Shown: positions 1 to 64,000 of the stretch, in pieces
How the letters are laid out: each line of letters opens with the position of its first letter
Position numbering within the stretch: position 1 is the first letter of the stretch
Origin: an uncultured Gammaproteobacteria bacterium
GTDB taxonomy: Bacteria > Patescibacteriota > Patescibacteriia > Patescibacteriales > UBA12075
DNA: 64,000 nucleotides
Assembly: GCA_964459725.1 (NCBI GenBank)
Contig: CAYWNT010000001.1
Span: 155,529-219,528 of the forward strand
Direction: 5' to 3'
Notes under the pieces: model-generated
What the model saw: the letters and a program-made list of their open reading frames with translations, nothing else
Database searches by the model: none
What the model was told of the DNA's origin: nothing
Program-made: the position numbers and the translations under genes

Positions 1-683
1 GCATATCCAGGCATAAGTACCTTGTAGCTCATTGGAATTCTATTGGGAGTGATTGTATTTACGTGCTTCATTATGTTGGTGGTGCAAGTACTGGTTAGGG
101 TGTTATAAAACTTGGGATTATTTTTTAATTTATTTATTTCATTAAGCATGTCTAGGAAAAGGGCTTGCTTTTTTTCTTTTGTTGTTTTGACAGGATAGAT
201 ATAAACCTTGTCTTTTCTGTAGTTTGATCTGAGTTTTACCGCATCACGTTCATCTGCCACAACGTACATAATTTCGTATTTATTAAAGAGTCCTTTAAGT
301 GCTGAGAATTCCTCTCCGATTTCCTTTCTTATTTCAATTGAAATTGATACATATTCGTCATTTTCAAAGCCAAAGCTTAGAAAGGTGTGAGCCGCTCCTG
401 CAAAGTCAGAAAAAGGCTCCAGGATAAAATCAACTGATTTTATTTTTTCCAAGTCAAAAGTTTTATTGTAATAATCTGGGGTGTATTCGTCTACTGATTT
501 ATATTTGAAATTTCTAATATTATTAATAGTAACTAGATTGTCTTTTATTTCTACTTGTGGAAGAATCTTCTGATCCAGTGTCCAGTTTCTGTTGTTTGAG
601 GGTTTAATAAGTATTAAAATAATTCCATAAATAAAAAAGAGCCCAATTAGTACAAATAGTAGGAATTTCAAAATATTTTTCAT
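1..683 (-). CDS. DUF4105-like membrane-anchored protein, partial (C-terminus beyond window edge)
   Basis: Absent from the ORF track because there is no in-window stop. The reverse complement from ATG at 683..681 reads without stops by eye: MKNILKFLLFVLIGLFFIYGIILILIKPSNNRNWTLDQ...FILEPFSDFAGAAHTFLSFGFENDEYVSISIEIRKE...YEIMYVVADERDAVKLR. It has an N-terminal TM helix, and the blocks recall DUF4105 (Lnb N-terminal domain) proteins, from memory. Confidence 0.55.
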   Translation of the reverse strand, partial: MKNILKFLLFVLIGLFFIYGIILILIKPSNNRNWTLDQKILPQVEIKDNLVTINNIRNFKYKSVDEYTPDYYNKTFDLEKIKSVDFILEPFSDFAGAAHTFLSFGFENDEYVSISIEIRKEIGEEFSALKGLFNKYEIMYVVADERDAVKLRSNYRKDKVYIYPVKTTKEKKQALFLDMLNEINKLKNNPKFYNTLTSTCTTNIMKHVNTITPNRIPMSYKVLMPGY

Positions 684-825
684 ATATTTATTATAGCATA
701 TATTGTTTTAGATTTTGAAGTTCTATCTCCAGTGCTTAATATTGACAAAGATAAATAGTAATGCTATATTTTACAATCGCACAATAAAAATGATATTTTT
801 TTGAACATAGAAAAAGGAGTAAAGA

Positions 826-1377
826 ATGAAAGAAACAAACTTCAAAGAAAGAGTTGGCAGCGTAGTGGTTTTAAATGGCGGTTATGTGCTAATTGATCAT
901 TCTGATGAAGAAAGCCAGGAAGGCCAATCGACCATTATTTATATCTGGTCGAAAGACGAGGAAACTCGTGAGAAAGAAATAGAGGTCGCAGTTAAACTTG
1001 TACATTCTGGAAACGGTTCCAAAACAAATGTCTCAAATACAATTTTTCAGTCAAGTTATATTTTAAAGTATGGCAATGATAAAGTGTTTGAAAATCATAT
1101 TGGTCTAGCCAGAAAGGTTGTTGTTTTCAATAAAGAAGCTCGTGAATTTTTCTTGATCATGGATGAGAATGAGTCTCTTGCGAAAGTGGAAGATTTTTTG
1201 GATGAAGCTAATGAAAAATATAGCGATTTAATTGAGGAGCTTGGATATTATCGCTTCCAACTACCTCGCCCTCACGGACTTGGTGAGCTTAAAGTAGATG
1301 GGGAGCCAACCTTTGAAGTGGTTATGCATAGTCGTTTGGTTTTCATAAAACTTGAAGCTATGGTGGTTAGTAAATAA
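826..1377 (+). CDS. hypothetical protein (183 aa)
   Basis: Long ORF with AAGGAG 6 nt upstream of the ATG. I recognise no motif. Confidence 0.6.
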   Translation: MKETNFKERVGSVVVLNGGYVLIDHSDEESQEGQSTIIYIWSKDEETREKEIEVAVKLVHSGNGSKTNVSNTIFQSSYILKYGNDKVFENHIGLARKVVVFNKEAREFFLIMDENESLAKVEDFLDEANEKYSDLIEELGYYRFQLPRPHGLGELKVDGEPTFEVVMHSRLVFIKLEAMVVSK

Positions 1378-1472
1378 TGCCAAATTTCCACAAAACAAAA
1401 AAAACAATACAAAGCGGAGAATCTTTTGATTACTTCGCTTTTTTATTTTATTAAATTAATGTAGTTTAAATC

Positions 1473-1501
1473 TTGACATATTATTATAAATAATATACAA
1501 T
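1473..1501 (+). promoter_or_regulatory. sigma70-like promoter (TTGACA-17-TACAAT) for the SDR/MBL/NAD-binding/TetR cluster
   Basis: TTGACA at 1473..1478, a 17-nt spacer, then TACAAT at 1496..1501, about 50 nt upstream of the 1551 start. Confidence 0.5.
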
Positions 1502-1507
1502 TCTAAT

Positions 1508-1519
1508 GTGAGTACTCAC
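1508..1519. promoter_or_regulatory. perfect 12-bp palindrome GTGAGTACTCAC, candidate TetR operator
   Basis: The palindrome lies immediately downstream of the -10 box. A TetR-family gene closes the same cluster at 4153..4698. Confidence 0.35.
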
Positions 1520-1550
1520 TCATTTTTACAACTAATAATTATAGATAAGT

Positions 1551-2330
1551 ATGAATAAAAAAACAGCCTTAATAACTGGTGCTAGCTCAGGAATTGGTAA
1601 GGAGTTGGCAATAATACATGCTGAGCATGGAGGAGATTTAGTTATTGTAGCTCGCGGCAAAGAAAAGCTAGAAGAAATAAAAAAAGAGCTAACCGAAAAA
1701 CACAAAGTCAAAGTGATGATAATTGATAAGGATCTGGCTTTACCGAATGCCTCTAAGGAAGTATATAGTGAGGTGAAAAATGCTGGAATCGAGATTGATT
1801 ACTTGGTAAATAATGCTGGTTTTGGAGGAAGGGGAAAATTTCACAAAAGAGACTGGGAGAAAGATAAAGCAATGATCAATTTGAACGTCTTAGCCCTTAC
1901 TGAGCTTACCCGGCTGTATTTACCAGACATGGTAAAAAGAAACAATGGCAGAATACTGAATACATCCTCTACTGCCTCTTTTGTGCCTGGGCCACTCCAA
2001 GCGGTATATTATGCAACCAAGGCCTATGTTACATTTTTTAGTAACGCTATAGCAGAGGAGCTTAGTGATACGAGTATAACTGTGACCAATCTAATGCCAG
2101 GAGCAACTGAAACAGATTTTGCTAAAGTGGCAAATTTAGAGAACACAAATTTATTCAAGAAAACAGCATCTGCCCGAAGTGTGGCTGAGGATGGTTATAA
2201 TGGGATGTTGAAGGGCAAGCTCGATGTTGTGTCTGGCCTTTCTTTTGTTAATAAATTGCTGATTAAGCTTATGCCCTTTGCGCCAAAAAGGTTTGCCCTA
2301 AAAACAGTTCGAAAAATGCAAGAAGCATAA
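1551..2330 (+). CDS. short-chain dehydrogenase/reductase (SDR) family oxidoreductase
   Basis: TGASSGIGKELA cofactor motif, NNAG, and the catalytic S...YxxxK pattern (STAS...YYATKAYV). Confidence 0.9.
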   Translation: MNKKTALITGASSGIGKELAIIHAEHGGDLVIVARGKEKLEEIKKELTEKHKVKVMIIDKDLALPNASKEVYSEVKNAGIEIDYLVNNAGFGGRGKFHKRDWEKDKAMINLNVLALTELTRLYLPDMVKRNNGRILNTSSTASFVPGPLQAVYYATKAYVTFFSNAIAEELSDTSITVTNLMPGATETDFAKVANLENTNLFKKTASARSVAEDGYNGMLKGKLDVVSGLSFVNKLLIKLMPFAPKRFALKTVRKMQEA

Positions 2331-2334
2331 AAAT

Positions 2335-3453
2335 ATGAAAAGAATAAAAAAGTTTATAAAAATAATTATGTATATAATATTTGTTTTTATTGTTGGGGTA
2401 ATAATTCTTGCCACTCTATATCTAAACTTTAATCCGCAAAGCGGGGGGAAGGTTATAGACATTGTTTCTGGAAATTTTAATAACGGAAGATTTCAAAATT
2501 TGGTAGATACACCGTTATCAACCGGAGATAAATCCATGATGGTTTCAATGTATGAGTTTTTCTTCCAGAAGCATCCAGAAGCATTTCCATTAAGAGCAAT
2601 AAAAACAGAAAAAATAGATAGAGAATTACTGGAAAATCTTTCTGATGACGATATTGCAATTAGCTGGCTAGGGCATTCTACAGCGCTTATAAAAACAAAA
2701 GACGTGACCATCGTCACTGATCCTTTGTTTAATGGCAAGAATTTACCTCCAATGTATATGGGGCCAAAGAAGTTTCCATATACGAATGATTATGATGTGA
2801 GCGATCTTTCAAAAATTGATGTAGTACTCATTTCACATGATCATTATGATCATCTTGATATGGGGTCAGTTTTAAAACTAAAAGATTCACGCTTTTATGT
2901 GCCACTTGGTGTTAAATATCATTTACTTAGATGGGGAATTGAGGAATCTAATATTACTGAACTAGATTGGTATAGTGGAGCAGAATATAAAGAAAATATT
3001 AAGTTTACCCTAGCCCCAACCAGGCATTTCAGCGGCAGAGGGCTATTTAATAGAAATAAAACTCTTTGGGGATCTTGGGTGATAAAGGCTGGAGATAGAA
3101 GTATTTATTTCGGTGGTGACTCAGGATATTTTGAAGAGTTTAAGAAAATTGGAGAAGAGTATGGCCCTTTTGACTTAGCCCTGCTTGATGTTGGTCAGTA
3201 TGATTTGTCTTGGCAAGGGGTACACATGTTACCAAGTGAAGCTGCTCAAGCTGGAGTGGATCTTGGGGCAAAGAGTATTTTGCCAATTCACAATTCAAAA
3301 TATATCCTAGCTAAACATTCTTGGTATGAGCCGCTTGAAAAGGCGACCGAAGAAGCAAACAAACAAAATATAAATATAACCACTCCGCGTATTGGTCAGA
3401 CTTTTTTAGTAGATGATGATATGCCAAATGAGCGTTGGTGGGAGAATAGATAA
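2335..3453 (+). CDS. MBL-fold metallo-hydrolase with N-terminal TM anchor
   Basis: N-terminal hydrophobic helix, WLGHSTALIK, and the HDHYDHLD metal-binding motif. Confidence 0.8.
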   Translation: MKRIKKFIKIIMYIIFVFIVGVIILATLYLNFNPQSGGKVIDIVSGNFNNGRFQNLVDTPLSTGDKSMMVSMYEFFFQKHPEAFPLRAIKTEKIDRELLENLSDDDIAISWLGHSTALIKTKDVTIVTDPLFNGKNLPPMYMGPKKFPYTNDYDVSDLSKIDVVLISHDHYDHLDMGSVLKLKDSRFYVPLGVKYHLLRWGIEESNITELDWYSGAEYKENIKFTLAPTRHFSGRGLFNRNKTLWGSWVIKAGDRSIYFGGDSGYFEEFKKIGEEYGPFDLALLDVGQYDLSWQGVHMLPSEAAQAGVDLGAKSILPIHNSKYILAKHSWYEPLEKATEEANKQNINITTPRIGQTFLVDDDMPNERWWENR

Positions 3454-3478
3454 TATTTAATAAATTGATTATAAACAT

Positions 3479-4138
3479 ATGAGTAAAAACGTAATAATAA
3501 CAGGTGGCACAGGGATGGTTGGTTTACTAGTTTTAAAAGAGTGTTTAGAGAATGACAACATCTCAAGTGTTACCTCGCTAGTTCGAGAAAAATCAAATAT
3601 CACTCATCCAAAACTTAAGGAGGTGGTCATAGAAGATTTTTGTGATTATAGCAATCATGGTGATCTGTTTAGAAACAAGGACATAGCTTATTATTGTCTT
3701 GGAGTATACACTGGAGCAGTTCCAAGGGATGAGTTTCGAAAAATTACAGTTGATTTTACCATTGCTTTTGCTGACAAGCTTAGAGAGCAAAGCCCAAATG
3801 CAGGCTTTGTATTTCTAAGTGGAGCTGGAGCTGACAGGGCTGAAAAGAGTAGGATGATGTTTGCCAAAGACAAAGGGGCAGCTGAAAATTATTTATTAAA
3901 AAAGGATTTTAAAGCACTTCATATATTTCGACCAGGATATATTTATCCAGTTACACCTCGTAAGGAGCCAAATTTTTCCTATATATTATCAAGAAAATTA
4001 TATCCAATTTTAAAAGTATTTATTCCTGGTAGTGTAATTGAGTCAGTAGACTTGGCTCATGCTATGTTTTCGGTTGGAGTGAATGGAGGCAAGATGGATA
4101 CATATGAAAACAAAGATATTAGAAATTTAATTCAATAA
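3479..4138 (+). CDS. NAD(P)H-binding (atypical SDR / epimerase-like) protein
   Basis: N-terminal Rossmann motif ITGGTGMVG. Size and layout fit the NAD(P)-binding domain family. Confidence 0.7.
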   Translation: MSKNVIITGGTGMVGLLVLKECLENDNISSVTSLVREKSNITHPKLKEVVIEDFCDYSNHGDLFRNKDIAYYCLGVYTGAVPRDEFRKITVDFTIAFADKLREQSPNAGFVFLSGAGADRAEKSRMMFAKDKGAAENYLLKKDFKALHIFRPGYIYPVTPRKEPNFSYILSRKLYPILKVFIPGSVIESVDLAHAMFSVGVNGGKMDTYENKDIRNLIQ

Positions 4139-4152
4139 TTAATTCTTGTTGT

Positions 4153-4698
4153 ATGACTACAAAAGATAAAATACTAAAAAGCGCTTTAAAACTTTTCGCG
4201 CGTCAGGGCATAGACAAGACATCAACTCGAGAGATTACCAAAGATGTTGGTATTGCAGAGGGGACTCTTTTTGTGCACTTCAAAACTAAGCAAGAATTAA
4301 TCGACTCTCTTTATTTGGATATAAAGAAAGGATTGGTAGGAAATTTATCAGATTTAGTTGACACTAAAGTATCTACCGAAAAGAATATAAAATCAATGTC
4401 AGAATACATGATTAAGTATTTGATAAAGAATTATAATGAATTGATTTTTATGGAGATAATGGAAAAAGATCCAAAAATTAGTCAAAGGGCAAAAAATGAA
4501 GGAAGAAAGATGTATTTAGTTGTGTTAAAGCAGATAGGTGAATGGATAAAAAAGGGAGAGCTGAAAAAATTAGACAGAGAATTCATTGGTGGAATTGTGT
4601 GGGGTAATGTTGTGAGCATTGCCAAGTATTGTAAGGAATCACGAAAAAAAGTAAGCAAATCCATGCTTGATATAATTTGGGATTCTGTTAAAGGGTGA
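4153..4698 (+). CDS. TetR/AcrR family transcriptional regulator
   Basis: N-terminal HTH: ILKSALKLFARQGIDKTSTREITKDVGIAEGTLFVHF. Confidence 0.85.
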   Translation: MTTKDKILKSALKLFARQGIDKTSTREITKDVGIAEGTLFVHFKTKQELIDSLYLDIKKGLVGNLSDLVDTKVSTEKNIKSMSEYMIKYLIKNYNELIFMEIMEKDPKISQRAKNEGRKMYLVVLKQIGEWIKKGELKKLDREFIGGIVWGNVVSIAKYCKESRKKVSKSMLDIIWDSVKG

Positions 4699-4800
4699 TT
4701 GAGAGCTAGGTTGGGCGTTACTATTGATTTTTAATTATTTTAATGCTAGGATAAATTATTACAAAAATTTATAAGTCCATTTTTTAACAAGGAGGATGAT

Positions 4801-5487
4801 ATGGCATGTAACGCGTGTGAAAATAAGGATTGGGATGGAGATAGAGATGTTCCTGTAGGAGAGGAGCAATATGTTTGTTGGTGTTGCCAACAGCGTTGGT
4901 GGAGCTATAATACTCACTATAATCTTTGGACAACAGTGGATGATGATTTTACCTGGGATGTTTTAAGGCATGGTGTAGATATACCGATATCTATTGGTAA
5001 GCCAGCTTCTGTATTGCCTGGCTATGAAGACTATGCAGTTAAGCCCACACATAAAATTTGTGAAGAACGTTCTCCATATCCAAAGCTAGTTCTGATGGAT
5101 GGTCCGAGTGATATGCCAACAGCCGCAATACAGTGTGTGGGCGATTGGGAAAGGGGCAACATTTTTCAACATCAATTTTTATTTCCCTTGGGTGGTAGAT
5201 TGCCAGATGAAGATTGGATGGCCAAGGAAAAATTGGACACTTTTCATGTTCCCTTCGTTGGGACTGTGTCACATTGGCCATATGAAGACCGGCCAGAAGG
5301 ACTTTTTGAAGACGCAGGCGAAAAAGCATTTGCTCATTTAATTTCTGATCGGTTAAGAATAAACGGTAATCAAGCCTCATTCATCGTGCCTCTTGTATTT
5401 TTGGGTGATCCGAGTGTTGGAGTAATCACTGCTCGGCACTTTTTCGATGATTATATTCGAGAGGTAGCTGTAGAAAAATTCCAATAG
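4801..5487 (+). CDS. hypothetical Cys/Trp-rich protein (228 aa)
   Basis: AAGGAGG SD 6 nt upstream and its own terminator at 5507..5541. The N-terminus is CNAC...CWCC. No family recognised. Confidence 0.65.
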   Translation: MACNACENKDWDGDRDVPVGEEQYVCWCCQQRWWSYNTHYNLWTTVDDDFTWDVLRHGVDIPISIGKPASVLPGYEDYAVKPTHKICEERSPYPKLVLMDGPSDMPTAAIQCVGDWERGNIFQHQFLFPLGGRLPDEDWMAKEKLDTFHVPFVGTVSHWPYEDRPEGLFEDAGEKAFAHLISDRLRINGNQASFIVPLVFLGDPSVGVITARHFFDDYIREVAVEKFQ

Positions 5488-5506
5488 TATTAGTTGGTAA
5501 AAATAC

Positions 5507-5541
5507 ACGGTAGCAAGTCGAGAGATTTGCTACCGTTTTTT
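5507..5541 (+). terminator. rho-independent terminator
   Basis: ACGGTAGCAA / TTGCTACCGT 10-bp stem, 10-nt loop, T-run. Confidence 0.75.
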
Positions 5542-5659
5542 ATTATGATTGCATTGATAGAGATCGAATTACACCTTGAAACCAGAGAGGTAGATCCTTT
5601 TTCTGGTAAAATAAATTGCCCAGTTTTAGCTAAATATAGAAATATTTAAGCATAAATAC

Positions 5660-5688
5660 TTGACATTTTTTATAAAATATGCTATATT
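5660..5688 (+). promoter_or_regulatory. sigma70-like promoter (TTGACA-17-TATATT)
   Basis: TTGACA at 5660..5665 and TATATT at 5683..5688, upstream of the 5763 ORF. Confidence 0.5.
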
Positions 5689-5762
5689 AATATATCAAGA
5701 AGTGTTCTTTGATACTAACAAAAACAAAAAACAATTAACAATACATCAAAAGGAGGAGTGCT

Positions 5763-6926
5763 ATGCAGTCATCTGTATTGCTTAAAACTGGACAAGAGAT
5801 ATCAACCCCAATGGTTAAAGTTGTGCATATGGCCCTTGGTCGATTGTTCGAATCAAAGCCTGCTGTTTTTTTTGATTTCGTGTCAGCCTTACGTAATCCG
5901 AAAGAGTGGATACTTAGACCTGAAACCGTTGAAATTCTTAATCAGTATAGCCTGATGGAGGGAGAGAGCATTCGTAGCGAGGTGAGGTTAATCGCTCTGG
6001 CCTCAGTGGAGGGTGAAGGGCTGGAAATGAAATTGGTTTCGCCGGTTGCTGAAAAGCAATTTAACGACGGAAAGTCTGAGGAGAAAATTTGTCCGCTTGA
6101 TAATTACGAACTTTATGTTTTGGTTCGCAAAATAGCAGATATTATTTTTGAGGTAAAAGAATCGTCCGAAGATTCATTTTCAAGAGAAGATCGGCGCGAG
6201 CAGAGTTCGAATCCATATTACAGTCAGTCTGCCGATGGAGTTTTTCTTGAATTTTACTACAGCTCACCGAGTAAGCTTTGGACACCGTGGGGACAATGGA
6301 ATTTTATGGGTGGAGGAACTTGTTGGCCACAAGAATTGTTGCCGGAAATTTTTGAGAGGCTTGGTGCAAGAGAGTATATGCCGGAGCGTCATAGTCAAAT
6401 GGGGACATTTGGTCCGGTTTACTCACTCCACAAGGTTGATGATACTTCCTTGCCCATTCCTGTCGACTTGGAAAACGGGGCATACAGTTCCTACGAAGAT
6501 GTTACAAAGGCTTGGGCAGATTTGACCGAGAAATATTATAAATCTCAAGGAATAGAGATGCCTTTGTCTTACGAGGAGAGGTCGGCTCTGGATGATGTTA
6601 TTTTGAAAGAGCGAGGAGAAAAAGAGCCTCGATTGACCGATTCCGATATTCATTCGGTAGAGGGATTAATTTCGTTTGCAGGACAGGCTGTAAAGTTTTC
6701 CAAGAATGGCGGTGATACCTGGAAATATGCACTTCTCTGGAGGCAATCTGAACATTTCAGAGAAGGCGGATATGGTTTCGCAATGTATGAAGAGGTTATG
6801 CCAAACGTTGATGTTCATTGCCGAGGGTCTTTTACTGATAAAGACTTTGGAAGGGGCCTGATCGTTCGTCCTGTAGCTAATGAGTCAGAACTTGAAGGTG
6901 TCAGGTTCTCGTACGATCGTTGTTAG
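5763..6926 (+). CDS. hypothetical protein (387 aa)
   Basis: AAAGGAGG SD, its own promoter and terminator. No motif recognised. Confidence 0.7.
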   Translation: MQSSVLLKTGQEISTPMVKVVHMALGRLFESKPAVFFDFVSALRNPKEWILRPETVEILNQYSLMEGESIRSEVRLIALASVEGEGLEMKLVSPVAEKQFNDGKSEEKICPLDNYELYVLVRKIADIIFEVKESSEDSFSREDRREQSSNPYYSQSADGVFLEFYYSSPSKLWTPWGQWNFMGGGTCWPQELLPEIFERLGAREYMPERHSQMGTFGPVYSLHKVDDTSLPIPVDLENGAYSSYEDVTKAWADLTEKYYKSQGIEMPLSYEERSALDDVILKERGEKEPRLTDSDIHSVEGLISFAGQAVKFSKNGGDTWKYALLWRQSEHFREGGYGFAMYEEVMPNVDVHCRGSFTDKDFGRGLIVRPVANESELEGVRFSYDRC

Positions 6927-6945
6927 GTTGTTTTTAAAAAATTTA

Positions 6946-6977
6946 CCCCGAGGAATTCGTTTCTCGGGGTTTCTTTT
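6946..6977 (+). terminator. rho-independent terminator
   Basis: CCCCGAG / CTCGGGG stem followed by TTTCTTTT. Confidence 0.8.
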
Positions 6978-7078
6978 ATAATAAACTATTGACTTTCGTT
7001 TTTTGTTCGTGTATAATTATAATTAGTTGTTAATAAAAAAGTATTAAAATAAATAATTATAATTAACCAACAAAAATT

Positions 7079-7555
7079 ATGGAAATTTCAATTAAAAATT
7101 TAAACGAAAGAGAGGTTGCTTATGTTTCATTTACTGGAAACTACATTGGCAATACAAAGGTCTTTAAAGATTTGTTTACAAAGCTTGGCAATTGGGCAGG
7201 GCCTAAGAATCTAATTAATTCTGACACCGTGTTCTTGTCATCCTACCAAGATGATCCAAATGTTACTCCTCCAGATGAGTTAGTCTTGGATGTGTGTATG
7301 AGCATACCTGAAAACACTGAGGTGGAGGGAGAGATTAAGAAAAAAGTTTTACCAGGAGGGCAGTATGCGGTTATGCATGCAGAATTAGTAAATCCAGAGG
7401 ATTACGGACCGGCTTGGGAAAAGGTAGTAGAATGGAGTAAGGAAAATAAGTATGAGCTAGACATGTCTCGACCAAGCTATGAGTTATATTTAAATAATCC
7501 AGAAGAACACCCAGAGAAGCATCATATTATTGAAATTTGCTTGAGTGTGAAATAG
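7079..7555 (+). CDS. GyrI-like small-molecule-binding domain protein
   Basis: About 158 aa. It shows the pattern EREVAYVSFTGNY...LPGGQYAVMHAE...PSYELYLNNPEE, typical of GyrI-like/AraC effector-binding domains (from memory). Confidence 0.65.
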   Translation: MEISIKNLNEREVAYVSFTGNYIGNTKVFKDLFTKLGNWAGPKNLINSDTVFLSSYQDDPNVTPPDELVLDVCMSIPENTEVEGEIKKKVLPGGQYAVMHAELVNPEDYGPAWEKVVEWSKENKYELDMSRPSYELYLNNPEEHPEKHHIIEICLSVK

Positions 7556-7709
7556 AATATTGGGTAGCATTGGGTTGTTGTAAATTAATTAATTTATATT
7601 TTTATAAGTATTGGGCTCTAGACTTTTTTTATCAAAGAGGTATTATAATAGTAGGTGACTATATAATTAATTAATACACCCAAGAGCATTTCTTTTGGGG
7701 CGAAAAAAT

Positions 7710-8396
7710 ATGGGAAGATTTAATCGAGGAGATAATTTTGGCGGAAGAAAAAGGTTTGACAATGACCGTGGTTCCAGAGGGGGAGGAAGGCCCTCAATGC
7801 ATCAGGCCGTTTGTGATGAATGTGGCAAGGACTGCGAGGTCCCCTTTAAACCAACTGGCGATAAACCGGTGTTTTGTAGCTATTGTTTTGATAAAAAAGA
7901 AACTTCCAATAGTAGTCGGGCCGAAAGAAGGATCGCTGCAAGACAAAATCGTGGAGATAGGCAAATGTTTAGGGCTGTTTGTGATAAATGTGGCAAGGAT
8001 TGCGAAGTTCCTTTTAAGCCGTCTAGTGATAAGCCAATATTTTGTAGTGAGTGTTTTGGAAAGGGTGAAAAAGGTGCTAACAGGAATAAAAATGTTGCTA
8101 GCTCCGATCAATATAGCAAACAGTTTGAAATATTGAATAATAAGATTGATAATATTTTAGAAATGTTATCATCTGAAACTGAAGTCAAAAAAGAAAAACC
8201 CATTGCTAAAGCAATCAAAAAAACAGTTGAGAAAAAAACTGTAGCCAAGAAAGCTGCAGCTCCGAAAAAGGCTGCGAAAAAAGTTGCTGCCAAGAAGAAA
8301 GAAGTCAAGAAGAAGGTTGCTCCGAAAAAAGTTGTGAAGAAAGCTGTTGCCAAGAAGAAAGTTGTGAAAAAGACCGCAACTAAGAAAAAGAAATAA
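7710..8396 (+). CDS. tandem CxxC-x17-CxxC zinc-ribbon protein with Lys/Ala-rich histone-H1-like tail
   Basis: Two copies of CDxCGKDCEVPFKPxxDKPxFCSxCF, with exactly 17 residues between the CxxC pairs. The C-terminal roughly 70 aa is AKKAAAPKKAAKKVAAKKK... The start is moved to ATG 7710; the track uses an upstream TTG at 7695. Confidence 0.75.
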   Translation: MGRFNRGDNFGGRKRFDNDRGSRGGGRPSMHQAVCDECGKDCEVPFKPTGDKPVFCSYCFDKKETSNSSRAERRIAARQNRGDRQMFRAVCDKCGKDCEVPFKPSSDKPIFCSECFGKGEKGANRNKNVASSDQYSKQFEILNNKIDNILEMLSSETEVKKEKPIAKAIKKTVEKKTVAKKAAAPKKAAKKVAAKKKEVKKKVAPKKVVKKAVAKKKVVKKTATKKKK

Positions 8397-8437
8397 ATTC
8401 TTTTGACAATTTTTAATTTTACTATTATAGACAGAGA

Positions 8438-8466
8438 AGCAGACACCAAGAGTGTCTGCTTTTTTA
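8438..8466 (+). terminator. rho-independent terminator
   Basis: AGCAGACA / TGTCTGCT stem followed by a T-run. Confidence 0.75.
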
Positions 8467-8579
8467 ATATAATATATCGACCATAATAATGATGCTAAGT
8501 GTGTATTTAAAACAATATTTAATGTATTTTTAATTTATTATCTATATAATTAAAAACAAATTATAATTAAATTAAAAAT

Positions 8580-9320
8580 ATGAAAAAAGTAATTTATTTA
8601 ATTTGTGGCTTATTTTTGTTAGCTACATTTGGTGCACCCGCGCAGGCTGAGAGTTTGTCTGAGCGGTTGAGCGGGAGGATTTTACTTCAGGTTGAGGCCA
8701 ATGGTGAGGCTTGGTATGTGAATCCAAAAGATAATATGAAGTGCTTCCTCGGAACGCCAGCGGATGCTTTTCGTGTGATGCGTGAGTTGGGCTTAGGAAT
8801 TTCGGAAGGTAATTATTACAGCTATGGAGGATATGCTCCTGAGAGCCTAAAAGGGAAAATACTTCTAAGGGTTGAGAACAAAGGTGAGGCCTATTATGTA
8901 AATCCAGTGAATAGAAAGATGCACTATCTTGGTCGGCCGGCTGATGCATTTAATGTCATGCGAAATCTTGGTCTAGGAATTAGCAATCTAAATCTCGACT
9001 TAATAGAGACCAATGTGAAGTATGCACTTAGCTATGATTATTATGTAATAGAATTTGATGACGCTGGAGCATATCCGTCAACTGTAACTACCAAGAAAGG
9101 CAAAACTATAGAATTATTGTTCAAGGCAAAAGATGAGGGCTTATCAAGGGGCGGCATCTGGTTCAAGGCATCACATCACATGGGTTCGATAAACACTGTA
9201 AAAACAGGGGAGTCAAAACGAGTATCAGTTATGCCAAATGTTTCTTATAGCTATACACCATTTCACGATGGAACCAATTTGAAGTTGGGATATGTTATAG
9301 AAATTGAAGTATCGGAATAA
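8580..9320 (+). CDS. secreted protein with a duplicated ~55-aa module
   Basis: Signal peptide ending in APAQA. GRILLQVEANGEAWYVNPKDNMKCFLGTPADAFRVMRELGLGIS is repeated as GKILLRVENKGEAYYVNPVNRKMHYLGRPADAFNVMRNLGLGIS. Confidence 0.7.
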   Translation: MKKVIYLICGLFLLATFGAPAQAESLSERLSGRILLQVEANGEAWYVNPKDNMKCFLGTPADAFRVMRELGLGISEGNYYSYGGYAPESLKGKILLRVENKGEAYYVNPVNRKMHYLGRPADAFNVMRNLGLGISNLNLDLIETNVKYALSYDYYVIEFDDAGAYPSTVTTKKGKTIELLFKAKDEGLSRGGIWFKASHHMGSINTVKTGESKRVSVMPNVSYSYTPFHDGTNLKLGYVIEIEVSE

Positions 9321-9381
9321 TTTGTGGAGTTGAATTTTCGAATCTAGTAAATTGTATGTAACTATTAAATAAAATAAATGT

Positions 9382-9660
9382 ATGCAAAAACCGGCAAAAT
9401 CCAAAGAAAATCTAAAAAAATGCATCTGCATGAAGTGTCCTAGCTACACACTCGGATGTAAGATGAAAAATATACCAGGAAATATCATGGGCATGATGAG
9501 TGGTCTTGAGAACAAGGATCACTTCGAGGGTCTTTATTGTGCCTTTGAAAAAAGTAATTGCATCAAGGGTAAAAAAGGATGTGTCTGTGCCACATGTGAA
9601 GTCTATAAGGAAAATGGTCTTGAGAAACTTTATTTCTGCACCACAACTGACGGAGAATAA
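9382..9660 (+). CDS. small Cys-rich protein, DUF2769-like
   Basis: CICMKCPSY...C...YCA...C...GCVCATCEV...YFC pattern (from memory of DUF2769). Confidence 0.55.
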   Translation: MQKPAKSKENLKKCICMKCPSYTLGCKMKNIPGNIMGMMSGLENKDHFEGLYCAFEKSNCIKGKKGCVCATCEVYKENGLEKLYFCTTTDGE

Positions 9661-9699
9661 TCTTTGATTAAAATTTTGGTAAATAAATTTTGCAATTGT

Positions 9700-11184
9700 A
9701 TGAAGTATAAATGCGATGTTTGTAATGTTTATGAATATGATGATGCTCTGGGTGATGCTAGCCTGGGAGTTGCTCCTGGGGTGAGGCCAAATGATCTTCC
9801 CTCTGATTGGAAGTGTCCAATTTGCCAATCAGATAAAACACACTTGATTCCACAAGAAGGCAAAAACACACTAAAAAGAATCAGGGAGGCAATCTTTGGT
9901 ACGTGGTTGCCAAGAGAAGAGGAGGATATCCAATCCTCGACCAGGGAAAAAGATTCAGATCAGTATTTAGATGAATGGAAAAGAAGGGGCGATAAATTGG
10001 AGGGGTATATGAAGGATATTCATGAGATGTCCGTTACTGGAAAGTCCATTGTCGAGCCGATGAGGACTAAAAAGAGTGTAATATCCTGGGATAATATTTT
10101 ATTTCTTGGTGCGCAATTAGCCAAGATGCCGCTGAATGAAGATGAGGAAGTGAGCACCAAGACGATAATTGGCCCCAAAGCAAAAAAGCCGCTTGAGATA
10201 GAGGCTCCTATTTATATCACCCATATGTCTTTTGGCGCGCTGTCCAAGGAGATCAAGATTGCCTTAGCAAGAGGAAGTGCCGCGGTCAAGACTGCTATGT
10301 GCTCTGGTGAGGGAGGGATCCTGAAAGAGTCAATGAATGAGGCGTATAAATATATTTTTGAGATTGCTCCAAATAAATATAGTTTAAACGATGAGAATCT
10401 AAAAAACTCTGATGCTATAGAAATAAAGATCGGCCAATCTGCCAAGCCGGGAATGGGGGGACATTTGCCAGCAGAAAAAGTTACTCTTGAGATTGCTAAG
10501 CTAAGAGGTTATAATGAAGGTGAGGATATTGTTTCACCTGCTAGGTTTGAAGATATAAAAGACAGAAATGATTTGAAGTCTTTTGTTGGTGATCTGAGAA
10601 CTAGATCAGAAGGAAGACCGATTGGAATTAAGATAGCAGCAGGACACATTGAGGCTGACTTGGAATATGCGCTTTTCGCTGAGCCTGATTTTATTACCAT
10701 TGACGGACGACCTGGGGCCACGGCAGCTGCGCCAAAGTTTATCAAGGGCTCAACATCTGTTCCAACTTTGTTTGCGCTACACAGAGCTAGGAAGTATTTT
10801 AAAGAAAATAATGTTAAGGATGTTTCCTTGGTGATTACAGGAGGATTTCGAGTGTCATCAGACATAGCCAAGGCTCTAGCTATGGGAGCGGACGCAGTAG
10901 CTCTCGGGACTTCTGTTTTAATGGCCTGTGCCTGTCAGCAATATAGAATTTGCCAGACAGGTGATTGCCCGGTTGGTGTAACTACCCAGAAAGATGATTT
11001 GCGGAGTAGGATAAAGATAGATGCTTCAACAAAGAGACTAGAAAATTTCCTGAAAGCGACGATTGAAGAGCTAAAACAATTTGCCAGGCTAACAGGAAAT
11101 GATGATGTTCACAAAATGAGTCTTGGAGATATTTGTACTGACAATTCTGAAATTTCAGAGTTTACAGATATTAAGCATGTTTAA
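9700..11184 (+). CDS. rubredoxin domain fused to glutamate-synthase-related FMN-binding (GltB domain 2-like) protein
   Basis: The N-terminus YKCDVCNVYEYD...DWKCPICQSDK is a rubredoxin. The body has GEGG, IKIGQSAKPGMGGHLP and DFITIDGRPGATAAAP blocks, typical of GltS FMN domains. The start is moved to ATG 9700; the track starts at TTG 9664. Confidence 0.8.
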   Translation: MKYKCDVCNVYEYDDALGDASLGVAPGVRPNDLPSDWKCPICQSDKTHLIPQEGKNTLKRIREAIFGTWLPREEEDIQSSTREKDSDQYLDEWKRRGDKLEGYMKDIHEMSVTGKSIVEPMRTKKSVISWDNILFLGAQLAKMPLNEDEEVSTKTIIGPKAKKPLEIEAPIYITHMSFGALSKEIKIALARGSAAVKTAMCSGEGGILKESMNEAYKYIFEIAPNKYSLNDENLKNSDAIEIKIGQSAKPGMGGHLPAEKVTLEIAKLRGYNEGEDIVSPARFEDIKDRNDLKSFVGDLRTRSEGRPIGIKIAAGHIEADLEYALFAEPDFITIDGRPGATAAAPKFIKGSTSVPTLFALHRARKYFKENNVKDVSLVITGGFRVSSDIAKALAMGADAVALGTSVLMACACQQYRICQTGDCPVGVTTQKDDLRSRIKIDASTKRLENFLKATIEELKQFARLTGNDDVHKMSLGDICTDNSEISEFTDIKHV

Positions 11185-11206
11185 GTTCTGAAAACTAAAA
11201 ATCAAA

Positions 11207-11238
11207 GTGTACATTTTAATGTACATTAAAATGTACAC
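11207..11238. repeat. 32-nt perfect palindrome GTGTACATTTTAATGTACATTAAAATGTACAC
   Basis: Verified base by base. It lies 22 nt after the stop at 11184 and 8 nt before the GIY-YIG start. Confidence 0.95.
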
Positions 11239-11245
11239 ATAAAAT

Positions 11246-11491
11246 ATGTGGTATGTATATATTCTAAAATGCAGTGATGGTAGTTTCTATACCGGTATTA
11301 CAAAAGATCTAAAAAAACGAGTGGAAGAGCATAATAATTCCAGGTTGGGAGCGAAATATACGAGAGGGAGGAGGCCGGTGAAGCTTGTGTATTCGCAGAG
11401 AAAGAGAAATAAGTCGAACGCCCTGAAGGAGGAGTTGAGAATAAAGGGATTAAACAGGGAAGAGAAAGCTAAGATAATAAATGACCAATAA
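11246..11491 (+). CDS. GIY-YIG nuclease family protein (81 aa)
   Basis: WYVYILKCSDGSFYTGITKDLKKRVEEHN matches the GIY-YIG / UPF0213 signature. Confidence 0.85.
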   Translation: MWYVYILKCSDGSFYTGITKDLKKRVEEHNNSRLGAKYTRGRRPVKLVYSQRKRNKSNALKEELRIKGLNREEKAKIINDQ

Positions 11492-11532
11492 ATAATTTAA
11501 ATTCCTAGACATATCTGATGAATATGAAAAAT

Positions 11533-11557
11533 GCAGCTAAAATTAGCTGTATTTTTT
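11533..11557 (+). terminator. rho-independent terminator
   Basis: GCAGCT / AGCTGT stem followed by TATTTTTT. Confidence 0.6.
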
Positions 11558-11745
11558 GGTGGTTAGACTGGGGATTTGATTTGGGATTGGTATTTTGGTG
11601 CTTGGATGGCAGACTTGACAATTTGTTATTTTTGTATTAACATTCTTTATAATGAAAATTTTGTTAAAAACAAATTAGAAAAGGAGGGTTTTTTGTACCT
11701 TGAAATTTAACAGTAAATATTAATCTCAAAAAAAAGGATGTAAAG

Positions 11746-13179
11746 ATGAAAAATGGATTTTGTTTTTTGGTAATGATTGTGATGTTTTCTTTTGTGACTA
11801 GTGGGTGTATGTCAAAAATTGACAAACAAGAATTTATGGGTGTAGAGGGGCTGGATTCGAAAAGACCAGAAGAAGCATTTGTGCAACACTTCTATACTGT
11901 CGAGGCTGTCAAAACTAAGAAGTCTGCTACACAGGAAGGAGTTCAAGATTCTGTGGCCAGTGACAAGGAAGGCGAGGACGTTACAGAGGGAGGGACGGGC
12001 GGTTCTTCCATGCAGGCTGAAGTGAAAGATGTTGTCGTCAACGATGATGAAGCAAGCAAAACAAAAATTGAACATAGAAGAATGCAAACACTAGTTGCTG
12101 ATTATTTCGAAGGTCAGGCTGACGCACAAAAAGAAAGAAAAGATTTGAAAAAAGGCACATCAAACATAAAAAGGTATGTTAGTGCCGGGATTGCTCTTTC
12201 TGATGAGGCTTGTTCGAATTGGTTTCAGCGGCAATATTCAATTGCTCGAGACATGGGCTACGACCAGGGGAATCTTAATACTGTTGGTGATATGATTATG
12301 GCCGGCATGGGTCTGGCCGAATCTGACCCGACCGGCATAGGAGCTGTTGCTCTTGCATTTGGAGGTCTAAATTCTGTTTTTGAGAACACAAAGGGTTCAT
12401 TTCTTCTTACTGACACCTGGCCGAAGCTTGAGAAGAAAGTTCTTGGCGTCAGGGAGGAGCTGGCTAAGGGGCTTAAGAAAGGTGTAGATAGTTATGATTA
12501 TTTTGAGGCAAGAGGATTGCTTAGAAAATATCATGACACATGCTCATTGTCTTCTCTGGCACAGCTAATTGATGATAGTGTTGGTGTAAGTAAATATGTT
12601 CCCGCGAAGAGTGAAGTGAATATTGCAGATAGCGGAAAGGTCTTAAGGTCATCTCGGGAAATGTTTAAGATTATTTATCCCGGTGAAGAGGGATTATTTT
12701 CCTCGAGTAATCTATATGAGATGTATATTGTATTATTTGGAGGAGAAACCAAAACAGCTGCCAGTATTCTCAGTAATAATTTATACATGAAAGACCTACT
12801 TGCCAAAGATGCCAGCACTCCACATGTCCCCGATAACGATGGATTGTATTACAAGATAGCCGATGATTCTGATAGAAATAAATTTAATTTGTATTTGAAC
12901 CAAATTGGCGAAGTTCTTGGTTTTCCTGAAAGACTTCAGGAGATTAGGATGAAGGAGGCTGAAATTGAGACTGCAAAAGCTGAGACCGAGGAAGCTGAGG
13001 GGGAGTTAAGTCCTGCTCAGCCAGAAGATCTTGAAGATGGTGCACGTACCGTCACTCCCGTTTTTGCAGATCACAAAACCGCAAAAAAGGAACTCGCAAT
13101 TGCTAATGAGGCCCTAGAGAAGCTCAAAGCAATGCCAACTTCTTTTTCAGTTGGAATTAGTGTTATTCCAGGTAATTAA
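11746..13179 (+). CDS. hypothetical lipoprotein (477 aa)
   Basis: Signal peptide with lipobox-like FVTSGC. The C-terminus is acidic and coiled-coil-like. AAGGA SD. Confidence 0.7.
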   Translation: MKNGFCFLVMIVMFSFVTSGCMSKIDKQEFMGVEGLDSKRPEEAFVQHFYTVEAVKTKKSATQEGVQDSVASDKEGEDVTEGGTGGSSMQAEVKDVVVNDDEASKTKIEHRRMQTLVADYFEGQADAQKERKDLKKGTSNIKRYVSAGIALSDEACSNWFQRQYSIARDMGYDQGNLNTVGDMIMAGMGLAESDPTGIGAVALAFGGLNSVFENTKGSFLLTDTWPKLEKKVLGVREELAKGLKKGVDSYDYFEARGLLRKYHDTCSLSSLAQLIDDSVGVSKYVPAKSEVNIADSGKVLRSSREMFKIIYPGEEGLFSSSNLYEMYIVLFGGETKTAASILSNNLYMKDLLAKDASTPHVPDNDGLYYKIADDSDRNKFNLYLNQIGEVLGFPERLQEIRMKEAEIETAKAETEEAEGELSPAQPEDLEDGARTVTPVFADHKTAKKELAIANEALEKLKAMPTSFSVGISVIPGN

Positions 13180-13192
13180 AACACAGTATAGT

Positions 13193-13224
13193 GCCACCGG
13201 ACTTAGGTCTGGTGGCGTTTTTTA
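13193..13224 (+). terminator. rho-independent terminator
   Basis: GCCACC / GGTGGC-based stem followed by a T-run. Confidence 0.7.
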
Positions 13225-13301
13225 TTTGAAAAATTTTGATGAAAAAAAATTTGCAGAAATATAAATAATATGTTAAGAAGAATATAGATAAACTTCAATA
13301 T

Positions 13302-13601
13302 ATGAAATTTAATAATCATCACAAAAAATTTATATCATTCTTCAAGGCAATATGCGATGTGAATCGGCATAATATTTTGGCATTGCTGAATAAACACGGA
13401 GAAATGAACGCGAGTGACATTATTAAACACATCAAGCTTTCTCAGCCTACAGTATCGCATCACTTGAAAATCATGGTAGATTCAGGAGTGCTGGAAACTA
13501 GAAAAAAGGGGAAAGAAACATACTATAAAATAAATAAAAAACAAATTAATAATTGTTGTGGTGGATTCTCTGATCATTTTTGCCGAAAACAAGGGAAATA
13601 A
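13302..13601 (+). CDS. ArsR/SmtB family metalloregulator
   Basis: FKAICDVNRHNILALL...ASDIIKHIKLSQPTVSHHLKIMVDSGVL, a winged HTH. Confidence 0.85.
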   Translation: MKFNNHHKKFISFFKAICDVNRHNILALLNKHGEMNASDIIKHIKLSQPTVSHHLKIMVDSGVLETRKKGKETYYKINKKQINNCCGGFSDHFCRKQGK

Positions 13602-13608
13602 ATACATA

Positions 13609-13636
13609 TTGACATATTTAAATCTTTCGATATAAT
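13609..13636 (+). promoter_or_regulatory. sigma70-like promoter (TTGACA-16-TATAAT)
   Basis: TTGACA at 13609..13614 and TATAAT at 13631..13636. Confidence 0.45.
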
Positions 13637-13686
13637 AAATAGTAGGATAGGCCATCCTTTATTTATTAATTTAACTCGAAAGATTT
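13620..13686. promoter_or_regulatory. 11-bp inverted repeat AAATCTTTCGA ... TCGAAAGATTT, candidate ArsR operator or leader hairpin
   Basis: Arms at 13620..13630 and 13676..13686 bracket the -10 box and an inner AGGAT-AGGCC-ATCCT hairpin. Confidence 0.35.
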
Positions 13687-13734
13687 TTTATTTGTTTAGA
13701 CTCTCTGAATAAATATGAGACTTTCAAAAATTAT

Positions 13735-13926
13735 ATGCATCAAAAAGGATTTATGAGTCATTTCAAAAAATGGCACGAAAAATTTAAAATCTCCAAAGAG
13801 TTAAAAGGAGATAAATTAACTGTTACTTTTAGCGGTAAAAAAAATGATGTAGCAAAGCTGGATAGAAAAATCGACGCTATGCATGTCATGATGGAGGATT
13901 GCTGCGAAGAAGGGAGTTGCTGCTAA
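13735..13926 (+). CDS. small protein with C-terminal CCEEGSCC cluster (63 aa)
   Basis: The ORF is followed directly by a strong terminator. It ends in MEDCCEEGSCC. There is no clear SD, so this is uncertain. Confidence 0.45.
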   Translation: MHQKGFMSHFKKWHEKFKISKELKGDKLTVTFSGKKNDVAKLDRKIDAMHVMMEDCCEEGSCC

Positions 13927-13936
13927 GAGGATTTCC

Positions 13937-13969
13937 AAAAGGGCTGTTCATTCCTGAATAGCCCTTTTT
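13937..13969 (+). terminator. rho-independent terminator
   Basis: GGGCTGTTCA / TGAATAGCCC stem, TTCC loop, T-run. Confidence 0.8.
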
Positions 13970-14103
13970 ATATTAGTTATAACACCTGCGGTATTAAAAA
14001 ATATTTTAAAAATTTTATTATAATTTTATTTAAATTTTATTTAAATTTAACTATAAATTTATATCCGATTTGCTATAATATAAGTATAAAGTAAAAGAAT
14101 TTT

Positions 14104-14856
14104 ATGAGAAAATATATTGGTTTAATAGTAATTTTATTGGTTGCCTTTGCTGCAATAATGTTTACCAGGGGATCTGAGGATAGGTGGATATGTGATGGAG
14201 GAGTGTGGGTTGAGCATGGTAATCCGAGCGCGTCTAAGCCTGATGGGGATTGTGAAGGCGAGAGGGACTGTGCCTCACTCGATATAGATAAATGCACTGG
14301 TGAATGTGTGGTTTGTCCACCTTGTCCGGAGTGCAGCTCAATAAGCTGTCAGACAGAGGAGTTTTGCAAAGGAATAGGTTTTGACAAAGATTGGCATGAG
14401 GGAATAAAAAAGAAAATTTCCAATTTTAAAGAGTGTATTGATGCAGGAAATCCGGCCATGGAGAGCTATCCGAGGCAATGCAGGACGGGAGATGAGACGT
14501 TCACTGAGTATATCGGAAATGAGCTGGAGAAACAAGACATGATCATACTAAACCAACCTCGACCGAACCAGGAAATATCCAGTCCATTAGTCGTGGAGGG
14601 AGAAGCAAGGGGTATGTGGTTTTTCGAAGCTGATTTCCCGGTGGTGCTTACTGACTGGGATGGAAAGATTATTTCAGTCGGGATCGCCAGGGCTGAAGGG
14701 GATTGGATGACGGAAGATTTTGTGAAGTTTAGAGCCGAGTTGGAGTTTGAAAAACCAGAATATAAAAATAACGGATCACTAATTCTTCGAAAAGATAATC
14801 CATCAGATTTACCGGAAAATGATGATGCCTTGGAGATTCCGATATATTTTAAATAA
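14104..14856 (+). CDS. secreted Cys-rich protein with C-terminal Gmad2-like Ig domain
   Basis: N-terminal TM/signal segment and a Cys-rich middle region. The C-terminal PLVVEGEARGMWFFEADFPVVLTDWDGKII...FRAELEF resembles the Gmad2 Ig-like domain (from memory). Confidence 0.6.
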   Translation: MRKYIGLIVILLVAFAAIMFTRGSEDRWICDGGVWVEHGNPSASKPDGDCEGERDCASLDIDKCTGECVVCPPCPECSSISCQTEEFCKGIGFDKDWHEGIKKKISNFKECIDAGNPAMESYPRQCRTGDETFTEYIGNELEKQDMIILNQPRPNQEISSPLVVEGEARGMWFFEADFPVVLTDWDGKIISVGIARAEGDWMTEDFVKFRAELEFEKPEYKNNGSLILRKDNPSDLPENDDALEIPIYFK

Positions 14857-14861
14857 GTATT

Positions 14862-15458
14862 TTAATTATCAATCAGGGGTACAAAAACAAAGCCAAAATA
14901 ATCTTTCATTTCGATATTGTTTCCTTGTTTTATAGCTTTGACAATAGAATTTTGTACCGGACAGACCAGAATGCCGTCATCATTAAGTTGGTTGATAAGC
15001 TTGTCTGGTAATTGATCTGCAGCAGCGCTGACGAGTATACGATCAAATGGCCCTGAGTCAGGCAAGCCAAGACTAGTGGCGGTGTGAGTTATTTGAATGT
15101 TCTTTATATTAGATAGTCTCATGGTTGACATGTCGGCCAGCTCCTTGATTCTTTCGGCGCCGTAAATTTTCAGATCTTTTTCCAGCTCGTTTAATAGAGT
15201 AAGTACGTAGCCAGAACCAGATCCGACTTCTAGAATTTTTTGTCCAGGTTTTACATCAAGAAGAGATAGCATAAAAGCAATGGTAGTGGGCTGGGAAATA
15301 GTTTGGCTGTATCCGATAGACATGGCCCTATCCTCGTATGCATAGTCTTTTGATCCAGGCGGCATAAAATCTTCTCGTTTAACCTTGTAAAACGAATTTA
15401 CTATTTTTTCACTAAAACCATTAATCCTTAATTTTTCACATAGTTCATTTTTGTCCAT
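14862..15458 (-). CDS. pcm: protein-L-isoaspartate O-methyltransferase
   Basis: ISQPTTIAFMLSLLDVKPGQKILEVGSGSGY and the overall length fit. Confidence 0.9.
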   Translation of the reverse strand: MDKNELCEKLRINGFSEKIVNSFYKVKREDFMPPGSKDYAYEDRAMSIGYSQTISQPTTIAFMLSLLDVKPGQKILEVGSGSGYVLTLLNELEKDLKIYGAERIKELADMSTMRLSNIKNIQITHTATSLGLPDSGPFDRILVSAAADQLPDKLINQLNDDGILVCPVQNSIVKAIKQGNNIEMKDYFGFVFVPLIDN

Positions 15459-15674
15459 ATCTTTATAATAACGGTATTTTCTATAATATCCAATAGGGCA
15501 GAGCGAATATCTTATATCAAAAACTTAATAAATTTAAATAAGTCGCTCTTTAAAACAATTTTAATTTAATAAAATTAGGTTAAATTAAAAGTAATAAGTT
15601 TACCCGAAGGGCTAAGGTTGTAGCAGATTAAAACAAATAACTCGGTAGATTTCCAATAATTAGGAGGTGATGAC

Positions 15675-15923
15675 ATGAAAGCTTCAACACCGCAGATCAG
15701 CGATTATTTCGTAGTAGATGGACAAAGAGGCGTTATTTTGTTTGGTAATAACAGGAAAGCGCTTGTTAAAAGGTTGAGAGAAAAAGAAAAAGATATTGAT
15801 ATTAGTTCTATGGTTGTTTTAGAAGGATCTTGGGCATTGGATCCAGAAAATTTGGTATCGAATTTTTCTTATGGCAGATTATTGAAAAAGTATCTAGAGG
15901 ATCATGATTTAATTCCGAATTAA
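15675..15923 (+). CDS. small protein, paralog family member A (82 aa)
   Basis: AGGAGGTG SD. Shares P-x-I-SDYFVVD...GV-LFG and G-LLKK-L-D--LIP with 16019, 16347 and 17999. Confidence 0.7.
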   Translation: MKASTPQISDYFVVDGQRGVILFGNNRKALVKRLREKEKDIDISSMVVLEGSWALDPENLVSNFSYGRLLKKYLEDHDLIPN

Positions 15924-16018
15924 ATTAATGACTTATTTTTGTAATAACAGTGACTAAGAAATGTAAATCAATCTAGGAAAATAACTTTACTGATTTCTAA
16001 AATTCAGAGGAGGATGAT

Positions 16019-16261
16019 ATGGAAAATTTATCACCAAAAACTAGTGATTATTTCGCAGTACATGAAACGAGGGGAGTTGTTTTATTCGATTGCGATCAGG
16101 GAGAGCTTGTTAAGGAAGTAGAAGAAAAAGAAGATGATGTTGGTAGAATAGCAATTATAAAAGGGGAGTCAATTCTTAAGCCAAATATTTATTCGTCAGA
16201 ACTGTCTTATCATAAATTATTAAAACAGTTTATGCAAGATCAAGAGTTAATACCAAGATAG
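16019..16261 (+). CDS. small protein, paralog family member B (80 aa)
   Basis: GAGGAGG SD and the same conserved N- and C-terminal blocks. Confidence 0.7.
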   Translation: MENLSPKTSDYFAVHETRGVVLFDCDQGELVKEVEEKEDDVGRIAIIKGESILKPNIYSSELSYHKLLKQFMQDQELIPR

Positions 16262-16346
16262 GCAATTCATGATTCATTAAATAGAGCGATAACGAATTCA
16301 ACCAAGTTGCTCGTTGTAAGCCTGAAAAAGGGGAGGTGATTATGAT

Positions 16347-16622
16347 ATGGATTCTTTGTTGCCGCAAATTGATGATTATTTCGTGGTAGATGAGGAAGAT
16401 GGTGTTCTAATGTTTGGGCATAGCAGTAAAATGCTTCTTCTGGAGCTGGAAAAAAATTTTAATAGAAAAGAAGGATCTGATAGTATAATTATTATGAGAG
16501 GATCGAATGCATTGGACCCGAAAAGTATAATGTCAACCTTACCTCAGGGTAAATTATTAAAAAAGTTCTTGCAAGACTATGGGATAATTTCAAATTATCC
16601 AAAAATTTGCTTCAAGCATTGA
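16347..16622 (+). CDS. small protein, paralog family member C (91 aa)
   Basis: GGGGAGGTG SD and the same conserved blocks. A terminator follows at 16622..16655. Confidence 0.7.
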   Translation: MDSLLPQIDDYFVVDEEDGVLMFGHSSKMLLLELEKNFNRKEGSDSIIIMRGSNALDPKSIMSTLPQGKLLKKFLQDYGIISNYPKICFKH

Positions 16623-16655
16623 TGCCTCTACGAAAGTAGGGGCATTGTTTTATTT
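16622..16655 (+). terminator. rho-independent terminator
   Basis: ATGCCTCTAC / GTAGGGGCAT stem, GAAA loop, T-rich tail. Confidence 0.75.
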
Positions 16656-16855
16656 ATTATTTTAAATTAGTTTGATTGACAATAGATTGGAAAAATTATA
16701 AAATTCAATTAAATAAGGAAAAATTTTAAAAACCCCATGCTCATAAAAAGCGGGGTTTTGTTTGTTTAATTTTATCATTTTGAATGTTAGGTATTTTAAT
16801 TAAAAATTAACTAAATTATGGTATTATATATTAATAAAAAAATTAATAGAATTAT

Positions 16856-17734
16856 ATGAAAAAAATTATTTCAATCTTAACAATCGTCGGTTTGTTTATT
16901 TTTTCAGCAACAGTTATTGTCGCTGGAAATGATAATTTGCTACCGGCAACTTTAAAAACAAACGGAGTTGAAAAAACTCTTTCTCTTCCTGTGAGCGCGA
17001 TAGAGAATTCACCTGTGATTTATTTGGGCGAGGCTCTGGATCCACAATCCGGAGAAATGGTTCAGGGTTATGCAATTGTCCATTACGCAAAACCTGACGG
17101 CAAGGGAAATGGAAATGGCAAAGGAAACGGGGGAGGCGGAAAGGGAGAAACCAGCAGCTGTTATGAACATATGGCCAAAGGCGCTAAGTGGAAAACAGTT
17201 GAGCCGTGGATTGTGGGTGGTGCTAGCAGTAGCTTTCCTTTTACCCCCGACATTGTGCTTGATAGAATTGCGGAAGATATCTCAAAATGGGAAGATGCAG
17301 CCGATGGTAATGTGGGCGATCAGGGCATAGTTGATATTTTTGGTGACGGATCAATTACATTTGATATTTTGGAAGCAGACACGGTTGCGCCGGACGGAGC
17401 GAATGAGGTTTACTTCGGATCCATTGAGGATGAGGGGGCTATTGGTGTTACTATTGTTTGGGGAATATTTGGAGGTCCACCAAGGGACAGAGTGTTAGTA
17501 GAGTGGGATCAGGTGTATGACAGAGTCGATTATGATTGGTCACTTACCGGTGAAGCAGGCATGATGGATTTTGAGAGTATCGCCACACATGAGCTGGGAC
17601 ATAGTGCCGGCATGGGAGATCTCTACGAGTCAGCATGCGCCGAGGAAACAATGTATGGATATGCAGGTTTTGGTGAAACCAATAAGAGGGATTTGTACAT
17701 CGGAGATATTACAGGAATTAACAAGCTATACTAG
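16856..17734 (+). CDS. secreted metzincin-type zinc metalloprotease (matrixin/snapalysin-like)
   Basis: Signal peptide and a Gly/Asn/Lys-rich linker. The motif HELGHSAGMGD fits HExxHxxGxxD, followed by a Met-containing turn. Confidence 0.8.
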   Translation: MKKIISILTIVGLFIFSATVIVAGNDNLLPATLKTNGVEKTLSLPVSAIENSPVIYLGEALDPQSGEMVQGYAIVHYAKPDGKGNGNGKGNGGGGKGETSSCYEHMAKGAKWKTVEPWIVGGASSSFPFTPDIVLDRIAEDISKWEDAADGNVGDQGIVDIFGDGSITFDILEADTVAPDGANEVYFGSIEDEGAIGVTIVWGIFGGPPRDRVLVEWDQVYDRVDYDWSLTGEAGMMDFESIATHELGHSAGMGDLYESACAEETMYGYAGFGETNKRDLYIGDITGINKLY

Positions 17735-17745
17735 TTAGAAGAATG

Positions 17746-17778
17746 AAAAACTCATCTCTTGTAATGGGTGAGTTTTTT
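17746..17778 (+). terminator. rho-independent terminator
   Basis: AAAAACTCA / TGAGTTTTT stem followed by a T-run. Confidence 0.7.
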
Positions 17779-17998
17779 GTTTTTCTGATTGTTGCCATAT
17801 AAGTTTAATTTGAAATTAATTAATATTGATTTTTCTATTAAACTATGTTAATGTAGTTTTACTTTTACTAATTTTAGAAAGATGGTTCTTTTACAAATTA
17901 AGTTTGGATGGATGAGTGGTAAGAATTAAATTATATTGGGTTTTTTATTTTAAGCATCAATTTTATTTATGCTAACGAAAAAAAGAAGGGGGGGCAAG

Positions 17999-18242
17999 AT
18001 GAATACTTCATCTCCTAAAATTACTGATATATTTATTGTAGACCACAAGGATGGAGTATTAATTTTTGGTGATAATGAAAAGAAGCTTATTGAAGAATTA
18101 AAGAAAACGAAAAATTGATGTAGACGGTAGCGTAATTCTTTCCGCAGATTCTGTTATAAATCAGGAAACACCGGAAGCAAGATCAATTCATGGCAAGTTG
18201 TTAAAAAAGTTCTTACAAGATCATGGTTTGATTCCGGGTTGA
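17999..18242 (+). pseudogene. frameshifted fourth copy of the small-protein family
   Basis: ATG 17999 gives MNTSSPKITDIFIVDHKDGVLIFGDNEKKLIEELKKTKN, then TGA at 18116. The +1 frame from 18117 continues as DVDGSVILSADSVINQETPEARSIHGKLLKKFLQDHGLIPG, with a stop at 18240..18242. Deleting one T in AAAAATTGATG restores a full-length paralog. Confidence 0.65.
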
Positions 18243-18283
18243 TAATGGGTGCAAAATTAAACAAGAGATTATGGAGGTATTAA

Positions 18284-18988
18284 ATGCTCAGAGAAAATGC
18301 TTTTGACGTGGTAGACAGAATAAAGCCGGCGCATGTTTTAGTAAGCGTTTTCGCCAAAAATGGATTAGAGGTATTAGTTCCAGGACTTTTGAGGAAAAAT
18401 CCTGAAATTATGTTTTATTCCACCGGCGGGACAGAAAAAAAAATTCAGGAACTACTCGGTGAGAAATTTGAAAAAAATTACAAGTCAGTTGAGAGTTTTA
18501 CCGGTGCACCGGAAATGGAAGGTGGCCTGGTAAAAACTCTTCATCCGAAAATTCATGCTGGCTTGCTTGCTGAGAGAGGAAACCCTGCTCACATTGAGTA
18601 CCTTGAAAAAATTCTTAGTATTTTTGGAAAAGGATCAGGTGCTTATTTCGATGTTTTAGTAAGCAATCTCTATCCATTTCCCGAAGTAGTTAGCAGGGAA
18701 GATGCTACAGCAGAAATGGCCCGGATAAATATCGATATCGGAGGCCCAGGAATGACCATGGCAGGAGCCAAGAACTGGCATAGTGTTGCAGTCTTGACTG
18801 ATCCTGATCAATACGAAGGATTTCTTGATTGTTGCAATGAGCATGACGGCGCAACAACTGCTCAAATACGTTTTGCACTTGCCCAAAAGGCCTTTATGGC
18901 TGTCGGAGAATATCGCATGGCCATAGGCGAATATTTTTCTGGCTTGAATTATGACGAGGATGTTTTTCCTACGATCAATCTTGTCTAA
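18284..18988 (+). CDS. stand-alone IMP cyclohydrolase domain (PurH N-terminal MGS-like domain only)
   Basis: VLVSVFAKNGL...STGGTEKKI...TGAPEMEGGLVKTLHPKIHAGLL...VSNLYPF...NIDIGGPGMTMAGAKNWHSVAVLTDPDQY matches the PurH IMPCH half. There is no AICAR transformylase half. Confidence 0.8.
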   Translation: MLRENAFDVVDRIKPAHVLVSVFAKNGLEVLVPGLLRKNPEIMFYSTGGTEKKIQELLGEKFEKNYKSVESFTGAPEMEGGLVKTLHPKIHAGLLAERGNPAHIEYLEKILSIFGKGSGAYFDVLVSNLYPFPEVVSREDATAEMARINIDIGGPGMTMAGAKNWHSVAVLTDPDQYEGFLDCCNEHDGATTAQIRFALAQKAFMAVGEYRMAIGEYFSGLNYDEDVFPTINLV

Positions 18989-19158
18989 TCTAAAAAAAAT
19001 CTAGAACAACAAGCGTACGACCTTTTAAACAAGGAAACGGCGCTTTTTTATTTGTTTTCGTGAGTTGACTAGATAAATTGACTTTTAATTTTGTGTTTGT
19101 TAATCTAAGGCATAATAATGTTTTTTGACAATTAAGTTAATTTAAATAGGAGGAAGAC

Positions 19159-20643
19159 ATGGGAAAGCCGATCAGCGTTAAATTGGCACCAAGAGGCAAT
19201 GTGAATCCAATTAGATCAGCCTGTTTTGCGGCGTTGCTTTGCTATATGGCGAGAATTCCCAAGTGGGGGAAGCTGATAGATTGGTATAAAAAACTTTTTG
19301 GAACTGGGCACCATACAACATTTATGCACGCAGCTTCATATTTCACTTTTGTGATTGAGGGAATAAGCGTAGGGGATATTACTTTTGGTTTTCATCTGAC
19401 TTCGCCTTTTTACAACTCGAGTCAACGAAGTGGACGTTATTGTTCAGCAATGTTTGTTCGATATTTTAAAAAGGTAAGGAATACCTTAAAGATGTATTTG
19501 ATGAAACTATTCCCAGGCTATGAACCTGAGCTTGAAGCCGGAACGACACCGGATGCTTTTCCTGAAAAAAAGTTAGCAGAAATGGAGGAGTATATTAGAG
19601 CGTATTGGCCAGAGGTTGATGAAAAAGAATTATCTTCAATAATGGATTATGTCCGATTCGGTATCGGGGTGTTTCAGTCAAATATTATGGATGCCACTAA
19701 AGTGGCTACGGATTTTGCTAAAGAGGAAAGACCCTTTGTAAAAGCTGATTATTTGGCGGATACTGCTCCAAAGTTTGCCCAAGAGCAGCTTAGGAATTTT
19801 ATTCCTGTATTAGCTCCTACTGGGATGGTTCATACCGTAAATTTGATTACACTGGTTGCTCTTTATGAGTCTGCCTGGACTCCCGCTATGCGTCATGTGA
19901 CAGAGGAAATGGTGAGATTAGTTTTGGAAAAATATCCAGAATTGGCATCGATGTTTGACGAGAAAAACCGTAGAACAGATGATTGGGCTATGGAATTTGA
20001 CGGTGATGATAATTATTTAGCGAAAGCGCCTTGCGCTGTAGTTATAGATGTACGTAATGCTGATAGTCTCGTCTCTCCAAAATATTATGATCGTCATCCG
20101 GTAGATAAGTTGCATTTTAGACCAGAACTTATGGATAACGCGGTAGGACATATAATTTCAAGCGTGTCTTTGTCGGTGGCAACCATGGGTCAGGACCAGC
20201 GACATAGAACAATTCGTCGTGGTACGCCAATGTTTACAGGAGGATTTTATTTACCTCCAGTTGTCGCAGCTCTAGGTTTAGACAAGGAAGCAATGAGGAT
20301 GATTACAGAATGGCGTGCAATAGCCACTAAAGTTCCAGCATCCCTGGCTATGATATTAGCGCCTTATGGTGCTATGGCATCTTACGAAAAATCCGGATCA
20401 TTCCTTGCGGTTGATCATGAGCAGGGGAAGAGAACTTGTTGGTGTGCTCAAGAGGAGATATATTGGCTGGGAGTTCTGATTCGGAAAAAAATTGAAAACA
20501 AACTAGGCAAAGATCATTCGTTATTGCAGATTTTTGAACCACCTTGCTACAGAACGGGCAAGTGCGGTGAAGGTGATAGATATTGCGGTCGTGATTTGCG
20601 AGTAAGAGAAAAGGGAGACTATTTTCCGAGAAGAAAAATTTAA
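19159..20643 (+). CDS. ThyX-like (FAD-dependent thymidylate synthase family) protein, long and divergent
   Basis: GTGHHTTFMHAASYFTFVIEGISVGDITFGFHLTSPFYNSSQRSGRY parallels the ThyX core GHxSxxEHxxFTFxIxGxSR...RHR...SxxSxRY. The RHR is missing there; a QRHRT occurs about 250 aa later. Confidence 0.5.
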   Translation: MGKPISVKLAPRGNVNPIRSACFAALLCYMARIPKWGKLIDWYKKLFGTGHHTTFMHAASYFTFVIEGISVGDITFGFHLTSPFYNSSQRSGRYCSAMFVRYFKKVRNTLKMYLMKLFPGYEPELEAGTTPDAFPEKKLAEMEEYIRAYWPEVDEKELSSIMDYVRFGIGVFQSNIMDATKVATDFAKEERPFVKADYLADTAPKFAQEQLRNFIPVLAPTGMVHTVNLITLVALYESAWTPAMRHVTEEMVRLVLEKYPELASMFDEKNRRTDDWAMEFDGDDNYLAKAPCAVVIDVRNADSLVSPKYYDRHPVDKLHFRPELMDNAVGHIISSVSLSVATMGQDQRHRTIRRGTPMFTGGFYLPPVVAALGLDKEAMRMITEWRAIATKVPASLAMILAPYGAMASYEKSGSFLAVDHEQGKRTCWCAQEEIYWLGVLIRKKIENKLGKDHSLLQIFEPPCYRTGKCGEGDRYCGRDLRVREKGDYFPRRKI

Positions 20644-20663
20644 AAAAGGAGAAAAAACACAAC

Positions 20664-20699
20664 AAGGCTATTTGCAGTATTTTTGCAAATAGCCTTTTT
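20664..20699 (+). terminator. rho-independent terminator
   Basis: AAGGCTATTTGCA / TGCAAATAGCCTT 13-bp stem followed by a T-run. Confidence 0.85.
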
Positions 20700-20707
20700 A
20701 AATAGAG

Positions 20708-20753
20708 AATTTAATAGTACCTTTAATAGTACTATTAAAGGTACTATTAAATT
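20708..20753. repeat. 46-nt perfect palindrome AATTTAATAGTACCTTTAATAGT|ACTATTAAAGGTACTATTAAATT
   Basis: All 23 base pairs were checked individually. It lies directly after the canonical terminator. Confidence 0.95.
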
Positions 20754-20826
20754 TTGTGAAAAGATAATATTTTATATAATTATTAATTATGTTATTATTT
20801 AAATATAAAAATAAATAAAAATATAT

Positions 20827-21393
20827 ATGGAAAATGAAAAAGATAATTTAGTTTGCCAGAGCTGTGGTATGTCCATGAAAGAGGCTCGTGATTTTGGTAG
20901 TAATGAGGATGGTGGAAAAAATGAAGAATATTGTCGTCACTGCTTTCGGGCCGGGAATTTTACAGATAATGTCGGCATGGAGAAGTTCATCGACCATCAG
21001 GTTGAGTTGGCGATAAATAGGTTCGGCATGAGCGAGGAAGAAGCTCGCAAAAAGACCGAGAGCACTATCCCGAACCTTAAGAGATGGAGCCTTGTGAAAA
21101 TGCCAAACAAAATAATTGTATCTGTGCTAATTATGTCCGTACTTATTGGGCTTATTTTTGGATTAGCAACGTACCTCATAAAGGGAGGAGATTCTAGTTC
21201 TTCAAGTCGTGCTACATCAAGTGCCGCGTTAATTCCTATTTGGGTTGCTGTTTTTATTCCAATTATTGCAGCGCGACACAAGAAAGGAAAATACACAAAT
21301 GATGTGCTGAGGAAAAAAATGATAGCGCTTGCCTTGCTTTTAGGCGTGGTGTTCTTAGCCGGGGTATTTTATTTTATTGCTTTGAATAAATAA
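20827..21393 (+). CDS. zinc-ribbon (Zn_ribbon_2-like) protein with C-terminal TM helices
   Basis: CQSCGMSM...EYCRHCF followed by three hydrophobic helices. Confidence 0.6.
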   Translation: MENEKDNLVCQSCGMSMKEARDFGSNEDGGKNEEYCRHCFRAGNFTDNVGMEKFIDHQVELAINRFGMSEEEARKKTESTIPNLKRWSLVKMPNKIIVSVLIMSVLIGLIFGLATYLIKGGDSSSSSRATSSAALIPIWVAVFIPIIAARHKKGKYTNDVLRKKMIALALLLGVVFLAGVFYFIALNK

Positions 21394-21557
21394 AAAAATT
21401 AAAAAGTTATTTTTTAGTCCTTTTATAATTTAACATATAAAGGGACTTTTTGTTTAAAATTAGTTAAGAATCACTATATATAGCTAGGTACCTTGCATTA
21501 CATAGTAATATGTGCTATACTGTTTATAGGAGTAAAAAATTAATAAAATTTTTACAT

Positions 21558-21902
21558 ATGAATGATAAAATTAAAAATGATACAGAGAACACAAAAGCAC
21601 AGATGAGGAAAGGTTTTTTGGAGTTTCTGATTTTGCTTATTATCTCCAAGAAGGAAATGTATCCATCTGATATTTTAAAAAAACTGAAGGCGGCAGATTT
21701 AATTGTGGTCGAAGGGACACTTTACCCTCTCTTGATGAGATTAAAAAATTCTGGACTACTTACATATACTTGGCAAGAATCAAAGAGTGGTCCGCCAAGA
21801 AAATATTACTCAATAACTAAAGAAGGATTACTTGCTATCAAAGAACTAACTAAAACTTGGGATTCTTTGAAAAAAGCAATAAATACTTTAACTAAAAAAT
21901 AG
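21558..21902 (+). CDS. PadR family transcriptional regulator
   Basis: LEFLILLIISKKEMYPSDILKKL...GTLYPLLMRLKNSGLL...PPRKYYSITKEG. The start is placed at ATG 21558 because the track start 21510 falls inside a TTGCAT-17-TATACT promoter at 21493..21521. Confidence 0.85.
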   Translation: MNDKIKNDTENTKAQMRKGFLEFLILLIISKKEMYPSDILKKLKAADLIVVEGTLYPLLMRLKNSGLLTYTWQESKSGPPRKYYSITKEGLLAIKELTKTWDSLKKAINTLTKK

Positions 21903-21917
21903 ACAATTTTTAAATGT

Positions 21918-23726
21918 ATGGAAAAAACAATTTCTGTAACTCTAAATAATTTTGCATATACCTTGGATGAAGATGCTTATCAGAAACTTCAAGCATATTT
22001 AGAGGGTATAAAAAATTATTTTGAATCTACAGACTCAAAAGAAACAACAGAAGAAATTATTCGCGATATAGAATCGAGTATTGCTGAAAAGTTTAGTTCA
22101 AAACTGAGTGCCAAAAAGCAGGTTATTTCATCAAAAGATATTGATGAGTTAATAGAGGTAATGGGAACGGTGGCTGATATTACCAACGGAGACGGAGGAC
22201 AGACTACAGAAGAAGAAAAACATTCTACGGTTGATTCGAAACAGGCTGAGAATGAAGAAGAAGTCGTTGTGAAGAGATTGTATCGAAATACGGATGACAA
22301 GATTATAGCCGGTGTAGCCTCGGGGATTGCAAATTATTTTGGGATAGATCCTGTCATTATACGATTGATATTTGTTGTATCTGTTTTTACTTGGGGATTT
22401 GGAGTTATGGCATACCTTGTGTTGTGGTTCGTAGTGCCAAAAGCTAAAACAGTATCTCAGAAATTAGCCATGCAAGGAGAGCCTGTTACTTTAAAAAAAT
22501 TGGAGGGTTTGGCCAAGGAGAAAGCGGAAGAAATAAAAAATATAGATAAAACTAAAATCAACGGAATTTTTAAATCATTTTTTTTGTTTTTAGGAGAAGT
22601 TTTTTCTGCTTTGGGAAAGTTTGTGATGCGTTTCAGTTCAGTGATAGGTATATTGATCGGTATCCCTATCATAGTGGCCTCGGTGTTGGCTATGACTGCA
22701 GTTGGTTTTGTGGCGGCAGCAATAGTTTTTAATAAAGACCTGATAATTATAGAGCCAGGATTTCATATGCAGGCATCAGAAATAATAGGGCAAGCTATTT
22801 TGCCAATTGCGGCTATTGCTATTTTCTTTGTTGCGTTTGTGCCGCTTTTGTTCTTGATAATTACAGGGGCATCCTTGGTGGGAAGAAAGAATGCTTTTAA
22901 CACATCTTCAAGCATGTTCTTGGTCGGCGTTTGGATGGTGGCAGTAATAACTACAGGGATAATTGCACTAGACGCTGCTCCTAGAATGGAAGCTAAGATC
23001 AAGGCATTTAATGCTGACAAGAACTCTGAGCTTATTTCTCGTGAGATAGAAGTGAAGGAATTTGATAAGATTGATATAAGTCATGCCTACGAGGTCCGTG
23101 TTGCGCCGGGGGATGAGTACAAGGTGGTCGCCACAGGAAGAGAGGCGGATATGAAATTTATGGATATCAATGTTTACAATAATGAGCTTGTTGTTGGTAA
23201 GGAGACTCAGGAGATTTGTTTGTTCTGTTATACCGAGAGAATCATATTGGATATTACTGCGCCGAATTTATCTCAAGCTAAACTTGGTGGTGCTTCAAAA
23301 ATTTCTGTAAATGGATTTAGCGGAGATAAATTTGATTTAGAATTATCAGGAGCTTCGCAAGGAGAGATGAATATTGATTTTGATGTGTTCGATATTGAGA
23401 TTAGTGGCGCGTCAAATTTGAAATTAGAACTAGCCACCTCAACAAATATTGATATCGATATTAGTGGTGCATCAAAAGCAGAGCTACTTGGTGCTGCAGA
23501 TGAATTAATAGCTGATATTTCGGGAGCCTCAACATTTATAGGTATTGACCTGGAAACAAAAATTGCAGACATGGAAATAAGCGGAGCAAGTACTGCGCGT
23601 GTAAATGTGGCTGAAAAACTAGACACCGACTCTTCTGGCGCAAGTAAGGTTTACTACATTGGAGGCGTCGAAGTTGATGGAGACAATGATGTGATCAATA
23701 TCGACGATGGAGATAGAAGGGATTAA
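21918..23726 (+). CDS. PspC-domain membrane protein with C-terminal DUF2807-like beta-repeat domain
   Basis: LYRNTDDKIIAGVASGIANYFGIDPVIIRLIFVV is the PspC domain. Multiple TM helices follow, then repeated SGAS... units at the C-terminus. Confidence 0.75.
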   Translation: MEKTISVTLNNFAYTLDEDAYQKLQAYLEGIKNYFESTDSKETTEEIIRDIESSIAEKFSSKLSAKKQVISSKDIDELIEVMGTVADITNGDGGQTTEEEKHSTVDSKQAENEEEVVVKRLYRNTDDKIIAGVASGIANYFGIDPVIIRLIFVVSVFTWGFGVMAYLVLWFVVPKAKTVSQKLAMQGEPVTLKKLEGLAKEKAEEIKNIDKTKINGIFKSFFLFLGEVFSALGKFVMRFSSVIGILIGIPIIVASVLAMTAVGFVAAAIVFNKDLIIIEPGFHMQASEIIGQAILPIAAIAIFFVAFVPLLFLIITGASLVGRKNAFNTSSSMFLVGVWMVAVITTGIIALDAAPRMEAKIKAFNADKNSELISREIEVKEFDKIDISHAYEVRVAPGDEYKVVATGREADMKFMDINVYNNELVVGKETQEICLFCYTERIILDITAPNLSQAKLGGASKISVNGFSGDKFDLELSGASQGEMNIDFDVFDIEISGASNLKLELATSTNIDIDISGASKAELLGAADELIADISGASTFIGIDLETKIADMEISGASTARVNVAEKLDTDSSGASKVYYIGGVEVDGDNDVINIDDGDRRD

Positions 23727-23741
23727 TAATTAGTTTTATAT

Positions 23742-23771
23742 AAAACGCGTATAGTATGCTATACGCGTTTT
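23742..23771. terminator. bidirectional terminator between convergent genes
   Basis: AAAACGCGTATAG / CTATACGCGTTTT 13-bp stem, TATG loop, with A-run and T-run flanks. Confidence 0.85.
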
Positions 23772-25590
23772 AAGCTATTTTCTCATGGAATTCAGCTTTT
23801 ACTGAGCGCGGTGTTATGCCGTGTTTTTTATTGTAAGCGATTTGTAGCTTACGGCGTTCTTTGGTTTTCTTGATTGCTTCTCGCATGGCAGGAGTTATTT
23901 TGTCACCGTACATTATTACTTTACCATTCTCGTGCCTGGCAACTCTTCCCATGGTCTGCATGAGAGATGTTTCGGTGCGCAGGAATCCGGCAATGTCAGC
24001 GTCAAGTATTGCTACCAGAGATGCCTCAGGAAGATCGAGACCTTCTCGAAGCAGGTTGATACCGACCAGGCAATCGTACTTTCCTTCTCGTAAATCGCGC
24101 AGGATTTCGACCCGCTCCAGGGTGGCAATGTCACTGTGCATATACTGAACATTGATCTTTTGTTCAGAGAGGTATTCAGATAATTCTTCAGCCATTCTTT
24201 TGGTTAGGGTTGTTACTAGAACTCGTTGGCCCTTTTCTGTTCTATCTTTAATTTCTGAAATTAGATCCTCGATTTGTCCCTCATTTGGTCTCACTTCGAT
24301 CTCTGGATCTAGAAGTCCAGTAGGCCTGATGATCTGCTTTGCTACTTGATCTGACTTTCCAAGTTCGTATTCACTTGGAGTTGCGCTTACGTATACTGCT
24401 TGGTTTATTTTTGAATTGAACTCTTGGAAATTTAAGGGTCTATTGTCTTTCGCGCTAGGAAGTCTAAAGCCAAAGTCTACTAGGGTTTGCTTTCGAGATT
24501 GGTCGCCAGCGTACATGCCTCTGACTTGAGGGAGGGTAACATGTGACTCATCTAAAATCATGAAAAAATCTTTTGGAAAAAAGTCGATAAGAGTTTCAGG
24601 GGGGAGTCCAGTGGGCCTTTCTGATAAATGACGTGAATAATTCTCTATGCCATTACAGTATCCAACCTCTCTCATCATCTCGAGATCATAGTTTGTTTTT
24701 CTCTCCAGTCTATCCATCTCTACTATCTTTTTTTCTTTTTTTAGTGTCTTTAATCTTTGACCCAGTTCTTTCTCGATGGAGTCCATTGCTTTTCTCATTC
24801 TGTCTTCAGGAGCCATAAAGTGTTTGGCCGGCAGGATCATTATTTCTTTTAATGGAATTGCATTTTTATTTCGAAGCTCACTAAGCCAGAATGCCTTCTT
24901 GGCGTCAGGTTTTATATTGTAGATATTTATATTCTCTACGGAGTCACCAAACATTCCTATTTTTACAATAGCTTCACCAGTAGCTAGGTGAATAAATACA
25001 TCTTCGCCTTTTACTCGGAATTGACCACGCAGAAAACTAGTATCATTTCTCTCATATTGAATTTTTATTAATTTGCGAAGGAGCTCATTTCTTTTTATTT
25101 TTTCGTTTACACGAAAAGTTTCACTCATTGATTCGTAATCCTTCCTACCTCCTAGTCCATAGATACATGACACGCTAGCCACGATCAAAACATCATCTCT
25201 GTTTAGTAGGGATTGGGTGGCAGCATGACGTAGTCGATCGATCTCTTCATTGATGGTGGCCTCTTTTTCAATATAGGTATCAGTTTGAGGAATGTACGCT
25301 TCTGGTTGGTAGTAGTCATAGTAAGACACGAAGTAGTGAACTGCATTATCCGGGAAAAACTTTTTGAATTCTCCATAGAGCTGCGCTGCTAATGTTTTGT
25401 TATGAGAAATAACCAGAGTAGGCTTCTGAATTTTCTCAATAATATTGGCCATAGTAAACGTTTTACCACTACCTGTGACACCGAGGAGGGTTTGGTTTTT
25501 GTAGCCTTCCTTGATTCCTTTTGCAAGTTTGCTTATAGCTTTTGGCTGATCTCCAGTGGGTTTGAATTTTGAATGTAGCTTGAATTTCAT
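23770..25590 (-). CDS. uvrB: excinuclease ABC subunit B
   Basis: [19 protein letters not shown] Walker A, DESH, and helicase motif [10 protein letters not shown]. Only 606 aa; it ends shortly after [10 protein letters not shown]. Confidence 0.95.
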
Positions 25591-25781
25591 ATCAGTATTT
25601 TAGTATAAAATTAGCTTATTGGCAATTTTAAGTAGTTCGACATTGATATTCTAAAATTTTTTTTGCTAACAAAAATTATCACAAAAAACACAATAAAAAT
25701 CTAAATGTTGTAAAATAGTGCGACCGCACAAATCTACAACAATTCTAAATTTTTGGATTGTGTGTAATTTAGGGGAAAATT

Positions 25782-25810
25782 TTGACATTAGAGTTGTTTT
25801 GGGTTAAAAT
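25782..25810 (+). promoter_or_regulatory. sigma70-like promoter (TTGACA-17-TAAAAT) for ileS
   Basis: TTGACA at 25782..25787 and TAAAAT at 25805..25810. Confidence 0.5.
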
Positions 25811-25850
25811 TACATTACAAAATAAGAAATAAATTTAGAATATTGTAATT

Positions 25851-28800
25851 ATGAATAATCAGAAAAATCAGCAGAAAAGGAGCTCTTTTCCGGACATGGA
25901 GAAGGAGGTTTTGGCTTTTTGGCAAAAGAATAATATTTTTGAAAAATCAGTTGAAAACCCACCCCACCCTGACGGGCATCCCTCCAAGGAGGGGACTCCG
26001 GTTGAGGATTATGTTTTTTATGATGGGCCTCCTTTTGCCACCGGACTACCTCATTATGGTCATATAGTCGGAACAATAATGAAAGATGTAGTGCCAAGAT
26101 ATTGGACAATGCAAGGCAAAAGAGTTGAGCGCAAATGGGGATGGGATTGTCATGGTCTTCCTATTGAGAATATTGTTGAGAAAGAGCTTGGATCAAAGAA
26201 GAAAAAAGACATTGAAGAGGGTGTAGGTGTTGCGAAGTTCAACGAGCTTTGTAGATCAAAGGTTTTAAGCTATGTTGATGACTGGGAAAAAGTAATAAAA
26301 AAAATTGGTCGATGGGCGGATATGAAGAATGCTTACAAAACAATGGACATTGAATACATGGAATCTGTCTGGTGGGTGTTTAAGGAACTCTGGGATAAGA
26401 ACTTGATTTACAAAGATCATAGATCTATGCATGTTTGTCCTAGATGTGAGACTACCTTGTCACAGTCAGAGGTGACAGAAGGGTATGCTGATATCAAGGA
26501 TTTGTCAGCGATTGCCAAGTTTGAGTTGGAGGATGATGGCCCTTCGGCAGGCTCAGGGCAAGCTAAAACTTTCGTTTTAGCCTGGACTACTACACCTTGG
26601 ACATTGATTGGAAATGTTGCCTTGGCGGTTGGTAAAGATATAGATTATGTAAAAGCTGGAATCAAGAATCAGGAATCAGGAGTTACAGATAATTATATAA
26701 TTGCTAAAGAGTTGGCAGAAAAAGTTTTTAAGGATAGGGAGTTTGATGTTGTTGAAGAATTTAAAGGAGAGAAATTGATTGAAAAAAAATATAAACCCCT
26801 ATTTGATTATTATTCATCTGATAAAAATCTGGAAAATAGAGAAAATGGATGGCAGATTTATGGAGCTGATTTTGTAACCACTGAGGAGGGCACAGGAGTA
26901 GTTCATATTGCTCCGGCTTTTGGTGAGGATGATATGAGATTGGGTCATGAAAAGAATTTACCTTTTGTGCAGCATTTAACTATAGATGGTAATTTCAAAG
27001 AGGAAGTAGCTGACTTTAAGGGACTCAATGTGAAGCCAAAGGATAATCACATGTCGACTGATATTGAGATTATCAAATACTTAGCTCATAATGGGTTACT
27101 TTTTCACAAGGAAAAATACGAGCATAGCTACCCGCATTGTTGGCGCTGTGATACCCCGCTTATCAACTATGCAACGAGTTCTTGGTTTGTAAATATTACA
27201 AAAATAAAAGATAGAGCCCTAGAGACTGCTAAAGATGTGAATTGGTCACCAGAACATATCAAGAGAGGTCGTTTTGGTAAGTGGCTGGAGGGTGCTCGTG
27301 ATTGGTCAATTTCTCGTCAGCGTTTTTGGGCTAGCGTAATGCCTATCTGGAAATGCGATAAATGTGCTGATACTAAAGTTTTTGGATCAGTTGAGGAGTT
27401 GAGTGAGCATTTTGGAAATCCAAATAAATTATATCTAGTAAGACACGGGGAGGCGGAACAAAATGTTGCGCATATTCTAAATTCTGACTTAAATAACAAT
27501 CATTATCATTTAACAGAAAATGGGCGAGAGCAAGTTGAAAAAACAGCTAAAGAACTAAGGGATAAAAAAGTTGATTATATATTTTGTTCTCCATTTTTAA
27601 GAACAAAGGAGACGGCAGAAATCATATCAAAAGATCTAGGTGTAGAAATAATTTTTGATGATAGATTAAGTGAATTTGGTGTTGGTGATTTTGAGGGGAA
27701 AAATCAAGAAGATTTTATGAGGGTTTTTTCTAATTGGCCGGAAGAGAATATAGATTTAAGAAAAAAACATGGTGTAGAACTTGAAAAAGAGGCAGAAGAA
27801 AGATTTTCTAGTTTCTTGAATGAATTAAATGAAAAACACAAGAACAAGAATATAGTTATTGTTTCTCATGGAGATCCTCTTCAGTTTATGTATAGCCTGT
27901 TACAGGGAGTCGATAGGATAAAAACTTATAGTAGTGAGTATTACTCAGAAAAGGGAAAATCTAAGTTTTCTTATTCAAGGCTTGTCGATCTCCATAAACA
28001 TATAGTTGATGAAATTAAATTTGGGTGTGATAAGTGCGATGGCGAGATGGTTAGAGTTCCTGATGTGTTGGATACTTGGTTTGATTCTGGATCAATGCCA
28101 TATGCGCAGATGCATTATCCTTTTGAAAATAAAGAAAAGTTTGATAATAATTTCCCGGCAGAATTTATAGCTGAAGGATCTGATCAGACCAGGGCCTGGT
28201 TTTACTATATGCACATGATTGCTAATGGAATTAAGGATAAAAATGCTTATAAAAATGTGATTGTAAATGGTATAGTGCTCGCTGAAGATGGAAAAAAGAT
28301 GAGCAAAAAGCTTCAGAATTATCCGGATCCAATGGAGTTACTTGATAAATACGGGGCTGATGCACTTCGTTATTATCTCCTTACATCTCCAGTGATGTTG
28401 GCTGATAATTTGAATTTTTCTGAAGACGGAGTAAAGGAGTCTCTTAGGAAGGTAAATATGATTCTTTGGAATGTGGTGAGATTTTATGATTTATTTGAAG
28501 ATAAGTCGAAAGTTTATAAAACCGAAAGACCAAATAGTGAGAATATCTTAGATCAATGGATACTGGCAAGACTAGATGAGTTGATTGTTGAGGTGGGAGA
28601 GAATATGGAGAAATATAATTTGCCAAAAGCAACAAGGCCTATAGTTGAGTTTATTGATGATTTATCTACTTGGTATATCAGAAGAAGTCGTGACCGATTT
28701 AAATCAGAACATGAGAAGGACAAAGAAAGTGCTTTGGCGACAACCGGGCATCTGTTAGTCGAGCTTTCAAAGGTGATGGCACCATTTACACCATTTATTG

Positions 28801-29402
28801 CGGAGCAAGTATGGCAAAAAATAATTGGAAATGATTTTAAAGATGAGAATAAATCAGTTCATTTGGAAAGTTTTCCTAAGGAAGAAAAAGGACATGAAGT
28901 ATCCGAGGTGAAAATAATTGAAAGAATGAGTATGGCCCGAAAGATTGTTGAGATGGGTCTGGCAAAACGTGATGAAGTTGGAATTAAAGTAAGACAACCT
29001 CTTAACGAATTACGAATTACAAATTTCGAATTAAGGGATGAATATGTTGACTTGATTAAGGATGAAATGAATGTGAAATCCGTTGTTAGTGAAAAAGGCG
29101 AGGGTGATATGTCGGTTGAGCTGGATACTGAGATTACACCTGAACTAAAATTGGAAGGGGTGAAAAGAGAATTGGTTAGATATATTAACGCCCAGAGAAA
29201 AAAACAGGATTTGTCTATTCGTGATTTTGTGGTTATTGAATGGCAAGGAGAAAAAGAAATCAAAAAGGCGTTTGATAAATTTAGTGAAGAAATAAAGAAA
29301 GAGACTTTATCTCTGGATATTGTGGAGAAAGAAAAGGTAGATGATGGAGTGAGTGTAAAAATAGAAGGAGAAGAATTAATTTTAAAAATTAATAAAAAAT
29401 AA
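25851..29402 (+). CDS. ileS: isoleucine--tRNA ligase (type 2) with internal domain insertion
   Basis: PHYGH (HIGH), KMSKK (KMSKS), the WTTTPWTL editing-domain block, and DWSISRQRFW. 1183 aa. Confidence 0.95.
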   Translation: MNNQKNQQKRSSFPDMEKEVLAFWQKNNIFEKSVENPPHPDGHPSKEGTPVEDYVFYDGPPFATGLPHYGHIVGTIMKDVVPRYWTMQGKRVERKWGWDCHGLPIENIVEKELGSKKKKDIEEGVGVAKFNELCRSKVLSYVDDWEKVIKKIGRWADMKNAYKTMDIEYMESVWWVFKELWDKNLIYKDHRSMHVCPRCETTLSQSEVTEGYADIKDLSAIAKFELEDDGPSAGSGQAKTFVLAWTTTPWTLIGNVALAVGKDIDYVKAGIKNQESGVTDNYIIAKELAEKVFKDREFDVVEEFKGEKLIEKKYKPLFDYYSSDKNLENRENGWQIYGADFVTTEEGTGVVHIAPAFGEDDMRLGHEKNLPFVQHLTIDGNFKEEVADFKGLNVKPKDNHMSTDIEIIKYLAHNGLLFHKEKYEHSYPHCWRCDTPLINYATSSWFVNITKIKDRALETAKDVNWSPEHIKRGRFGKWLEGARDWSISRQRFWASVMPIWKCDKCADTKVFGSVEELSEHFGNPNKLYLVRHGEAEQNVAHILNSDLNNNHYHLTENGREQVEKTAKELRDKKVDYIFCSPFLRTKETAEIISKDLGVEIIFDDRLSEFGVGDFEGKNQEDFMRVFSNWPEENIDLRKKHGVELEKEAEERFSSFLNELNEKHKNKNIVIVSHGDPLQFMYSLLQGVDRIKTYSSEYYSEKGKSKFSYSRLVDLHKHIVDEIKFGCDKCDGEMVRVPDVLDTWFDSGSMPYAQMHYPFENKEKFDNNFPAEFIAEGSDQTRAWFYYMHMIANGIKDKNAYKNVIVNGIVLAEDGKKMSKKLQNYPDPMELLDKYGADALRYYLLTSPVMLADNLNFSEDGVKESLRKVNMILWNVVRFYDLFEDKSKVYKTERPNSENILDQWILARLDELIVEVGENMEKYNLPKATRPIVEFIDDLSTWYIRRSRDRFKSEHEKDKESALATTGHLLVELSKVMAPFTPFIAEQVWQKIIGNDFKDENKSVHLESFPKEEKGHEVSEVKIIERMSMARKIVEMGLAKRDEVGIKVRQPLNELRITNFELRDEYVDLIKDEMNVKSVVSEKGEGDMSVELDTEITPELKLEGVKRELVRYINAQRKKQDLSIRDFVVIEWQGEKEIKKAFDKFSEEIKKETLSLDIVEKEKVDDGVSVKIEGEELILKINKK
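25957..25995 (+). repeat. GC-rich bipartite hairpin element, copy 1 (in frame in ileS)
   Basis: ACCCACCCCACCCTGACGGGCATCCCTCCAAGGAGGGGA. Related copies lie at 46922..46960 and 59451..59495. Confidence 0.85.
27426..27986 (+). other. histidine-phosphatase (PGAM-type) domain inserted within IleRS
   Basis: LYLVRHGEAEQN...LTENGREQ...FCSPFLRTKETAEII...IVIVSHGDPLQ lies between ...SVEELSEHFGNPN and DLHKHIVDEIKFGCDKCDG. Confidence 0.8.
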
Positions 29403-29404
29403 AT

Positions 29405-29755
29405 ATGAATATTCAAGACATTAGCGCTGATGAGTTAAGAGCGCGACTCAAAGAGAATAGGGAAAATATTGAGGTGATAGATGTGCGTCAGCCAGAGGAG
29501 TATGAAATAGTTCATATCAAAGGATCAAAATTGATTCCAATGAATGAGCTTATGTCTCGTTTGAACGAGGTAGATTGGGACAAGGAGGTAGTGTTTATTT
29601 GTCGCAGTGGCTCTCGAAGCAAATTAATGGCAAGTATGGCTGCCAGTGGTGATAGAAAAATTAATAATCTTCAATACGGGATACATGAATGTTTTGCTGA
29701 TAAGAAGGGGGAAAACTTGGAAGTAGATGAAGATATGATTGATAAATATTTTTAA
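29405..29755 (+). CDS. rhodanese-like domain protein
   Basis: Active-site loop FICRSGSRS. 116 aa. Confidence 0.85.
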   Translation: MNIQDISADELRARLKENRENIEVIDVRQPEEYEIVHIKGSKLIPMNELMSRLNEVDWDKEVVFICRSGSRSKLMASMAASGDRKINNLQYGIHECFADKKGENLEVDEDMIDKYF

Positions 29756-29784
29756 TAACCTCCAGGGGTGTTAATAAAAAATAT

Positions 29785-30132
29785 ATGGAAATAAATAATA
29801 TTGACGCAAAAGGCCTTAAAGAGCTTTTGAAAAACAGAGAGAATCTCGAGTTGATCGATGTCAGAGATAAGGATGAGTATGACCTTGTTCATATTAAGGG
29901 ATCAAAGTTAATGTCCATGAGGGATATAGTGAAGCGCTCCGAGGAGATAGACTGGAGCAAGGAAGTTGTCTTCATTTGCCGTAGCGGTGAAAGGAGTATG
30001 ATGGTGGCGAATTTTCTAGCTGACTCTGGGAAGAGGATTAGCAACTTATTTGGTGGAATATTGGAGTATTGGAAGAGTGGTGAATTAGATCTAGAATTTC
30101 TAGAGGGAAAAGATGTCGAGAAATATTTTTAA
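29785..30132 (+). CDS. rhodanese-like domain protein (paralog)
   Basis: Active-site loop FICRSGERS. Collinear with the previous gene. Confidence 0.85.
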   Translation: MEINNIDAKGLKELLKNRENLELIDVRDKDEYDLVHIKGSKLMSMRDIVKRSEEIDWSKEVVFICRSGERSMMVANFLADSGKRISNLFGGILEYWKSGELDLEFLEGKDVEKYF

Positions 30133-30161
30133 AATATTTTGTAAGTTTTAATATTTAAAAC

Positions 30162-31175
30162 ATGCCAAAAGTTAAAGCCTTAGTTTTGATATCAGGCGGA
30201 CTGGACTCCATGCTTGCAGCCAAGATGCTTCAAGAGCAGGGAGTAGAAGTTGTTGGGTTAAGTTTTGTTAGTAATTTTTTTGATGCAAAAAAAGCTTACA
30301 AAACAGCACGAGATATCGGAATTGAGTTAAAAGCCATAGATTTCAGCAAGGAACATTTGGAAATGGTAAAAAATCCAAGATCTGGATATGGAAAGAATAT
30401 GAATCCTTGTATTGACTGTCATAGTCTCATGCTTCAACATGCCAAAAAAATCATGGAGGAGGATGGTTATGATTTTGTGGCGACTGGGGAAGTACTTGGC
30501 CAGAGGCCAATGTCTCAGAATAGGGAGGCTTTGAATAAGGTAGAAGAGTATTCCGGTCTTGGTGATAAGTTGTTGCGTCCGTTATCTGCGAAGTTTTTGG
30601 AAGAAACTGAACCGGAAAGGACTGGAAAGTTAAAAAGAGGGAAATTAGGAAGAATAAAAGGGCGCGGGAGAGATAGTCAGATGGAGCTAGTAAAAAAATA
30701 CAAGATAAAAGACTATGAATCACCTGGTGGTGGCTGCTTGCTAACTGATCCCGAATTTAGTCAAAGACTTTTAAAACTATTTGAAAACTGGCCAGATTGT
30801 GAAGGTAATGATATAAACCTTTTAAAGTGTGGGAGAATAATTTGGACAAAGTGCAAAAAAAATACTATAATAATTGTAATAGGGCGCCACAAGGAAGACA
30901 ATGAAAAGTTGCATTTTTTATCCTCAGAAGGAGATGTGGTTATTGAGCTAAAGGATGATAATGGTCCTACAACTCTAATTCGCTCCAGGAGTGATCAAGA
31001 TTTTTTCAATAAAGAGATTGAGGTGGAGATTCCTGAAAAATTAGATAAAAAATATAAAGACCTACAAGAAGTGGAAAGTGTTGATGACTTAATTAAAAGT
31101 GCGGCAGAGATAACTGGATATTATGCAGTTAAACTGAGAGGAGAGAAAAGAAAAATGAAAGTAAGAGTTGTATAA
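30162..31175 (+). CDS. PP-loop ATPase, MnmA/ThiI-like tRNA thiolation enzyme
   Basis: PP-loop LISGGLDS, then NPCIDCH...ATGEVLGQRPMSQ...LLRPLSAK...GGGCLLTD. Confidence 0.7.
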   Translation: MPKVKALVLISGGLDSMLAAKMLQEQGVEVVGLSFVSNFFDAKKAYKTARDIGIELKAIDFSKEHLEMVKNPRSGYGKNMNPCIDCHSLMLQHAKKIMEEDGYDFVATGEVLGQRPMSQNREALNKVEEYSGLGDKLLRPLSAKFLEETEPERTGKLKRGKLGRIKGRGRDSQMELVKKYKIKDYESPGGGCLLTDPEFSQRLLKLFENWPDCEGNDINLLKCGRIIWTKCKKNTIIIVIGRHKEDNEKLHFLSSEGDVVIELKDDNGPTTLIRSRSDQDFFNKEIEVEIPEKLDKKYKDLQEVESVDDLIKSAAEITGYYAVKLRGEKRKMKVRVV

Positions 31176-31207
31176 TAATAATCAAATAGTTAATTTTAGA
31201 TAATTTC

Positions 31208-32398
31208 ATGCCAACAAGAAATATACTTAGTTCGAAAAAGGTGATTCAGCAAGACGTTGATGCTGTGAACTTTGTAAACAAGATAATTAATACAGCTGTT
31301 TCGGAAGGGGCAAGTGATATTCATATTGAGCCAGTTGACACTGGGCTACTTGTAAGGGCCAGAGTGAATGGTGTTTTGAAGATATTTTTTGAAGCTTCAG
31401 CGGATGTGGCTCAGTCTTTGATTACCAGAATAAAAGTAATGGCTGAAATGGATGTAACAGGAAAGCCAAGACCTCAAGAGGGAAGTATAAACTTTAATCT
31501 GGGCGGAAGCAGTATTGATCTTCTTATTTCCGTATTTCCTACTAATCTAGGAGAAAATGTTGTCATGAAAATACTTGAGAGCGTAAACAAATATTCTTCA
31601 TTTGAAGACCTCGGGCTCTCAGTTGATCAAGCTGAGATTCTAAACATGGCAGTCAGTAGAACAAGCGGCCTTATTTTGGTTACTGGTCCTGCTGGGAGTG
31701 GAAAGTCTACTACCCTGTATACTATTTTAAATAAGCTGAATATTCCCGAAAAAAGTTTGGTTACACTTGAGGATCCTATAGAAAGAAAGATTAATAATGT
31801 AATGCAGTCGCAAATAAATCCTGAAACCGGACTTAGTTTTTCATCCGGTTTGAGATACCAGTTAAGGCAAGACTGTGATGTGATAATGATAGGCGAGATT
31901 CAAGACAAGGAGACTGCTCACATTGCCGCTGAGGCTGCTATTACAGGTAAGCTAGTACTGGCAACAATTCATGCCAATGATACGGCTGGAGCGATAGTTC
32001 GTCTTCAGAATATGGGGATTGAACCTTACTTAATTGCTTCTGCTTTGAAAACAGTCAGTTCACAGAGACTGGCTAGAATTAATTGTCCGCATTGTCGTGA
32101 GGAGTATGTTCCATCAGCAGAGCTTTTGAATAGACTAAGCGGAGAAAAAGATGCGAAATATTATCATTCTTCAGGTTGTGATCAGTGTGCTCAGAGTGGA
32201 ATTGTGGGAAGAGTTGGAATTCATGAGGTGTTGATGATTACTGAGAGAATGAAAGAATTAATTTATAAGAATCCTTCAGACAGAGAATTAAAGGAAGATG
32301 CACGGGCGAATGGAATGATTTCACTTCGAGATATTACCCTGCAGAGAGCCAGGGAGGGAGTGATCAGTGCTGAGGAGGCATTGAGATTAGTTGAGTAA
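31208..32398 (+). CDS. PilB/GspE-family type II/IV secretion ATPase
   Basis: ASDIHIEP, Walker A GPAGSGKSTT, and the tetracysteine motif CPHC...CDQC. Confidence 0.85.
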   Translation: MPTRNILSSKKVIQQDVDAVNFVNKIINTAVSEGASDIHIEPVDTGLLVRARVNGVLKIFFEASADVAQSLITRIKVMAEMDVTGKPRPQEGSINFNLGGSSIDLLISVFPTNLGENVVMKILESVNKYSSFEDLGLSVDQAEILNMAVSRTSGLILVTGPAGSGKSTTLYTILNKLNIPEKSLVTLEDPIERKINNVMQSQINPETGLSFSSGLRYQLRQDCDVIMIGEIQDKETAHIAAEAAITGKLVLATIHANDTAGAIVRLQNMGIEPYLIASALKTVSSQRLARINCPHCREEYVPSAELLNRLSGEKDAKYYHSSGCDQCAQSGIVGRVGIHEVLMITERMKELIYKNPSDRELKEDARANGMISLRDITLQRAREGVISAEEALRLVE

Positions 32399-32459
32399 AT
32401 AATTTTTTAGATATAATTATTAATTATTGCTTGTAGGGTGCAAGCAATACAAAAAAATT

Positions 32460-33026
32460 ATGATATCAGTACTAGGAATAGTTTTAGTTGTTATTGTTGT
32501 ATTAGCGTTAATCGTTATAGGCATGTACAACTCCTTGATTCGTTTAAAAAATCGTGTTGATGAAGCGTGGAGCGGAATCGATGTAATGCTCAAGCAGAGA
32601 TACGATACTATACCAAATTTGGTAGAGATAGTAAAAGGTTACGCTGCTCACGAAAAAGAAACACTAGAGAGCGTTGTTAAGGCCAGAACTGCCGCTATGG
32701 ATGCTCAAGCAGGAGGAGACTTGAAGGGGCAGGGACAAGCAGAAAATATGCTTTCTTCAACACTGAAATCAATTTTTGCTTTGAGTGAGAATTATCCGGA
32801 TTTGAAAGCTAACCAAAACTTCTTGGAACTTCAGAGAGACTTAATGGACCTGGAAAACAAAATTCAGGCTTCAAGACAATTCTACAATACTAATGTCCGC
32901 GATTTCAATACTAAGTTAGAAATATTTCCAACCAATATTATTGGTAACATGTTAGGATTTGACTCAAGAGAGTATTTTGAAATTGAGGATGAGAAAGAAA
33001 GAGAGAATGTAAAAGTTAAGTTCTAA
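32460..33026 (+). CDS. lemA: LemA family protein
   Basis: N-terminal TM helix, then YNSLIRLKNRVDEAWSGIDVMLKQRYDTIPNLV. The start is moved to ATG 32460. Confidence 0.85.
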   Translation: MISVLGIVLVVIVVLALIVIGMYNSLIRLKNRVDEAWSGIDVMLKQRYDTIPNLVEIVKGYAAHEKETLESVVKARTAAMDAQAGGDLKGQGQAENMLSSTLKSIFALSENYPDLKANQNFLELQRDLMDLENKIQASRQFYNTNVRDFNTKLEIFPTNIIGNMLGFDSREYFEIEDEKERENVKVKF

Positions 33027-33030
33027 CTTT

Positions 33031-33945
33031 ATGGCAACTTTGTATACACATAGTGATTCGAATAAAAGAAAAACCTGGTTTTTATTAACCGGGTTTTTGG
33101 TATTTATAATTTTAGTGGGTTATGTTTTTAGTGTTGCAATGGATAATCAGGGAGTGCTTGTTTTTGCGGTGGTGTTTAGCATAGTCTCTAGTTTTATTAG
33201 TTATTGGTATAGCGACAAGATTGTGCTAGCCATGAGTAGTGCCAAGGAGGTGAAGATGGAGGATAATAAAGAGTTGTATCGCTTGGTGGAGAATCTTTGC
33301 ATAAAAGCCGGTTTACCGCTTCCAAAGATTTATATTATAGATGATACGGCTCCGAATGCTTTTGCTACCGGGAGAGATCCGGAACACGCGGTTATTGCTA
33401 TGACCACTGGCCTGATTTCAAAGCTGGAAAAAATAGAACTCGAAGGGGTGATAGCTCATGAATTGTCGCACATTGGAAACAGAGATATTTTATTGGCGAC
33501 AATCGTTACGGTTTTGGTGGGAGTGGTAGTGCTCCTTGCAGATTGGTTTAGGCGTTGGACATTTTGGGGTGGAGGAAGGAGTAGGGATAGGAAGGGAGAT
33601 GGTAGAGTGCAGTTGATTATAATGATTATAGCAGTGGTGCTATCTATTCTTGCGCCAATATTCGCTTATATGATGCAATTTGCTATATCCAGGAAAAGAG
33701 AATTTCTAGCAGACGCTGATGGGGCGTTACTTACTCGTTATCCAGAGGGACTAGCTAAGGCTCTAGAAAAGATCTCAGCAGACAGAGAGCCTCTCGAAGT
33801 GGCCAACAGAGCAACAGCTCATCTCTATATAGCCTCACCATTTAAGTCACAGCCAGGCAAGAAAAAGGGATTTTTCGCCAAAGCTTTAATGACACATCCA
33901 CCTACTGAAGAGCGCATTGCTAATCTAAGGGGAATGGATATTTAG
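33031..33945 (+). CDS. htpX: M48 family zinc protease HtpX
   Basis: HELSHIGNRD, four TM helices, and THPPTEERI at the C-terminus. Confidence 0.9.
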   Translation: MATLYTHSDSNKRKTWFLLTGFLVFIILVGYVFSVAMDNQGVLVFAVVFSIVSSFISYWYSDKIVLAMSSAKEVKMEDNKELYRLVENLCIKAGLPLPKIYIIDDTAPNAFATGRDPEHAVIAMTTGLISKLEKIELEGVIAHELSHIGNRDILLATIVTVLVGVVVLLADWFRRWTFWGGGRSRDRKGDGRVQLIIMIIAVVLSILAPIFAYMMQFAISRKREFLADADGALLTRYPEGLAKALEKISADREPLEVANRATAHLYIASPFKSQPGKKKGFFAKALMTHPPTEERIANLRGMDI

Positions 33946-33958
33946 TGATAACAAGCCT

Positions 33959-34558
33959 ATGAAAATTTGCATATTTGGAGATAGTATTGCTCACGGTTTT
34001 CATGAATACGGCCAGGGCTCATGGGCCGCTCGATTAGAAAGGTTTTTAAATGAGGGAGAGGAATGTGAAATATATAATTACGCAGTTCCCGGAGATGACT
34101 CCAATGATTTATTAAAAATACTAGAAGCAAGTTTGATAGACAAAGAACTGGACTTGATAATTTTTGCAATAGGAATAAATGACTCTAGTTACATCAAGGC
34201 GAACAAGGATAATAGAGTTTCAGTGGTTGATTTTAAAAATAATCTAGCAAGACTGAAAGAGTATTCAGAAAAATACACAAAGAAAGTAATTTTTATTGGC
34301 CTGACAAAAGTAGACGAGTCAAAGGTAGGATCAAAAGCCTCTATTTATGCTGAGTACCTTGGTAATAGCAGCATCCAAAAGTACGACCTAGTTATTCAGG
34401 AATTTTGCAAGGAAAATAAACTTTTATACATACCGATGTTTGACACACTGGAAGACAAGGATATGAATGATGGCCTGCATCCGGATGACCAAGGACATGA
34501 GAAAATGTTTGTAAGAGTTAGGGATTTTTTGCTGGAAAATAAGATTTTTCATAAATAA
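33959..34558 (+). CDS. SGNH/GDSL hydrolase family protein
   Basis: ICIFGDSIAHG block I, GINDS block III, and DGLHP block V. Confidence 0.75.
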   Translation: MKICIFGDSIAHGFHEYGQGSWAARLERFLNEGEECEIYNYAVPGDDSNDLLKILEASLIDKELDLIIFAIGINDSSYIKANKDNRVSVVDFKNNLARLKEYSEKYTKKVIFIGLTKVDESKVGSKASIYAEYLGNSSIQKYDLVIQEFCKENKLLYIPMFDTLEDKDMNDGLHPDDQGHEKMFVRVRDFLLENKIFHK

Positions 34559-34585
34559 TTAAATATATTTGGAGGACGATATGGT

Positions 34586-35383
34586 ATGAGAAAGTATATA
34601 ACTATAATAAAAACTGAATTTCAGAGGCAACTGACTTATAGGTCTGATATTGCCTCTTTTGTTTTTGGTGATTTTGTTCATTTGTTTGGGTCAGTTGTTT
34701 TGTGGAGCATAATTTATAGTTCTAATGAGGTTGTTCGAGGTTATACTTATCCGGAAATGATGACCTATATTGTTATAGGTTGGATATTTATGTATTTAAC
34801 AGCTAATTATAATTTTGAGAATAAAGTTTCGCATGATATTCATTATGGAAGGCTTACAAATTTCTTAGTTCGTCCAATGAGCTATTTGAGGTATACTACC
34901 ACAGTGGCAAGCGGTCGTGTTGTGGTCGCTTTTTTCTTTATTGTTTTTCAAGCGGTTATTTATGTTCTATTGTTTAAAAAATATTTGATTTTTGATTTCA
35001 ATGTTGAGAAAGTTGTTATTTTATTAATGATGGCTGTTTTAGCTTTTTCGATCAAATTGTTTTTGTCTATTATTACCGGATTGATTTCATTTTGGACTAT
35101 GGAGGTAAGAGGCATTCAGGCTTTTATTGATATTTTTGTTGAATTTCTATCAGGTGCATTTTTCCCAATTATTTTACTTCCTTTAGCGTTCGTAAAGGTT
35201 AGTTATTTTTTCCCATTTATATATACTTTTTTCGTGCCTATTCAATATTATTTGGGAAAAATTAACACAAAAGAAGCAGCGATAGGAATAGGTGTTCAGT
35301 TGATTTGGTTTGTTTTGCTTTATTTAATTATTAAAATTATTTGGTGGCGAGGTCTTAAAAAATATGAAGGTTTTGGAATCTAA
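34586..35383 (+). CDS. ABC-2 family transporter permease
   Basis: Six hydrophobic helices. It is a paralog of the next gene (shared VRGYTYPEMMTY block) and the 3' end overlaps it by 20 nt. Confidence 0.7.
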   Translation: MRKYITIIKTEFQRQLTYRSDIASFVFGDFVHLFGSVVLWSIIYSSNEVVRGYTYPEMMTYIVIGWIFMYLTANYNFENKVSHDIHYGRLTNFLVRPMSYLRYTTTVASGRVVVAFFFIVFQAVIYVLLFKKYLIFDFNVEKVVILLMMAVLAFSIKLFLSIITGLISFWTMEVRGIQAFIDIFVEFLSGAFFPIILLPLAFVKVSYFFPFIYTFFVPIQYYLGKINTKEAAIGIGVQLIWFVLLYLIIKIIWWRGLKKYEGFGI

Positions 35384-36185
35384 AAGTGTAAAAAAAATAT
35401 CAGCAATTATCTCTAGTGAGTTTCAGGCGCAAACTACCCATAGGGCTGATTTTTTATTTTTTAGATTAGCAAATTTATTGGAGTTGTTGGGGTTGATTGT
35501 GATATGGTCAATCATTTATAAGACCAACGATATCGTCAGGGGCTATACTTATCCGGAGATGATGACATATGTTACGATTGGTTGGTTGATGATTTTTTTG
35601 ACAGGTAATTATGGCTTTGAGGCAAAGATTGCTAATCATATTCATGAAGGTACATTAACAAACTACCTATTAAAGCCTATCGATTTTATAAAATATATGA
35701 TTATTTTTTCTTTTGGCAGAACATCGATTGCTTTATTATCTGGATTTTTGTTACAGATTGTAGTGATAGTGTTTATGCTTGATAAAATTATATTGATAGA
35801 TAATTTTATTAATCTTTTTATTATTATTTTGATGGTGTTTTTTGGATATTTTTTAAATCTTTTTCTTTCCATCTTGATAGGCATGATTGCTTTTTGGACT
35901 ACTTATATCAGCGGAGTTAAATACTCCATTAACACAACAATTAAATTTTTATCAGGAAGATATTTTCCAATAAATATGTTGCCTTTGGTTTATTTTAAAA
36001 TTAGTTTATTTTTCCCGTTCGTTTATATATTCTTCATGCCACTTCAGCTGTACCTAGGAAAGATATCTACTGTTGAAGGCCTGAGGGCATTAGGGGTAGA
36101 GATGGTTTGGATGGTTTTACTTTATGGGTTGATTAGGGTAATATGGAAGAAAGGATTGAAGCGTTATGAGGGGGTTGGGATTTAG
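35364..36185 (+). CDS. ABC-2 family transporter permease
   Basis: Paralog of 34586..35383. An ABC ATPase follows. Confidence 0.7.
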   Translation: MKVLESKSVKKISAIISSEFQAQTTHRADFLFFRLANLLELLGLIVIWSIIYKTNDIVRGYTYPEMMTYVTIGWLMIFLTGNYGFEAKIANHIHEGTLTNYLLKPIDFIKYMIIFSFGRTSIALLSGFLLQIVVIVFMLDKIILIDNFINLFIIILMVFFGYFLNLFLSILIGMIAFWTTYISGVKYSINTTIKFLSGRYFPINMLPLVYFKISLFFPFVYIFFMPLQLYLGKISTVEGLRALGVEMVWMVLLYGLIRVIWKKGLKRYEGVGI

Positions 36186-36216
36186 TCAATTACAAATTAC
36201 AAATTAAGAATTATCA

Positions 36217-37194
36217 ATGATTATTGAGGTTAAAAATTTAAATAAAACCTACGACTTTTACAAAAAACAACCCGGCCTTCTAGCTTCCATTAAAGGTCTG
36301 TTTAAACGTGAGAAACTTTTTACTGAAGCTGTAAAAGATATTAATTTTGATATCAAGGAGGGGGAGTTGATCGGATTTCTCGGGCCGAATGGTGCTGGTA
36401 AAACTACCACTCTTAAAATGCTTTCTGGAATACTTCATCCCACCTCGGGAGAGGCTAGTGTTTTAGGTTTTGAGCCGTGGAAAAGGGAGCCTAAATATCA
36501 AAAACAATTTGCGTTAGTGATGGGGCAGAAAAATCAACTTTGGTGGGATTTGCCAGCCATGGAGAGCTTTATTCTTAACAAAGAAATTTATGAAGTATCA
36601 GATGAGGATTTCAAGAAGAATCTAGATGAGTTGGTTGAGCTTCTGGACATCGGAGATATTCTAAATATACAAGTACGAAAACTTTCACTAGGCCAAAGAA
36701 TGAAATGTGAACTTGTGGCGGCGCTTTTGCACGGGCCTAAAGTATTGTTTTTGGATGAGCCGACAATCGGCCTTGATGTTGTGGCTCAAAAAAGTATTAG
36801 AGATTTTCTAAAAAAATATAACCAAGAAAAAAACACAACTATCATACTTACTTCTCACTACATGGAGGACATTAAAGAGCTTTGCGAGAGAGTGGTTATA
36901 ATTGATCATGGGAAAATAATGTACGATGGTAAATTGAAAGCTTTGATAGACAAATATGCTGATCACAAAGAGCTGAAAATCACCTTTAATAACAATGGAG
37001 TTACCCGTGAACAGGTTGAGGGATATGGTCAGATTGATAAATTTGATAAATATAGGGTTGAGATCAAAGTGAAACGCGAAAAAGCAAAAGACATTGCTGC
37101 ACAAATTTTATCATCAGAATTACCGGTTGATGATATCCTGATTGATGAAATAGATATTGACGATATCATTAGAAAAATATTTGCGAATAATTAA
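36217..37194 (+). CDS. ABC transporter ATP-binding protein
   Basis: Walker A GPNGAGKTT, signature LSLGQRM, Walker B LFLDEPT. Confidence 0.9.
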   Translation: MIIEVKNLNKTYDFYKKQPGLLASIKGLFKREKLFTEAVKDINFDIKEGELIGFLGPNGAGKTTTLKMLSGILHPTSGEASVLGFEPWKREPKYQKQFALVMGQKNQLWWDLPAMESFILNKEIYEVSDEDFKKNLDELVELLDIGDILNIQVRKLSLGQRMKCELVAALLHGPKVLFLDEPTIGLDVVAQKSIRDFLKKYNQEKNTTIILTSHYMEDIKELCERVVIIDHGKIMYDGKLKALIDKYADHKELKITFNNNGVTREQVEGYGQIDKFDKYRVEIKVKREKAKDIAAQILSSELPVDDILIDEIDIDDIIRKIFANN

Positions 37195-37199
37195 TTTAT

Positions 37200-37227
37200 G
37201 TTACGCGTTATGAGTTGCGCGTTATGA
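37200..37227. repeat. 14-nt unit x2 (GTTACGCGTTATGA / GTTGCGCGTTATGA), GTTATGA/CACATAAC repeat family
   Basis: The tandem repeat fills the spacer between the ABC ATPase stop and the NUDIX start. Confidence 0.8.
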
Positions 37228-37234
37228 GAAATGT

Positions 37235-37663
37235 ATGACAAAAGAAAAATTGATTCCTCGTGTAGGAATAGGAGTGCTAATTCAAAACGACAAAGGTGAA
37301 GTATTGATGGGGCTTAGGCAAGGCTCTCATGGTGCGGGTGAATGGAGTTTTCCTGGAGGGCATTTGGATTTTGGTGAGACTATTTTTGAAACCGCTAAAC
37401 GTGAGACCAAGGAAGAAGTAGGGTTGGATGTTGAGGAGTTTGAGTTAATATCAGTGGCAGATGAAATGAGGTATATAAAAACGGATAATAAGCATTATTT
37501 AAATATCGGGATAAAAGCGGTATATAATGGAGGGGAGCCAAAATTAATGGAGCCAGAAAAATGTAAAGAATGGAGATGGTTTAGCCTGGAAGATTTGCCA
37601 GAAAGAATATTTGAAGGTACGGAGTTGGTAATTAATAATTTTAAAAAAGGTAAAATATATTAA
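37235..37663 (+). CDS. NUDIX hydrolase
   Basis: Nudix box GGHLDFGETIFETAKRETKEEVGL. Confidence 0.85.
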   Translation: MTKEKLIPRVGIGVLIQNDKGEVLMGLRQGSHGAGEWSFPGGHLDFGETIFETAKRETKEEVGLDVEEFELISVADEMRYIKTDNKHYLNIGIKAVYNGGEPKLMEPEKCKEWRWFSLEDLPERIFEGTELVINNFKKGKIY

Positions 37664-37668
37664 AACAT

Positions 37669-39114
37669 ATGAAATTTGAATTTCAAAATAAGAAAATGAA
37701 TCAAGTTAAGGCTGATCTAGTTTTAGTCTTGGTAATTAATAAAGATTTGAAACATAAGTCAGTTACTGACCTTAAGTTTTTAAAGGAGCAGAATTTTAAA
37801 GGTGGCCCAGAAGAGGTTTGCTTTCTGCCTCATAAAAATAAAATTTATCTAGGAGTAGAGAATCTAGAGCTTGATAACTTGCGTTCAGCTGCTGCTCGAG
37901 TTGTAAGATTTCTAAAGACAAAAAAATATAAATCACTCAAGATGGGACTTTATGGAGAGAATTTCTTAGAGACTACAGAGGCATTAGTTGAAGGATTTTT
38001 GCTTGGTGGTTATAACTTTGATAAATACAAGAGCAAGAAAAAGAAAGCTAGTTTGAGTCGCATCAAGTTTTTCGTAGAGGGAAAGGCGCAAAAAGAAATA
38101 GATATAAAAGAAATGAAAAGAGCAATACAGGAGGGTGAGATTGTTGCCCGGGCAACAAACTATACTCGTGATATGGTGAACACTATTCCAGCTGAAATTA
38201 CTCCGGTTACAATGTCGGAGATCGCCAAGGAGTTAGCAGATAGAAATGGACTTGGTATTAAAGTGCACGGAGAAAAGTATTTAGAAAAAGAAGGAATGGG
38301 GGCATTTCTGGCAGTAAGTAAGGCATCTCCTTATCCTCCACAGTTGATTCATCTAACTTACAAGGCGGAAAATCCGGTAAAGAAAATTACAATTGTTGGA
38401 AAAGGCCTTACTTATGATAGTGGCGGGCTTAGCCTGAAGCCTAGTGACTTCATGCTTACCATGAAATCTGACAAGGGTGGAGCTAGTGCCGTATTGGGTA
38501 TCATGAAAGCAGCTAGTGAGCTGAAGTTGCCGCTTGAAATTCATGGAATCATTGGAGCAGTAGAGAATATGATTGGTCAGCATGCCTATAAACCAGATGA
38601 CGTATTAATTGCAAAAAATAAAAAAACTATTGAAGTAATAAATACAGATGCGGAAGGTAGATTGGTCTTGGCGGATTGCCTTGGTTATGCGCAAGACTTG
38701 AAGCCTGACTATGTTATAGATCTAGCAACGCTTACAGGTGCTTGTGTGATTGCCCTGGGAGAGTATACAGTTGGTATCATGGGGCACAGTGATGAACTCA
38801 AGGGCGACTTTTATGAATCTTCAAAGAGCTCTGGTGAGCTTGCCGAAACTCTTGGCTTCAATAAGCATCTAGCAAAACTAATAACGAGTGAAGTAGCAGA
38901 TATTAGAAATACAGGGAAGTCTAGATATGGTGGTGCTCAAACCGCTGGGCTTTTCTTGAATGAGTTTATAGAAAAGAAGAATAAAGATAAATGGATTCAT
39001 TTAGACATCGCAGGACCTGCTTATGTTCAAAGTCCGTGGGGGGTAAATCCTTATGGCGCTAGTGGAGCTGGAGTAAGACTGGTTACTTCATGGCTTGAAA
39101 AATTGTCTGAATAA
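37669..39114 (+). CDS. pepA: leucyl aminopeptidase (M17)
   Basis: NTDAEGRLVLAD signature, VGKGLTYDSGG. Confidence 0.9.
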   Translation: MKFEFQNKKMNQVKADLVLVLVINKDLKHKSVTDLKFLKEQNFKGGPEEVCFLPHKNKIYLGVENLELDNLRSAAARVVRFLKTKKYKSLKMGLYGENFLETTEALVEGFLLGGYNFDKYKSKKKKASLSRIKFFVEGKAQKEIDIKEMKRAIQEGEIVARATNYTRDMVNTIPAEITPVTMSEIAKELADRNGLGIKVHGEKYLEKEGMGAFLAVSKASPYPPQLIHLTYKAENPVKKITIVGKGLTYDSGGLSLKPSDFMLTMKSDKGGASAVLGIMKAASELKLPLEIHGIIGAVENMIGQHAYKPDDVLIAKNKKTIEVINTDAEGRLVLADCLGYAQDLKPDYVIDLATLTGACVIALGEYTVGIMGHSDELKGDFYESSKSSGELAETLGFNKHLAKLITSEVADIRNTGKSRYGGAQTAGLFLNEFIEKKNKDKWIHLDIAGPAYVQSPWGVNPYGASGAGVRLVTSWLEKLSE

Positions 39115-39167
39115 AATTGTAATATTTTTCTCTTTCGGTTTTTGGTCGTTTATGGTATAATATTATC

Positions 39168-41048
39168 ATGAGCAATTATTTAAAAATAAAGATCAACGAA
39201 TGGATAATAGGCATTCGATGGTTTTATATAGTCGGAATTTCCTTGGTTGTTTTGCTTAGTAATTTATTGCTAGGTTATTACAGGCAAGATTTTTTATATT
39301 TAATTGCTGCGTTTATGTTTTTGGCAGTGATTAATCTCTATTATCACTCAATTTTACATAGAATCAAAAACAAGAAAAGACTAGACAAGCTCCAGATATT
39401 CAGTATTGCTCAGGTTTTAACAGATTTAATAGTATTCATTTTTTTATCCAAGATAATAAGCGTTGGTTTTTTTATAAGCGTTTTGTACATTTTGCCAATA
39501 ATTTTTGTCGCATTTATCTTCGGCACTAGGTGGGCGATAGCAGCAGCTTTTGCCTCCATAATTCTCATAAACGGTTTTGGCGTTTTTCATTATTATAATT
39601 ATCTGACTTATGGAATTTTTTCTGAAAGCTTGCCAGCGGAAAAAGCTGCAGAGCTGAGGAATCTTACTTTTTCCCTTATCGAAACCTTATCAATTTCCGG
39701 AATGTACATTGTTGTTGCTGTTTTTTTCGGGAACATTGTAAATCTGTTTTTACAAAGGGAGGAAGGGTTGATAAAAGAAAGTAAGGAATTAGAAAAAATT
39801 TCAGAATATAGAGAAAATGAATGGAAGCAGCTTGAGAAGACTACCAAGCTGTTAGTTAAAAGAGAGAACGAACTTGATAAAAAGGTCAAAGACCTGGAGA
39901 GGTCGGAGAAGTCGATGATTTCTATTTTTAGAGACCTGAGAGAAGAAAAAGAAAAAACCGTTAGAGAGAAAAACAAAACAGTTGCTATAGTATCCAATTT
40001 TGTAGATCCGATAATCGTAATCAATAGTAAAAACGAAATAGATTTGGTTAATCCTTCTGCCAAGCAAGTGTTTGGCTTAAAGGAGGATGTTTTGGGTAGG
40101 GTTGTGTCAGCAGAAAATAATTATTCAATGGATAATTTCAAGGAATTTATAAGTCATGAGTATAAAGTTGTTAAGGGCAAGGAATTAAAAAACTCCAACT
40201 CGCTAGAGGAAGAAGTGGTGATCGATTTTATGGGACATAACCATACATACAAGGTGATTACAGCAGAGGTAGTGGATAATAAAAATGCGAAAATAGGGAC
40301 AATGAAGATATTTAATAATTTGACCAGAGAGAAAATACTTGATAAATTAAAGTCAGATTTCATATCTATTGCCGCTCATCAGCTAAGAACACCTTTGTCA
40401 GCCATAAAATGGTCAATCAAAATGGTTTTAGATGGTGATTATGGAAAGTTAAATACTGAACAAGAGGGAATGCTGTTTAAGGGCTATAGAAGTAATGAGA
40501 GGATTATTGAGTTGGTAAACGACATGCTTGATGTTTCAAGGATTGAGGAAGGTAGGTTTGGTTATTCTTTTGATGATGCGGATTTCTTGAACGAATTGAA
40601 CTTTGTTATTGATAGTCTATCCCAGAAAATTAAGGAAAAGAATATTAAATTTGTCCTCGAAGCTCCGAAGAAGATTCCAAAGTTATTTATGGATAAGCAA
40701 AAAATGGTTTTGGTGTTGCAGAATTTAGTCGAAAATGCAGTGAAGTACACACCGGATCATGGTAGGGTCAGAGTGAGTGTTGAGAGGGGCAACGAATTTA
40801 TCAAGGTGATAGTAGAGGATAACGGAGTGGGCATACCGATACTAGATCAAGGAAAAATGTTTTCGAAGTTTTTCCGAGCTAGAAATGTGATGCGCATGCA
40901 GACCGAAGGATCAGGATTGGGGCTCTTTATTGTAAAAAATATTATAAAAAAACACGGCGGAGAAATAACCTTTGAGAGTAAAGAGGGAGTAGGCACAAAA
41001 TTTGTGTTTACTTTGCCGCTCAAAAAAGAGAAAATAATAAATAATTAA
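39168..41048 (+). CDS. sensor histidine kinase
   Basis: N-terminal multi-TM region, H-box AAHQLRTPLSAIKW, N-box LVENAVKYTP, G-box GSGLGL. Confidence 0.85.
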   Translation: MSNYLKIKINEWIIGIRWFYIVGISLVVLLSNLLLGYYRQDFLYLIAAFMFLAVINLYYHSILHRIKNKKRLDKLQIFSIAQVLTDLIVFIFLSKIISVGFFISVLYILPIIFVAFIFGTRWAIAAAFASIILINGFGVFHYYNYLTYGIFSESLPAEKAAELRNLTFSLIETLSISGMYIVVAVFFGNIVNLFLQREEGLIKESKELEKISEYRENEWKQLEKTTKLLVKRENELDKKVKDLERSEKSMISIFRDLREEKEKTVREKNKTVAIVSNFVDPIIVINSKNEIDLVNPSAKQVFGLKEDVLGRVVSAENNYSMDNFKEFISHEYKVVKGKELKNSNSLEEEVVIDFMGHNHTYKVITAEVVDNKNAKIGTMKIFNNLTREKILDKLKSDFISIAAHQLRTPLSAIKWSIKMVLDGDYGKLNTEQEGMLFKGYRSNERIIELVNDMLDVSRIEEGRFGYSFDDADFLNELNFVIDSLSQKIKEKNIKFVLEAPKKIPKLFMDKQKMVLVLQNLVENAVKYTPDHGRVRVSVERGNEFIKVIVEDNGVGIPILDQGKMFSKFFRARNVMRMQTEGSGLGLFIVKNIIKKHGGEITFESKEGVGTKFVFTLPLKKEKIINN

Positions 41049-41098
41049 CTTGTTGGATTGCTGGAGGATAAATTCCATAAGTTTAATATTTAAAAAAT

Positions 41099-41902
41099 AT
41101 GTCAAAAAAAAATACGAAAATTTTAATAGTAGAAGATGAGCAGCAGTTAGCAGATGTTCTAACTACGAAATTGAAAAATGAAGGCTATGATGTGAAGTGT
41201 GAATATGATGGTGAGGCAGGACTTAAGACAATTCATAGCTGGAGCCCTGATTTGATCTTGCTCGATATAATGATGCCAAAGGTTGATGGGTATGGCGTAT
41301 TGGAGGATATGAAAAAGAAAGAGCTAGAAATTCCTGTTATTATTATTTCAAATTCTGGACAACCAGTAGAAATAGAGAAGACCAAGCAGTTAGGAGCGGT
41401 TGATCATCTCATTAAGACAGACTTTAGTCCTACAGATGTAATCACTAAAGTGAAGAATCATTTAGAAGGTGACGGCAAAGGAGCTGGCAAAGAAAACATA
41501 GAGCCTGTTGATGGTGAGGGTCGACTGGGCATCAAGGTGCTTCTGGTAGAAGATGATGTTTTTTTGGGAGATATTTGTTCAAAAAAGTTGGTGAAAGAAG
41601 GTTACACTGTGTACAGGGCGATAGATGGAATGCAAGCCCTTGAAGTTGCAAAATCTATAAAGCCGAATATAATTTTATTGGATATTATCTTGCCTGCAAT
41701 TGACGGGTTTCAGATATTGAATGAAATAAGAACTTCAAAAGAAAAGGAGTTGGCAAGCACCCCTATAATCATGCTTTCAAATTTAGGACAAGATGATGAT
41801 ATCAAGAAAGCAAAAGAAATGGGAGCGAATGATTATTTGGTAAAAGCGCATTTTACCACAGAGGAAATTGCCGAGAAAATAAAATCAGTTTTAAATAGAT
41901 AG
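41099..41902 (+). CDS. response regulator with two receiver domains and no output domain
   Basis: Two REC units (ILIVEDE...DLILLDIMMP... and VLLVEDD...NIILLDIILP...) joined by a Gly/Lys linker. Confidence 0.85.
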   Translation: MSKKNTKILIVEDEQQLADVLTTKLKNEGYDVKCEYDGEAGLKTIHSWSPDLILLDIMMPKVDGYGVLEDMKKKELEIPVIIISNSGQPVEIEKTKQLGAVDHLIKTDFSPTDVITKVKNHLEGDGKGAGKENIEPVDGEGRLGIKVLLVEDDVFLGDICSKKLVKEGYTVYRAIDGMQALEVAKSIKPNIILLDIILPAIDGFQILNEIRTSKEKELASTPIIMLSNLGQDDDIKKAKEMGANDYLVKAHFTTEEIAEKIKSVLNR

Positions 41903-41987
41903 TATAAAACACTCTACAATAAATAGTATAAAAGCTCCATTTGGGGCTTTTATTGATTTATTGGGTAATTAATAGTAAGGTATTATC

Positions 41988-43349
41988 ATGACTACAGAAA
42001 AGAAGCAAAATAAAATAGAACTACTAGCTCCAGCAGGCAATCTGGAGAAGATGAAAACAGCTTTGGCCTTTGGGGCGGATGCTGTGTATGTTGGTATTCC
42101 TGATTTTTCTCTGCGAGTGCGGATTAATGATTTTGATATAGAGAAAATAAAAGAAGCGACAAAATATTGCCATGAGAAGGGTAAAAAAATATATGTAACA
42201 ATAAATATATTTGCTCATAATCGTCACATTGAAAAACTTCCAGCATACATTGAGGAGTTGAAAAAAATTGGAGTGGACGCTCTTATTATTTCTGACCCTG
42301 GTGTGATTGATGTTGTTAAAGAAGTTTGGCCAGAGGCGGCAATCCACCTCTCAACTCAGGCTAATGCCACGAATTGGAGGAGTGTTAAATTTTGGCATAG
42401 CCAGGGCGTTGAGAGAGTAATACTTGGCAGAGAAACAACTCTTGAAGAGATAAAAGAGATTCATGAGCGTGTTCCTGAAGTAGAGCTTGAAACTTTTGTG
42501 CATGGAGCAATGTGCATGGCCTATTCTGGTAGGTGTTTCTTGTCTAAGCATTTTGTAGATAGGTCTGGTAATCTGGGGGATTGTGTTCAGCCGTGTAGAT
42601 GGCGGTATAATTCTAGAAAACAGACGACAGACGACAGACGACAGGATGAGAGATTTTTTATAACTGAAGAAAGTCGTCCTGATCAGCCTTTGGAGATTGT
42701 TGAGGAGGAGCATGGGTCTTATATTTTGAATTCTAAAGATCTTAATTTACTTAAACATGTAAAAGAATTGGTTGATGCTGGTGTGGTTAGTTTGAAAATT
42801 GAGGGGCGTGCTAAGAGTGTTTATTATCAGGCAGTTGTTAATGGAATATACTCACACATAACATCCTCCTATTGCACGGCGGACAGGCATAACTCACAAC
42901 CCATAACACAAAAAGAGATTAATTATTTATATGAGGAGCTTGAAAACAAGATTACGCATAGGGGGTATACTACTGGGTTTATTCTTGGGGAGAGGGCTGA
43001 TCAGGATGTTGAAAATACACATAAGGTTATTGATTGGGAGTTTTGTGGGGTCGTCGTTGACGACGAGTCAAAAGTCCAGCCCCGTCATTCGACAGGGCAA
43101 GAGTCTATAAAGTCCAAAGTGCTTAATAATCAGATTTTAGTGAAGGTTCATAATGTTATTAAGCGAGGGGATGAGGTGGAGATTGTTGTGCCAAAATATG
43201 ATATAATAAAGATGAAGGTTGATAAGATGTATGAATTAAATGGAGAAGAAATAGATGAGGCGCATGGAGGGCAGGAGAAGATGGTTTTGCTTGAAGTAGA
43301 CGTTGATAGGGAAGTTCCTGAATATTCTGTTTTGAGACGCAAATTGTAA
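41988..43349 (+). CDS. peptidase U32 family protein
   Basis: LLAPAGN, ETFVHGAMCMAYSGRCFLS, LKIEGRAKS. Confidence 0.85.
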   Translation: MTTEKKQNKIELLAPAGNLEKMKTALAFGADAVYVGIPDFSLRVRINDFDIEKIKEATKYCHEKGKKIYVTINIFAHNRHIEKLPAYIEELKKIGVDALIISDPGVIDVVKEVWPEAAIHLSTQANATNWRSVKFWHSQGVERVILGRETTLEEIKEIHERVPEVELETFVHGAMCMAYSGRCFLSKHFVDRSGNLGDCVQPCRWRYNSRKQTTDDRRQDERFFITEESRPDQPLEIVEEEHGSYILNSKDLNLLKHVKELVDAGVVSLKIEGRAKSVYYQAVVNGIYSHITSSYCTADRHNSQPITQKEINYLYEELENKITHRGYTTGFILGERADQDVENTHKVIDWEFCGVVVDDESKVQPRHSTGQESIKSKVLNNQILVKVHNVIKRGDEVEIVVPKYDIIKMKVDKMYELNGEEIDEAHGGQEKMVLLEVDVDREVPEYSVLRRKL

Positions 43350-43355
43350 TAAATT

Positions 43356-43447
43356 CACATAACATGTAACACATAACATGCAACAAAATTCAAAAAGCGA
43401 AGCTTTTTGATGGTCATTGTTATGAGTTATGTGTTATGAGTTATGTG
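43356..43447. repeat. long composite inverted repeat: CACATAAC-type 14-mer arms around a CAAAAAGC-GAA-GCTTTTTG hairpin
   Basis: Left arm 43356..43384, core 43391..43409, right arm 43415..43447. The arms are imperfect reverse complements. Confidence 0.85.
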
Positions 43448-43451
43448 TAAA

Positions 43452-44030
43452 ATGATTTCATTTCTTAGAGGGAAAATATTAAATAAAAGTCTTAACTATA
43501 TTATAATCGATGTAAACGATATTGGTTATAAGGTTTTTGTGAATTCTTCAACCATTTCAAGCGTTCACGAGGGAGAAGAGACCGAGCTTTATATTTATCA
43601 GCATGTAAAGGAGGATATTTTAGCGCTTTATGGTTTTAATGACCTAGAAGAGCTAGAGCTCTTTGAAATGCTGTTATCTATCTCCGGAGTTGGACCGAAG
43701 TCAGCTATCGGAGTACTTACTGTCGCTGACGCTAGCGAGATTAAGAATTCTATAAGCTCTGGTGACTCATCTCTCCTTGAGAAGGTTTCAGGCATAGGCA
43801 AAAAAACAGCAGAGAGGGTAGTGCTGGAGTTGCAAGATAAAGTTGGTAAGATGACAAGCGGAAAACCAACTACAACAGGAGAAGGAAAAGTTTCTGCTGT
43901 AAGTGATGAAATTGATGCTTTGATTGCGCTTGGTTATTCAATGCAGCAAGCTCGCGAGGCATTAAGAAAAGTGGATCCAGATATTAAAGATTCAGGAGAA
44001 AGAATAAAAGAAGCTTTGAAAAATATATAA
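43452..44030 (+). CDS. ruvA: Holliday junction DNA helicase RuvA
   Basis: MISFLRGKI...GYKVFV...LISISGVGPKSA...VSGIGKKTAERV. The start is moved to ATG 43452 because 43443 lies inside the repeat arm. Confidence 0.9.
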   Translation: MISFLRGKILNKSLNYIIIDVNDIGYKVFVNSSTISSVHEGEETELYIYQHVKEDILALYGFNDLEELELFEMLLSISGVGPKSAIGVLTVADASEIKNSISSGDSSLLEKVSGIGKKTAERVVLELQDKVGKMTSGKPTTTGEGKVSAVSDEIDALIALGYSMQQAREALRKVDPDIKDSGERIKEALKNI

Positions 44031-44085
44031 TGAAGAAAATATTTTATTTTACGTATTACTTATTATAGGGCAGTAGAATATTATT

Positions 44086-45324
44086 ATGAAAAAAATTTTT
44101 AATTTACGTAGATTGTCTCAATTAGCAGTTGTTCTGCTAGTTTTTTATTTGGCTTATTCTCACCAGAAGTACGGCATAGAAAAAGCAGCTCCTATTGATT
44201 CTTATTGTCCATTTGGAGCTGTTGAGGGGCTACTAACCTATATTTTTACAGGTGAGTTTTTGAGAAGACTTTATACCAGTTCTTTTATTTTGGGTATTTT
44301 GGTTTTGTTGATAACAATATTTTTTGGCAGAGCTTTTTGTTCATTCTTTTGCCCGCTTGGAGCATTGCAAGAATGGATAAGATTATTAGGTAAAAAAATA
44401 GGAATTAAAAAAGATGTAGAATTTCCAGCGAGAATTGATAAGTATTTAAGGATGGTTAAATACTTAGTTTTGTTTATTGTTATTTATTTTACTTACCAGG
44501 TGGGTGATCTTATTTTGAGAAGTTATGGCCCCTTTAATGCACTGACTCACTTTGGAGAAGAATTTGAGGAAAAAATATTTGGCTATTCAGTCTTGATATT
44601 AACTTTAGTTGCAGCTTTGTTTTCAAAAACATGGTGGTGTAGATATTTATGTCCTTTTGGAGCCTTCTTGGGTATAGTTAAAAAAATAAGTCCATTCAAG
44701 ATATCCAGAGATGCTGAATCTTGTATAAGTTGTAGTAGTTGTAATACAGATTGTCCGGCTGGTTTAGACGTGGAAAATGCTCAGGATATTAAGTCTGCTG
44801 ATTGTGTAAGTTGCTTAAATTGTGTCGAGGTTTGCCCCAAGGGTAGCTTGAGTGCGAAAATATTTAAATATAAGATACCTAAAAAATATTATAATATAAT
44901 TGTTGTTGGGTTATTTTTTTCTTTGTTATTCATTCTGACCTTAACACCAATTTGGCAGACTAGACCCACGACTAATGTCTTGGATAGTTCTGGTAATATT
45001 AATGTAGATAACATTCGTGGGAGTAATACCCTTGGACACATTATAAAAAAAACTGGTATAGAGTATGAAGTATTTAGGAAAGAACTTGGACTACCCAGTA
45101 AAATAAACTTTAATATTAAACTCAAGGAAATTGGACCAACTTATAACATATTGGATAGCAATGGAGATTATATTCATACAGAGGTTTTTAGAGAAATAAT
45201 AAGAAAAGCGCAAGAACCAAATAAGCCAGATTGTCCTTTTGGTGAGGTCAAAGATGAGTTTCCGGGGAAGTGTGGGTTGTATATTGATAAAGACAAGAAT
45301 CATATTTGTGATTTAAGTGAGTAG
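44086..45324 (+). CDS. 4Fe-4S binding membrane protein (NapH/MauN-like)
   Basis: CPFGA / CPLGA / CPFGA membrane motifs plus CISCSSCNTDCP and CVSCLNCVEVCP ferredoxin motifs. Confidence 0.7.
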   Translation: MKKIFNLRRLSQLAVVLLVFYLAYSHQKYGIEKAAPIDSYCPFGAVEGLLTYIFTGEFLRRLYTSSFILGILVLLITIFFGRAFCSFFCPLGALQEWIRLLGKKIGIKKDVEFPARIDKYLRMVKYLVLFIVIYFTYQVGDLILRSYGPFNALTHFGEEFEEKIFGYSVLILTLVAALFSKTWWCRYLCPFGAFLGIVKKISPFKISRDAESCISCSSCNTDCPAGLDVENAQDIKSADCVSCLNCVEVCPKGSLSAKIFKYKIPKKYYNIIVVGLFFSLLFILTLTPIWQTRPTTNVLDSSGNINVDNIRGSNTLGHIIKKTGIEYEVFRKELGLPSKINFNIKLKEIGPTYNILDSNGDYIHTEVFREIIRKAQEPNKPDCPFGEVKDEFPGKCGLYIDKDKNHICDLSE

Positions 45325-45328
45325 TATT

Positions 45329-45368
45329 ATACGTATACATTAAAATATACATTTTAATGTATACGTAT
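45329..45368. repeat. 40-nt hairpin palindrome (18-bp perfect arms, ATAC loop)
   Basis: ATACGTATACATTAAAAT-ATAC-ATTTTAATGTATACGTAT. It shares TACATTTTAATGTA and its reverse complement with the palindrome at 11207..11238. Confidence 0.95.
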
Positions 45369-45406
45369 GATTTGCAATAAATTTAATTTTTATATTGTCT
45401 GGTAGT

Positions 45407-45434
45407 AAAAATAGCCGAAGTAGGCTATTTTTTT
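45407..45434 (+). terminator. rho-independent terminator
   Basis: AAAATAGCC / GGCTATTTT stem followed by a T-run. Confidence 0.75.
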
Positions 45435-45554
45435 GTTTTTTGGATTGACTTTTTGGTAAAAACGTGTAATATAAATCAATGCTAGAGTGTAACCATGGTG
45501 GCCAAGCTCGGATAGCATATCTGCTAAAGCGTTCATTGAAAAAGGAGAAATGTT

Positions 45555-46247
45555 ATGAGCGAAAAACAGATAAGTCAGATGATGGGAAGTTTGGTAGCGA
45601 ATCAGAGATTTTTTCAAAATTTAGACAAAGAAAAGCGTCAATGGATTCTTCAAAATCCAAAAGATGCGATTGCTTTGTTTTGTGAGGCGGTGAATCAAAA
45701 ATTTGATGATGAAACAAATATTGTTAAGGCTATTAATGATATATTCATCAAAAATAAAATAAATATCACTTCTTTTCCAATTTGGAAAACAATTAAGCTC
45801 GGTACAGGTCTCAAGACGGCAGGTGATTTTTGTAAGGTTCTGGAAGAAAAGAGCAATGAAGTGAGCGATTGGGCTAAGGATATTATGAATAAGCCAGCGT
45901 TTATTGTTGCAGAGGAAGAGACTGAGATCGACCTGGTTGTAGCCAGTGGAGAAGATCTTGGCTTCAACAAGGCAGTTCCCAGGAAAGAGATATTTGAACG
46001 TGCCGCAAAGCACGACCTATATCCAGTTCCAGCTGAACTTGGTCCTCAGCTTAGAGCCCAATATCAAGATCAACCCAAGGGGGAATATCTTCTAATAGCT
46101 ATGGAGCCTATTGAAGATTCCGATGGTGATCTGGACATCTTTCGCGTGATTCATGACGATGACGGTCTCTGGTTGAACACGGACTATGACGATCCTGACT
46201 ATTCCTGGGGTCCTGATAGCCGTTGGGTCTTCGCCCTTCGCAAGTAA
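45555..46247 (+). CDS. hypothetical protein (230 aa)
   Basis: AAAGGAG SD and a strong terminator at 46286..46325. The C-terminus is acidic and Trp-containing. No family recognised. Confidence 0.7.
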   Translation: MSEKQISQMMGSLVANQRFFQNLDKEKRQWILQNPKDAIALFCEAVNQKFDDETNIVKAINDIFIKNKINITSFPIWKTIKLGTGLKTAGDFCKVLEEKSNEVSDWAKDIMNKPAFIVAEEETEIDLVVASGEDLGFNKAVPRKEIFERAAKHDLYPVPAELGPQLRAQYQDQPKGEYLLIAMEPIEDSDGDLDIFRVIHDDDGLWLNTDYDDPDYSWGPDSRWVFALRK

Positions 46248-46285
46248 TCTTGATTTCTTGTGTTCTCTTTGGCACTTGAAATCTC

Positions 46286-46325
46286 AGCCCCTTTAACTCT
46301 TAAAAAAGTTGAAGGGGCTTTTTAT
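46286..46325 (+). terminator. rho-independent terminator
   Basis: AGCCCCTTTAACT / AGTTGAAGGGGCT 13-bp stem followed by a T-run. Confidence 0.85.
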
Positions 46326-46347
46326 TTTATTAAATATTTGTTAAACT

Positions 46348-47466
46348 ATGTTTATGAAATTAATCGAATTAAACAAAGAAAAATTAGATAATTTTTTAGC
46401 TAATCAGGACAAATCTCAGTTTTTGCAGTCTTTTGAGTGGGGAGAATTTCAGGAAAAGACTGGTTTGGAAGTTTTTAGATATGGCGTGGAAGAAAATGAA
46501 GAATTAGTGGCAGTTGTTTCTTTGATCAAGAAAAATCTTGGAATTGGGAAGAGTTATTTTTATGCGCCGAGAGGAGTCGTGTTTAGTCATAAAGTCATAA
46601 AGTCAAAAGTCGCCCGCCTGCCGGACGGGCAGGAAAGTGTTTATAATTTTTTATTTAATGAGATAGAAAAAATTGCTAAAAAGGAAAATTGTATATTTCT
46701 CCGTTTTGAACCGCACAGAAAGTCAAAAGTCGCCCGCCTGCCGGACGGGCAGGAAAGTCGAAAGTCGAAAGTTATTAAAACTATCGATTTGCAGCCGGCG
46801 AAAACTTTGATGTTGGATTTGGGAAAATCAGAGGAGGAACTTTTGCAAGACATGCATCAGAAGACTCGGTATAATATTCGACTTGCGGAGAAAAAGGGCG
46901 TTGAGGTGGTAGAGGTTGATTACCCACCCCGGCCTGATGGCCACCCCTCCAGAGAGGGGAATTTATTTGAGGAGTTTTGGAAATTGATGAGTCAGACTGG
47001 AGGTCGTGATGGATTTCGGCTACATTCTAAAAATTATTACAAAAAAATGCTAGATGAGTCGAAAGTCTATAAAGTCGAAAGTCGAAAGTCTGAAGTTGAT
47101 TTAAGTATAAAATTGTTTCTGGCGAAGTATCAGGGGGAGGTGATTGCTGGAAATATTATTTCTTTTTTTGGAGATACTGTGACCTATATGCATGGTGCAT
47201 CATCTAATGAGTATAGAAATGTGATGGCTCCGTATATTCTTCAATGGGAAGTGATAAAGGCGGCAAAAGAAAAGGGGTATAAATATTATGACTTTTTTGG
47301 GATTGATAAAGATAAGTGGCCGGGAGTGACTAGATTCAAAGAAGGATTTTGCGTGAAAAATCTGGAAAAATGCCAAGTGACTTATCCAGGTACATTCGAT
47401 TTGGTGTTTAGTAAAGTGTGGTATAATGCATATAACATCCTTCGAAGAATTCGAAGAGTGTTATAA
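46348..47466 (+). CDS. FemAB-family peptidoglycan interpeptide-bridge aminoacyltransferase
   Basis: FLQSFEWGEFQ, YAPRG, TRYNIRLAEKKG, YMHGASSNEYRNVMAPYILQWE, YDFFGI. It contains several in-frame repeat insertions. Confidence 0.8.
   Translation: MFMKLIELNKEKLDNFLANQDKSQFLQSFEWGEFQEKTGLEVFRYGVEENEELVAVVSLIKKNLGIGKSYFYAPRGVVFSHKVIKSKVARLPDGQESVYNFLFNEIEKIAKKENCIFLRFEPHRKSKVARLPDGQESRKSKVIKTIDLQPAKTLMLDLGKSEEELLQDMHQKTRYNIRLAEKKGVEVVEVDYPPRPDGHPSREGNLFEEFWKLMSQTGGRDGFRLHSKNYYKKMLDESKVYKVESRKSEVDLSIKLFLAKYQGEVIAGNIISFFGDTVTYMHGASSNEYRNVMAPYILQWEVIKAAKEKGYKYYDFFGIDKDKWPGVTRFKEGFCVKNLEKCQVTYPGTFDLVFSKVWYNAYNILRRIRRVL
46600..46638 (+). repeat. 39-nt AAAGTC + GC-hairpin element, copy 1
   Basis: AAGTCAAAAGTCGCCCGCCTGCCGGACGGGCAGGAAAGT, identical to 46720..46758. 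Confidence 0.95.
46720..46758 (+). repeat. 39-nt AAAGTC + GC-hairpin element, copy 2
   Basis: Exact copy, offset by exactly 120 nt (40 codons) from copy 1. Confidence 0.95.
46922..46960 (+). repeat. GC-rich bipartite hairpin element, copy 2 (in frame in the FemAB-family gene)
   Basis: ACCCACCCCGGCCTGATGGCCACCCCTCCAGAGAGGGGA. Confidence 0.85.
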
Positions 47467-47491
47467 AATCAAAAATTAAAAATTTTCAAAA

Positions 47492-48880
47492 ATGGATAAA
47501 ATATTACTTATAATAAAACGTTTAATTCCAAAAAAGATATTTAAATTACTTCAACCCATATATCATTTCATCATGGCTTGGTTTGCCGCTCTAGTTTATG
47601 GGTTTCCTAGTGAGAAGCTGGTTGTTATTGGAGTTACTGGAACTACTGGTAAAACTACCAGTGTTTTTTTGATTGCCAAGATGCTGGAAGGTCTGGGGTA
47701 TAAAGTGGGCTATACTTCTACAGCAATGTTTAATGATGGAAAAAAAGAATGGATGAATGATAAGAAGATGACAATGGTGGGAAGGTTCTTCACTCAAAAG
47801 ATGATTCGAAGTATGTATAGAAACAAATGCCAATTTGCTATTGTGGAAACCACTTCAGAGGGGATAGTGCAGTTCAGGCATCGATTTATAAATTATGACA
47901 CTGTAGTTTTTACCGGGCTATATCCAGAGCATATTGAGTCTCATGGGAGCTTTGAGAATTACAAAGAAGCAAAGGGGAGACTGTTCTCGCATCTTAAAAA
48001 ATGTAAATACAAATTCACGGATAACGAGAAAAGAGTGATAGCGGCAGACAAGGGCATGAAGAAGATAGACCTGGAAAGGGTTAAGAAGACAATTGTTGCC
48101 AATGGAGATGATGAGCATAAGGATTATTTCCTTAGCTTCCCGGCTGACAAAAAAATTATATTTACAAAAAATAGTGAGAGCAGTGGTGGAGAGACTGAGT
48201 GGAAGATTGTCCGTTACGGGGACATAGTTCCAGGAAAGAACGGAGTAAGTTTTGTGGTGGCAGGGAATAAGATTGATCTGAAGTTGCTGGGAGGGTTCAA
48301 TGCTGATAATGCCATGACGGCAGTTGGGGTTGGTGTCTCTCTGGAAGAAAAATATGACAGAATTAGAGAGGGACTGGAAAGTATAAAAGGAACACCAGGC
48401 AGACTAGAGAGAATTGACGAAGGGCAAGACTTCACAGTGATAGTTGATTATGCTTTTGAGCCTGGTGCGGTAAAAAAGCTTTATGAAACAATAAATGCGA
48501 TTCCACATAATAACATAATCCATGTTCTAGGCTCAACCGGAGGAGGAAGGGATGTGGCTAGGCGACCTGTGTTAGGAGAGATTGCAGGAGAAAAGGCCAC
48601 TTATGTGATAGTTGCCAATGAAGACCCATATGATGATGATCCTCAGACAATTATTGACCAGGTTGCGATTGGAGCAGAAAGAAAGGGTAAAAAGCAGGAT
48701 AAAGATTTATTCAAAATCATGGATCGTCGTTTAGCCATCAAAAAGGCCTTGGAATTAGCTAAAAGCGATGATGTGGTGATAATAACAGGAAAAGGCAATG
48801 AACAGGCAATTTGCATAGCCAATGGGGAGAAAATACCTTGGGATGATAGATTAGTAACTAGAGAACTATTAAAAAAATAA
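47492..48880 (+). CDS. murE: Mur ligase family, MurE-like UDP-MurNAc-tripeptide synthetase
   Basis: GVTGTTGKTT P-loop, ETTSEG, and a C-terminal Mur ligase domain with GSTGGGRD. Confidence 0.8.
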   Translation: MDKILLIIKRLIPKKIFKLLQPIYHFIMAWFAALVYGFPSEKLVVIGVTGTTGKTTSVFLIAKMLEGLGYKVGYTSTAMFNDGKKEWMNDKKMTMVGRFFTQKMIRSMYRNKCQFAIVETTSEGIVQFRHRFINYDTVVFTGLYPEHIESHGSFENYKEAKGRLFSHLKKCKYKFTDNEKRVIAADKGMKKIDLERVKKTIVANGDDEHKDYFLSFPADKKIIFTKNSESSGGETEWKIVRYGDIVPGKNGVSFVVAGNKIDLKLLGGFNADNAMTAVGVGVSLEEKYDRIREGLESIKGTPGRLERIDEGQDFTVIVDYAFEPGAVKKLYETINAIPHNNIIHVLGSTGGGRDVARRPVLGEIAGEKATYVIVANEDPYDDDPQTIIDQVAIGAERKGKKQDKDLFKIMDRRLAIKKALELAKSDDVVIITGKGNEQAICIANGEKIPWDDRLVTRELLKK

Positions 48881-48944
48881 AAAAAATAAGAAAAAATATA
48901 ATAAAAATTTTAATATTGAGCTAAAATTAAACAAATAATAGCTA

Positions 48945-48973
48945 TTGACTTAAATTTTGATAGGTGATAGAAT
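48945..48973 (+). promoter_or_regulatory. sigma70-like promoter (TTGACT-17-TAGAAT) upstream of rpoB
   Basis: TTGACT at 48945..48950 and TAGAAT at 48968..48973. A second TTGACA lies at 48989..48994. Confidence 0.5.
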
Positions 48974-49288
48974 AAATGGACAATTATATTGACATATTTA
49001 AAAAAATTTGTTTATATATATTAACAAATTATTTTAGATTGCTAAAAAATAGTTAATGTTTGGAGAATAAATAAAACGAGAAATCGAATTCGAGAAAATT
49101 TATGTTATGAATTCGTTTTTTTTATTTTCCCAATATTGGCACAATATCCTCATGCAACTTGGAATTAATTGATATTCGAGTGGTTACTATTTTTAATTAA
49201 ACTTACTCCCCGGGAACGGGGCACGACTCAAGCCGCATAGGCGTTGAGATTTTTTTATTTTCAAATATTTAATAATTTTAATATAAAT

Positions 49289-52200
49289 ATGTTTTACTCA
49301 AAAATTCCTAATTATAAAGGCGCGGAAGATAGAAAGTATTTTATCGGTTCTCATGCATCTGTGCAAATGCCTGACTTGATAGAGTCCCAGAAAGATTCTT
49401 ACAAGTGGTTCCTAAAAGAAGGGCTAGCTGATTTATTCGATGAAATTTCTCCGGTTACTGATTTTATTGGACGCGACTTAGAGCTTTATTTCAAAGATTT
49501 TGTATTGGACGAACCAAAATTCAACGAAGTTGAAAGTAGAAAAAAGAACATCACTTATGAAGCACCTCTTAGAGTGAAAGTTGTGCTTACAAACAAAAGA
49601 ACAGAGCAAACTGAAGAGCAGGAAGTATTTCTGGGAGATTTTCCTTTGATGACTGATAACGGCACTTTTATTATTAATGGAATTGAGAGAGTTGTAGTTT
49701 CTCAGCTTATTAGAAGTGCTGGTGTGATTTTCTCATCTGAATTTTTGAAGGGCAAGAAATATTACGGAGCAAAAATAATTCCAAACAGAGGAGCTTGGCT
49801 TGAAATCGAGACAGATGCTAATAAAGTAATCTGGGTGAGAATAGATAGAAAGAGAAAAGTTGCTGTTACTTCTTTGCTTCGAGCATTTGGCATTAGTGAT
49901 GATGAGGAAATTATAGATCTGTTCAAGGATGTAGATGTTAAAGCAGACGGAGAGGATGGTTATATTGATGCCACTATTGCAAAAGATATTGCTAAAAACG
50001 AAGCAGAAGGTCTAAAGGAGGTTTACAAGAGAATTAGACCAGGGGACTTAGCGACTACAGAAAATGCGCGTCAGTTAATTTACTCCATGTTTTTCAGGTT
50101 CGACAGATATGATTTTGACCGTGTAGGTAGATATAAGCTAAATAGAAAATTCGGATTTGATATCCCAAATAACAAAGAAACAAGAATTTTAAGAAAAGAA
50201 GATCTGATTTCAATTATCAAGGAAGTTATCAGACTAAATATCACCCAGGAAGATGAAGATGATATCGATCATCTGGGAAATAGAAGGGTGAGAGCAATTG
50301 GTGAATTGATCCAAAATAAATTTAGAGTCGGTTTGGCTAGAATGGAAAGAATTATCAAGGATAGGATGAGTACAGCCGATATAAATGAAATAAATCCGGG
50401 CAAGCTGATTAATGCTAGGCCGGTTATTAGTGTTGTGAAAGAATTTTTTATGTCATCACAGCTATCACAGTTCATGGACCAGATTAATCCTCTGGCTGAG
50501 CTAGAACATAAGAGACGTTTGTCTGCTATGGGACCAGGTGGTCTGACTCGTGAAAGAGCAGGCTTTGATGTTCGTGATGTGCATACTACTCATTATGGAA
50601 GAATTTGTCCTATCGCAACTCCTGAGGGACCAAATATTGGTTTGATTGGTCATTTGGCAAGTCATGCCAAATTGAATAAGTATGGCTTTCTAGAGGCACC
50701 GTATAGAAAGGTTATAAATAGTGTTCCAAACAAAAAAGAGGAAACAGAAGGACATGTTGCCAGTGAAGATGTTTGTATAATTAAAAATGATAAAAAAGGA
50801 AAGGTAATTGTAAAGGGTGGAGAAACTATCAATAAGAAAAAAGCAAGTGAAATAGAAGACAAGATTGATGTCGACACTATGATTCCGGTTAAGCCTGTTG
50901 TTACTTCGGAGATTCACTATCTTGATGCTTTTGAAGATGAGAAGTTTGTTACAACCGCTTTCACTACTCCGATTGATGAAGATGGACATTTCCTTGTAAA
51001 TAAATGTGAGGGAAGAGTGCAGGGAACACCAGGTACTGTTGAGGTTAATAAAGTTGATTATTTAGGGGTGGCTGCAAATCAAATTATTTCTATTGCTACA
51101 TCACTTATTCCATTCATGGAACACGATGATGGTCAGAGAGCTCTGATGGGAACAAACATGCAACGTCAGGCTGTGCCTTTGGTTTCGCCTGATTCTCCAA
51201 TTGTAGGTACTGGTATGGAGGGAAATGCTGCAGTTAATTCTGGACATGTAATCGTGGCAGAGGATAACGGAGAAGTGACTGTGGTAGATGGAGACAATAT
51301 TGAAGTTAAATATAAAGGAGATAAAACTGTGAAATATGAGCTAACGAAATTTCTTCGATCAAATGCTTCAACATGTATTAATCAAAAGCCAATCATAGAT
51401 GTTGGTGATAAAATAAAAAAAGGTCAGAGTTTGACCGATGGACCTTCAATTGATAATGGAGAGCTTGCTCTAGGAAAAAATGTTTTGGTAGCATTTATGA
51501 CCTGGGAAGGGTACAACTTTGAGGATGCTATTATCGTATCTGAGAGAATGGTAAGTGATGATGTTTTCTCTTCTATTCATATTGAAGATTATACTATTGA
51601 TATCCGAGATACAAAACTTGGCGAAGAAATGATTACTAGTGATATTCCCAACATCAGTGAGGAGAAATTAAAAAACCTTGACGATAGAGGTATTATTAGA
51701 ATCGGTGCGGAAGTGTCATCTGGTGATATATTGGTTGGTAAGATTACTCCGAAAGGTGAAACAGAATTGTCAGCTGAAGAAAAGCTTCTTCGAGCTATTT
51801 TTGGAGAAAAGGCAAAAGATGTTAGAGATTCTTCACTGTATCTAGAGCATGGTGAGCATGGTAAGGTAGTTGATGTTAAAATATTTTCAAGAGAAGATGG
51901 TGATAAATTGTCAGCTGGAGTTTTACAGTCTGTTCAAGTCACAGTCGCTAATTTGAGAAAAATTCAGGTTGGAGACAAGATGGCGGGTCGTCATGGAAAT
52001 AAAGGTGTTATTTCAAAGATAGTTCCAGTTGAAGACATGCCGCACATGGAAGATGGAACACCAATTGATGTGATTCTTTCTCCTCTTGGTATTATTTCTC
52101 GTATGAACCTGGGTCAACTTCTTGAAACACACCTAGGATTTGCTGCAAAAAAACTTGGTTACAAGGCAGCAACACCTGTTTTAAATGGTATTTCCGAAGA

Positions 52201-52774
52201 AGAGATAAAAGAAGAGCTTATAAAAGCAGGCCTATCAGAAGATGGAAAGGTGGCCTTGATTGACGGTAAGACAGGGGAAAAATTTGATAACAAAGTTACT
52301 GTGGGATACAAGTACATGTTAAAACTGAACCACATGATTGAAGATAAGATTCACCAGAGATCAATTGGACCATACTCACTTATTACTCAACAGCCTTTGG
52401 GTGGTAAAGCTCAGTTTGGTGGACAGAGATTTGGAGAAATGGAAGTGTGGGCATTGGAGGCTTATGGAGCTGCCCATTGTTTGCAGGAAATTCTAACTAT
52501 TAAATCTGATGATGTGCCAGGAAGAAGCAAGGCTTATGAATCAATTATTAAGGGAGAGGAGATTAGAAAGTTAAACGTACCTGAATCATTTAACGTTTTG
52601 GTTAGAGAAATGAAAGGTCTTTGTTTGGATGTTGAATTACTTGGAGGAGATGATCAACCGGTAAATCTGGAGTTAGACGAGGAAGATGTTGAAACTGTTC
52701 CGGCTGAAAATGATGACAAAGGAGATAATGATGAAAAAAAGGAAGAAGAGAGCAGTGAAGACTCTGAAAAATAA
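49289..52774 (+). CDS. rpoB: DNA-directed RNA polymerase subunit beta
   Basis: Collinear conserved RpoB blocks, for example GRHGNKGVISKI and QRFGEMEVWALEAYGAA. The start is moved to ATG 49289; the track TTG 49244 lies inside a leader hairpin. Confidence 0.95.
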   Translation: MFYSKIPNYKGAEDRKYFIGSHASVQMPDLIESQKDSYKWFLKEGLADLFDEISPVTDFIGRDLELYFKDFVLDEPKFNEVESRKKNITYEAPLRVKVVLTNKRTEQTEEQEVFLGDFPLMTDNGTFIINGIERVVVSQLIRSAGVIFSSEFLKGKKYYGAKIIPNRGAWLEIETDANKVIWVRIDRKRKVAVTSLLRAFGISDDEEIIDLFKDVDVKADGEDGYIDATIAKDIAKNEAEGLKEVYKRIRPGDLATTENARQLIYSMFFRFDRYDFDRVGRYKLNRKFGFDIPNNKETRILRKEDLISIIKEVIRLNITQEDEDDIDHLGNRRVRAIGELIQNKFRVGLARMERIIKDRMSTADINEINPGKLINARPVISVVKEFFMSSQLSQFMDQINPLAELEHKRRLSAMGPGGLTRERAGFDVRDVHTTHYGRICPIATPEGPNIGLIGHLASHAKLNKYGFLEAPYRKVINSVPNKKEETEGHVASEDVCIIKNDKKGKVIVKGGETINKKKASEIEDKIDVDTMIPVKPVVTSEIHYLDAFEDEKFVTTAFTTPIDEDGHFLVNKCEGRVQGTPGTVEVNKVDYLGVAANQIISIATSLIPFMEHDDGQRALMGTNMQRQAVPLVSPDSPIVGTGMEGNAAVNSGHVIVAEDNGEVTVVDGDNIEVKYKGDKTVKYELTKFLRSNASTCINQKPIIDVGDKIKKGQSLTDGPSIDNGELALGKNVLVAFMTWEGYNFEDAIIVSERMVSDDVFSSIHIEDYTIDIRDTKLGEEMITSDIPNISEEKLKNLDDRGIIRIGAEVSSGDILVGKITPKGETELSAEEKLLRAIFGEKAKDVRDSSLYLEHGEHGKVVDVKIFSREDGDKLSAGVLQSVQVTVANLRKIQVGDKMAGRHGNKGVISKIVPVEDMPHMEDGTPIDVILSPLGIISRMNLGQLLETHLGFAAKKLGYKAATPVLNGISEEEIKEELIKAGLSEDGKVALIDGKTGEKFDNKVTVGYKYMLKLNHMIEDKIHQRSIGPYSLITQQPLGGKAQFGGQRFGEMEVWALEAYGAAHCLQEILTIKSDDVPGRSKAYESIIKGEEIRKLNVPESFNVLVREMKGLCLDVELLGGDDQPVNLELDEEDVETVPAENDDKGDNDEKKEEESSEDSEK

Positions 52775-52785
52775 TTCTTAAATTA

Positions 52786-52878
52786 TAATTACTAATTTCT
52801 AACATAAATCCTAATTTCTAATTACTAATTTCTAAAATATTTAGAAATTGAAATTTAGAAACTTAGAAATTTAATTAC
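52786..52878. repeat. rpoB-rpoC spacer built from 3 direct TAATTTCTA and 3 inverted TAGAAAYT units
   Basis: Direct copies start at 52793, 52812 and 52826. Inverted copies start at 52842, 52856 and 52864. The central 10-bp hairpin is at 52827..52849. Confidence 0.9.
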
Positions 52879-52880
52879 AT

Positions 52881-55800
52881 ATGCTTAATCCAATAAAAAC
52901 AACGGACTTTGATGCTATTAGGCTCAAATTAGCTTCTCCGGGAGAGATTGAAAAATGGTCTTATGGTGAAGTAGTTAGGCCCGAAACAATTAATTACAGA
53001 ACTCAGAAACCTGAGAAAGGTGGTTTATTTTGCGAAAAGATATTCGGCCCTTCAAAAGACTGGGAATGTTATTGTGGAAAATATAAAAAAATCAGATACA
53101 AGGGAATTGTATGTGATAAGTGTGGAGTAGAGGTTACCAGAAGTATTGTCAGAAGAGAAAGAATGGGTCATATCCACCTAGAAACTCCATGTACTCATAT
53201 TTGGTTTTTGAGAGGATTGTCTTCAAAAATCGGATTATTGCTTGGTTTGTCAATGCAGGCTCTGGAAAAGGTTGTTTATTTTGCCAATTTTATCGTAACA
53301 GATGTAAATGAAGAATTGAAAACTGCTACTCTAGATCAAATCAAAACAGAGTTTACTCAGAAGAAAAAATCAATTGAAGGCGAATACAATAATCAATGCT
53401 CACAGTTGAAAAAGAAAGCAGGTGAGGCAGATAAGGCAGACTTGGACAATAACCTCGAAGCCTTGAAAAAAGCAAAAGATGAAAAACTGGAGAATCTTCA
53501 AAGTGCTTTTGATCAGGCGCAGAAAGAGTTAAAAGATCTAGCTCCTTTGATGATTTTGTCAGAAAATGATTATCAGAATTTAAGTTTAAAATATGGTCAT
53601 ATTTTTGAGGCTGGAATTGGAGCAGAGGCGGTAAGAAAACTTTTGGAAAGACTAGACCTGAAAAAAACTATAAAAACAATCGAAATCGAACTAAAAGAGG
53701 CAATAGAATCAAAGATAGAAAAACTGAACAAGAGATTAAAGCTCTACAAGAGTTTGGATGCTAGCAACATAAGGCCAGAGTGGATGATACTTGAAAATGT
53801 GCCAATTATTCCTCCAGATCTTAGACCTATGGTAGCCCTAGACGGTGGAAGATATGCTACAAGTGATTTGAATGATCTCTATAGAAGGGTGATAAATAGA
53901 AATAATAGATTGAGACAGCTCATAGAATTGAATGCGCCTGAGGTTATTTGTAGAAATGAAAAAAGAATGTTGCAAGAGGCTGTTGATGCTTTGATTGATA
54001 ATTCTGCCAGACATGGTAAAACCGTTATTGCTTCTACCGGACAAAAGAGAATGTTGAAGTCATTGGCTGACTCTCTAAAGGGTAAACAAGGAAGATTTAG
54101 ACAGAACTTGCTTGGTAAACGTATTGATTATTCTGGGCGTAGTGTAATTGTAGTGAATCCAAAATTAAAGCTGGATCAATGTGGTCTTCCTAAAACAATG
54201 GCGATCGAGCTTTTTAAGCCTTTTGTTATTAGTAAATTAATCGAAAGAGATATAGTTCATAATGTACGTAGCGCTTCACGGTTTATCGATTCTGGAGAAG
54301 ATATTGTTTGGGATATATTGGAAGAGATTATTGCCGGAGCATATGTACTATTGAATCGTGCTCCTACTTTGCATAGATTGGGTATTCAAGCCTTTAAGCC
54401 GATCCTTATTGAGGGTAAGGCTATCCAGATTCACCCATCAGTTTGTTCAGCCTTTAATGCTGACTTTGATGGTGACCAGATGGCTGTTCATGTGCCGCTT
54501 ACTAAAGAGGCAATTGACGAAGCAGCGAATATTATGATTTCCTCCAAGAACCTCTTGAAGCCAGCTACAGGAGATCCTGTGGTGGCGCCGAGTCAGGATA
54601 TCGTCTGGGGAGCTTATTATCTAACTGATGCTTTAGAAAAAAATCCAGACAAGGAAATAAAAGTGTTCTCATCAGAAAAAGAAGTTGATATTGCCTACAA
54701 GAGTAAAAAAATAAGTTTACAGGAATTGATCATGGTAAAGATTGATAAGATGGGTGTTATAGAGACTACTGCGGGCAGAGTAATATTTAATGATATATTG
54801 CCTGAAAAACTTAGATTTATAAATGAAGTAGTGAGCAAAAGCGATCTTGGGAAGCTATTTAGAAGTTGTTACAGATATTATGGTAATGACAGAACAGTAG
54901 AATTGGTTGATGAGTTGAAGGAAAAAAGTTTCCATTTCATTACTAAGAGTGGATTGTCATGGAGCATGGGGGATTTGCCTAAGTTTGATGAGAAAGATGA
55001 GCTCTTAGAAAAAACTCAAAGCGATGTAGAAAACATCCAAGAGCAATTTGATGACGGTTTATTAACAGAGAGTGAGAGATACGCAAAAATTATTGAGCTC
55101 TGGACTGCTGCCAAGGATAGGGTTACAGAAATTTGTAAAGATGGACTTACTAAGGATAGTCCGGTATTTTCGATGATTGATTCTGGCGCTAGAGGTAGTT
55201 GGGCTCAGCTTACTCAGATATTGGGCATGAAAGGTCTGGTGACTTCTCCGTCTGGAGATATTATTGAATTGCCGGTAAAGGGTAACTTCAAAAAAGGTTT
55301 TGGAGTACTAGAATATTTTATTTCTACTCATGGTGTGCGTAAAGGTTTGTCTGATACAGCGCTTAGAACTGCGAATGCTGGATATCTAACCAGACGTTTA
55401 GTGGATGTTGCGCAAGACATAATAATCGCCGAGGATGATTGTGGTGACACTGAAGGATTTGTTGTTACCAAAGAAGAGAGTGAAGAAATCGGACAAAATA
55501 TTGTAGATAAAATTCTTGGTAGATATTTGGCAGGTGATTTGAAAGACGCTAAAGGAAAAGTCCTCATAAAGAAAGGTGAGTTGGTGGATGAATCAATGGC
55601 TGAAAAGTTACAAAAGAAAGATATAAGAGAAGCCCACATAAGATCAGTGCTTAGTTGTAAGCTCTCTAGGGGTGTTTGCGCGAAGTGTTATGGATGGGAT
55701 TTGAGTCATAATGAATTGGTAAAAATTGGTACATCTGTTGGAATTATTGCTGCTCAATCTATTGGTGAGCCAGGAACTCAGCTTACTATGAGAACCTTTC

Positions 55801-56813
55801 ACACTGGTGGTATTGCTGGTGTTGAGGATATCACCCAAGGTCTTCCTAGGGTTGAAGAAATTTTTGAGTCTAGAACTCCGAAGAGAAAAGCAATATTGGC
55901 TGATGTGGCAGGCAAGGTGAAAATTGAGACAGCTCAGGTGGTAGCGGACGACGGAAGCGGAAAAGAAGTTGCTACTACTCCTCAAGGTAAGATTTTGAAG
56001 ATTTATTATGACGGCAAAGAAACAGACAAATACAGCATTACTGAAAAATTACAAAAGCATAAGCTAAAATCTGCTGCTGATGATAAAACCAAGAAAGCAA
56101 CTTTGAAAGATGTGAAGATAAAGGTTAAGGATGGACAGGAGATTTCAAAAAATGATGTTTTGTTTGTTATCAAAACAGATAAAGTGAAGGCAGATAGAGG
56201 CGGGGTAGTTCACGTTGATGGAAAAAACATTAAAGTGGAGGCAGATGCTAAGAAGGTGAAAGAGTTTGTCATTTCAAAGGGAACCTCTTTGCTGGTCAAT
56301 GATGGAGATGTTGTAAACATGGGTGATCAGCTAACTGACGGTAGTTTGGATCTTAAACATTTTTATTCACTCAGAGATAGATTGGCCACACAGAAATATA
56401 TTATCAAGGAAATTCAAAATGTATACTCATCTCAGGGTCAGCCATTGAATGATAAGCATATCGAGGTTGTAGCAAAACAGATGTTCTCACGTTTCTTGGT
56501 TAAAAATCCAGGAGATACTACTCTCTTGTCAGGGGAGGTTGTGGAGAGTGGAGTGGTTGATAGAGCGAATAAGGAGGTTGAAGACAAGAAGGGCGAGAAG
56601 GCAACAACCGAAAGACTGCTAATGGGCATTACTAAGGCTTCATTAACCACTGATAGTTTCTTATCTGCTGCTTCATTTCAGGAAACGGCTAGAGTTCTTA
56701 TCGACTCTGCCGTAAGCGGTAAGATTGACTACCTAGAAGGTTTAAAAGAGAATGTTATTATCGGTCGTTTGATTCCTTCAGGAACGGGTTATAGAAAGAA
56801 GGAGAAGAAATAG
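52881..56813 (+). CDS. rpoC: DNA-directed RNA polymerase subunit beta'
   Basis: Zn-binding CYCGKYK...CDKCGVEV, the catalytic NADFDGDQM motif, and the RpoC C-terminal blocks. Confidence 0.95.
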   Translation: MLNPIKTTDFDAIRLKLASPGEIEKWSYGEVVRPETINYRTQKPEKGGLFCEKIFGPSKDWECYCGKYKKIRYKGIVCDKCGVEVTRSIVRRERMGHIHLETPCTHIWFLRGLSSKIGLLLGLSMQALEKVVYFANFIVTDVNEELKTATLDQIKTEFTQKKKSIEGEYNNQCSQLKKKAGEADKADLDNNLEALKKAKDEKLENLQSAFDQAQKELKDLAPLMILSENDYQNLSLKYGHIFEAGIGAEAVRKLLERLDLKKTIKTIEIELKEAIESKIEKLNKRLKLYKSLDASNIRPEWMILENVPIIPPDLRPMVALDGGRYATSDLNDLYRRVINRNNRLRQLIELNAPEVICRNEKRMLQEAVDALIDNSARHGKTVIASTGQKRMLKSLADSLKGKQGRFRQNLLGKRIDYSGRSVIVVNPKLKLDQCGLPKTMAIELFKPFVISKLIERDIVHNVRSASRFIDSGEDIVWDILEEIIAGAYVLLNRAPTLHRLGIQAFKPILIEGKAIQIHPSVCSAFNADFDGDQMAVHVPLTKEAIDEAANIMISSKNLLKPATGDPVVAPSQDIVWGAYYLTDALEKNPDKEIKVFSSEKEVDIAYKSKKISLQELIMVKIDKMGVIETTAGRVIFNDILPEKLRFINEVVSKSDLGKLFRSCYRYYGNDRTVELVDELKEKSFHFITKSGLSWSMGDLPKFDEKDELLEKTQSDVENIQEQFDDGLLTESERYAKIIELWTAAKDRVTEICKDGLTKDSPVFSMIDSGARGSWAQLTQILGMKGLVTSPSGDIIELPVKGNFKKGFGVLEYFISTHGVRKGLSDTALRTANAGYLTRRLVDVAQDIIIAEDDCGDTEGFVVTKEESEEIGQNIVDKILGRYLAGDLKDAKGKVLIKKGELVDESMAEKLQKKDIREAHIRSVLSCKLSRGVCAKCYGWDLSHNELVKIGTSVGIIAAQSIGEPGTQLTMRTFHTGGIAGVEDITQGLPRVEEIFESRTPKRKAILADVAGKVKIETAQVVADDGSGKEVATTPQGKILKIYYDGKETDKYSITEKLQKHKLKSAADDKTKKATLKDVKIKVKDGQEISKNDVLFVIKTDKVKADRGGVVHVDGKNIKVEADAKKVKEFVISKGTSLLVNDGDVVNMGDQLTDGSLDLKHFYSLRDRLATQKYIIKEIQNVYSSQGQPLNDKHIEVVAKQMFSRFLVKNPGDTTLLSGEVVESGVVDRANKEVEDKKGEKATTERLLMGITKASLTTDSFLSAASFQETARVLIDSAVSGKIDYLEGLKENVIIGRLIPSGTGYRKKEKK

Positions 56814-56847
56814 TTTGATAACTTAGAATAATTGAACTCATATAAAA

Positions 56848-56880
56848 AAATCGCCATCCAATTGGATGGCGATTTTATTT
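56848..56880 (+). terminator. rho-independent terminator (usable from both strands)
   Basis: AAATCGCCATCCAA / TTGGATGGCGATTT perfect palindrome flanked by A-run and T-run. Confidence 0.85.
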
Positions 56881-57043
56881 TAGTGTAATTTGTATAGTAT
56901 TAAAAACTCTAAGCACTAAATTATAAACTCTAAACAAAACTTAAATTCAAATTTTCAAAACTGGAAATTGTAAACAAATTTTAAACATTTGGATTTTTGG
57001 TATTGGTATTTGTTTGTAATTTCGGCATTAGAATTTGGGATTT

Positions 57044-57982
57044 TTATCTACTTAGTCCATATTTCTCAATATTCTTGTCTGCCTGTTCTTGGATGAGTTT
57101 TATTTGTTTTTTTCCTTGTGTGGTTTTGAAGAGGTGGGAAAATCTTCCTTGTGCTTTCAGATAGTCGTCTACTTTTACTTTTTTGGCTGGCACGTTTAGT
57201 TTTTTTGTTAGCTCACCGTTTACATATTCAAGTAACGGGTAGAGACCAGTTTGAGCTGCTAGTTTTCCAATACCTACTGAGCTGTCTGATTTTACTCGCC
57301 ATCCAGGGATGCAAGGTGATAGGATTTGGATATAAGCAGGTCCTGGAGTTTCGATTGCTTTCTTTACTTTTGCTTCAATATCGCCTAGGTATCCGGTTGT
57401 GGATTGGGCGACATAATTTACTCCGTGAGCCAGGGCAATAGCGATCATATCTTTCTTTGGTTGGTGTGAGCCTATAGCATCAATTTGCTTACCCTTTCCT
57501 GATGGGGTAGTAGTGGTTGATGATCCCCATGGAGTAGCACCACTAGCTTGCATACCAGTATTGGAGTAAGCTTCATTGTCATAGCAGACGTAGAGGATAT
57601 CTTCTCCTCTTTCCCACATCCCACTGATAAGTCCGAAACCGATATCAAAAGTACTGCCGTCTCCTCCTTGAGCGACGACTTTTACTTTTTTGTCCTTTTT
57701 CTTCTGTTTTTGAGCAGCGAGTATTCCAGAGGCAACACCGGCAGCGTTTTCAAAAAGTGAATGAATCCAAGGCATGCCCCAAGCAGATTCAGGGTAAGGG
57801 GTGGTGGTTACTTCTAGACATCCTGTCCCATTGGCGATAATTGTGTCAGGTCCAAGTACATTGGCCACAGTTCGAGCAGCAATCAGCTGCCCACAACCAG
57901 CACAAGCCCTATGTCCATAGGATAGGAGGGGTTTTTGTTTTTTGACTGTAGTTTTCTTCTTCATTTTTGTTTTTGTTGTCAT
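57044..57982 (-). CDS. porB: 2-oxoacid (pyruvate):ferredoxin oxidoreductase beta subunit
   Basis: CAGCGQ, and the GGDGSTFDIGF ThDP-binding motif. Confidence 0.9.
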   Translation of the reverse strand: MTTKTKMKKKTTVKKQKPLLSYGHRACAGCGQLIAARTVANVLGPDTIIANGTGCLEVTTTPYPESAWGMPWIHSLFENAAGVASGILAAQKQKKKDKKVKVVAQGGDGSTFDIGFGLISGMWERGEDILYVCYDNEAYSNTGMQASGATPWGSSTTTTPSGKGKQIDAIGSHQPKKDMIAIALAHGVNYVAQSTTGYLGDIEAKVKKAIETPGPAYIQILSPCIPGWRVKSDSSVGIGKLAAQTGLYPLLEYVNGELTKKLNVPAKKVKVDDYLKAQGRFSHLFKTTQGKKQIKLIQEQADKNIEKYGLSR

Positions 57983-57995
57983 ATAATTATTAATT

Positions 57996-58211
57996 TTATA
58001 TTAAATTAGCTGGTATTATTTTTTTAATTTCTTTTATATTTTTAACGTTTTCTATCTGACCAATGAACTTTGATGCATCCAGAATTTCAATTAGAATTGG
58101 TTTACCGGTGGGGGATAGATGAATCAGAAAATTACCAAATTCTTTGGTATTGACTATCTCTCCTTTGGCTACTTCTATTGATAAAATGTTTGACTCAATA
58201 TCGTAAATCAT
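57996..58211 (-). CDS. DUF2283-like small protein (putative antitoxin partner)
   Basis: YDIESNILSIEV...GKPILIEILDAS pattern (from memory of DUF2283). Confidence 0.65.
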   Translation of the reverse strand: MIYDIESNILSIEVAKGEIVNTKEFGNFLIHLSPTGKPILIEILDASKFIGQIENVKNIKEIKKIIPANLI

Positions 58212-58268
58212 AATAAAATTTTTATATAAACTTTCAACTTTACGGACTTTACAGACTTTCGACTATTT

Positions 58269-58487
58269 TTATTTCTTAACAGGATAAAAGGTGCAAATTT
58301 TAGAAACTTTTCCTTCTTTTTTGTAAAGCACCTTAATCCCATCTTTTTCTGCAGTTAGGTATTTCTCCTTCTTGTCAGTTTTGTCAGGCAACTTAACCGT
58401 ATCTTCAATCTGCTCACGCGTAAAAAAGACCTTATGTTTATTTAATATATCAAATTTTTGTTCTGCGTATTTTGTGAAGTGGAGCAT
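58269..58487 (-). CDS. DUF4258-like small protein (putative toxin partner)
   Basis: 72 aa. H-x-x-x-A-x-x-(K/R) start (HFTKYAEQKFDI) and a C-terminal TFYP. Pairing with DUF2283 is a common arrangement (from memory). Confidence 0.55.
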   Translation of the reverse strand: MLHFTKYAEQKFDILNKHKVFFTREQIEDTVKLPDKTDKKEKYLTAEKDGIKVLYKKEGKVSKICTFYPVKK

Positions 58488-58492
58488 ATCGA

Positions 58493-59296
58493 TTATTGTG
58501 GGTTAATTCCGATACATGTATTACCATTCCATTCGCAACACGGAGTAAGTTCGCACACTTGTTGCGTGTTATTAACAATTGGCTGACTACAATTTTGTTG
58601 ATTTATAAATTGGTTTGAACATCCAGTTTCTATTGTGTGACATTCACAGCAAATTTCGGAATTGTCTGTTGAAACATTATAATTCCGGAGACCAAATTGG
58701 TTACACTGTGCATTGCAGAATTGTTCTTGTATTTCAGCGATATCACTGGGGCTAGGTAAACAATTAGATGTTGCTTCGTTGCTATCCGATATTGGTATAC
58801 ATTTATACTTTGGGTCACCATTTGTTTTACTTATTTCACATTTTTCTGCACTATTACAATTCTCTGTGCCACAATTTTTAATCTCAATCTTTTTAAAAAC
58901 AGTCAAATCAGGATTTACTGTGTATAGAATTAAATATGAACAGGTGACAAGCACCATTCCACTTAGGGCGCCGCCTATCCATTTCTTCGCTTCTCCTACA
59001 GCCTCGGCGTTCCCTCCTGCTGTAATCCATCTCACACCTCCAAACATCATTATTATAGCCGCCAGTATTCCCACAACACCAGTAGCGTAGTTGTAAATTC
59101 CGCTAATATATTCTCCAATTGCTTTTCCACTCTTTATGTCCATTTTGTTTCCTCCAGGAATTGGCACTTGAAGCTCAAAATTATCGATTGCATCTCCTTC
59201 AGCCAGACCTATTTCAGGCAGAAAAATAAATAATCCAAAAAGCAAAACAATAAGAAAAGACAGTGAGAATATTTTTTTGTGAAGCCCTTGATTCAT
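58493..59296 (-). CDS. TrbC/VirB2-type (T4SS pilin-like) protein with Cys-rich C-terminal extension
   Basis: Signal/TM segment, then ILAAIIMMFGGVRWITAGGNAEAVGEAKKWIGGALSGMVLVTCSYLILY (pilin-like hairpin). A roughly 130-aa tail with about 16 Cys follows. Confidence 0.6.
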   Translation of the reverse strand: MNQGLHKKIFSLSFLIVLLFGLFIFLPEIGLAEGDAIDNFELQVPIPGGNKMDIKSGKAIGEYISGIYNYATGVVGILAAIIMMFGGVRWITAGGNAEAVGEAKKWIGGALSGMVLVTCSYLILYTVNPDLTVFKKIEIKNCGTENCNSAEKCEISKTNGDPKYKCIPISDSNEATSNCLPSPSDIAEIQEQFCNAQCNQFGLRNYNVSTDNSEICCECHTIETGCSNQFINQQNCSQPIVNNTQQVCELTPCCEWNGNTCIGINPQ

Positions 59297-59450
59297 ATTT
59301 TTATTTTAAACTAATAATATAAGAGATTCGATAAATTAATTTGGATAATTCCCATCCTTGGAGGGGAATGTTTATTTTTTGCCCAAAGGGCTGAGAAAAA
59401 TAGACTCGGGGTGGGTCAAGGATCGTTGAATTTTAACTATTTTATTGTTA

Positions 59451-59495
59451 ACCCACCCCGCCAGGCTTCGCCTGCCCGCCCCTCCGAGGAGGGGA
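59451..59495. repeat. GC-rich bipartite hairpin element, copy 3 (intergenic)
   Basis: ACCCACCCCGCCAGGCTTCGCCTGCCCGCCCCTCCGAGGAGGGGA. Its ACCCACCCC also pairs with GGGGTGGGT at 59408..59416. Confidence 0.85.
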
Positions 59496-59510
59496 CTTTC
59501 TTGGTGGTTC

Positions 59511-60728
59511 TTATCTTCCGATGAATTTAAGTTTATCGTCTTTTTGTCTCACAGTCTTGATTACCTTTTTAATCATGTTTCCTGTGATATCTCTTCCTCC
59601 TAGTCCTACAACAAATCCTTGTATCTTAGTCAGTGCTTTATTCTTGATGGCGGATTTAACGTCTAGGGTGAGTGGCCCATCAGTGGCGCCTAGAGAGACT
59701 GCTTTTTCTATAACTGCAACTTCTTTAGCATTTTTTACAATCTTTAGAACTTCTTCAGCTGGGAATGGGCGATAGGTTTTTATTTTTATAATTCCGGTGC
59801 CTGAGGTGATAAATTTCAGCTCGCCTGTCTTTGTGCTGTGTTCGTCAATGACATCCTTTATAGTTCCTGCAACAGATCCCATAGCGATCAATACCGTCTT
59901 TGGATTCTTTGGTCCATAGTATTCTATGAGGCCGTTGTTTACTTGAGATCTTTTTTCTTGTTTTTTTATGGCAGACGGCACTAGTTTTTTTAGATTTTCG
60001 TATTCTTTTAGAATTACTTTTTGACTATCTCTAAGGTCATTGTGTAGCTCTTCTCTGATTTCCATGTAGTGTGCCGGAGGGGCAAAGCAGCCAAAGGTAA
60101 CCGGGTTTTTCGGATCTAGATAATCTCCTTTTTTAGGCTTGTAGTCTGGAAGAAATTTTTTAATTTCTTTTTGAGTTGGAATAGAAACTCCTTCATAGGT
60201 ATGAGTGAGAACAAAGCCATCAATATTTATCATGACAGGAATTTTCAAACTCTCTGCAATTTTATAGGCTAAGATATGCTGCTCTATTGCTTCTTGGTGA
60301 TTCTCTGCAAAGAAATGAATCCAGCCGGCATCACGAATTGTCATAGAGTCTTGGTGATCATTCCAGATGGTGATTGGTGCTGATACGCCGCGATTGGCGC
60401 AAGTCACCACAATAGGGAGTCTCATGCCGGCGATGTTGAAAAGCACTTCTGTCATTAGAAGTATTCCTTGGGAACTGGTAGCTGTATAGGTTCGCACTCC
60501 GGAAGCGCTAGCTCCGGTAACGATAGAGGCAGCAGCAAACTCTGACTCTGCTCTTACGTATTCATAGCTAGCCTCCCCATCAGCCTTCAGTTTCGCCAAG
60601 TCCTCTACAATGTGAGTCTGAGGTGTAATAGGGTAGGCTGATATTACGGCTGGCTTGATGTTGTTTACTGTTTGGGCTATCGCCTGGGAACCCTCTAGGA
60701 TTTGAGATCGTTGGGTTTTTTTTGTCAT
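59511..60728 (-). CDS. porA: 2-oxoacid (pyruvate):ferredoxin oxidoreductase alpha subunit
   Basis: The N-terminal block GSQAIAQTV...ISAYPITPQT and a size of 405 aa fit PorA. Confidence 0.9.
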   Translation of the reverse strand: MTKKTQRSQILEGSQAIAQTVNNIKPAVISAYPITPQTHIVEDLAKLKADGEASYEYVRAESEFAAASIVTGASASGVRTYTATSSQGILLMTEVLFNIAGMRLPIVVTCANRGVSAPITIWNDHQDSMTIRDAGWIHFFAENHQEAIEQHILAYKIAESLKIPVMINIDGFVLTHTYEGVSIPTQKEIKKFLPDYKPKKGDYLDPKNPVTFGCFAPPAHYMEIREELHNDLRDSQKVILKEYENLKKLVPSAIKKQEKRSQVNNGLIEYYGPKNPKTVLIAMGSVAGTIKDVIDEHSTKTGELKFITSGTGIIKIKTYRPFPAEEVLKIVKNAKEVAVIEKAVSLGATDGPLTLDVKSAIKNKALTKIQGFVVGLGGRDITGNMIKKVIKTVRQKDDKLKFIGR

Positions 60729-60831
60729 ATTTTCTTTATTTAAGTTTAGTTTTTTTAATTAATTTAATTTAGAAATTTTCAATTACCAAATAACAATATT
60801 CAAACAATTTTCAATAATCAATTTTTTAAAA

Positions 60832-61224
60832 TTACTCCTTGGAGTTTTTATCAATTATTGATGAAAATATTTTTACCAGTTCGAATGATTCTTGAATTAA
60901 TGGTTGGATATCTTGTGAAAAATTTTGGTTTCCATGTAGTAATAATTCAAGCCAATACTTACTCTCTTTCGATTCTTTTCTTGAGATTCTAAGTCTGTGT
61001 AAAAAATCTTTTTTGCTAATTGCTTCGTTTGCCTCTCTGTAGTTTGCTCCTACGGAGCCTGTTGATCTTATAAATTGTTTTTTGTATTCAATGGTTTCGA
61101 TCGTATTGGGAATAATTTTTGACAAATTGAAACAATTCTTTGCAAAATTCAAAGTTCTTTCTTCGAGATCAAAAACTTTATTATTTGAATTATTGGTCAT
61201 TGCTTGGTGATTAATATTTGGCAA
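60832..61224 (-). CDS. four-helix-bundle protein (23S rRNA intervening-sequence protein family)
   Basis: Pattern QFIRSTGSVGANYREANEAISKKDFLHRLRISRKESKESKYWLELL. Confidence 0.8.
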   Translation of the reverse strand: MPNINHQAMTNNSNNKVFDLEERTLNFAKNCFNLSKIIPNTIETIEYKKQFIRSTGSVGANYREANEAISKKDFLHRLRISRKESKESKYWLELLLHGNQNFSQDIQPLIQESFELVKIFSSIIDKNSKE

Positions 61225-61235
61225 TTGATGATTAT

Positions 61236-61499
61236 TTATTTAGCTTCAAGCTTCATTTCAATGCATTTCACAGGGCATTCTGCGGCGCAAACTCCGCAGC
61301 CTTTGCAGTAATCATAATCAGTAATTGGTTTTTGTTTATCTTTGCCCTTTTTCATGGTTATGCATCCTTCAGGACATACCTTGGAGCATGTCCCGCAACC
61401 GATGCATTTATCAAAATTTGTTGATGGTATATAGGTGCGCCACCCGCCGGTTTTGTTATTTTTTGTAGAACCGGGTTTGGCTGTAACAGAAATTTTCAT
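61236..61499 (-). CDS. porD: 2-oxoacid:ferredoxin oxidoreductase delta subunit (2x[4Fe-4S] ferredoxin)
   Basis: CIGCGTCSKVCP and CKGCGVCAAECP. Confidence 0.85.
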   Translation of the reverse strand: MKISVTAKPGSTKNNKTGGWRTYIPSTNFDKCIGCGTCSKVCPEGCITMKKGKDKQKPITDYDYCKGCGVCAAECPVKCIEMKLEAK

Positions 61500-61570
61500 A
61501 TTTTTGTATTTTTTAAATAATATTGTATAAAATAATTCGAAGTGACTATAATTTATTTCAAGTGAATATG

Positions 61571-61618
61571 AAGTCAGAAAACTTTTGACTTTATGGACTT
61601 TATAGACTTTGGACTGTC
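61571..61618. repeat. GACTTT (reverse complement AAAGTC) repeat tract with leading hairpin
   Basis: AAGTCAGAAAACTTTTGACTT hairpin, then GACTTTATG, GACTTTATA, GACTTTG, GACTGTC. Confidence 0.85.
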
Positions 61619-61624
61619 AAATAA

Positions 61625-62167
61625 TTATAGTTTGTAGGCTGTTTCTATGGCTTTGATATTTTTGTTCACAATATCTAGTCCTTTGCTTTGGAATTTTTGT
61701 TTTATCGCTTTTTTTAGAGCATCCAGACCTACTAATTTTGTTCCACGAGCAAAAGCTCCGAGTATTATGGTGTTTACAATGTTTCTGCCCAAGATATCTA
61801 GAGCGATCTTGGTTGCATCAATAACATGAATATTTTCTTTTGGTAGTTTTAGGTTTAGTTCTTCTTTTGATTTGGCTGAATTTACTATGACAATTGTTTT
61901 GTCGTCACATCCCTTGGTCACATCTACAGTGTCTATTAATGTTGGATCTTGTATGATCAGAATATCGGGGGAGAGGACATGCTCTCTGGTGCGGATTGGG
62001 CTTTTGTCAATTCGAGCAAATGCTTCAATCGGAGCACCTGTTCGCTCAACGCCAAAAGATGGAAAAGCTTGAGCTTCCCAGTTGTCGTTAAAAGCTGAGA
62101 TAGCGATTAATTCTGCTGCGGTAACAACGCCTTGTCCTCCGCGGCCGTGTATTCGTATTTGGTACAT
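61625..62167 (-). CDS. porG: 2-oxoacid:ferredoxin oxidoreductase gamma subunit
   Basis: IRIHGRGGQGVVTAAELIA. Confidence 0.9.
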   Translation of the reverse strand: MYQIRIHGRGGQGVVTAAELIAISAFNDNWEAQAFPSFGVERTGAPIEAFARIDKSPIRTREHVLSPDILIIQDPTLIDTVDVTKGCDDKTIVIVNSAKSKEELNLKLPKENIHVIDATKIALDILGRNIVNTIILGAFARGTKLVGLDALKKAIKQKFQSKGLDIVNKNIKAIETAYKL

Positions 62168-62183
62168 ATTTTATTAAATTTTC

Positions 62184-62252
62184 AATTACGAATTATTAAT
62201 TACGGAATATAAAATTAATATTTTTTTGTATCGTAATTCGTAATTATTAATT
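62184..62252. repeat. AATTACG heptamer inverted repeat
   Basis: AATTACGAATTATTAATTACG (62184..62204) faces CGTAATTCGTAATTATTAATT (62232..62252). Confidence 0.85.
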
Positions 62253-62930
62253 TTTAATTGTTTTATTGATTATTTCTTCAAAGGCGGAAAGTGGTAAACT
62301 TCCCTTTACTTTATGTCCGTTAATGAACCAAGTTGGCGTCCCTGTGATGCCAAGTTCTTGTCCGTCAGAAAAATCTTTCTGTATTTTGCTTAAATATTTT
62401 TTACTATCAAAGCATTTAGTAAATCTCTCAACGTCAGTTCCGACCTGCATAGCCAGATTTATAATTTCTTTTCTTTCTGCCACTCCTTGGTTTATAAATA
62501 ACTTATCGTGCATTGGCCAGAAAAGACCTTGCTCACCAGCGCACCTGCCGGCCATTGCCAGATCTCCTGACTGCTCTGTAATTATTGGGTAATCTCGGAA
62601 TATTATTTTTACATTTTTTTTATATTTACGGCTTAATTCTCTGATTACGGGAAATGAATTTTTGCAGTAAGGACAAGAGAAGTCGCTAAATTCAACTATG
62701 GTAATTTTAGGGTTCGTAGCTCCGATTGAGAAATTGTCACCCGGGCCTGTAATTATTTTAGATATTTCTGTGCCTCCTGAGGTTGGGTTAGGGACCAATT
62801 GGCCCTGATTGCTTTTTTTAATAACATTTAATACCAAAAATACAAATGCTATCAAAAATATTAGAGCAATCGTAAAAAGGGCAATAAACAAAATGCCCCA
62901 TTTTTTTTTATACCAACGCTTGTTGTCCAT
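62247..62930 (-). CDS. DsbA-family thioredoxin-fold protein with N-terminal TM anchor
   Basis: TM helix, and the FSCPYCK active site. Confidence 0.8.
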   Translation of the reverse strand: MDNKRWYKKKWGILFIALFTIALIFLIAFVFLVLNVIKKSNQGQLVPNPTSGGTEISKIITGPGDNFSIGATNPKITIVEFSDFSCPYCKNSFPVIRELSRKYKKNVKIIFRDYPIITEQSGDLAMAGRCAGEQGLFWPMHDKLFINQGVAERKEIINLAMQVGTDVERFTKCFDSKKYLSKIQKDFSDGQELGITGTPTWFINGHKVKGSLPLSAFEEIINKTIKN

Positions 62931-63226
62931 TGACCAAAATGCTACAATAGACTTGGGTATGCAATCAGCCGTTATAATGATTCTTGTTTTTTTATCCTGA
63001 TCATTTGTGAGGAAAGGGCTAATTATCTCCTTGGGTCTAAAGATCTAGCTTGATTAACTTTTTATAATTATAACATATTTCTATGAATTCGCAAAATTTA
63101 AAAAATTCATATAAGTTGGATGATGCTGAAAAGAAATATTCAAAAAAAGACAAGAGAAAAAGAAAGGCGATGAAGGTGAATGGCGCTGGTGTAAAAAGGT
63201 TAAGTAAGATAATAAAAGATAAATAA

Positions 63227-64000
63227 ATGAAAATTATATCTTGGAATATAAATGGAATAAGAGCGGTGATCAAAAAAGGATTTCTTGATTTTTTAAAAAA
63301 AGAAAAGCCTGATATTTTGTGTTTGCAGGAGATAAAAATTTGCGAAAAGGCAAGAGAGAAAGAAAATATATCATTCCCAGGCTATGAAGTGTTTTGGAAT
63401 AGTGCTACAAGACCCGGCTATAGCGGAACGGCAATACTTATTAAGAGCACTACACAAAAGAAAAATAAATTTACAATTGAAAATGGGTTGGGGATTGAGA
63501 AATTTGATACCGAGGGCAGAACTCAGGTTCTTGAGGCCGGAGATTTTTATCTGATTAATAATTATTTTCCAAATGCGAATCATGAACTATCTAGGCTTTC
63601 ATACAGACTAGAGTTCAATAACGCCTTACTTAAAAAGGCAAAAAAAATGGAAAACCCTTCGACTGGCTCACGACAGGGAAAACCAGTTATCGTCTGCGGA
63701 GATTTCAATGTAGCTCATGAGGAGATTGATTTAGCTAGACCGAAAGACAATGTCGGTAATCCTGGGTTTACTTATGAGGAACGAGACTGGATGACGAAAT
63801 TTCTGAGCCAAGGCTTTGTTGACACTTATAGGCACTTTTTTCCTGATGGCAGGGATTACACCTGGTGGAGTTATAGGTTTGGGGCTAGGGCCAGAGACAT
63901 TGGCTGGAGGATTGACTATTTCTGTGCTTCTGATAAGATAATAAGAAGGATAAATAAGCCGTTTATAAAAAAAGATATACTCGGTTCTGATCATTGTCCA
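63227..64000 (+). CDS. xth: exodeoxyribonuclease III, partial (C-terminus beyond window edge)
   Basis: Not in the ORF track because there is no stop. ATG 63227 gives MKIISWNINGIRA...DILCLQEIK...VIVCGDFNVAH...WWSYRFGARARDIGWRIDYF...GSDHCP. Confidence 0.9.
   Translation, partial: MKIISWNINGIRAVIKKGFLDFLKKEKPDILCLQEIKICEKAREKENISFPGYEVFWNSATRPGYSGTAILIKSTTQKKNKFTIENGLGIEKFDTEGRTQVLEAGDFYLINNYFPNANHELSRLSYRLEFNNALLKKAKKMENPSTGSRQGKPVIVCGDFNVAHEEIDLARPKDNVGNPGFTYEERDWMTKFLSQGFVDTYRHFFPDGRDYTWWSYRFGARARDIGWRIDYFCASDKIIRRINKPFIKKDILGSDHCP

Follow-up and report, generated by a model that had tools for sequence, protein, structure and literature searches.

Why should an isoleucyl-tRNA synthetase (IleRS) carry a phosphatase within its own body, and what might such a domain do there? 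Few enzymes are as highly conserved as the aminoacyl-tRNA synthetases, and bacterial representatives with an unrelated catalytic domain nested in the catalytic body are very rare. The question is raised by the ileS gene at 25851..29402 (+ strand) of the window, by which we mean the whole 64,000-nucleotide stretch of DNA analysed here. A sequence-only reading had taken its 1183-aa product for a synthetase interrupted by a histidine-phosphatase (HP) domain at 27426-27986, an interval that proved to match residues 526-712 exactly.

The host synthetase and the inserted domain

The product of ileS scores 885 bits against TIGR00392 in an NCBIfam profile search (cutoff 621), and its closest sequences in the PDB are those of the IleRS2 structures 8C8V and 8C8U (E=2e-222). 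Its full-length AF2 model (pLDDT 85.6, pTM 0.78) matches 8C8V, 8WND and 1ILE with target-normalised TM-scores of 0.79-0.89. All the IleRS hallmarks initially picked out from the letters were located in the ORF, namely HYGH, corresponding to the class I HIGH motif (aa 68-71, 26052..26063, +; H68, G70 and H71 invariant in the 63-sequence alignment A1), the CP1 editing-site motif WTTTPWTL (aa 245-252, 26583..26606, +; invariant in A1), DWSISRQRFW, and KMSKK, corresponding to the class I KMSKS motif (aa 816-820, 28296..28310, +; K816 and K819 invariant in A1). As judged from these alignments, the synthetic and editing motifs are all intact, as are the zinc-knuckle cysteines described below, which is the motif complement of a type-2 IleRS. 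The protein scores below the mupirocin-resistance IleRS models (MupB 739 and MupA 704, cutoff 1900) and the ileS_w_GNAT model (NF040702; 307 against a cutoff of 1999). A search of the 64-kb window for extra copies recovered no second ileS and no free HP, NUDIX or argS gene, and the argS-ileS-recO locus is shared by HP-bearing ileS genes and insert-less orthologs. The window gene encodes a type-2 IleRS of a Patescibacteria (CPR) member and, from its locus, may well be the housekeeping one.

The insert (27426..27986, +; aa 526-712, about 187 aa) is a complete branch-1 HP of the PhoE/CobC/PspA-like kind with all catalytic residues retained. The anticipated match to His_Phos_1 (PF00300) is significant at E=1e-36 to 3.5e-38 (E=1.4e-36 for aa 527-688 in the whole protein and E=3.5e-38 for nucleotides 27426-27986 alone), with scores of 126.5-131.7 bits against a curated cutoff of 21.7, and in Pfam it divides the tRNA-synt_1 match into two stretches. 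The catalytic positions likewise held up on proper alignment: in all 61 homologs compared R531 and the catalytic nucleophile H532 of the RHG motif (R531, H532, G533; 27441..27449, +), the phosphate-pocket arginine R584 (27600..27602, +) and the second catalytic histidine H673, in SHGD (27867..27869, +), are invariant, and the presumed proton donor E608 (27672..27674, +) is E in 58/61 and D in 3/61. Free HP relatives also show an invariant core of R, H, G, R and H, and their counterpart of E608 is conserved in at least 90%. Modelled alone with AF2, the insert reaches a pLDDT of 88.6 and a pTM of 0.87, and across the AF2 predictions its pLDDT of 85-97 describes a confidently folded, discrete lobe. 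Foldseek returned a TM-score of 0.78 to PspA (4IJ5) and a range of 0.71-0.78 across 4IJ5, 9MMH, 6NRU and 1H2E; the model has the branch-1 alpha/beta fold with a central sheet and cap, and the helical cap is of the kind typical of small-molecule HPs. The insert is not basic, with a net charge of -6 here and a mean of -1. We regard the embedded phosphatase as apparently active. Several more specific identities were rejected on score: dPGM (NF038349, dPGM_arch, 115-120 against 225; TIGR01258, 30.5 against 81.7), PspA (94 against an equivalog cutoff of 350), CobC (93.5 against an equivalog cutoff of 162.9), SixA (44 against a model cutoff of 74.5) and GpmB (insert score below the cutoff).

The domain had been placed inside the catalytic core; its insertion stands, but it sits in the CP3 zinc knuckle, a peripheral subdomain of the Rossmann fold, rather than in the core itself (CP3 as defined in PMC7191050). 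The N-terminal half of the knuckle (PIWKCDKC...GSVEELSEHFGNPN; 27342..27425, +) bears the first CxxC, with C502 and C505 invariant, and the C-terminal half (DLHKH...CDKC...VLDTWFDSG; 27987..28091, +) bears the second, with C726 and C729 invariant. Boundaries were set by alignment with insert-less orthologs, giving the junctions ...GNPN/KLYL... on the N-side and ...SRLV/DLHK... on the C-side. When aligned to 8C8V, query residue 521 corresponds to residue 478 and query residue 711 to residue 485, so that the canonical linker is about 6 residues long, as short as first stated for type-2 enzymes. The HP domain takes the place of this loop between the two CxxC halves, and is nested in the distal loop of the knuckle via very short linkers. 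The PIW-to-WFDS spacing is accordingly 62-66 aa in insert-less CPR orthologs against 243-269 aa in insert-bearing ones. The insert has a GC content of 31.4% against 37.2% for the rest of ileS, and in the window the GC/GC3 step coincides exactly with both junctions. A transposon-like insertion was rejected on account of these junctions, which show neither target-site duplication nor terminal repeats.

Spread of the module and its free-standing counterparts

The same fusion recurs widely: HP is present in 62 of the 120 closest IleRS clusters, on contigs of up to 903 kb, and at the same IleRS site in 24 species-representative CPR genomes. These span Paceibacteria, Microgenomates, Gracilibacteria, Peribacteria, Kaiser-, Wolfe-, Zambryski- and Buchananbacteria, and Saccharibacteria-labelled MAGs. 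Conversely, when representatives at 50% identity are ranked by closeness to the insert, IleRS accounts for 80 of the best 147, and it is the only host protein among them. The HP-bearing enzymes already lie in public databases without remark, under the names 'isoleucyl-tRNA synthetase' or 'class I tRNA ligase family protein', and our literature searches found no paper describing the architecture, in line with the initial supposition that it was undescribed. HP-in-IleRS is a widespread, evolutionarily dynamic CPR trait, not a singular oddity.

At 11 loci a free HP gene, which in other CPR lineages encodes about 190 aa, lies directly upstream of an insert-less ileS; at all three loci for which the true start codons were considered, argS and the HP gene overlap, and 4 nt lie between HP and ileS. 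Fused lineages no longer have the free HP gene, and their gene order is argS-ileS(HP)-recO. The HP module derives from, or exchanges with, the free-standing phosphatase gene of this argS-HP-ileS operon, and is gained or lost by swap of a cassette that includes flanking CP3 codons. An example is furnished by P0052 and P0109, which share 95% protein and 96-97% DNA identity and differ by the HP and by diverged flanks of about 45 and 25-30 nt; in the HP+ contig of this pair the 3' end of ileS is either cut short or divergent, making the comparison informative for the indel and not for the functionality of both alleles. Both gain and loss look recent and recombinational. Neighbor-joining trees, too crude for counting gains against losses, show a patchy distribution of HP with at least two insert clades, and divergence of the insert is correlated with that of the core (r=0.63). 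Since close relatives of HP-bearing IleRS do without the insert, the HP is accessory.

Further modules occur on the IleRS of relatives at loops that are empty in the window protein. In one CP1 loop (aa 226-240, 26526..26570, +), of which residues 231-235 have low pLDDT in the AF2 model, a MutT-like NUDIX domain is present in P0044, P0011, L043 and L074. A second CP1 loop (aa 322-333, 26814..26849, +) is a NUDIX site in P0033, P0056 and P0086. The loop that starts the anticodon-binding helical domain (aa 878-903, 28482..28559, +) holds a second HP in P0215, P0216 and P0239. Some IleRS carry tandem HP-HP, and each HP copy, those at the second site included, keeps RHG/R/E/H; free tandem HP-HP proteins also occur. 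Besides the CP1-loop insertions, NUDIX genes overlap or abut ileS in relatives. Two rhodanese genes lie immediately downstream of ileS in the window (29405..30132, +), the IleRS of P0011 ends in a C-terminally fused rhodanese, and in L009, L059, L065 and L066 a rhodanese adjoins ileS. Finally, the IleRS of P0066 contains an extra P-loop module nearest to APS kinase and dephospho-CoA kinase, a likeness that comes from one cluster with weak E-values of 1e-4 to 1e-5. APS kinase and dephospho-CoA kinase are both adenosine-3'-OH kinases. Whole-domain insertion is thus tolerated by several loops of IleRS (one in CP3, two in CP1 and one in the anticodon domain), which is useful for engineering.

Possible roles of the phosphatase

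Fusion, a tight operon and the accretion of NUDIX, kinase-like and rhodanese modules on the same synthetase make up a classic Rosetta-stone signal, which would point to a functional link of isoleucine charging with phosphorylated nucleotide or tRNA-end chemistry not predicted by current knowledge. Coupling between HP and IleRS is argued for by the operon adjacency, the argS-ileS(HP)-recO synteny, the repeated accretion of HP and the correlated divergence. On balance, and with a slender lean, we favour the proposal that the nested HP, exchanged with the operon gene, is an active accessory phosphomonoesterase kept on IleRS and directed at a nucleotide-type substrate. Its attachment would be maintained by selection, and it would provide an accessory catalytic site beside the synthetic and editing sites. 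The substrate would most likely be a nucleotide-type phosphomonoester, with the phosphate on the ribose of the adenosine unit that IleRS handles. The HP might act on a 2'/3'-phosphorylated terminal A76 of the tRNA, which would be a block to charging, or else, close to the synthetic site, on a small molecule of the 3'-phospho-adenylate or pNp type; the NUDIX partners could then cut the corresponding pyrophosphate linkages one step before it. The NUDIX modules at or in ileS, the kinase-like module of P0066 and, by analogy, the substrates of CobC and HFP lend circumstantial support to a substrate of this type.

Considered by substrate, we see the chances of a nucleotide-type compound of any kind as roughly balanced. 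A metabolite unrelated to nucleotides is possible but not probable; the tRNA 3' end, which forms part of the nucleotide-type share, is on its own unlikely, a regulatory role as protein phosphatase or sensor is distinctly unlikely, and the lack of any catalytic role is very improbable. Several observations count against the favoured proposal. Published IleRS-tRNA structures do not report contact of CP3 with tRNA, and the insert is non-basic and capped. Had the domain a general role in repairing tRNA ends, one would look for it on the CCA-adding enzyme or on a wide range of synthetases, and not on IleRS alone. That close relatives lack the insert counts against the proposal as well. The operon adjacency, moreover, could be a historical accident that eased fusion without functional coupling. 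A bolder version, which we offer as a speculative outside prospect, is that CPR IleRS possess a third catalytic centre policing phosphorylation of the adenosine ribose that is to be acylated: the HP would strip 2'/3'-phosphates from the CCA end or adenylate-like ligands, NUDIX domains would clip 3'-pyrophosphates of the toxSAS/CapRel type and the APS-kinase-like module would do the reverse, the whole forming a modular, recombination-shuffled system of tRNA-end repair or toxin counteraction within the synthetase.

Among the alternatives the best surviving one, though we judge it to be a minority prospect, is that an ordinary small-metabolite phosphatase or mutase (dPGM-like, a phosphoserine phosphatase or a cofactor-pathway enzyme) was captured from the ancestral ileS operon into a permissive surface loop, where it would work independently of IleRS, the fusion serving only co-expression in a minimal genome. 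The top NCBIfam matches of the insert are indeed dPGM_arch, PspA and CobC, but their scores are far under the equivalog cutoffs (120 against 225, 94 against 350 and 93 against 163). Small metabolites are the substrates of all the closest solved enzymes, and an acidic insert that keeps its cap subdomain would suit such a substrate. The free form is a normal gene of about 190 aa, free tandem HP-HP proteins are known among the homologs and close relatives dispense with the insert, all of which would fit a passenger; yet IleRS is its sole host among the 147 closest representatives, HP has entered two loops of IleRS and been duplicated there, and NUDIX, kinase-like and rhodanese modules converge independently on this one enzyme. 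Furthermore, the very short linkers imply a fixed orientation and not a loose passenger.

A role in regulation or protection appears distinctly unlikely, in our estimate a doubtful prospect. Here the HP would act on a phosphoprotein, for instance by undoing an inhibitory phosphorylation that a HipA-like toxin kinase places on IleRS, or would sense an alarmone or metabolite to tune charging, in both cases as part of a conflict-driven build-up of protective domains on an essential protein that antibiotics or toxins attack. The HP superfamily includes the protein phosphatases SixA, Sts and PGAM5, but SixA-type models stay under cutoff with the insert (44 against 74.5) and its cap is typical of small-molecule enzymes. 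The patchy spread, the very recent gain and loss with cassette exchange, the several hydrolase and kinase modules on a single essential target and the GNAT-bearing IleRS family in NCBIfam (NF040702) would all agree with conflict; nevertheless, the conserved ileS neighborhood contains no toxin, kinase or immunity gene, and the anti-phage defence models of PADLOC gave the insert only a chance-level match of 13.9 bits. Lastly, the idea that the insert is a product of chimeric assembly, a self-splicing element such as an intein, or a degenerate passenger lacking activity, to which the lower GC of the insert and the C-terminally truncated or possibly chimeric contig of the HP+ allele L091 might seem to point, is effectively refuted by the recurrence of the identical in-frame junction in dozens of assemblies made independently from different samples, which removes the worry of a chimera, by the lack of a Hint/intein match in Pfam and of splicing residues (the N-junction lacks Cys/Ser/Thr and the C-junction lacks His-Asn, as first read), by the clean junctions without duplications or repeats, by catalytic residues invariant or nearly so in 61 homologs and by the confident AF2 fold.

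Across an entire bacterial radiation, an apparently active phosphatase is bound to a single, particular synthetase. HP-IleRS offers a testable way into the translation-linked biochemistry of organisms not yet cultured alone.

Comparison with known synthetases and phosphatases

Like the canonical type-2 (eukaryote/archaea-like) bacterial IleRS of Priestia megaterium (IleRS2, 8C8V) and Thermus thermophilus (1ILE), the window protein has HIGH and KMSKS, the CP1 editing motifs, a zinc CP3 and a DUF5915-type C-terminal domain; it differs in having a 187-aa phosphatase where those enzymes have a loop of about 6 residues. A precedent for an added enzymatic domain on a bacterial IleRS is ileS_w_GNAT (NF040702), for which our literature search found no paper, the added domain being an acetyltransferase instead.

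For the tRNA-end option an analogy may be drawn with the E. coli CCA-adding enzyme, whose HD domain is a phosphatase and 2',3'-cyclic phosphodiesterase thought to heal tRNA ends; both its fold and the host enzyme are unrelated to those considered here. The phosphatase of 6-phosphofructo-2-kinase/fructose-2,6-bisphosphatase (PFK-2/FBPase-2) is a branch-1 HP domain with a P-loop kinase in the same polypeptide, and polynucleotide kinase-phosphatases likewise pair both activities. The IleRS of P0066 resembles these in combining a P-loop kinase-like module (weak, at E of about 1e-4 to 1e-5) with a phosphatase in one chain, but unlike in these its modules are nested in a synthetase loop. The mycobacterial RNase H/CobC-like acid phosphatase (Rv2228c type, NF005567) also joins an HP to a nucleic-acid enzyme; the insert scores 74-76 bits against its cutoff of 326, and that protein is an end-to-end fusion with RNase H, involving neither insertion nor a synthetase.

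The small branch-1 HPs of solved structure, namely Hydrogenobacter PspA/iPSP1 (4IJ5), Aquifex HFP (9MMH), CobC (6NRU, 6E4B) and PhoE (1H2E), share fold, size and RHG/R/E/H with the insert, at sequence E-values of 7e-19 to 1e-10. CobC is the alpha-ribazole-5'-phosphate phosphatase and Aquifex HFP is an ARAPDP phosphatase (PMC12051542). The substrates of the three closest are a nucleotide for CobC, a nucleotide-like ribityl 5'-phosphate for HFP and phosphoserine for PspA. Whereas these solved enzymes are free-standing and act on soluble metabolites, HPs of the window type either form part of IleRS or have a gene that lies 4 nt upstream of ileS, and the insert itself falls under every equivalog cutoff.

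A histidine phosphatase within the CP3 subdomain of isoleucyl-tRNA synthetase

The product of ileS (window positions 25851-29402, plus strand), a single ORF of 1183 aa, is identified as an isoleucyl-tRNA synthetase (IleRS) by its match to TIGR00392 (885 bits against a cutoff of 621), with the hallmark motifs HYGH, WTTTPWTL and KMSKK located at residues 68-71, 245-252 and 816-820 respectively. Pfam searches with the whole protein detected a branch-1 histidine-phosphatase domain (His_Phos_1, PF00300; hereafter HP) spanning residues 527-688 (E=1.4e-36), which cuts the tRNA-synt_1 match into two pieces, and nucleotides 27426-27986 searched by themselves recovered the same family with E=3.5e-38. 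The sequence-only reading had recognized the synthetase by its motifs and placed an HP domain inside it; both claims are borne out, and its coordinates correspond exactly to residues 526-712. The occurrence of a phosphatase within this IleRS is confirmed far beyond chance, and both family assignments hold at the superfamily level.

An AlphaFold2 model of the whole protein (mean pLDDT 85.6, pTM 0.78; pLDDT 85-97 over the insert) superposes in its IleRS body on type-2 IleRS structures with target-normalised TM of 0.79-0.89. Modelled by itself (pLDDT 88.6, pTM 0.87), the insert is nearest in fold to the Hydrogenobacter phosphoserine phosphatase PspA (4IJ5, TM 0.78), the Aquifex riboflavin-pathway phosphatase HFP (9MMH; PMC12051542) and CobC.

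The closest solved structure to the window IleRS is Priestia megaterium IleRS2 (8C8V, E=2e-222), in which chain residues 478 and 485 pair with query residues 521 and 711; hence the canonical enzyme has about 6 residues where the window IleRS has 187, and the short linker that the sequence-only reading ascribed to type-2 enzymes is indeed seen. In agreement with this, insert-less CPR orthologs read PIWxCxCGexKVfGSvkELEE-(SGeKIT)[19 protein letters not shown].[14 protein letters not shown], with a total of 62-66 aa, and in the alignment with them the same anchors lie 243-269 aa apart in insert-bearing proteins. All four cysteines (C502, C505, C726 and C729) are invariant. This element is named the CP3 subdomain in published IleRS structures, and in enzymes of the Thermus type it includes a motif that binds zinc (PMC7191050). 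Based on the alignments, the invariant cysteines and the definition of CP3, the phosphatase takes the place of the distal loop of the CP3 zinc knuckle, to which it is joined by linkers of at most 3-4 residues on each side.

An identical protein and many relatives were found in independent assemblies, with HP present in 62 of the 120 closest IleRS clusters, on contigs of up to 903 kb. A HMMER scan with the insert as sole query over all 1.84 billion 50%-identity representatives was examined down to its best 147 matches. IleRS accounts for 80 of them, 56 of which have both flanks present; a further 57 are free-standing proteins no longer than 260 aa, the other 10 are free proteins with two HP domains in tandem, and no host other than IleRS was seen among these 147. 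Species-representative genomes contain HP inside ileS at 24 loci labelled as Paceibacteria, Microgenomates, Buchanan-, Zambryski-, Kaiser- and Wolfebacteria, Peribacteria, Gracilibacteria and Saccharibacteria; some of these MAG labels may be unreliable, and the Gracilibacteria locus sits on a 1.2-Mb chromosome. R531, H532, G533, R584 and H673 are invariant in 61 insert-bearing sequences, the position of E608 is occupied by E in 58 and D in 3 of these, and free-standing relatives keep the same core catalytic set. Pfam searches of the window IleRS gave no match to Hint or intein families, and the insert junctions lack splicing residues; neither target-site duplications nor terminal repeats were found there. 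On these grounds of recurrence, catalytic conservation and missing intein or repeat signs, an assembly chimera, an intein and a dead passenger are all rejected, in line with the earlier view of a genuine catalytic insertion that is not a splicing element.

Operonic relatives and history of the insert

The insert-only search also uncovered free-standing phosphatases of about 190 aa in other CPR lineages, 37-49% identical to the insert. At every locus examined the free HP gene is flanked by argS and an insert-less ileS, all in one orientation, an order found at eight further species-representative loci. With real start codons taken into account at L028, L034 and L037, HP begins within argS, and the ileS ATG follows the HP stop after a gap of only 4 nt. 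The fused lineages keep the block smpB ... argS - ileS[HP] - recO - tgt and the free HP gene is gone. HP and IleRS are a Rosetta-stone pair, operon partners in some genomes and nested domains elsewhere. The conserved locus suggests that the window ileS is the housekeeping gene. Moranbacteria-type loci additionally conserve, between argS and the free HP gene, an ORF of about 50 aa with a hydrophobic C-terminal half (L001 7841-7996; L005 7783-7935; L006 2528-2680).

When the insert columns are left out, a crude neighbour-joining tree of the IleRS core shows a patchy presence of the insert. A similarly crude, distance-based tree of the phosphatase domains places the free operon clade as sister to the main inserted clade and recovers a second inserted clade with a longer HP form. 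Divergence of insert and core is correlated (r=0.63), with the insert evolving faster (mean identity 38% versus 65%). P0052 and P0109, IleRS representatives from different samples with 94.9% protein and 96-97% DNA identity, differ by HP together with about 45 nt of diverged sequence upstream and 25-30 nt downstream, which is consistent with homologous recombination swapping a cassette that takes in the CP3 flanks. The HP-bearing contig (L091, compared with L092) also diverges at the ileS 3' end, past '...IKVRQPL', with the C-terminal ~130 aa of IleRS missing, so either the allele is truncated or the contig end is chimeric. In the window ileS the insert has a GC content of 31.4% and GC3 of 21.9% versus 37.2% and 32.3% in the remainder, below every other 561-nt stretch of the gene, with a step at 27426 and 27986; P0004, the nearest relative by core sequence (72% identical), has no insert. 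The copy in the window therefore probably arrived as a cassette from a lineage of lower GC.

Other modules accreted on CPR IleRS and features of the window

Several modules have accreted on IleRS in the CPR radiation. NUDIX domains occupy a loop of the editing domain CP1 just before WTTTPWTL (P0044, P0011, L043, L074) or in a second CP1 loop just before GTGVVHxAPAxG (P0033). Free NUDIX genes, which fall into at least two subfamilies (NudE-like and MutT/NudI-like), overlap the ileS stop codon (L001 13918-14457; L004 12712-13251) or lie just upstream of ileS (L007 7165-7620; L059 4339-4839; L065 2380-2892), in some cases with rhodanese following, and mirror the CP1 insertions of other IleRS. Tandem HP-HP units occur in CP3 (P0211; Peribacteria loci L033, L035, L036 and L039), and in P0215, P0216 and P0239 a second HP lies in another loop, where the anticodon-binding helical domain begins (window equivalent 28482-28559), each copy keeping the RHG motif, pocket arginine, acidic residue and second histidine. 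In P0066 (L010 8001-11975) a P-loop module immediately precedes HP, placed between the two cysteines of the first CxxC of CP3; over its full length it best matches APS kinase (8A8H, E=8e-5) and dephospho-CoA kinase, with weak E-values in this one cluster. The resulting pair of kinase and histidine phosphatase is reminiscent of PFK-2/FBPase-2.

A rhodanese domain is fused to the IleRS C-terminus in P0011, and rhodanese genes adjoin ileS at several loci, including the window (29405-30132). There, ileS is directly followed (29405-31175) by a tandem pair of single-domain rhodanese genes, with the active-site loops CRSGSRS and CRSGERS, and by a PP-loop ATPase resembling ThiI/MnmA; as a set they have the look of a cassette for tRNA thiolation. 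The window shares the order ileS-rhodanese-...-T2SSE-LemA-...-M48 with the Falkowbacteria locus L009, whose IleRS has NUDIX in place of HP. The window is chromosomal DNA including rpoB (49244-52774), rpoC (52881-56813), uvrB and ileS; no tRNA genes (ARAGORN) or Rfam families at threshold were detected in its 64 kb. It also encodes a 494-aa protein (19159-20643) of about twice the usual ThyX length, with the ThyX (Thy1) domain only at residues 17-261 and no domain assigned to the C-terminal half, and a 506-aa protein (9664-11184) in which a rubredoxin at the N-terminus is joined to a glutamate-synthase-like FMN domain. A 185-aa Ser/Phe/Ile/Thr-rich ORF antisense to the ileS 3' end (28859-29416, minus strand) almost certainly just mirrors the Lys/Glu-rich sense frame and is not a gene.

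Proposed function and comparison with known systems

An intact IleRS and an intact-looking phosphatase share one chain, and are kept together or adjacent across the radiation. The insert scores far under the equivalog cutoffs of dPGM_arch (120/225), PspA (94/350), CobC (93/163) and SixA (44/74.5), and so lies outside all those families. The characterised enzymes nearest to it dephosphorylate small molecules, namely phosphoserine, ARAPDP and alpha-ribazole-5'-phosphate, of which the last is a nucleotide and ARAPDP, a ribityl-5'-phosphate intermediate, is nucleotide-like. The partner modules are all nucleotide-directed, NUDIX acting on nucleoside-diphosphate-X and the P-loop module resembling adenosine-3'-OH kinases. 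The host IleRS itself binds adenosine at two sites, for ATP/Ile-AMP and A76. These observations together point to HP as an accessory phosphomonoesterase for a nucleotide-type phosphate, the best reading at present, for and against which the scales are about level. Its target might be a 2'/3'-phosphate carried either by the terminal tRNA adenosine, a version we regard as doubtful, or by an adenylate or pNp-type ligand, with NUDIX acting one step before on pyrophosphate linkages. Counting against a nucleotide phosphate are the acidic to neutral character of the insert, its retention of the cap typical of small-molecule HPs and the lack of any reported CP3-tRNA contact in published IleRS structures; moreover, a general end-repair role would not obviously be limited to IleRS. 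That HP is instead an unrelated metabolic phosphatase, which hitch-hiked from the operon into a permissive loop, is somewhat unlikely. The rapid gain and loss of HP and the variety of accreted modules would suit a part in regulation or protection under conflict, but no toxin or defence gene adjoins ileS in support of such a part and we consider it improbable.

IleRS and the histidine phosphatases are each well-known families, and their combination is already in public databases under generic names; full-text literature searches found no paper describing it, in keeping with the sequence-only reading. The window IleRS is best described as a synthetase that houses an unrelated and apparently active hydrolase, along with a family of related accretions. 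Its nearest precedents include the GNAT-bearing IleRS family of NCBIfam, the mycobacterial RNase H/CobC-like fusion, the CCA-adding enzyme with its HD-phosphatase domain, and PFK-2/FBPase-2.

Follow-up and report, generated by a model that had tools for sequence, protein, structure and literature searches.

The window, that is, the whole stretch of 64,000 nucleotides that was analysed, carries four full-length copies of a short GC-rich element that belongs to an uncatalogued family of palindromic repeats of about 40 nt, whose members are nearly the same in at least 11 phyla and in phages. Its architecture consists of a 5' box, A[C/A]CCACCCC, a hairpin of variable sequence and a second hairpin, A-CCCCTCC-loop-GGAGGGG-A. 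Known small palindromic repeats do not usually extend beyond a single genus or family, whereas here the 9-nt box and the 7-bp stem are letter-identical in phages and across at least 11 phyla. Horizontal spread would make the element a genetic parasite that is unusually small and promiscuous; a functional role would make it a widely conserved nucleic-acid signal, hitherto unrecognised, in those phyla on which the least experimental work has been done (Cyanobacteria, Bacteroidota, PVC, Acidobacteriota, Patescibacteria). On balance, we lean towards the element being a selfish DNA repeat that is palindromic, non-coding, very small and similar to REP/BIME sequences.

Copies in the window

By a covariance-model search with filters off, we found four full-length copies in the window and no others. 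Copy 1 (25957-25995, plus strand, 39 nt, 56.1 bits) lies in frame in ileS (25851-29402, plus strand, 1183 aa) and reads ACCCACCCC-ACCCTGACGGGCAT-CCCTCC-AA-GGAGGGGA, which the ileS open reading frame translates as N-PPHPDGHPSKEG-T; it is made up of the 5' box (25957-25965), a middle hairpin CCC-TGAC-GGG (25967-25976), a 3' hairpin CCCTCC-AA-GGAGGG (25980-25993) and a terminal GA (25994-25995). Copy 2 (46922-46960, plus strand, 39 nt, 59.4 bits) lies in frame in a FemAB-family gene (46348-47466, plus strand, 372 aa), where the 5' box, GGCC-TGAT-GGCC and CCCCTC-CAGA-GAGGGG together encode Y-PPRPDGHPSREG-N, with YPPRPDGHPSREG as residues 192-204. The intergenic copy 3 (59451-59495, plus strand, 45 nt, 38.3 bits, E = 4.5e-08) joins the 5' box to CAGGC-TTC-GCCTG and CCCCTCC-GA-GGAGGGG-A, and hairpins near-identical to its middle one are present in other metagenomes. 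Copy 4 is a stretched version on the minus strand (59350-59416, 67 nt, 16.3 bits), in which AT-rich spacers of 16 nt and 14 nt separate ACCCACCCC (59416-59408), GCCC-TTT-GGGC (59391-59381) and CCCCTCC-AA-GGATGGG-A (59366-59350); it and copy 3 are an inverted pair, arranged head-to-head with 34 nt between them. A sequence-only reading of the window had listed three copies, all of which hold up, and had missed this fourth one on the minus strand. It had also placed the element in ileS at 25957-25995 and given the two genic copies a common codon phase and an identity of about 31/39; we confirm position and phase, the leading A being at codon position 2 in both, and count 32/39 identical positions. 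That the element occupies both spacers and genes is likewise borne out, with two intergenic and two genic copies.

The window has a GC content of 36%, and the copies are among about 11 sharp GC islands (24-nt stretches with 75% GC or more). The combined pattern ACCCACCCC-N12-42-CCCTCC matches four times, compared with 0.00 matches expected from 100 shuffles of the window, and the 3' unit alone gives 8 strand-matches in the window against 0.09 expected. The copies are not a product of chance. An assembly artefact is argued against by the identical ileS protein on five contigs, one of them from sample SAMN10231914, and other parts of the window are matched by contigs from SAMN10231913, JGI 3300007511 and a Logan run, with copies 2, 3 and 4 unchanged on the JGI contig. 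Same-population contigs (L144, another scaffold of the first sample, and L145, L146 and L148, from other samples) showed no difference in the copies that they cover.

Compared with shuffled sequences, the DNA fold gives z = -3.7 for copy 2, an intermediate value for copy 3 and z = 0.07, no better than shuffles, for copy 1 taken alone, whose middle stem has an A.C at its base and whose CATCCCTCC contains a T. The hairpin of this ileS copy is slightly decayed. No stop codon occurs in any of the six frames of the 39-nt ileS copy.

Genic copies and their host proteins

Set against their orthologs, both genic copies are in-frame 39-nt insertions. The ileS site is a loop that follows the N-terminal helix and precedes the strand running into the HYGH (HIGH) motif, and the 12-residue insertion proposed there is indeed missing from about 115 of the 120 IleRS orthologs of Patescibacteria and from solved IleRS structures; in alignments with these structures, the insert falls opposite a gap that separates the N-terminal helix from the HIGH strand. 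No FemAB ortholog with an identity of 66% or lower has the insert of copy 2, and in the predicted structure residues 192-204 form a coil between a strand (186-190) and a helix (202-221), with a pLDDT of about 56. Both open reading frames are intact despite their inserts. In other Patescibacteria, related C-box-plus-hairpin elements have entered the same IleRS loop on at least three separate occasions. The FemAB gene holds further repeat-encoded in-frame inserts and carries a second hairpin family. The element flags both loops as insertion-tolerant. Between the window and the strain variant L144, the sequence switches from divergent to identical at a FemAB copy of this second family. We found no empty-site allele, the sole close relative, L144, being identical across the FemAB copy.

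One could speculate that the encoded peptide, with its motif PPxPxGxPSxEG, is under selection or that the likeness is one of chance between GC-rich 9-mers, since the two genic copies share their phase and encode similar peptides, and ACCCACCCC with at most one mismatch is non-significant when taken alone. We consider this highly improbable: non-coding copies make up two of the four in the window and the majority elsewhere, the peptide is missing from orthologs and falls in a disordered loop, the combined pattern has zero chance expectation, and other genic copies stand in other frames and on the opposite strand. Among the latter are a copy in frame in the tnpB of Prochloron and one that runs antisense in a Bacteroidales methyltransferase-like open reading frame, and copies also sit in phage genes. 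The common codon phase is not a rule: in other genomes, copies in open reading frames show other phases and also the opposite orientation.

The family across phyla and phages

We found the same architecture in more than 240 public loci from at least 11 phyla and from phages, the phyla named being Cyanobacteria, Bacteroidota, Planctomycetota, Verrucomicrobiota, Acidobacteriota, Binatota, Nitrospirota and Chloroflexota. The genome scan gave at least 120 loci in many phyla, and the phage scan 22. A BLAST comparison with annotated plasmids gave no match, probably owing to the low-complexity filter. In an independent metagenome scan, seeded on the middle hairpin and the 3' arm only, CCACCCC stood upstream in 131 of 133 copies and GGAGGGG-A downstream, on host contigs with GC contents from 0.30 to 0.73. 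The window copies are identical at 35/39 positions to a copy from Phormidium and at 36/39 to one from Nitrospira, and the middle hairpins differ between the copies of one genome. Most copies are intergenic, the usual distance to a gene end being 30-120 nt, and they are also found in divergent promoter regions; with respect to flanking genes we counted 33 copies as <E<, 22 as >E>, 16 as >E< and 11 as <E>, with no strand bias. Neighbours within 150 nt are inverted in 46 cases and direct in 14, and singletons account for 193/369.

The changes in the middle stem, described earlier as apparently compensatory, prove to be covariation across many copies: four pairs of the helix are changed on both sides, and the two-sided-change cells number 24, compared with 8.3 in shuffles (0 of 500 shuffles reach 24, and slid controls are lower). 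Because these changes are compensatory across many copies, the conserved feature is the structure and not the peptide. In 76 hairpins, the stem pairs comprise 355 Watson-Crick pairs, 1 G.T, 3 A.C and 8 other mismatches, and such near-pure Watson-Crick stems are more in keeping with a DNA palindrome than with an RNA helix. On the complementary strand, GGAGGGG...GGG...GGGGTGGG, there are four G-tracts, and by ViennaRNA with DNA parameters the computed minimum-energy fold of copy 1, of the consensus and of the short class is a quadruplex close in energy to the hairpins. A triple helix, with the 5' box parallel to GGAGGGG, was rejected, the A of the box being the wrong base for a pyrimidine-motif triplex.

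The extreme conservation of the two boxes across phyla, whatever the GC content of the host, raises the question of whether the element is instead a host-functional structure, be it a bidirectional terminator, an mRNA-stabilising pair of hairpins or, on the G-rich strand, a switch between hairpin and G-quadruplex, with the genic copies as accidents. The mostly intergenic position 30-120 nt from gene ends would suit such a role, as would the A(A/T)TT at the 3' flank, the four G-tracts with a quadruplex roughly isoenergetic with the hairpins (DNA parameters), and the diversity of middle hairpins within a genome, which suggests old copies under selection. Intrinsic (Rho-independent) terminators resemble the element in having a GC hairpin followed by a few T and in commonly lying downstream of genes, and the 3' hairpin of copy 3 with ACTTTCTT scores as terminator-like. 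Copy 3 is, however, the only copy that passes a simple terminator scan, and it does so on the strand that carries neither of the neighbouring genes; the 3' flank of the copies is A(A/T)TT only, which is no true U-tract, and the element differs from terminators further in its lack of orientation bias, in its extra 5' box and second hairpin, and in its copies within open reading frames. Against a host function more generally stand the random orientation relative to genes, the occupied divergent promoter regions, the copies within essential open reading frames and phage genes, the near absence of G.U pairs, and the lack of any Rfam match or gene-family association. We regard a host function as rather unlikely. 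No match at gathering score was found in the window with Rfam 15, and permissive scans gave sub-threshold matches only, such as sot2652 (42 bits, cut-off 61), which we rejected as reflecting GC hairpin pairs. By all-against-all comparison of open reading frames in 142 loci we found no linked gene family, the only recurrent genes being ABC ATPases, histidine kinases and pentapeptide proteins, and the PF05635 and GIY-YIG genes of the window have no relatives near other copies.

Known palindromic repeats and routes of spread

Rickettsia palindromic elements (RPEs), with which the sequence-only reading had compared the element, were reportedly described by Ogata et al. in 2000 as in-frame repeats in protein genes, including essential ones. 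They measure about 100-150 bp (30-50 aa), are confined to Rickettsia and relatives, place their peptide at a tolerant surface position and also occur in non-coding DNA. The present element is similar in that it lies in frame in genes, including the essential ileS, at a loop position, and also in non-coding DNA; it differs in its length (39-67 nt, 13 aa), its unrelated sequence, its presence in many phyla and its host, a Patescibacteria MAG. The comparison thus holds for the in-frame insertion and fails for the lineage specificity, since the element is found in at least 11 phyla, mostly between genes and in inverted pairs. Double-hairpin elements of fungal mitochondrial DNA are said to have been described by Paquin et al. 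in 2000; these elements and the GC clusters of yeast are short, GC-rich and two-hairpinned, lie in an AT-rich genome and include in-frame coding copies. They share with our element the two short GC-rich hairpins, whose structure is kept more than their sequence, and differ in being organellar, in having unrelated sequences and in lacking an invariant C-rich box. The combination of terminal inverted repeats and target-site duplication that marks a MITE is not seen in the element. The profile of the element is closer to that of REP/BIME sequences than to that of the 100-150-bp Rickettsia RPEs.

Like REP, BIME and REPIN sequences, it is a short (20-40 nt) palindromic repeat with a conserved unpaired tag beside a hairpin, occurring in many, mostly extragenic copies (two of four are genic in the window) and in inverted doublets or alternating clusters. 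These repetitive extragenic palindromes are mobilised by RAYT/TnpA_REP transposases of the HUH-Y1 class, and intragenic REPs, occasionally in frame without breaking the gene, have also been reported (PMC3116915, PMC3733652, PMC6006769). The REP tag is an unpaired GTAG (GT[AG]G) or CGTC at the foot of the hairpin (PMC3733652, PMC6006769), whereas the tag of our element is A[C/A]CCACCCC, 5' of the hairpins; it contains CCAC, the complement of GTGG, yet in a canonical REP this would stand on the other side of the hairpin. Further differences are the two hairpins, one invariant and one variable, and the near-identity across phyla, REP families being usually specific to a species or genus. The element is missing from the published REP table, and a literature search on its DNA strings, its peptides and in-frame repeats of CPR bacteria found no description.

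As a selfish palindromic repeat, the element would be copied or moved as DNA, with a folded single strand as intermediate, and a trans-acting activity would recognise its two invariant modules, the C-rich single-stranded box and the CCCCTCC-loop-GGAGGGG-A hairpin. Landing would be mostly between genes, often as inverted pairs, and genic copies would survive only where the frame is kept and the loop is tolerant or at the surface. The ileS and FemAB copies, of which the former would already be decaying, could then be neutral passengers, because the genic survivors keep the frame and fall in tolerant loops. Both the mobility of the element and the peptide neutrality of its genic copies are what we infer, and the mobile or recombinogenic nature proposed earlier is supported by the distribution and not by any empty-site allele, target duplication or transposase, none of which was found. 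The middle hairpins that differ within each genome are unlike recent bursts from a master copy, and near-identity among phyla of 30-73% GC is hard to obtain by ordinary selfish spread and could mean a conserved host function; the searches that turned up no transposase, target duplication, target motif or empty site likewise count against a selfish repeat.

No transposase or other mobilising gene was found among the window genes with Pfam calls, and tblastn with IS200 TnpA and E. coli RayT gave no RAYT or IS200 TnpA match in 1.9 Mb of element-flanking DNA, a weak negative with such approximate queries. No direct repeat flanks any of the window copies, and no conserved target or flanking motif was seen in 285 copies from elsewhere, in which a TTG found 3-6 nt upstream of all four window copies also vanishes. 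Other candidate origins were set aside: a weak TnpA-like fragment and TnpB matches near three cyanobacterial copies belong to a different shared GC repeat (GCGAAGCTTTGCGAAGC...), the Prochloron element lies inside the tnpB open reading frame and not at its end, as an IS200/IS605 end or a TnpB omega-RNA would, and the GGTTCGA-ACCCACCCC flank at two loci, suggestive of a tRNA 3' end, forms no T-arm, with no tRNA in the window.

The element might also spread with no enzyme of its own, if short GC-rich palindromes underwent template switching or gene conversion while DNA is replicated or repaired, with hairpins nucleating the exchange and intrastrand correction perfecting them. Perfect Watson-Crick stems of diverse sequence are consistent with this, as are the searches in which no transposase, target duplication or target motif was found, the repeated gain of different GC hairpins by the same IleRS and FemAB loops, and, in FemAB, the second hairpin family with the window/L144 switch at one of its copies. 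Such a process leaves unexplained, however, why a 9-nt box and a 7-bp stem should be invariant in at least 11 phyla, and why the same 38-mer should stand in unrelated genomes and phages, and we consider it quite unlikely. For the preferred selfish repeat, a bolder version can be put forward tentatively: the module of about 38-40 nt may be a mini-element that spreads horizontally throughout the bacteria, smaller and more widely shared than any mobile or selfish DNA described so far, recognised by a widely distributed putative single-strand DNA enzyme (e.g., of an uncharacterised HUH-Y1 class) or by a host function keyed to a hairpin/quadruplex switch, and able to colonise essential genes such as ileS. 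At the protein level, the element accounts for odd Pro/Gly-rich peptides in annotated proteins, PPRPxGxPSxEG and, antisense, PLLGGGQGVG, both of which were observed.

Copies of the repeat in the window

All three sequences described by the sequence-only reading were found where it had placed them: copy 1 at 25957-25995 (+), in the ileS ORF (25851-29402, +), copy 2 at 46922-46960 (+), in a FemAB-family ORF (46348-47466, +), and the intergenic copy 3 at 59451-59495 (+). The two genic copies are each exactly 39 nt long and identical at 32 of 39 positions (about 31 had been estimated by hand), with the leading A at codon position 2 in both, as claimed; they encode N-PPHPDGHPSKEG-T in IleRS and Y-PPRPDGHPSREG-N in the FemAB-family protein. 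The total of three was, however, too low, since a fourth copy on the minus strand (59350-59416) had been overlooked, in which the modules ACCCACCCC, GCCC-TTT-GGGC and CCCCTCC-AA-GGATGGG-A are set apart by two AT-rich spacers (16 and 14 nt). Copies 3 and 4 lie head-to-head with 34 nt between them, and no further copies were found in the window or in about 7 kb of additional flanking sequence. The combined pattern ACCCACCCC-N12-42-CCCTCC matches the window 4 times against 0.00 expected from 100 dinucleotide-preserving shuffles, and for the 3' unit by itself 8 strand-matches compare with an expectation of 0.09, so that the similarity does not fall within chance; chance resemblance, like selection at the level of the peptide, is effectively excluded. 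The copies are among about 11 sharp GC islands in a window of 36% GC.

By its genes and best homologs, the window is assigned to a Patescibacteria (CPR) metagenome genome. An assembly artefact is unlikely, because five contigs (the one listed being from sample SAMN10231914) encode the exact 1183-aa IleRS with its insert, and copies 2, 3 and 4 recur unchanged on a JGI contig; other parts of the window are matched by contigs from SAMN10231913, JGI 3300007511 and a Logan run.

Insertions in IleRS and a FemAB-family protein

The proposal that the ileS copy is an insertion was borne out by alignment of 120 Patescibacteria IleRS N-termini, in which the spacer between KSVE and DYVFYDGPP usually has six residues and in the window seventeen. 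Solved IleRS structures (7d5c, 1ile and others) have a gap at the insert, which falls between the N-terminal helix and the HIGH-motif strand. Related elements occupy the same loop in four other orthologs, among them P0005 (CACCCCACCACCCC-TAA-CCCCTCC-TCGCAA-GGAGGGG, positions 3160-3200 of its DNA locus L150), P0006 (CCCCCC-AG-CCCCC-TTTATCAA-GGGGG, L149 3100-3150) and P0060, the closest relative of P0006. No insert is present there in the closest relatives of either the window protein or P0005, so that the loop has been struck independently at least three times. It precedes the HIGH motif and is a hot spot for insertions. Other short inserts are found in it in the orthologs P0015 (RRAQDKPLN) and P0117. 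Elsewhere in the 1183-aa protein, the two tRNA-synt_1 matches are separated by an entire histidine-phosphatase domain at residues 527-688 (27429-27914; Pfam His_Phos_1, E 1.4e-36), an unusual insertion in an aminoacyl-tRNA synthetase.

The 13-residue FemAB peptide is missing from 13 of 13 aligned orthologs (56-66% identical to the window protein). Only one variant has it, a protein from the same sample that is 91% identical and whose gene shows no DNA difference within the element. An AlphaFold model (mean pLDDT 78) renders residues 192-204 as a low-confidence coil, flanked by a strand (186-190) and a helix (202-221).

The FemAB gene also carries, twice in frame (46596-46638 and 46716-46758), an unrelated GC-rich hairpin repeat, AAAGTCGCCCGCCTGCC-GGAC-GGGCAGGAAAGT, which encodes KSKVARLPDGQES, both peptides being low-confidence loops in the model. 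In L144, the contig of the same-sample variant, a simple repeat, AATTTTCAATTTTC, takes the place of the first of these copies. Identity between L144 and the window is about 85-88% upstream of about 46716 and then near-complete for 10.7 kb; the switch (46716-46725) coincides with the second copy, and could reflect either recombination at the repeat or a chimeric assembly. Runs of GAAAGTC units, also in frame (46753-46775 and 47058-47095), encode ESRKSKV and VESRKSEV, a low-complexity insert that is modelled as a low-pLDDT loop at residues 240-248.

Structure, distribution and probable mode of spread

Scanning one genome per species with the pattern ACCCACCCC-N6-36-CCCTCC-NNN-GAGGGG returned at least 120 loci. 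The matches listed include Cyanobacteria (Okeania, Phormidium, Chamaesiphon, Nodosilinea, Prochloron), Bacteroidota (including Chitinophagaceae, Alistipes, Balneolales and Ignavibacteria), Calditrichota, Planctomycetota, Verrucomicrobiota, Kiritimatiellia, Lentisphaerota, Acidobacteriota, Binatota, Nitrospirota, Chloroflexota and Latescibacterota, with isolates such as Nodosilinea nodulosa PCC 7104, Lacibacter sp. MH-610 and Mucilaginibacter flavus as hosts; 22 phage contigs carry the element as well. Copy 1 is identical to a Phormidium copy at 35 of 39 positions, and copy 2 to a Nitrospira copy at 36 of 39. The middle, although unconstrained by the pattern, is a short GC hairpin in most matches listed (GCCC-TTC-GGGC, GGCCC-TAC-GGGCC, GTCGAC-TTC-GTCGAC); it is reduced to TNAAT in a short class, and is an AT-rich hairpin in a long class from Chitinophagaceae. 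A metagenome scan seeded only on the middle hairpin and 3' arm (GCCCTTCGGGCACCCCTCC), which avoids the bias of fixing both boxes, gave at least 120 loci on contigs of 0.30-0.73 GC (matches listed). Upstream, CCACCCC preceded by A[A/C] was present in 131 of the 133 copies listed, and downstream followed a 3-5-nt loop, GGAGGGG and A(A/T)TT, with random flanks outside these limits. The profile thus defines a unit of about 38-40 nt, A[C/A]CCACCCC + hairpin + A-CCCCTCC-loop-GGAGGGG-A. What is unusual is that such an element of about 40 nt stays near-identical in at least 11 phyla and in phages, whatever the base composition of the host.

The compensatory stem changes suggested earlier held up statistically. 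Across 37 distinct aligned copies of 36-42 nt, a two-hairpin model was 91.9% paired, compared to 84.9% in shuffles, and the middle helix, in which four pairs were changed on both sides, had 24 compensatory cells against 8.3 in shuffles, a count reached by 0 of 500 shuffles and by none of the slid controls. The 3' helix, being invariant, is uninformative about structure. The stems of 76 middle hairpins comprise 355 Watson-Crick pairs, one G.T, three A.C and eight other mismatches; with wobble pairs all but missing, a DNA palindrome is a better fit than an RNA helix. Taken one by one, the FemAB copy folds clearly better than its shuffles (z = -3.7). Copy 3 shows a moderate advantage and the ileS copy none (z = 0.07); compared with the consensus, the ileS copy has lost the basal pair of its middle stem and carries a T in its 3' arm, and so looks like a decaying hairpin.

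A crude gene caller, applied to loci of at most 56% GC, found the element in both orientations and, at frequencies close to random expectation, between genes of all three arrangements, co-directional, convergent and divergent (among the copies listed, with E the element: <E< 33, >E> 22, >E< 16, <E> 11), and about one fifth of the classified copies inside ORFs. Neighbours within 150 nt, among the copies listed, were inverted in 46 cases (29 tail-to-tail, 17 head-to-head) and direct in 14; full palindromes occurred at 40 sites, and about half of all copies were singletons. Such inverted and clustered arrangement is the organisation of REP, BIME and REPIN sequences (PMC3116915). A 48-nt palindromic variant lies in frame in a Prochloron tnpB (L017 7131-7178; ...RRTQ-PTPPSPPLLGGGVGGWV-GHS...), and tandem antisense copies encode PLLGGGQGVGSS in a large Bacteroidales methyltransferase-like ORF (L037 924-991 and 2001-2032). 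Because genic copies in other genomes are read in other frames or lie on the opposite strand, the common codon phase is true of the two window copies without being a rule; none of the element's frames contains a stop codon.

On balance, we consider the element to be probably a selfish, non-coding palindromic repeat of the REP/BIME type with a new tag, spread via folded single-stranded DNA, its genic copies being passengers. A putative trans-acting activity reading both invariant modules would propagate it, and selection would filter frame-preserving genic copies into tolerant loops, as has been proposed for RPEs and intragenic REPs. The main rival, a conserved host function as structural DNA or RNA, strikes us as rather unlikely: the boxes are letter-perfect across phyla and the middle hairpins diverse within one genome, which speaks for it; random orientation, copies inside genes and the lack of wobble pairs speak against it. 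One form of it, a hairpin/quadruplex switch, is possible because the G-rich strand has four G-tracts, for which folding predicts a quadruplex of roughly the same energy as the hairpins.

Published REP superfamilies are defined by GTAG or CGTC tags (PMC3733652, PMC6006769), both absent from the element; the REP table of Quentin et al. does not list it either. No transposase is present among the annotated genes of the window, a search of 1.9 Mb of flanking DNA with approximate query sequences gave no Y1 transposase, and the copies show no target duplication or target motif. Spread without any enzyme, by template switching or gene conversion, is the improbable remaining alternative. The loci compared have no recurrent adjoining gene family. 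Apparent TnpA/TnpB neighbours were artefacts of a different GC-rich Prochloron repeat, ATTGCGAAGCTTTGCGAAGC...CCGCCCTTGGCGTCCCGCC (L119 590-700; L017 6890-6965), whose translation, LRKLCEA...ALGVP, caused false TnpB similarity between loci. An intrinsic terminator is not convincing, the element having neither a U-tract nor an orientation bias; the terminator-like strand of copy 3 is opposite to both adjoining genes. No Rfam family reached threshold, and a limited literature search found no description of the element.

In-frame palindromic repeats are known from the RPEs and from mitochondrial double-hairpin elements, and intragenic REPs are a further case. The RPE analogy drawn by the sequence-only reading is sound in kind.

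Other features of the window

A PF05635 gene (23S rRNA intervening-sequence protein/Avd-like four-helix bundle; 60832-61224, -) lies in a pyruvate:ferredoxin oxidoreductase cluster, with no reverse transcriptase nearby. Three to four tandem paralogous small ORFs (80-92 aa; 15670-16622 and about 18194-18246) recur with a period of about 338 nt, their 5' and 3' ends conserved and without Pfam matches. A 95-nt segment is duplicated at 7796-8058 within ORFs overlapping 7695-8396, the copies being 168 nt apart and 77% identical. Between thyX-like and zinc-ribbon genes lies a perfect 46-nt palindrome without spacer (20708-20753; AATTTAATAGTACCTTTAATAGT / ACTATTAAAGGTACTATTAAATT). The spacer upstream of ruvA (43356-43447) holds two inverted arrays of ACATAAC-like units, the forward arm CACATAACATGTAACACATAACATGCAACAA facing its approximate complement, and a GC-rich hairpin, CTCCCCG-GGAA-CGGGGCAC (49206-49229), stands directly upstream of the rpoB TTG start at 49244.

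Follow-up and report, generated by a model that had tools for sequence, protein, structure and literature searches.

Period-7 repeats in the short spacers of the window

The window analysed here, a 64,000-nt stretch from an uncultured bacterium of the Patescibacteriota, carries many 7-nt-periodic repeats, and it raises the question of what these arrays are and why several families of units share one architecture. The original prediction described them as STRR-like, proposed a common generating mechanism or binding protein, and held that they occupy a large share of the short spacers in the right half of the window. The STRR-like character, the crowding and the shared architecture all held up. 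In the pooled right-half intergenic DNA (19 spacers, 3292 nt), the lag-7 autocorrelation was 0.365 compared with 0.306 in dinucleotide shuffles (z 7.7), and period 7 was the sole strongly over-represented lag; the runner-up lags were 14 (z 3.5) and then 8 (z 3.2), and lag 7 reached z 2.4 in the left half. Tracts with at least 17/21 matches numbered 8 for period 7 and 0-3 for each of the other periods from 4 to 15. Counted from the gene map, 9 of the 14 short (<130 nt) co-directional spacers between 36 and 63 kb contain an array. Because only the spacers at 36186, 43350 and 52775 reached p<0.01 at lag 7 in per-spacer shuffle tests, single short arrays are marginal despite the strong pooled signal.

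The period-7 repeats are not confined to the window. A further GACTTT array lies about 6 kb past its right end (L085 2585-2621), and period-7 arrays also occur in relatives and in Bacteroidota, Verrucomicrobiota, Acidobacteriota and Desulfobacterota loci. The excess was reproduced in 80 unrelated genomes; in 1.2 Mb from 81 genomes, arrays with at least 3 copies numbered 44 for period 7 and at most 14 for any other period. Intergenic DNA holds 29/51 period-7 arrays though it makes up 11.5% of the sequence, and 130/152 GACTTT arrays though it makes up 17%. The heptanucleotide-repeat excess as such, a class of repeats in which the window's arrays fall, is already known from bacterial intergenic DNA and is special neither to CPR nor to cyanobacteria, since such repeats are over-represented generally in prokaryotic genomes (Mrazek 2007, as quoted in PMC4679880 and PMC4692102). 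Our literature search found no paper on such heptamer arrays in Patescibacteria, in agreement with the prediction, which knew of no description in CPR. What is new is the array anatomy, namely the unit families, identical copies, inverted stems and a link to PF05635 genes.

Solo and inverted arrays in spacers

Several arrays are solo direct repeats. On the plus strand at 36188-36215, AATTACA AATTACA AATTAAG AATTATC, two exact and two degenerate units (TRF; lag 7 = 17/21, p<0.01), occupies the 31-nt spacer between an ABC-2 permease and an ABC ATPase gene, with the ATG 1 nt beyond; as RNA it is unstructured (z +0.8). GTTACGC GTTATGA GTTGCGC GTTATGA at 37200-37228 (plus strand), in the ABC ATPase/NUDIX spacer, forms a 14-nt super-unit of 7+7 (TRF period 14, 2.1 copies, 93%), and folding against shuffles gave no significant RNA structure (z -0.4). 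Both had been predicted; a third plus-strand array, AAAATTA x2.9 at 47465-47484 (TRF; lag 7 = 15/21), had been missed and takes up the 25-nt femAB/Mur ligase spacer. Two solo AAAGTC-core arrays lie on the minus strand, one at 58229-58267 (sense AAAGTCTGT AAAGTCCGT AAAGTTG AAAGTT) taking up the spacer between a 72-aa ORF and a DUF2283 ORF, and one at 61571-61618 (sense CCAAAGTCTATAAAGTCCATAAAGTCAAAAGT) in the porG-porD spacer. Their predicted GACTTT core repeat is real, but the spacing between units is 7-9 nt, with a best lag of 9 and a TRF period of 9. About 120 of 137 GACTTT arrays are solo.

In three other spacers, the layout of direct units followed by inverted units around a short loop proved real as predicted, and the inverted arrays fold into long RNA stems far better than shuffles. 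The ORF-less hairpin at 43356-43447 (plus strand), in the peptidase U32/ruvA spacer, pairs a 5' arm of (CACATAA CATGTAA)x2 at 43356-43386 with a 3' arm of (GTTATGA GTTATGT)x2 at 43417-43447 around an inner hairpin at 43390-43410; the 31-nt arms are 77% complementary (dG -35.9, z -6.0), and the probable ruvA ATG (43452) lies 5 nt past the hairpin. It is missing in the relatives L005, L010 and L013, whose orthologous spacers measure only about 14-24 nt. In the rpoB-rpoC spacer, the ORF-less hairpin at 52786-52878 (plus strand; dG -17, z -4.45) has a 5' arm of TAATTAC/TAATTTC units and a 3' arm of TTAGAAA/GAAATTN units and stops 2 nt short of the rpoC ATG; hairpins of this TAATTTC family also occur in L054. 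The third, also ORF-less, at 62183-62260 between a thioredoxin-like gene and porG, consists of AATTACG/AATTATT arrays whose 27-nt arms (62183-62209 and 62234-62260) are 81% complementary (fold z -2.2). The nearest relative, L213, carries array hairpins of different unit families in the same por spacers, and unlike in the window, the arm polarity of its thioredoxin-porG hairpin is reversed. Short-loop GACTTT hairpins all share the AAAGTC..GACTTT polarity of the gene-bearing elements described below (17/17, that is, 17 to 0).

Array copies inside genes

The coding copies of the arrays are in-frame insertions in protein loops. In the peptidase U32 gene, ACAGACG x3.6 at 42620-42644 (plus strand; translated KQTTDDRRQ) is a loop insertion missing from homologues, and at 43071-43125 (plus strand) an AAAGTC unit, a GC-rich mini-hairpin (CCCCGTCATTCGACAGGG) and AGTCTATAAAGTCCAAAGTG are inserted in a variable loop. 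The femAB gene contains three plus-strand copies: an in-frame loop insertion at 46585-46638 in which a 40-nt element, AAAGTCAAAAGTC-GCCCGCCTGCCGGACGGGC-AGGAAAGT (46599-46638), comes after AGTCATAA-type units; a repeat of this element (46719-46758) followed by GAAAGTC x2.9 at 46719-46772; and an AAAGTC array (AGTCGAA x4.6, translated ESKVYKVESRKSEV) at 47057-47090, which adds 13-16 aa missing from 6/6 aligned homologues. The two 40-nt copies are 100% identical; the second lies 120 nt downstream of the first, and conserved FemAB sequence separates them. These copies had all been anticipated; the one claimed at 42.9 kb is weak. Further coding arrays are ACGAATT x4.1, of the AATTACG family, in the isoleucyl-tRNA synthetase gene (29005-29033, plus strand) and GGAATCA x3.4 at 26658-26681.

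Inverted arrays flank PF05635 genes

An element of the intervening-sequence (IVS) type with an ORF lies on the minus strand at 60779-61228, between porD (fer4) and porA. Its 5' arm of NNNNCAA units (61185-61228) and 3' arm of TTGNNNN units (60779-60831) enclose a PF05635/TIGR02436 four-helix-bundle gene at 60832-61176, the longest ORF reaching 61224. The family bears the name "23S rRNA intervening-sequence protein". The arm duplex has a predicted energy of -35.9 kcal/mol (z -5.9), and the entire element folds with a terminal stem of both arms (dG -91.1, z -4.0). The prediction had read 60770-60830 as an array with NNNNCAA periodicity; by itself this stretch is only weakly, not significantly, periodic (lag 7 = 14/21), yet it is the 3' arm of the inverted pair. 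The gene, located between two of the predicted arrays, had not been linked with them, and the IVS anatomy with a PF05635 gene gives the postulated common mechanism or binding protein a sharper form.

By comparing 21 PF05635 genes from many phyla, we found complementary flanks (z <= -2.5), read as inverted short-period arrays, at 16 of them (76%) versus 2 of 45 control genes (4%; Mann-Whitney p 8e-8). Metagenome loci chosen by the GACTTT pattern bias this association upward, and a separate unbiased test was therefore made with 9 genes picked regardless of repeats (p 0.002); this set includes a Verrucomicrobiota locus, L060, with (GTGAGAA)n - gene - (TTCTCAC)n. Some nine related PF05635 genes, mostly in differing gene neighbourhoods, are all preceded by (AAAGTC)n and followed by (GACTTT)n, and the PF05635 gene of L191 lies between arrays of the TAATTTC/TTAGAAATT family known from the rpoB-rpoC hairpin. 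Two unit families of the window flank PF05635 genes in other organisms. Viewed from the arrays, the link is weak: at unbiased loci, an inverted partner lies within 700 nt of 13/51 period-7 arrays versus 5-9 for control patterns, no PF05635 gene was found within 20 kb of most array-rich loci (L083, L056, L025), and about 82 kb of this genome holds one such gene only.

Dispersed unit families and replication slippage

The arrays of the window belong to the unit families AATTACR, GTTAYGN, AAAGTC/GACTTT and TAATTTC. Locus pairs within one mismatch numbered 20 (7.9 +/- 4.2 expected), and exact unit matches 5 (0.65 expected). Between genomes, unit likeness is barely above that of random intergenic heptamers (p 0.02); therefore, much of the unit diversity tracks local base composition. 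Stretches of 20-40 nt are identical between separate loci. The pattern GACTTTAT(N)GACTTTATAGACTTT (23-24 nt) occurs at two window loci and in >120 contigs of 28-63% GC, and a 24-mer of the 61571-61618 array matches exactly in >120 metagenome contigs. At the polymorphic site 57972-57982 (minus strand), strain L085 (identity 99.85%) has 47 extra nt directly upstream of the start of porB (TPP_enzyme_C); this block includes AATTACG AATTATT AATTAAA AATTACG and exactly repeats 20 nt from the left arm of 62183-62260, and it is the sole indel across the roughly 33 kb compared. No single-unit copy-number changes were found among eight population contigs, which show this one block difference instead. 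We conclude that the arrays of this genome are not private slippage products but members of a small number of dispersed unit families, which gain and lose copies as blocks.

This bears on a rival explanation that we consider rather unlikely, namely that the arrays are just long simple-sequence repeats of the ordinary kind, produced in place by replication slippage favouring 7-nt units, neutral, and tolerated in spacers and loops. PF05635 genes would then merely land in or accumulate repeats, and the 7-nt bias would follow Mrazek's polymerase-footprint idea. The dominance of period 7 across unrelated phyla, also published, would agree with it, as would the units' match to local base composition, the mostly solo and degenerate arrays, the lack of conservation in orthologous spacers and the one-heptamer difference between Coxiella strains. 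However, slippage yields neither inverted arms nor identical copies at distant loci, and it leaves the exact pattern shared by so many contigs of such varied GC unaccounted for; the GACTTT core kept constant while spacing ranges from 7 to 9 nt, the block difference without single-unit changes and the uniform hairpin polarity also speak against it.

Arrays as proposed arms of IVS-type elements

The dispersed copies, the inverted arms, the PF05635 flanks and the Coxiella precedent led us to propose that the arrays represent repeat arms of selfish elements of the IVS type, ORF-bearing or ORF-less, in transcribed spacers; we give this reading about an even chance. IVS elements have hitherto been known chiefly from ribosomal RNA genes. 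In the Coxiella 23S IVS, 2-3 tandem GACAGAT heptamers lie directly upstream of the S23p ORF, their number varies by strain (a difference of one heptamer), and RNase III cuts at the first heptamer, inside a 28-bp terminal stem (PMC4990558). This is a published precedent for heptamers, an ORF and an RNase III-cut stem in one element, and the unit at 42620-42644, in the rotation GACAGAC, is one base off the Coxiella heptamer. Insertions in CPR rRNA include both PF05635 ORFs and ORF-less versions (PMC11270868).

In a full element, a 5' array and an inverted 3' array would bracket a small gene for the PF05635 four-helix bundle, 60779-61228 in the por operon being the window's putative example. The hairpins at 43356-43447, 52786-52878 and 62183-62260 would be ORF-less miniature forms, and the solo arrays and in-frame coding insertions may be half-elements, remnants or seeds. 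The elements are co-oriented in transcribed spacers, and their arms are predicted to form stems of some 25-45 bp in the RNA. If the 23S rRNA IVS of Coxiella and Leptospira are a guide, RNase III would cut the stem, and insertion may be tolerated because the element is removed at the RNA level or the operon transcript is split. The 7-nt units could reflect one unit per subunit of an oligomeric PF05635 protein, or arm lengthening through slippage. Neither a target-site duplication nor a transposase or any further mobility function was identified in our analysis, and we count the mostly solo state of the arrays and the reversed polarity in L213 against the IVS reading.

Regulatory readings of the arrays

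It seems improbable that the arrays are cis-regulatory sites, at which units in the 5' leader would be recognised, either by a protein or by the ribosome, to set translation or transcription downstream, as proposed for the Beggiatoaceae TAACTGA repeats and the Nostoc heptamer repeats. Arrays end 1-7 nt from start codons, and MacGregor 2015 likewise argues regulation from array position; solo arrays are unstructured as RNA, AAAGTC arrays lie on the sense strand at 7/7 loci of this genome, and the Nostoc reporter work reports that heptamer repeats affect recF/recO expression (10.1101/2022.06.06.494920). However, short spacers force any insert against a start codon, and the downstream genes are unrelated in function (ABC transporter, NUDIX, ruvA, murein ligase, rpoC, por subunits). 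A Shine-Dalgarno motif precedes only about 14/57 genes, with or without an array, arrays are missing or exchanged for other families at orthologous sites and are polymorphic between strains, and the same units also occur within coding regions.

Very improbable is a role of the inverted arrays as transcription terminators or attenuators, with an A-rich 5' arm and a U-rich 3' arm giving bidirectional termination: the uniform hairpin polarity would suit it, and terminator-like sites between 36 and 56 kb, among them the inner hairpin at 43390-43410 and the GC hairpins of femAB, which ACTTTTGACT follows on the minus strand, are about twice as frequent as in shuffles (19 vs 9.7 +/- 3.5), but the stems formed by the arrays are long and AU-rich, contain mismatches and lack a clean U-tract, two of the array hairpins lie within operons that are essential (rpoB-rpoC, por) and would be harmed by termination, the femAB hairpins are terminator-like on the antisense strand only, and the genuine terminator-like palindromes (45326-45371, 46286-46319, 56841-56882) differ in look.

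Period-7 arrays in a housekeeping region

The window belongs to a gene-dense, 37% GC Patescibacteria genome, and the genes of its right half are ordinary housekeeping ones (ABC transporter, NUDIX, leucyl aminopeptidase, two-component system, peptidase U32, RuvA, FemAB, Mur ligase, RpoB/RpoC, and the pyruvate:ferredoxin oxidoreductase operon, por). Rfam (gathering thresholds) and tRNA scans of the whole window gave no match, and it holds no rRNA. Among GTDB species, RuvA is matched best by Moranbacteria-type MAGs, with just 50 to 54% identity, and the next best match of the M17 peptidase in a large protein collection is 67% identical; with no close relative found, spacer orthology could be traced only in the relatives L005, L010, and L013 and in the nearest one, L213. 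The window sequence itself recurs in several metagenome assemblies at 99.85 to 100% identity.

Heptamer arrays had been noted in the short spacers across this half, and they are real, although the details were slightly overstated. In 19 pooled right-half spacers (3,292 nt), identity at lag 7 was 0.365 versus 0.306 in dinucleotide shuffles (z 7.7), all other lags having z values of at most 3.5; the left half at lag 7 reached z 2.4. Tracts with at least 17/21 matches numbered 8 at period 7 versus 0 to 3 at each other period from 4 to 15. Only three individual spacers passed p<0.01 at lag 7, and the strength of the signal lies in the ensemble, not in single spacers. Between 36 and 63 kb there are 14 short co-directional spacers, of which 9 hold an array.

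The arrays at 36188, 37200, 43356-43447, 52786-52878, and 62183-62260 are as originally described, the one at 37200 being built of a 14-nt super-unit of two heptamers, and a 7-nt unit repeated head to tail in at least three copies was found at 29005, 36188, 42620, 43419, 46753, 47071, 52801, and 62229. The GACTTT arrays at 58229 and 61571 also exist, but not with the 7-nt period ascribed to them: a conserved hexamer core recurs 7 to 9 nt apart (TRF period 9), which leaves both outside the head-to-tail set. The region 60770-60830, proposed as another heptamer array, is barely periodic (14/21 at lag 7) and proved to be the 3' flank of a PF05635 gene, while an array at 47465-47484 had been overlooked. 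CRISPR was ruled out, the units being contiguous and without spacers, and the idea that the arrays at 36188 and 37200 are two arms around the ABC ATPase gene was rejected, as they are not complementary by eye.

Period-7 repeats are not confined to the window. We counted arrays of at least three copies in the 20-kb ruvA neighborhoods of 80 species from many phyla (about 1.2 Mb) and found 44 at period 7, 14 at period 8, 12 at period 9, 8 at period 10, and 5 at period 6, with good period-7 examples in Moranbacteria (L009), Peregrinibacteria (L025), Bacteroidota (L083), Desulfacinum (L056), Prosthecobacter (L060), and Acidobacteriota (L077). In such loci, 57% of arrays fall in the 11.5% of the sequence that is intergenic. 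According to Mrazek 2007, as reported in PMC4679880 and PMC4692102, the heptanucleotide is the most abundant long simple repeat in most prokaryotic genomes, and a speculative cause proposed for this excess is the DNA polymerase footprint. The period-7 excess per se is thus a new host for a known, published phenomenon; the term STRR-like is fair as a description, but such repeats are general in bacteria and already published, not peculiar to CPR genomes. A literature search of partial coverage returned no paper on heptamer repeats in Patescibacteria, which is no proof of absence. The arrays are not STRR in the strict sense: the nearest relatives of the genome are Moranbacteria/Patescibacteria, and the units are AATTACR, GTTAYGN, AAAGTC, and TAATTTC, AT-rich sequences that we take to be unrelated to the STRR units.

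Unit families and block polymorphism

The AATTACR family occurs at 29005, 36188, and 62183/62234, with a TAATTAC form at 52786; GTTAYGN occurs at 37200 and 43356/43417; and AAAGTC/GACTTT occurs at 43071, 46585, 46719, 47057, 58229, and 61571, as well as outside the window at position 2585 of L085, the contig of a 99.85%-identical strain that reaches past the right end. Units of different loci resemble one another in 20 pairs versus 7.9 +/- 4.2 for random intergenic heptamers, with 5 exact matches versus 0.65. Longer copies are also identical, namely a 40-nt AAAGTC-hairpin-AAAGT element present twice in femAB and a 20-mer shared by the 62183 array and a strain-specific array of L085.

Polymorphism affects whole blocks. 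The sole indel in about 33 kb between the 99.85%-identical strains is a 47-nt AATTACG array that lies upstream of porB in L085 and is missing from the window; among the population contigs (L001-L004, L086-L092), only SNPs were seen and no single-unit copy-number differences. The element upstream of ruvA is absent from the orthologous spacers of relatives, which are 14 to 24 nt long, and in L213, the closest relative sharing por synteny, the same spacers hold array hairpins of other unit families. Unit sharing between Patescibacteria genomes is marginal (141 pairs versus 92 +/- 20, p 0.02; exact matches not significant), and we therefore do not claim lineage-wide families.

The repeats fragment short-read assemblies, since contigs end inside them: Logan contigs stop at 42629, in an ACAGACG array, and at 46628, in the 40-nt femAB repeat. 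One scaffold from ENA breaks off just past the A-rich low-complexity stretch 48871-48915 (region 48871-48937).

In-frame copies and inverted hairpins

Aligned with homologues, the coding copies are in-frame insertions in loops of real genes. The encoded peptides are NSRKQTTDDRRQDE for peptidase U32 and, for FemAB, KSKVARLPDGQES at two places and ESKVYKVESRKSEV; the FemAB loops of other Moranbacteria carry different arrays at the same places. GC-rich mini-hairpins, set in a host genome of 37% GC, lie in frame in femAB and peptidase U32 at 46611-46631, 46731-46751, 46927-46960, and 43080-43100 (for example, GCCCGCCTGCCGGACGGGC, or GGCCTGATGGCC followed by CCCCTCCAGAGAGGGG); some are embedded in AAAGTC arrays, and the antisense strand scores as terminator-like. 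A similar GC hairpin lies within the 5' array of the PF05635 gene in locus L214. Rickettsia palindromic elements and cyanobacterial small dispersed repeats are likewise tiny palindromes, inserted in frame in protein-coding genes and also within other repeats, but their sequences and hosts are different, and the mini-hairpins of the window sit within AAAGTC arrays.

In three spacers (43356-43447, 52786-52878, and 62183-62260), a direct array is followed by an inverted one, and the predicted folds are much more stable than those of shuffles, with dG values of -35.9 (z -6.0), -17 (z -4.45), and -12 (z -2.2); solo arrays are unstructured in RNA folding. A 12-nt-unit version of the direct-then-inverted layout, TAGCACATTCTA twice and then TAGAATGTGCTA twice, was seen at 6306-6355 of L085, about 2.6 kb past the right end of the window.

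A PF05635 gene enclosed by inverted arms in the por operon

A PF05635/TIGR02436 gene (60832-61176) is inserted between porD and porA. Its product (PF05635, E 8e-17; TIGR02436, E 5e-22) is modeled as a four-helix bundle with a pLDDT of 95.8, which matches PDB 2rld with TM scores of 0.83 to 0.88 and also 2gsc; these are its closest solved homologues, each with five chains (A-E) among the matches. The gene is flanked on its 5' side by NNNNCAA units (61185-61228) and on its 3' side by TTGNNNN units (60779-60831), and the two flanks are predicted to form a duplex with a dG of -35.9 kcal/mol (z -5.9). For the RNA of the whole element (471 nt), the MFE and centroid structures alike predict a terminal stem, 61185-61228/60779-60831, around the ORF (dG -91.1, z -4.0). 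These arms are degenerate, with a best lag-7 score of 14/21, and NNNNCAA-type units are visible in the 5' arm of the element and of 6/6 homologous loci. The element has the structure that defines an intervening sequence (IVS) except for its location, which is a spacer of the protein-coding por operon and not an rRNA helix.

The por operon (57044-62167, minus strand) reads porG, porD, the PF05635 gene, porA, a T4SS-pilin-like gene, a 72-aa ORF, a DUF2283 ORF, and porB; it has been broken up several times, and the PF05635 and pilin insertions are common to L213. Close homologues of the PF05635 protein (55 to 77% identity) occur in Patescibacteria, Omnitrophota, and one DPANN archaeon (Aenigmarchaeota), and very many of these lie on contigs of less than 3 kb, which would fit assembly-breaking repeats at the flanks of the genes.

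Arrays flank PF05635 genes across phyla

The 23- to 24-nt query GACTTTAT(N)GACTTTATAGACTTT, taken from the window array at 61587 and from L085, has exact matches in more than 120 metagenome contigs, which is a lower bound; the matching contigs listed come from groundwater, sediments, and human gut and range from 28 to 63% GC. In the 109 non-redundant metagenome loci, selected by the repeat pattern, 86% of 152 GACTTT arrays are intergenic, and the core stays constant at spacings of 7, 8, or 9 nt, the share of 9 being inflated by the query. All short-loop inverted pairs in these loci (17/17) have the polarity AAAGTC..loop..GACTTT and none the opposite. The most recurrent neighbor gene encodes an approximately 115-aa PF05635 protein ("23S rRNA intervening sequence protein"), and about nine such genes, with 52 to 66% mutual identity and mostly different neighborhoods, are immediately preceded by (AAAGTC)n and immediately followed by (GACTTT)n.

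A tblastn search with the window PF05635 protein found no match in the 80 RuvA loci; an HMM search of the comparison loci found PF05635 genes in L060 and L009. In L060, an unbiased ruvA locus of Verrucomicrobiota, the gene sits precisely within the inverted pair (AGTGAGA)5 and (CTTCTCA)4, arrays that had been recorded before the gene was found. In the comparison locus L191, the flanks of the PF05635 gene consist of CAATTAC TAATTTC CAATTTC and TTAGAAATT units, the same family as the rpoB-rpoC hairpin of the window and the hairpins of L054, another comparison locus. Six more homologues, chosen by protein similarity only, have A/C-rich heptamers upstream and inverted T/G-rich ones downstream, and all are co-oriented with their neighbor genes.

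The flank-to-flank duplexes of 21 PF05635 genes have a median z of -2.8, with 76% at or below -2.5, versus a median of 0.05 and 4% for 45 random small genes (Mann-Whitney p 8e-8); for nine PF05635 genes picked regardless of repeats, p was 0.002. Seen from the gene side, the association is statistically established. Within partial literature coverage, we found no general statement tying PF05635 genes to heptamer arrays beyond the case of Coxiella.

Comparison with known systems

The 23S rRNA IVSs of Leptospira and Coxiella contain a PF05635 ORF, and the inverted repeats at their borders pair into a stem, of 28 bp in Coxiella; RNase III removes these IVSs from the precursor without ligation, and they are viewed as horizontally transferred selfish elements (PMC4990558). 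In Coxiella, two to three tandem GACAGAT heptamers, whose number varies by strain, lie directly upstream of the ORF, and an RNase III site falls at the first of them (PMC4990558). The rRNA genes of CPR bacteria hold PF05635 ORFs and, at the same sites, ORF-less insertions (PMC11270868). The window element shares with the 23S IVSs (PMC4990558) a length of about 430 to 450 nt, a PF05635 ORF, a long stem made by inverted repeats at the two ends, co-orientation with the host transcript, and ORF-less versions, and the units upstream of its ORF, though degenerate, are of a heptamer type; it differs in lying between por protein genes and in arms that are short-period throughout, and its stem is a predicted dsRNA substrate for RNase III.

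Prokaryotic heptanucleotide SSRs (Mrazek, Guo and Shah 2007), which include the cyanobacterial STRR sequences (Mazel 1990), have the same mostly intergenic, head-to-tail 7-nt units, with period 7 far above other periods and several dispersed unit families per genome. Here, however, the host is a member of Patescibacteria, and many arrays are inverted pairs, some enclosing a gene and some in frame, which the slippage explanation for the SSR class does not cover. The TAACTGA repeats of Beggiatoaceae, Cyanobacteria, and Bacteroidetes (MacGregor 2015, PMC4679880) resemble the window arrays in forming short arrays a few nucleotides before start codons, in spreading as a unit family across distant phyla, in occasional ORF copies, and in poor Shine-Dalgarno usage of the hosts; they differ in having one unit, in 169 direct sets versus 1 inverted, and are read as a translational regulator site in that paper, which does not mention a PF05635 link. 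The GGGAATC/GGGGAYT repeats of Xanthomonas and Nostoc (Rehm 2015, PMC4692102) are also intergenic heptamers with some inverted pairs, strongly variable in length and sequence among close relatives, but they are G-rich and quadruplex-capable, unlike the window units. Xanthomonas campestris encodes a PF05635-fold protein (PDB 2gsc). Finally, the window PF05635 model superposes on Avd, the accessory protein of diversity-generating retroelements, with TM scores of 0.73 to 0.79, but sequence identity is about 13%, and there is no reverse transcriptase or template/variable repeat near the window gene.

Origin of the arrays

IVS-type elements are the best-supported reading of the inverted arrays. The segment 60779-61228 would then be an element with its ORF, and the arrays at 43356-43447, 52786-52878, and 62183-62260 would be ORF-less miniature forms; those solo arrays and coding insertions that belong to the same families may be half-elements, remnants, or seeds. 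By analogy with the rRNA elements, RNase III processing of the stems could make insertions in operons tolerable, and a putative arrangement of one 7-nt unit per subunit of an oligomeric PF05635 protein is an attractive idea as to why the arms have this unit length. MITE-like traits, namely inverted arms and some identical copies, were observed; no target-site duplication, transposase, or mobility enzyme was found, one polymorphic site being inspected by eye.

For the solo arrays, plain replication slippage remains a serious rival because of limits on the array side, and we give it a low but appreciable probability. Within 700 nt, just about a quarter of the period-7 arrays (13/51, unbiased loci) have an inverted partner, versus 5 to 9 for control patterns, a modest enrichment when one starts from arrays. 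The GACTTT arrays are mainly solo, and array-rich loci such as L083, L056, and L025 have no PF05635 gene within 20 kb; from this side, the PF05635 link is weak. The marginal unit likeness between genomes, the missing mobility signatures, and the selection of the metagenome loci by a repeat pattern also count among the limits. However, slippage alone fails to explain the unit families, the identical copies of 20 to 40 nt, the block indel, the absence at orthologous spacers, the in-frame coding copies, and the inverted hairpins.

Regulatory-site and terminator readings are minor rivals. Sigma-70 promoter-like sites are not enriched between 36 and 56 kb (70 versus 63 +/- 7). The array stems are AU-rich and without the U-tract of intrinsic terminators, and a terminator scan picked out only 43390-43410, an inner hairpin, and the GC hairpins of femAB, and these on the antisense strand only. 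A role as Shine-Dalgarno substitutes was ruled out, a recognizable motif being present in just about 14/57 window genes with or without arrays.

The IVS-type reading can be widened to a claim that we consider unlikely: bacterial heptanucleotide repeats as a whole (STRR, TAACTGA, GGGAATC, and others) would be cis-acting arms and debris of one widespread selfish IVS-type class with PF05635 as its core gene, whose Avd-like oligomer would bind the units, about one per subunit, and promote the spread or RNA-level excision of cognate arrays in cis and in trans. If true, it would account for the long-noted surplus of 7-nt repeats among prokaryotes and assign a role to a very large uncharacterized protein family.

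Heptanucleotide repeats and the IVS elements of rRNA are already known. What appears to be new is a combination, namely that PF05635 genes outside rRNA regularly lie between inverted short-period arrays, that the same unit families occur across phyla with and without a PF05635 gene, and that in this CPR genome, arrays fill most short operon spacers and even protein loops. The finding is a testable link between two puzzles some 20 to 30 years old, why the commonest long simple repeats of bacteria are heptanucleotides and what role the numerous IVS/four-helix-bundle proteins play. If the link holds, IVSs would be a general class of transcript-resident selfish elements rather than an rRNA curiosity, and they would shape the operon spacers, and even the protein loops, of streamlined CPR genomes.

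Other features of the region

The genes that bear a Shine-Dalgarno motif (mostly GGAGG) are grouped among small genes at 4.8 to 6 kb and 15.6 to 19.2 kb. The isoleucyl-tRNA synthetase (25851-29402) has an insert of about 190 aa (residues ~523 to 713) that is missing in relatives, the two halves being contiguous in L005, L006, and L010; its precomputed Pfam list places a His_Phos_1 (histidine phosphatase) domain between two tRNA-synt_1 parts. The left part of the region also has small, free-standing ORFs of the GIY-YIG domain, perhaps homing-endonuclease-like, at 11246-11491 and at 614-1027 of the population contig L087. Near-perfect palindromes at 56841-56882 (after rpoC), 45326-45371 (after a fer4 gene), and 46286-46319 (after a 230-aa ORF) look like ordinary terminators, one of them bidirectional, unlike the array hairpins. 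The SNPs of the population contigs are bunched in short patches at 52722-52759, 47602-47782, and 57917-58005, which adjoin the rpoB-rpoC array, fall in the Mur ligase gene, and surround a polymorphic array, and this clustering suggests recombination tracts rather than scattered mutation.
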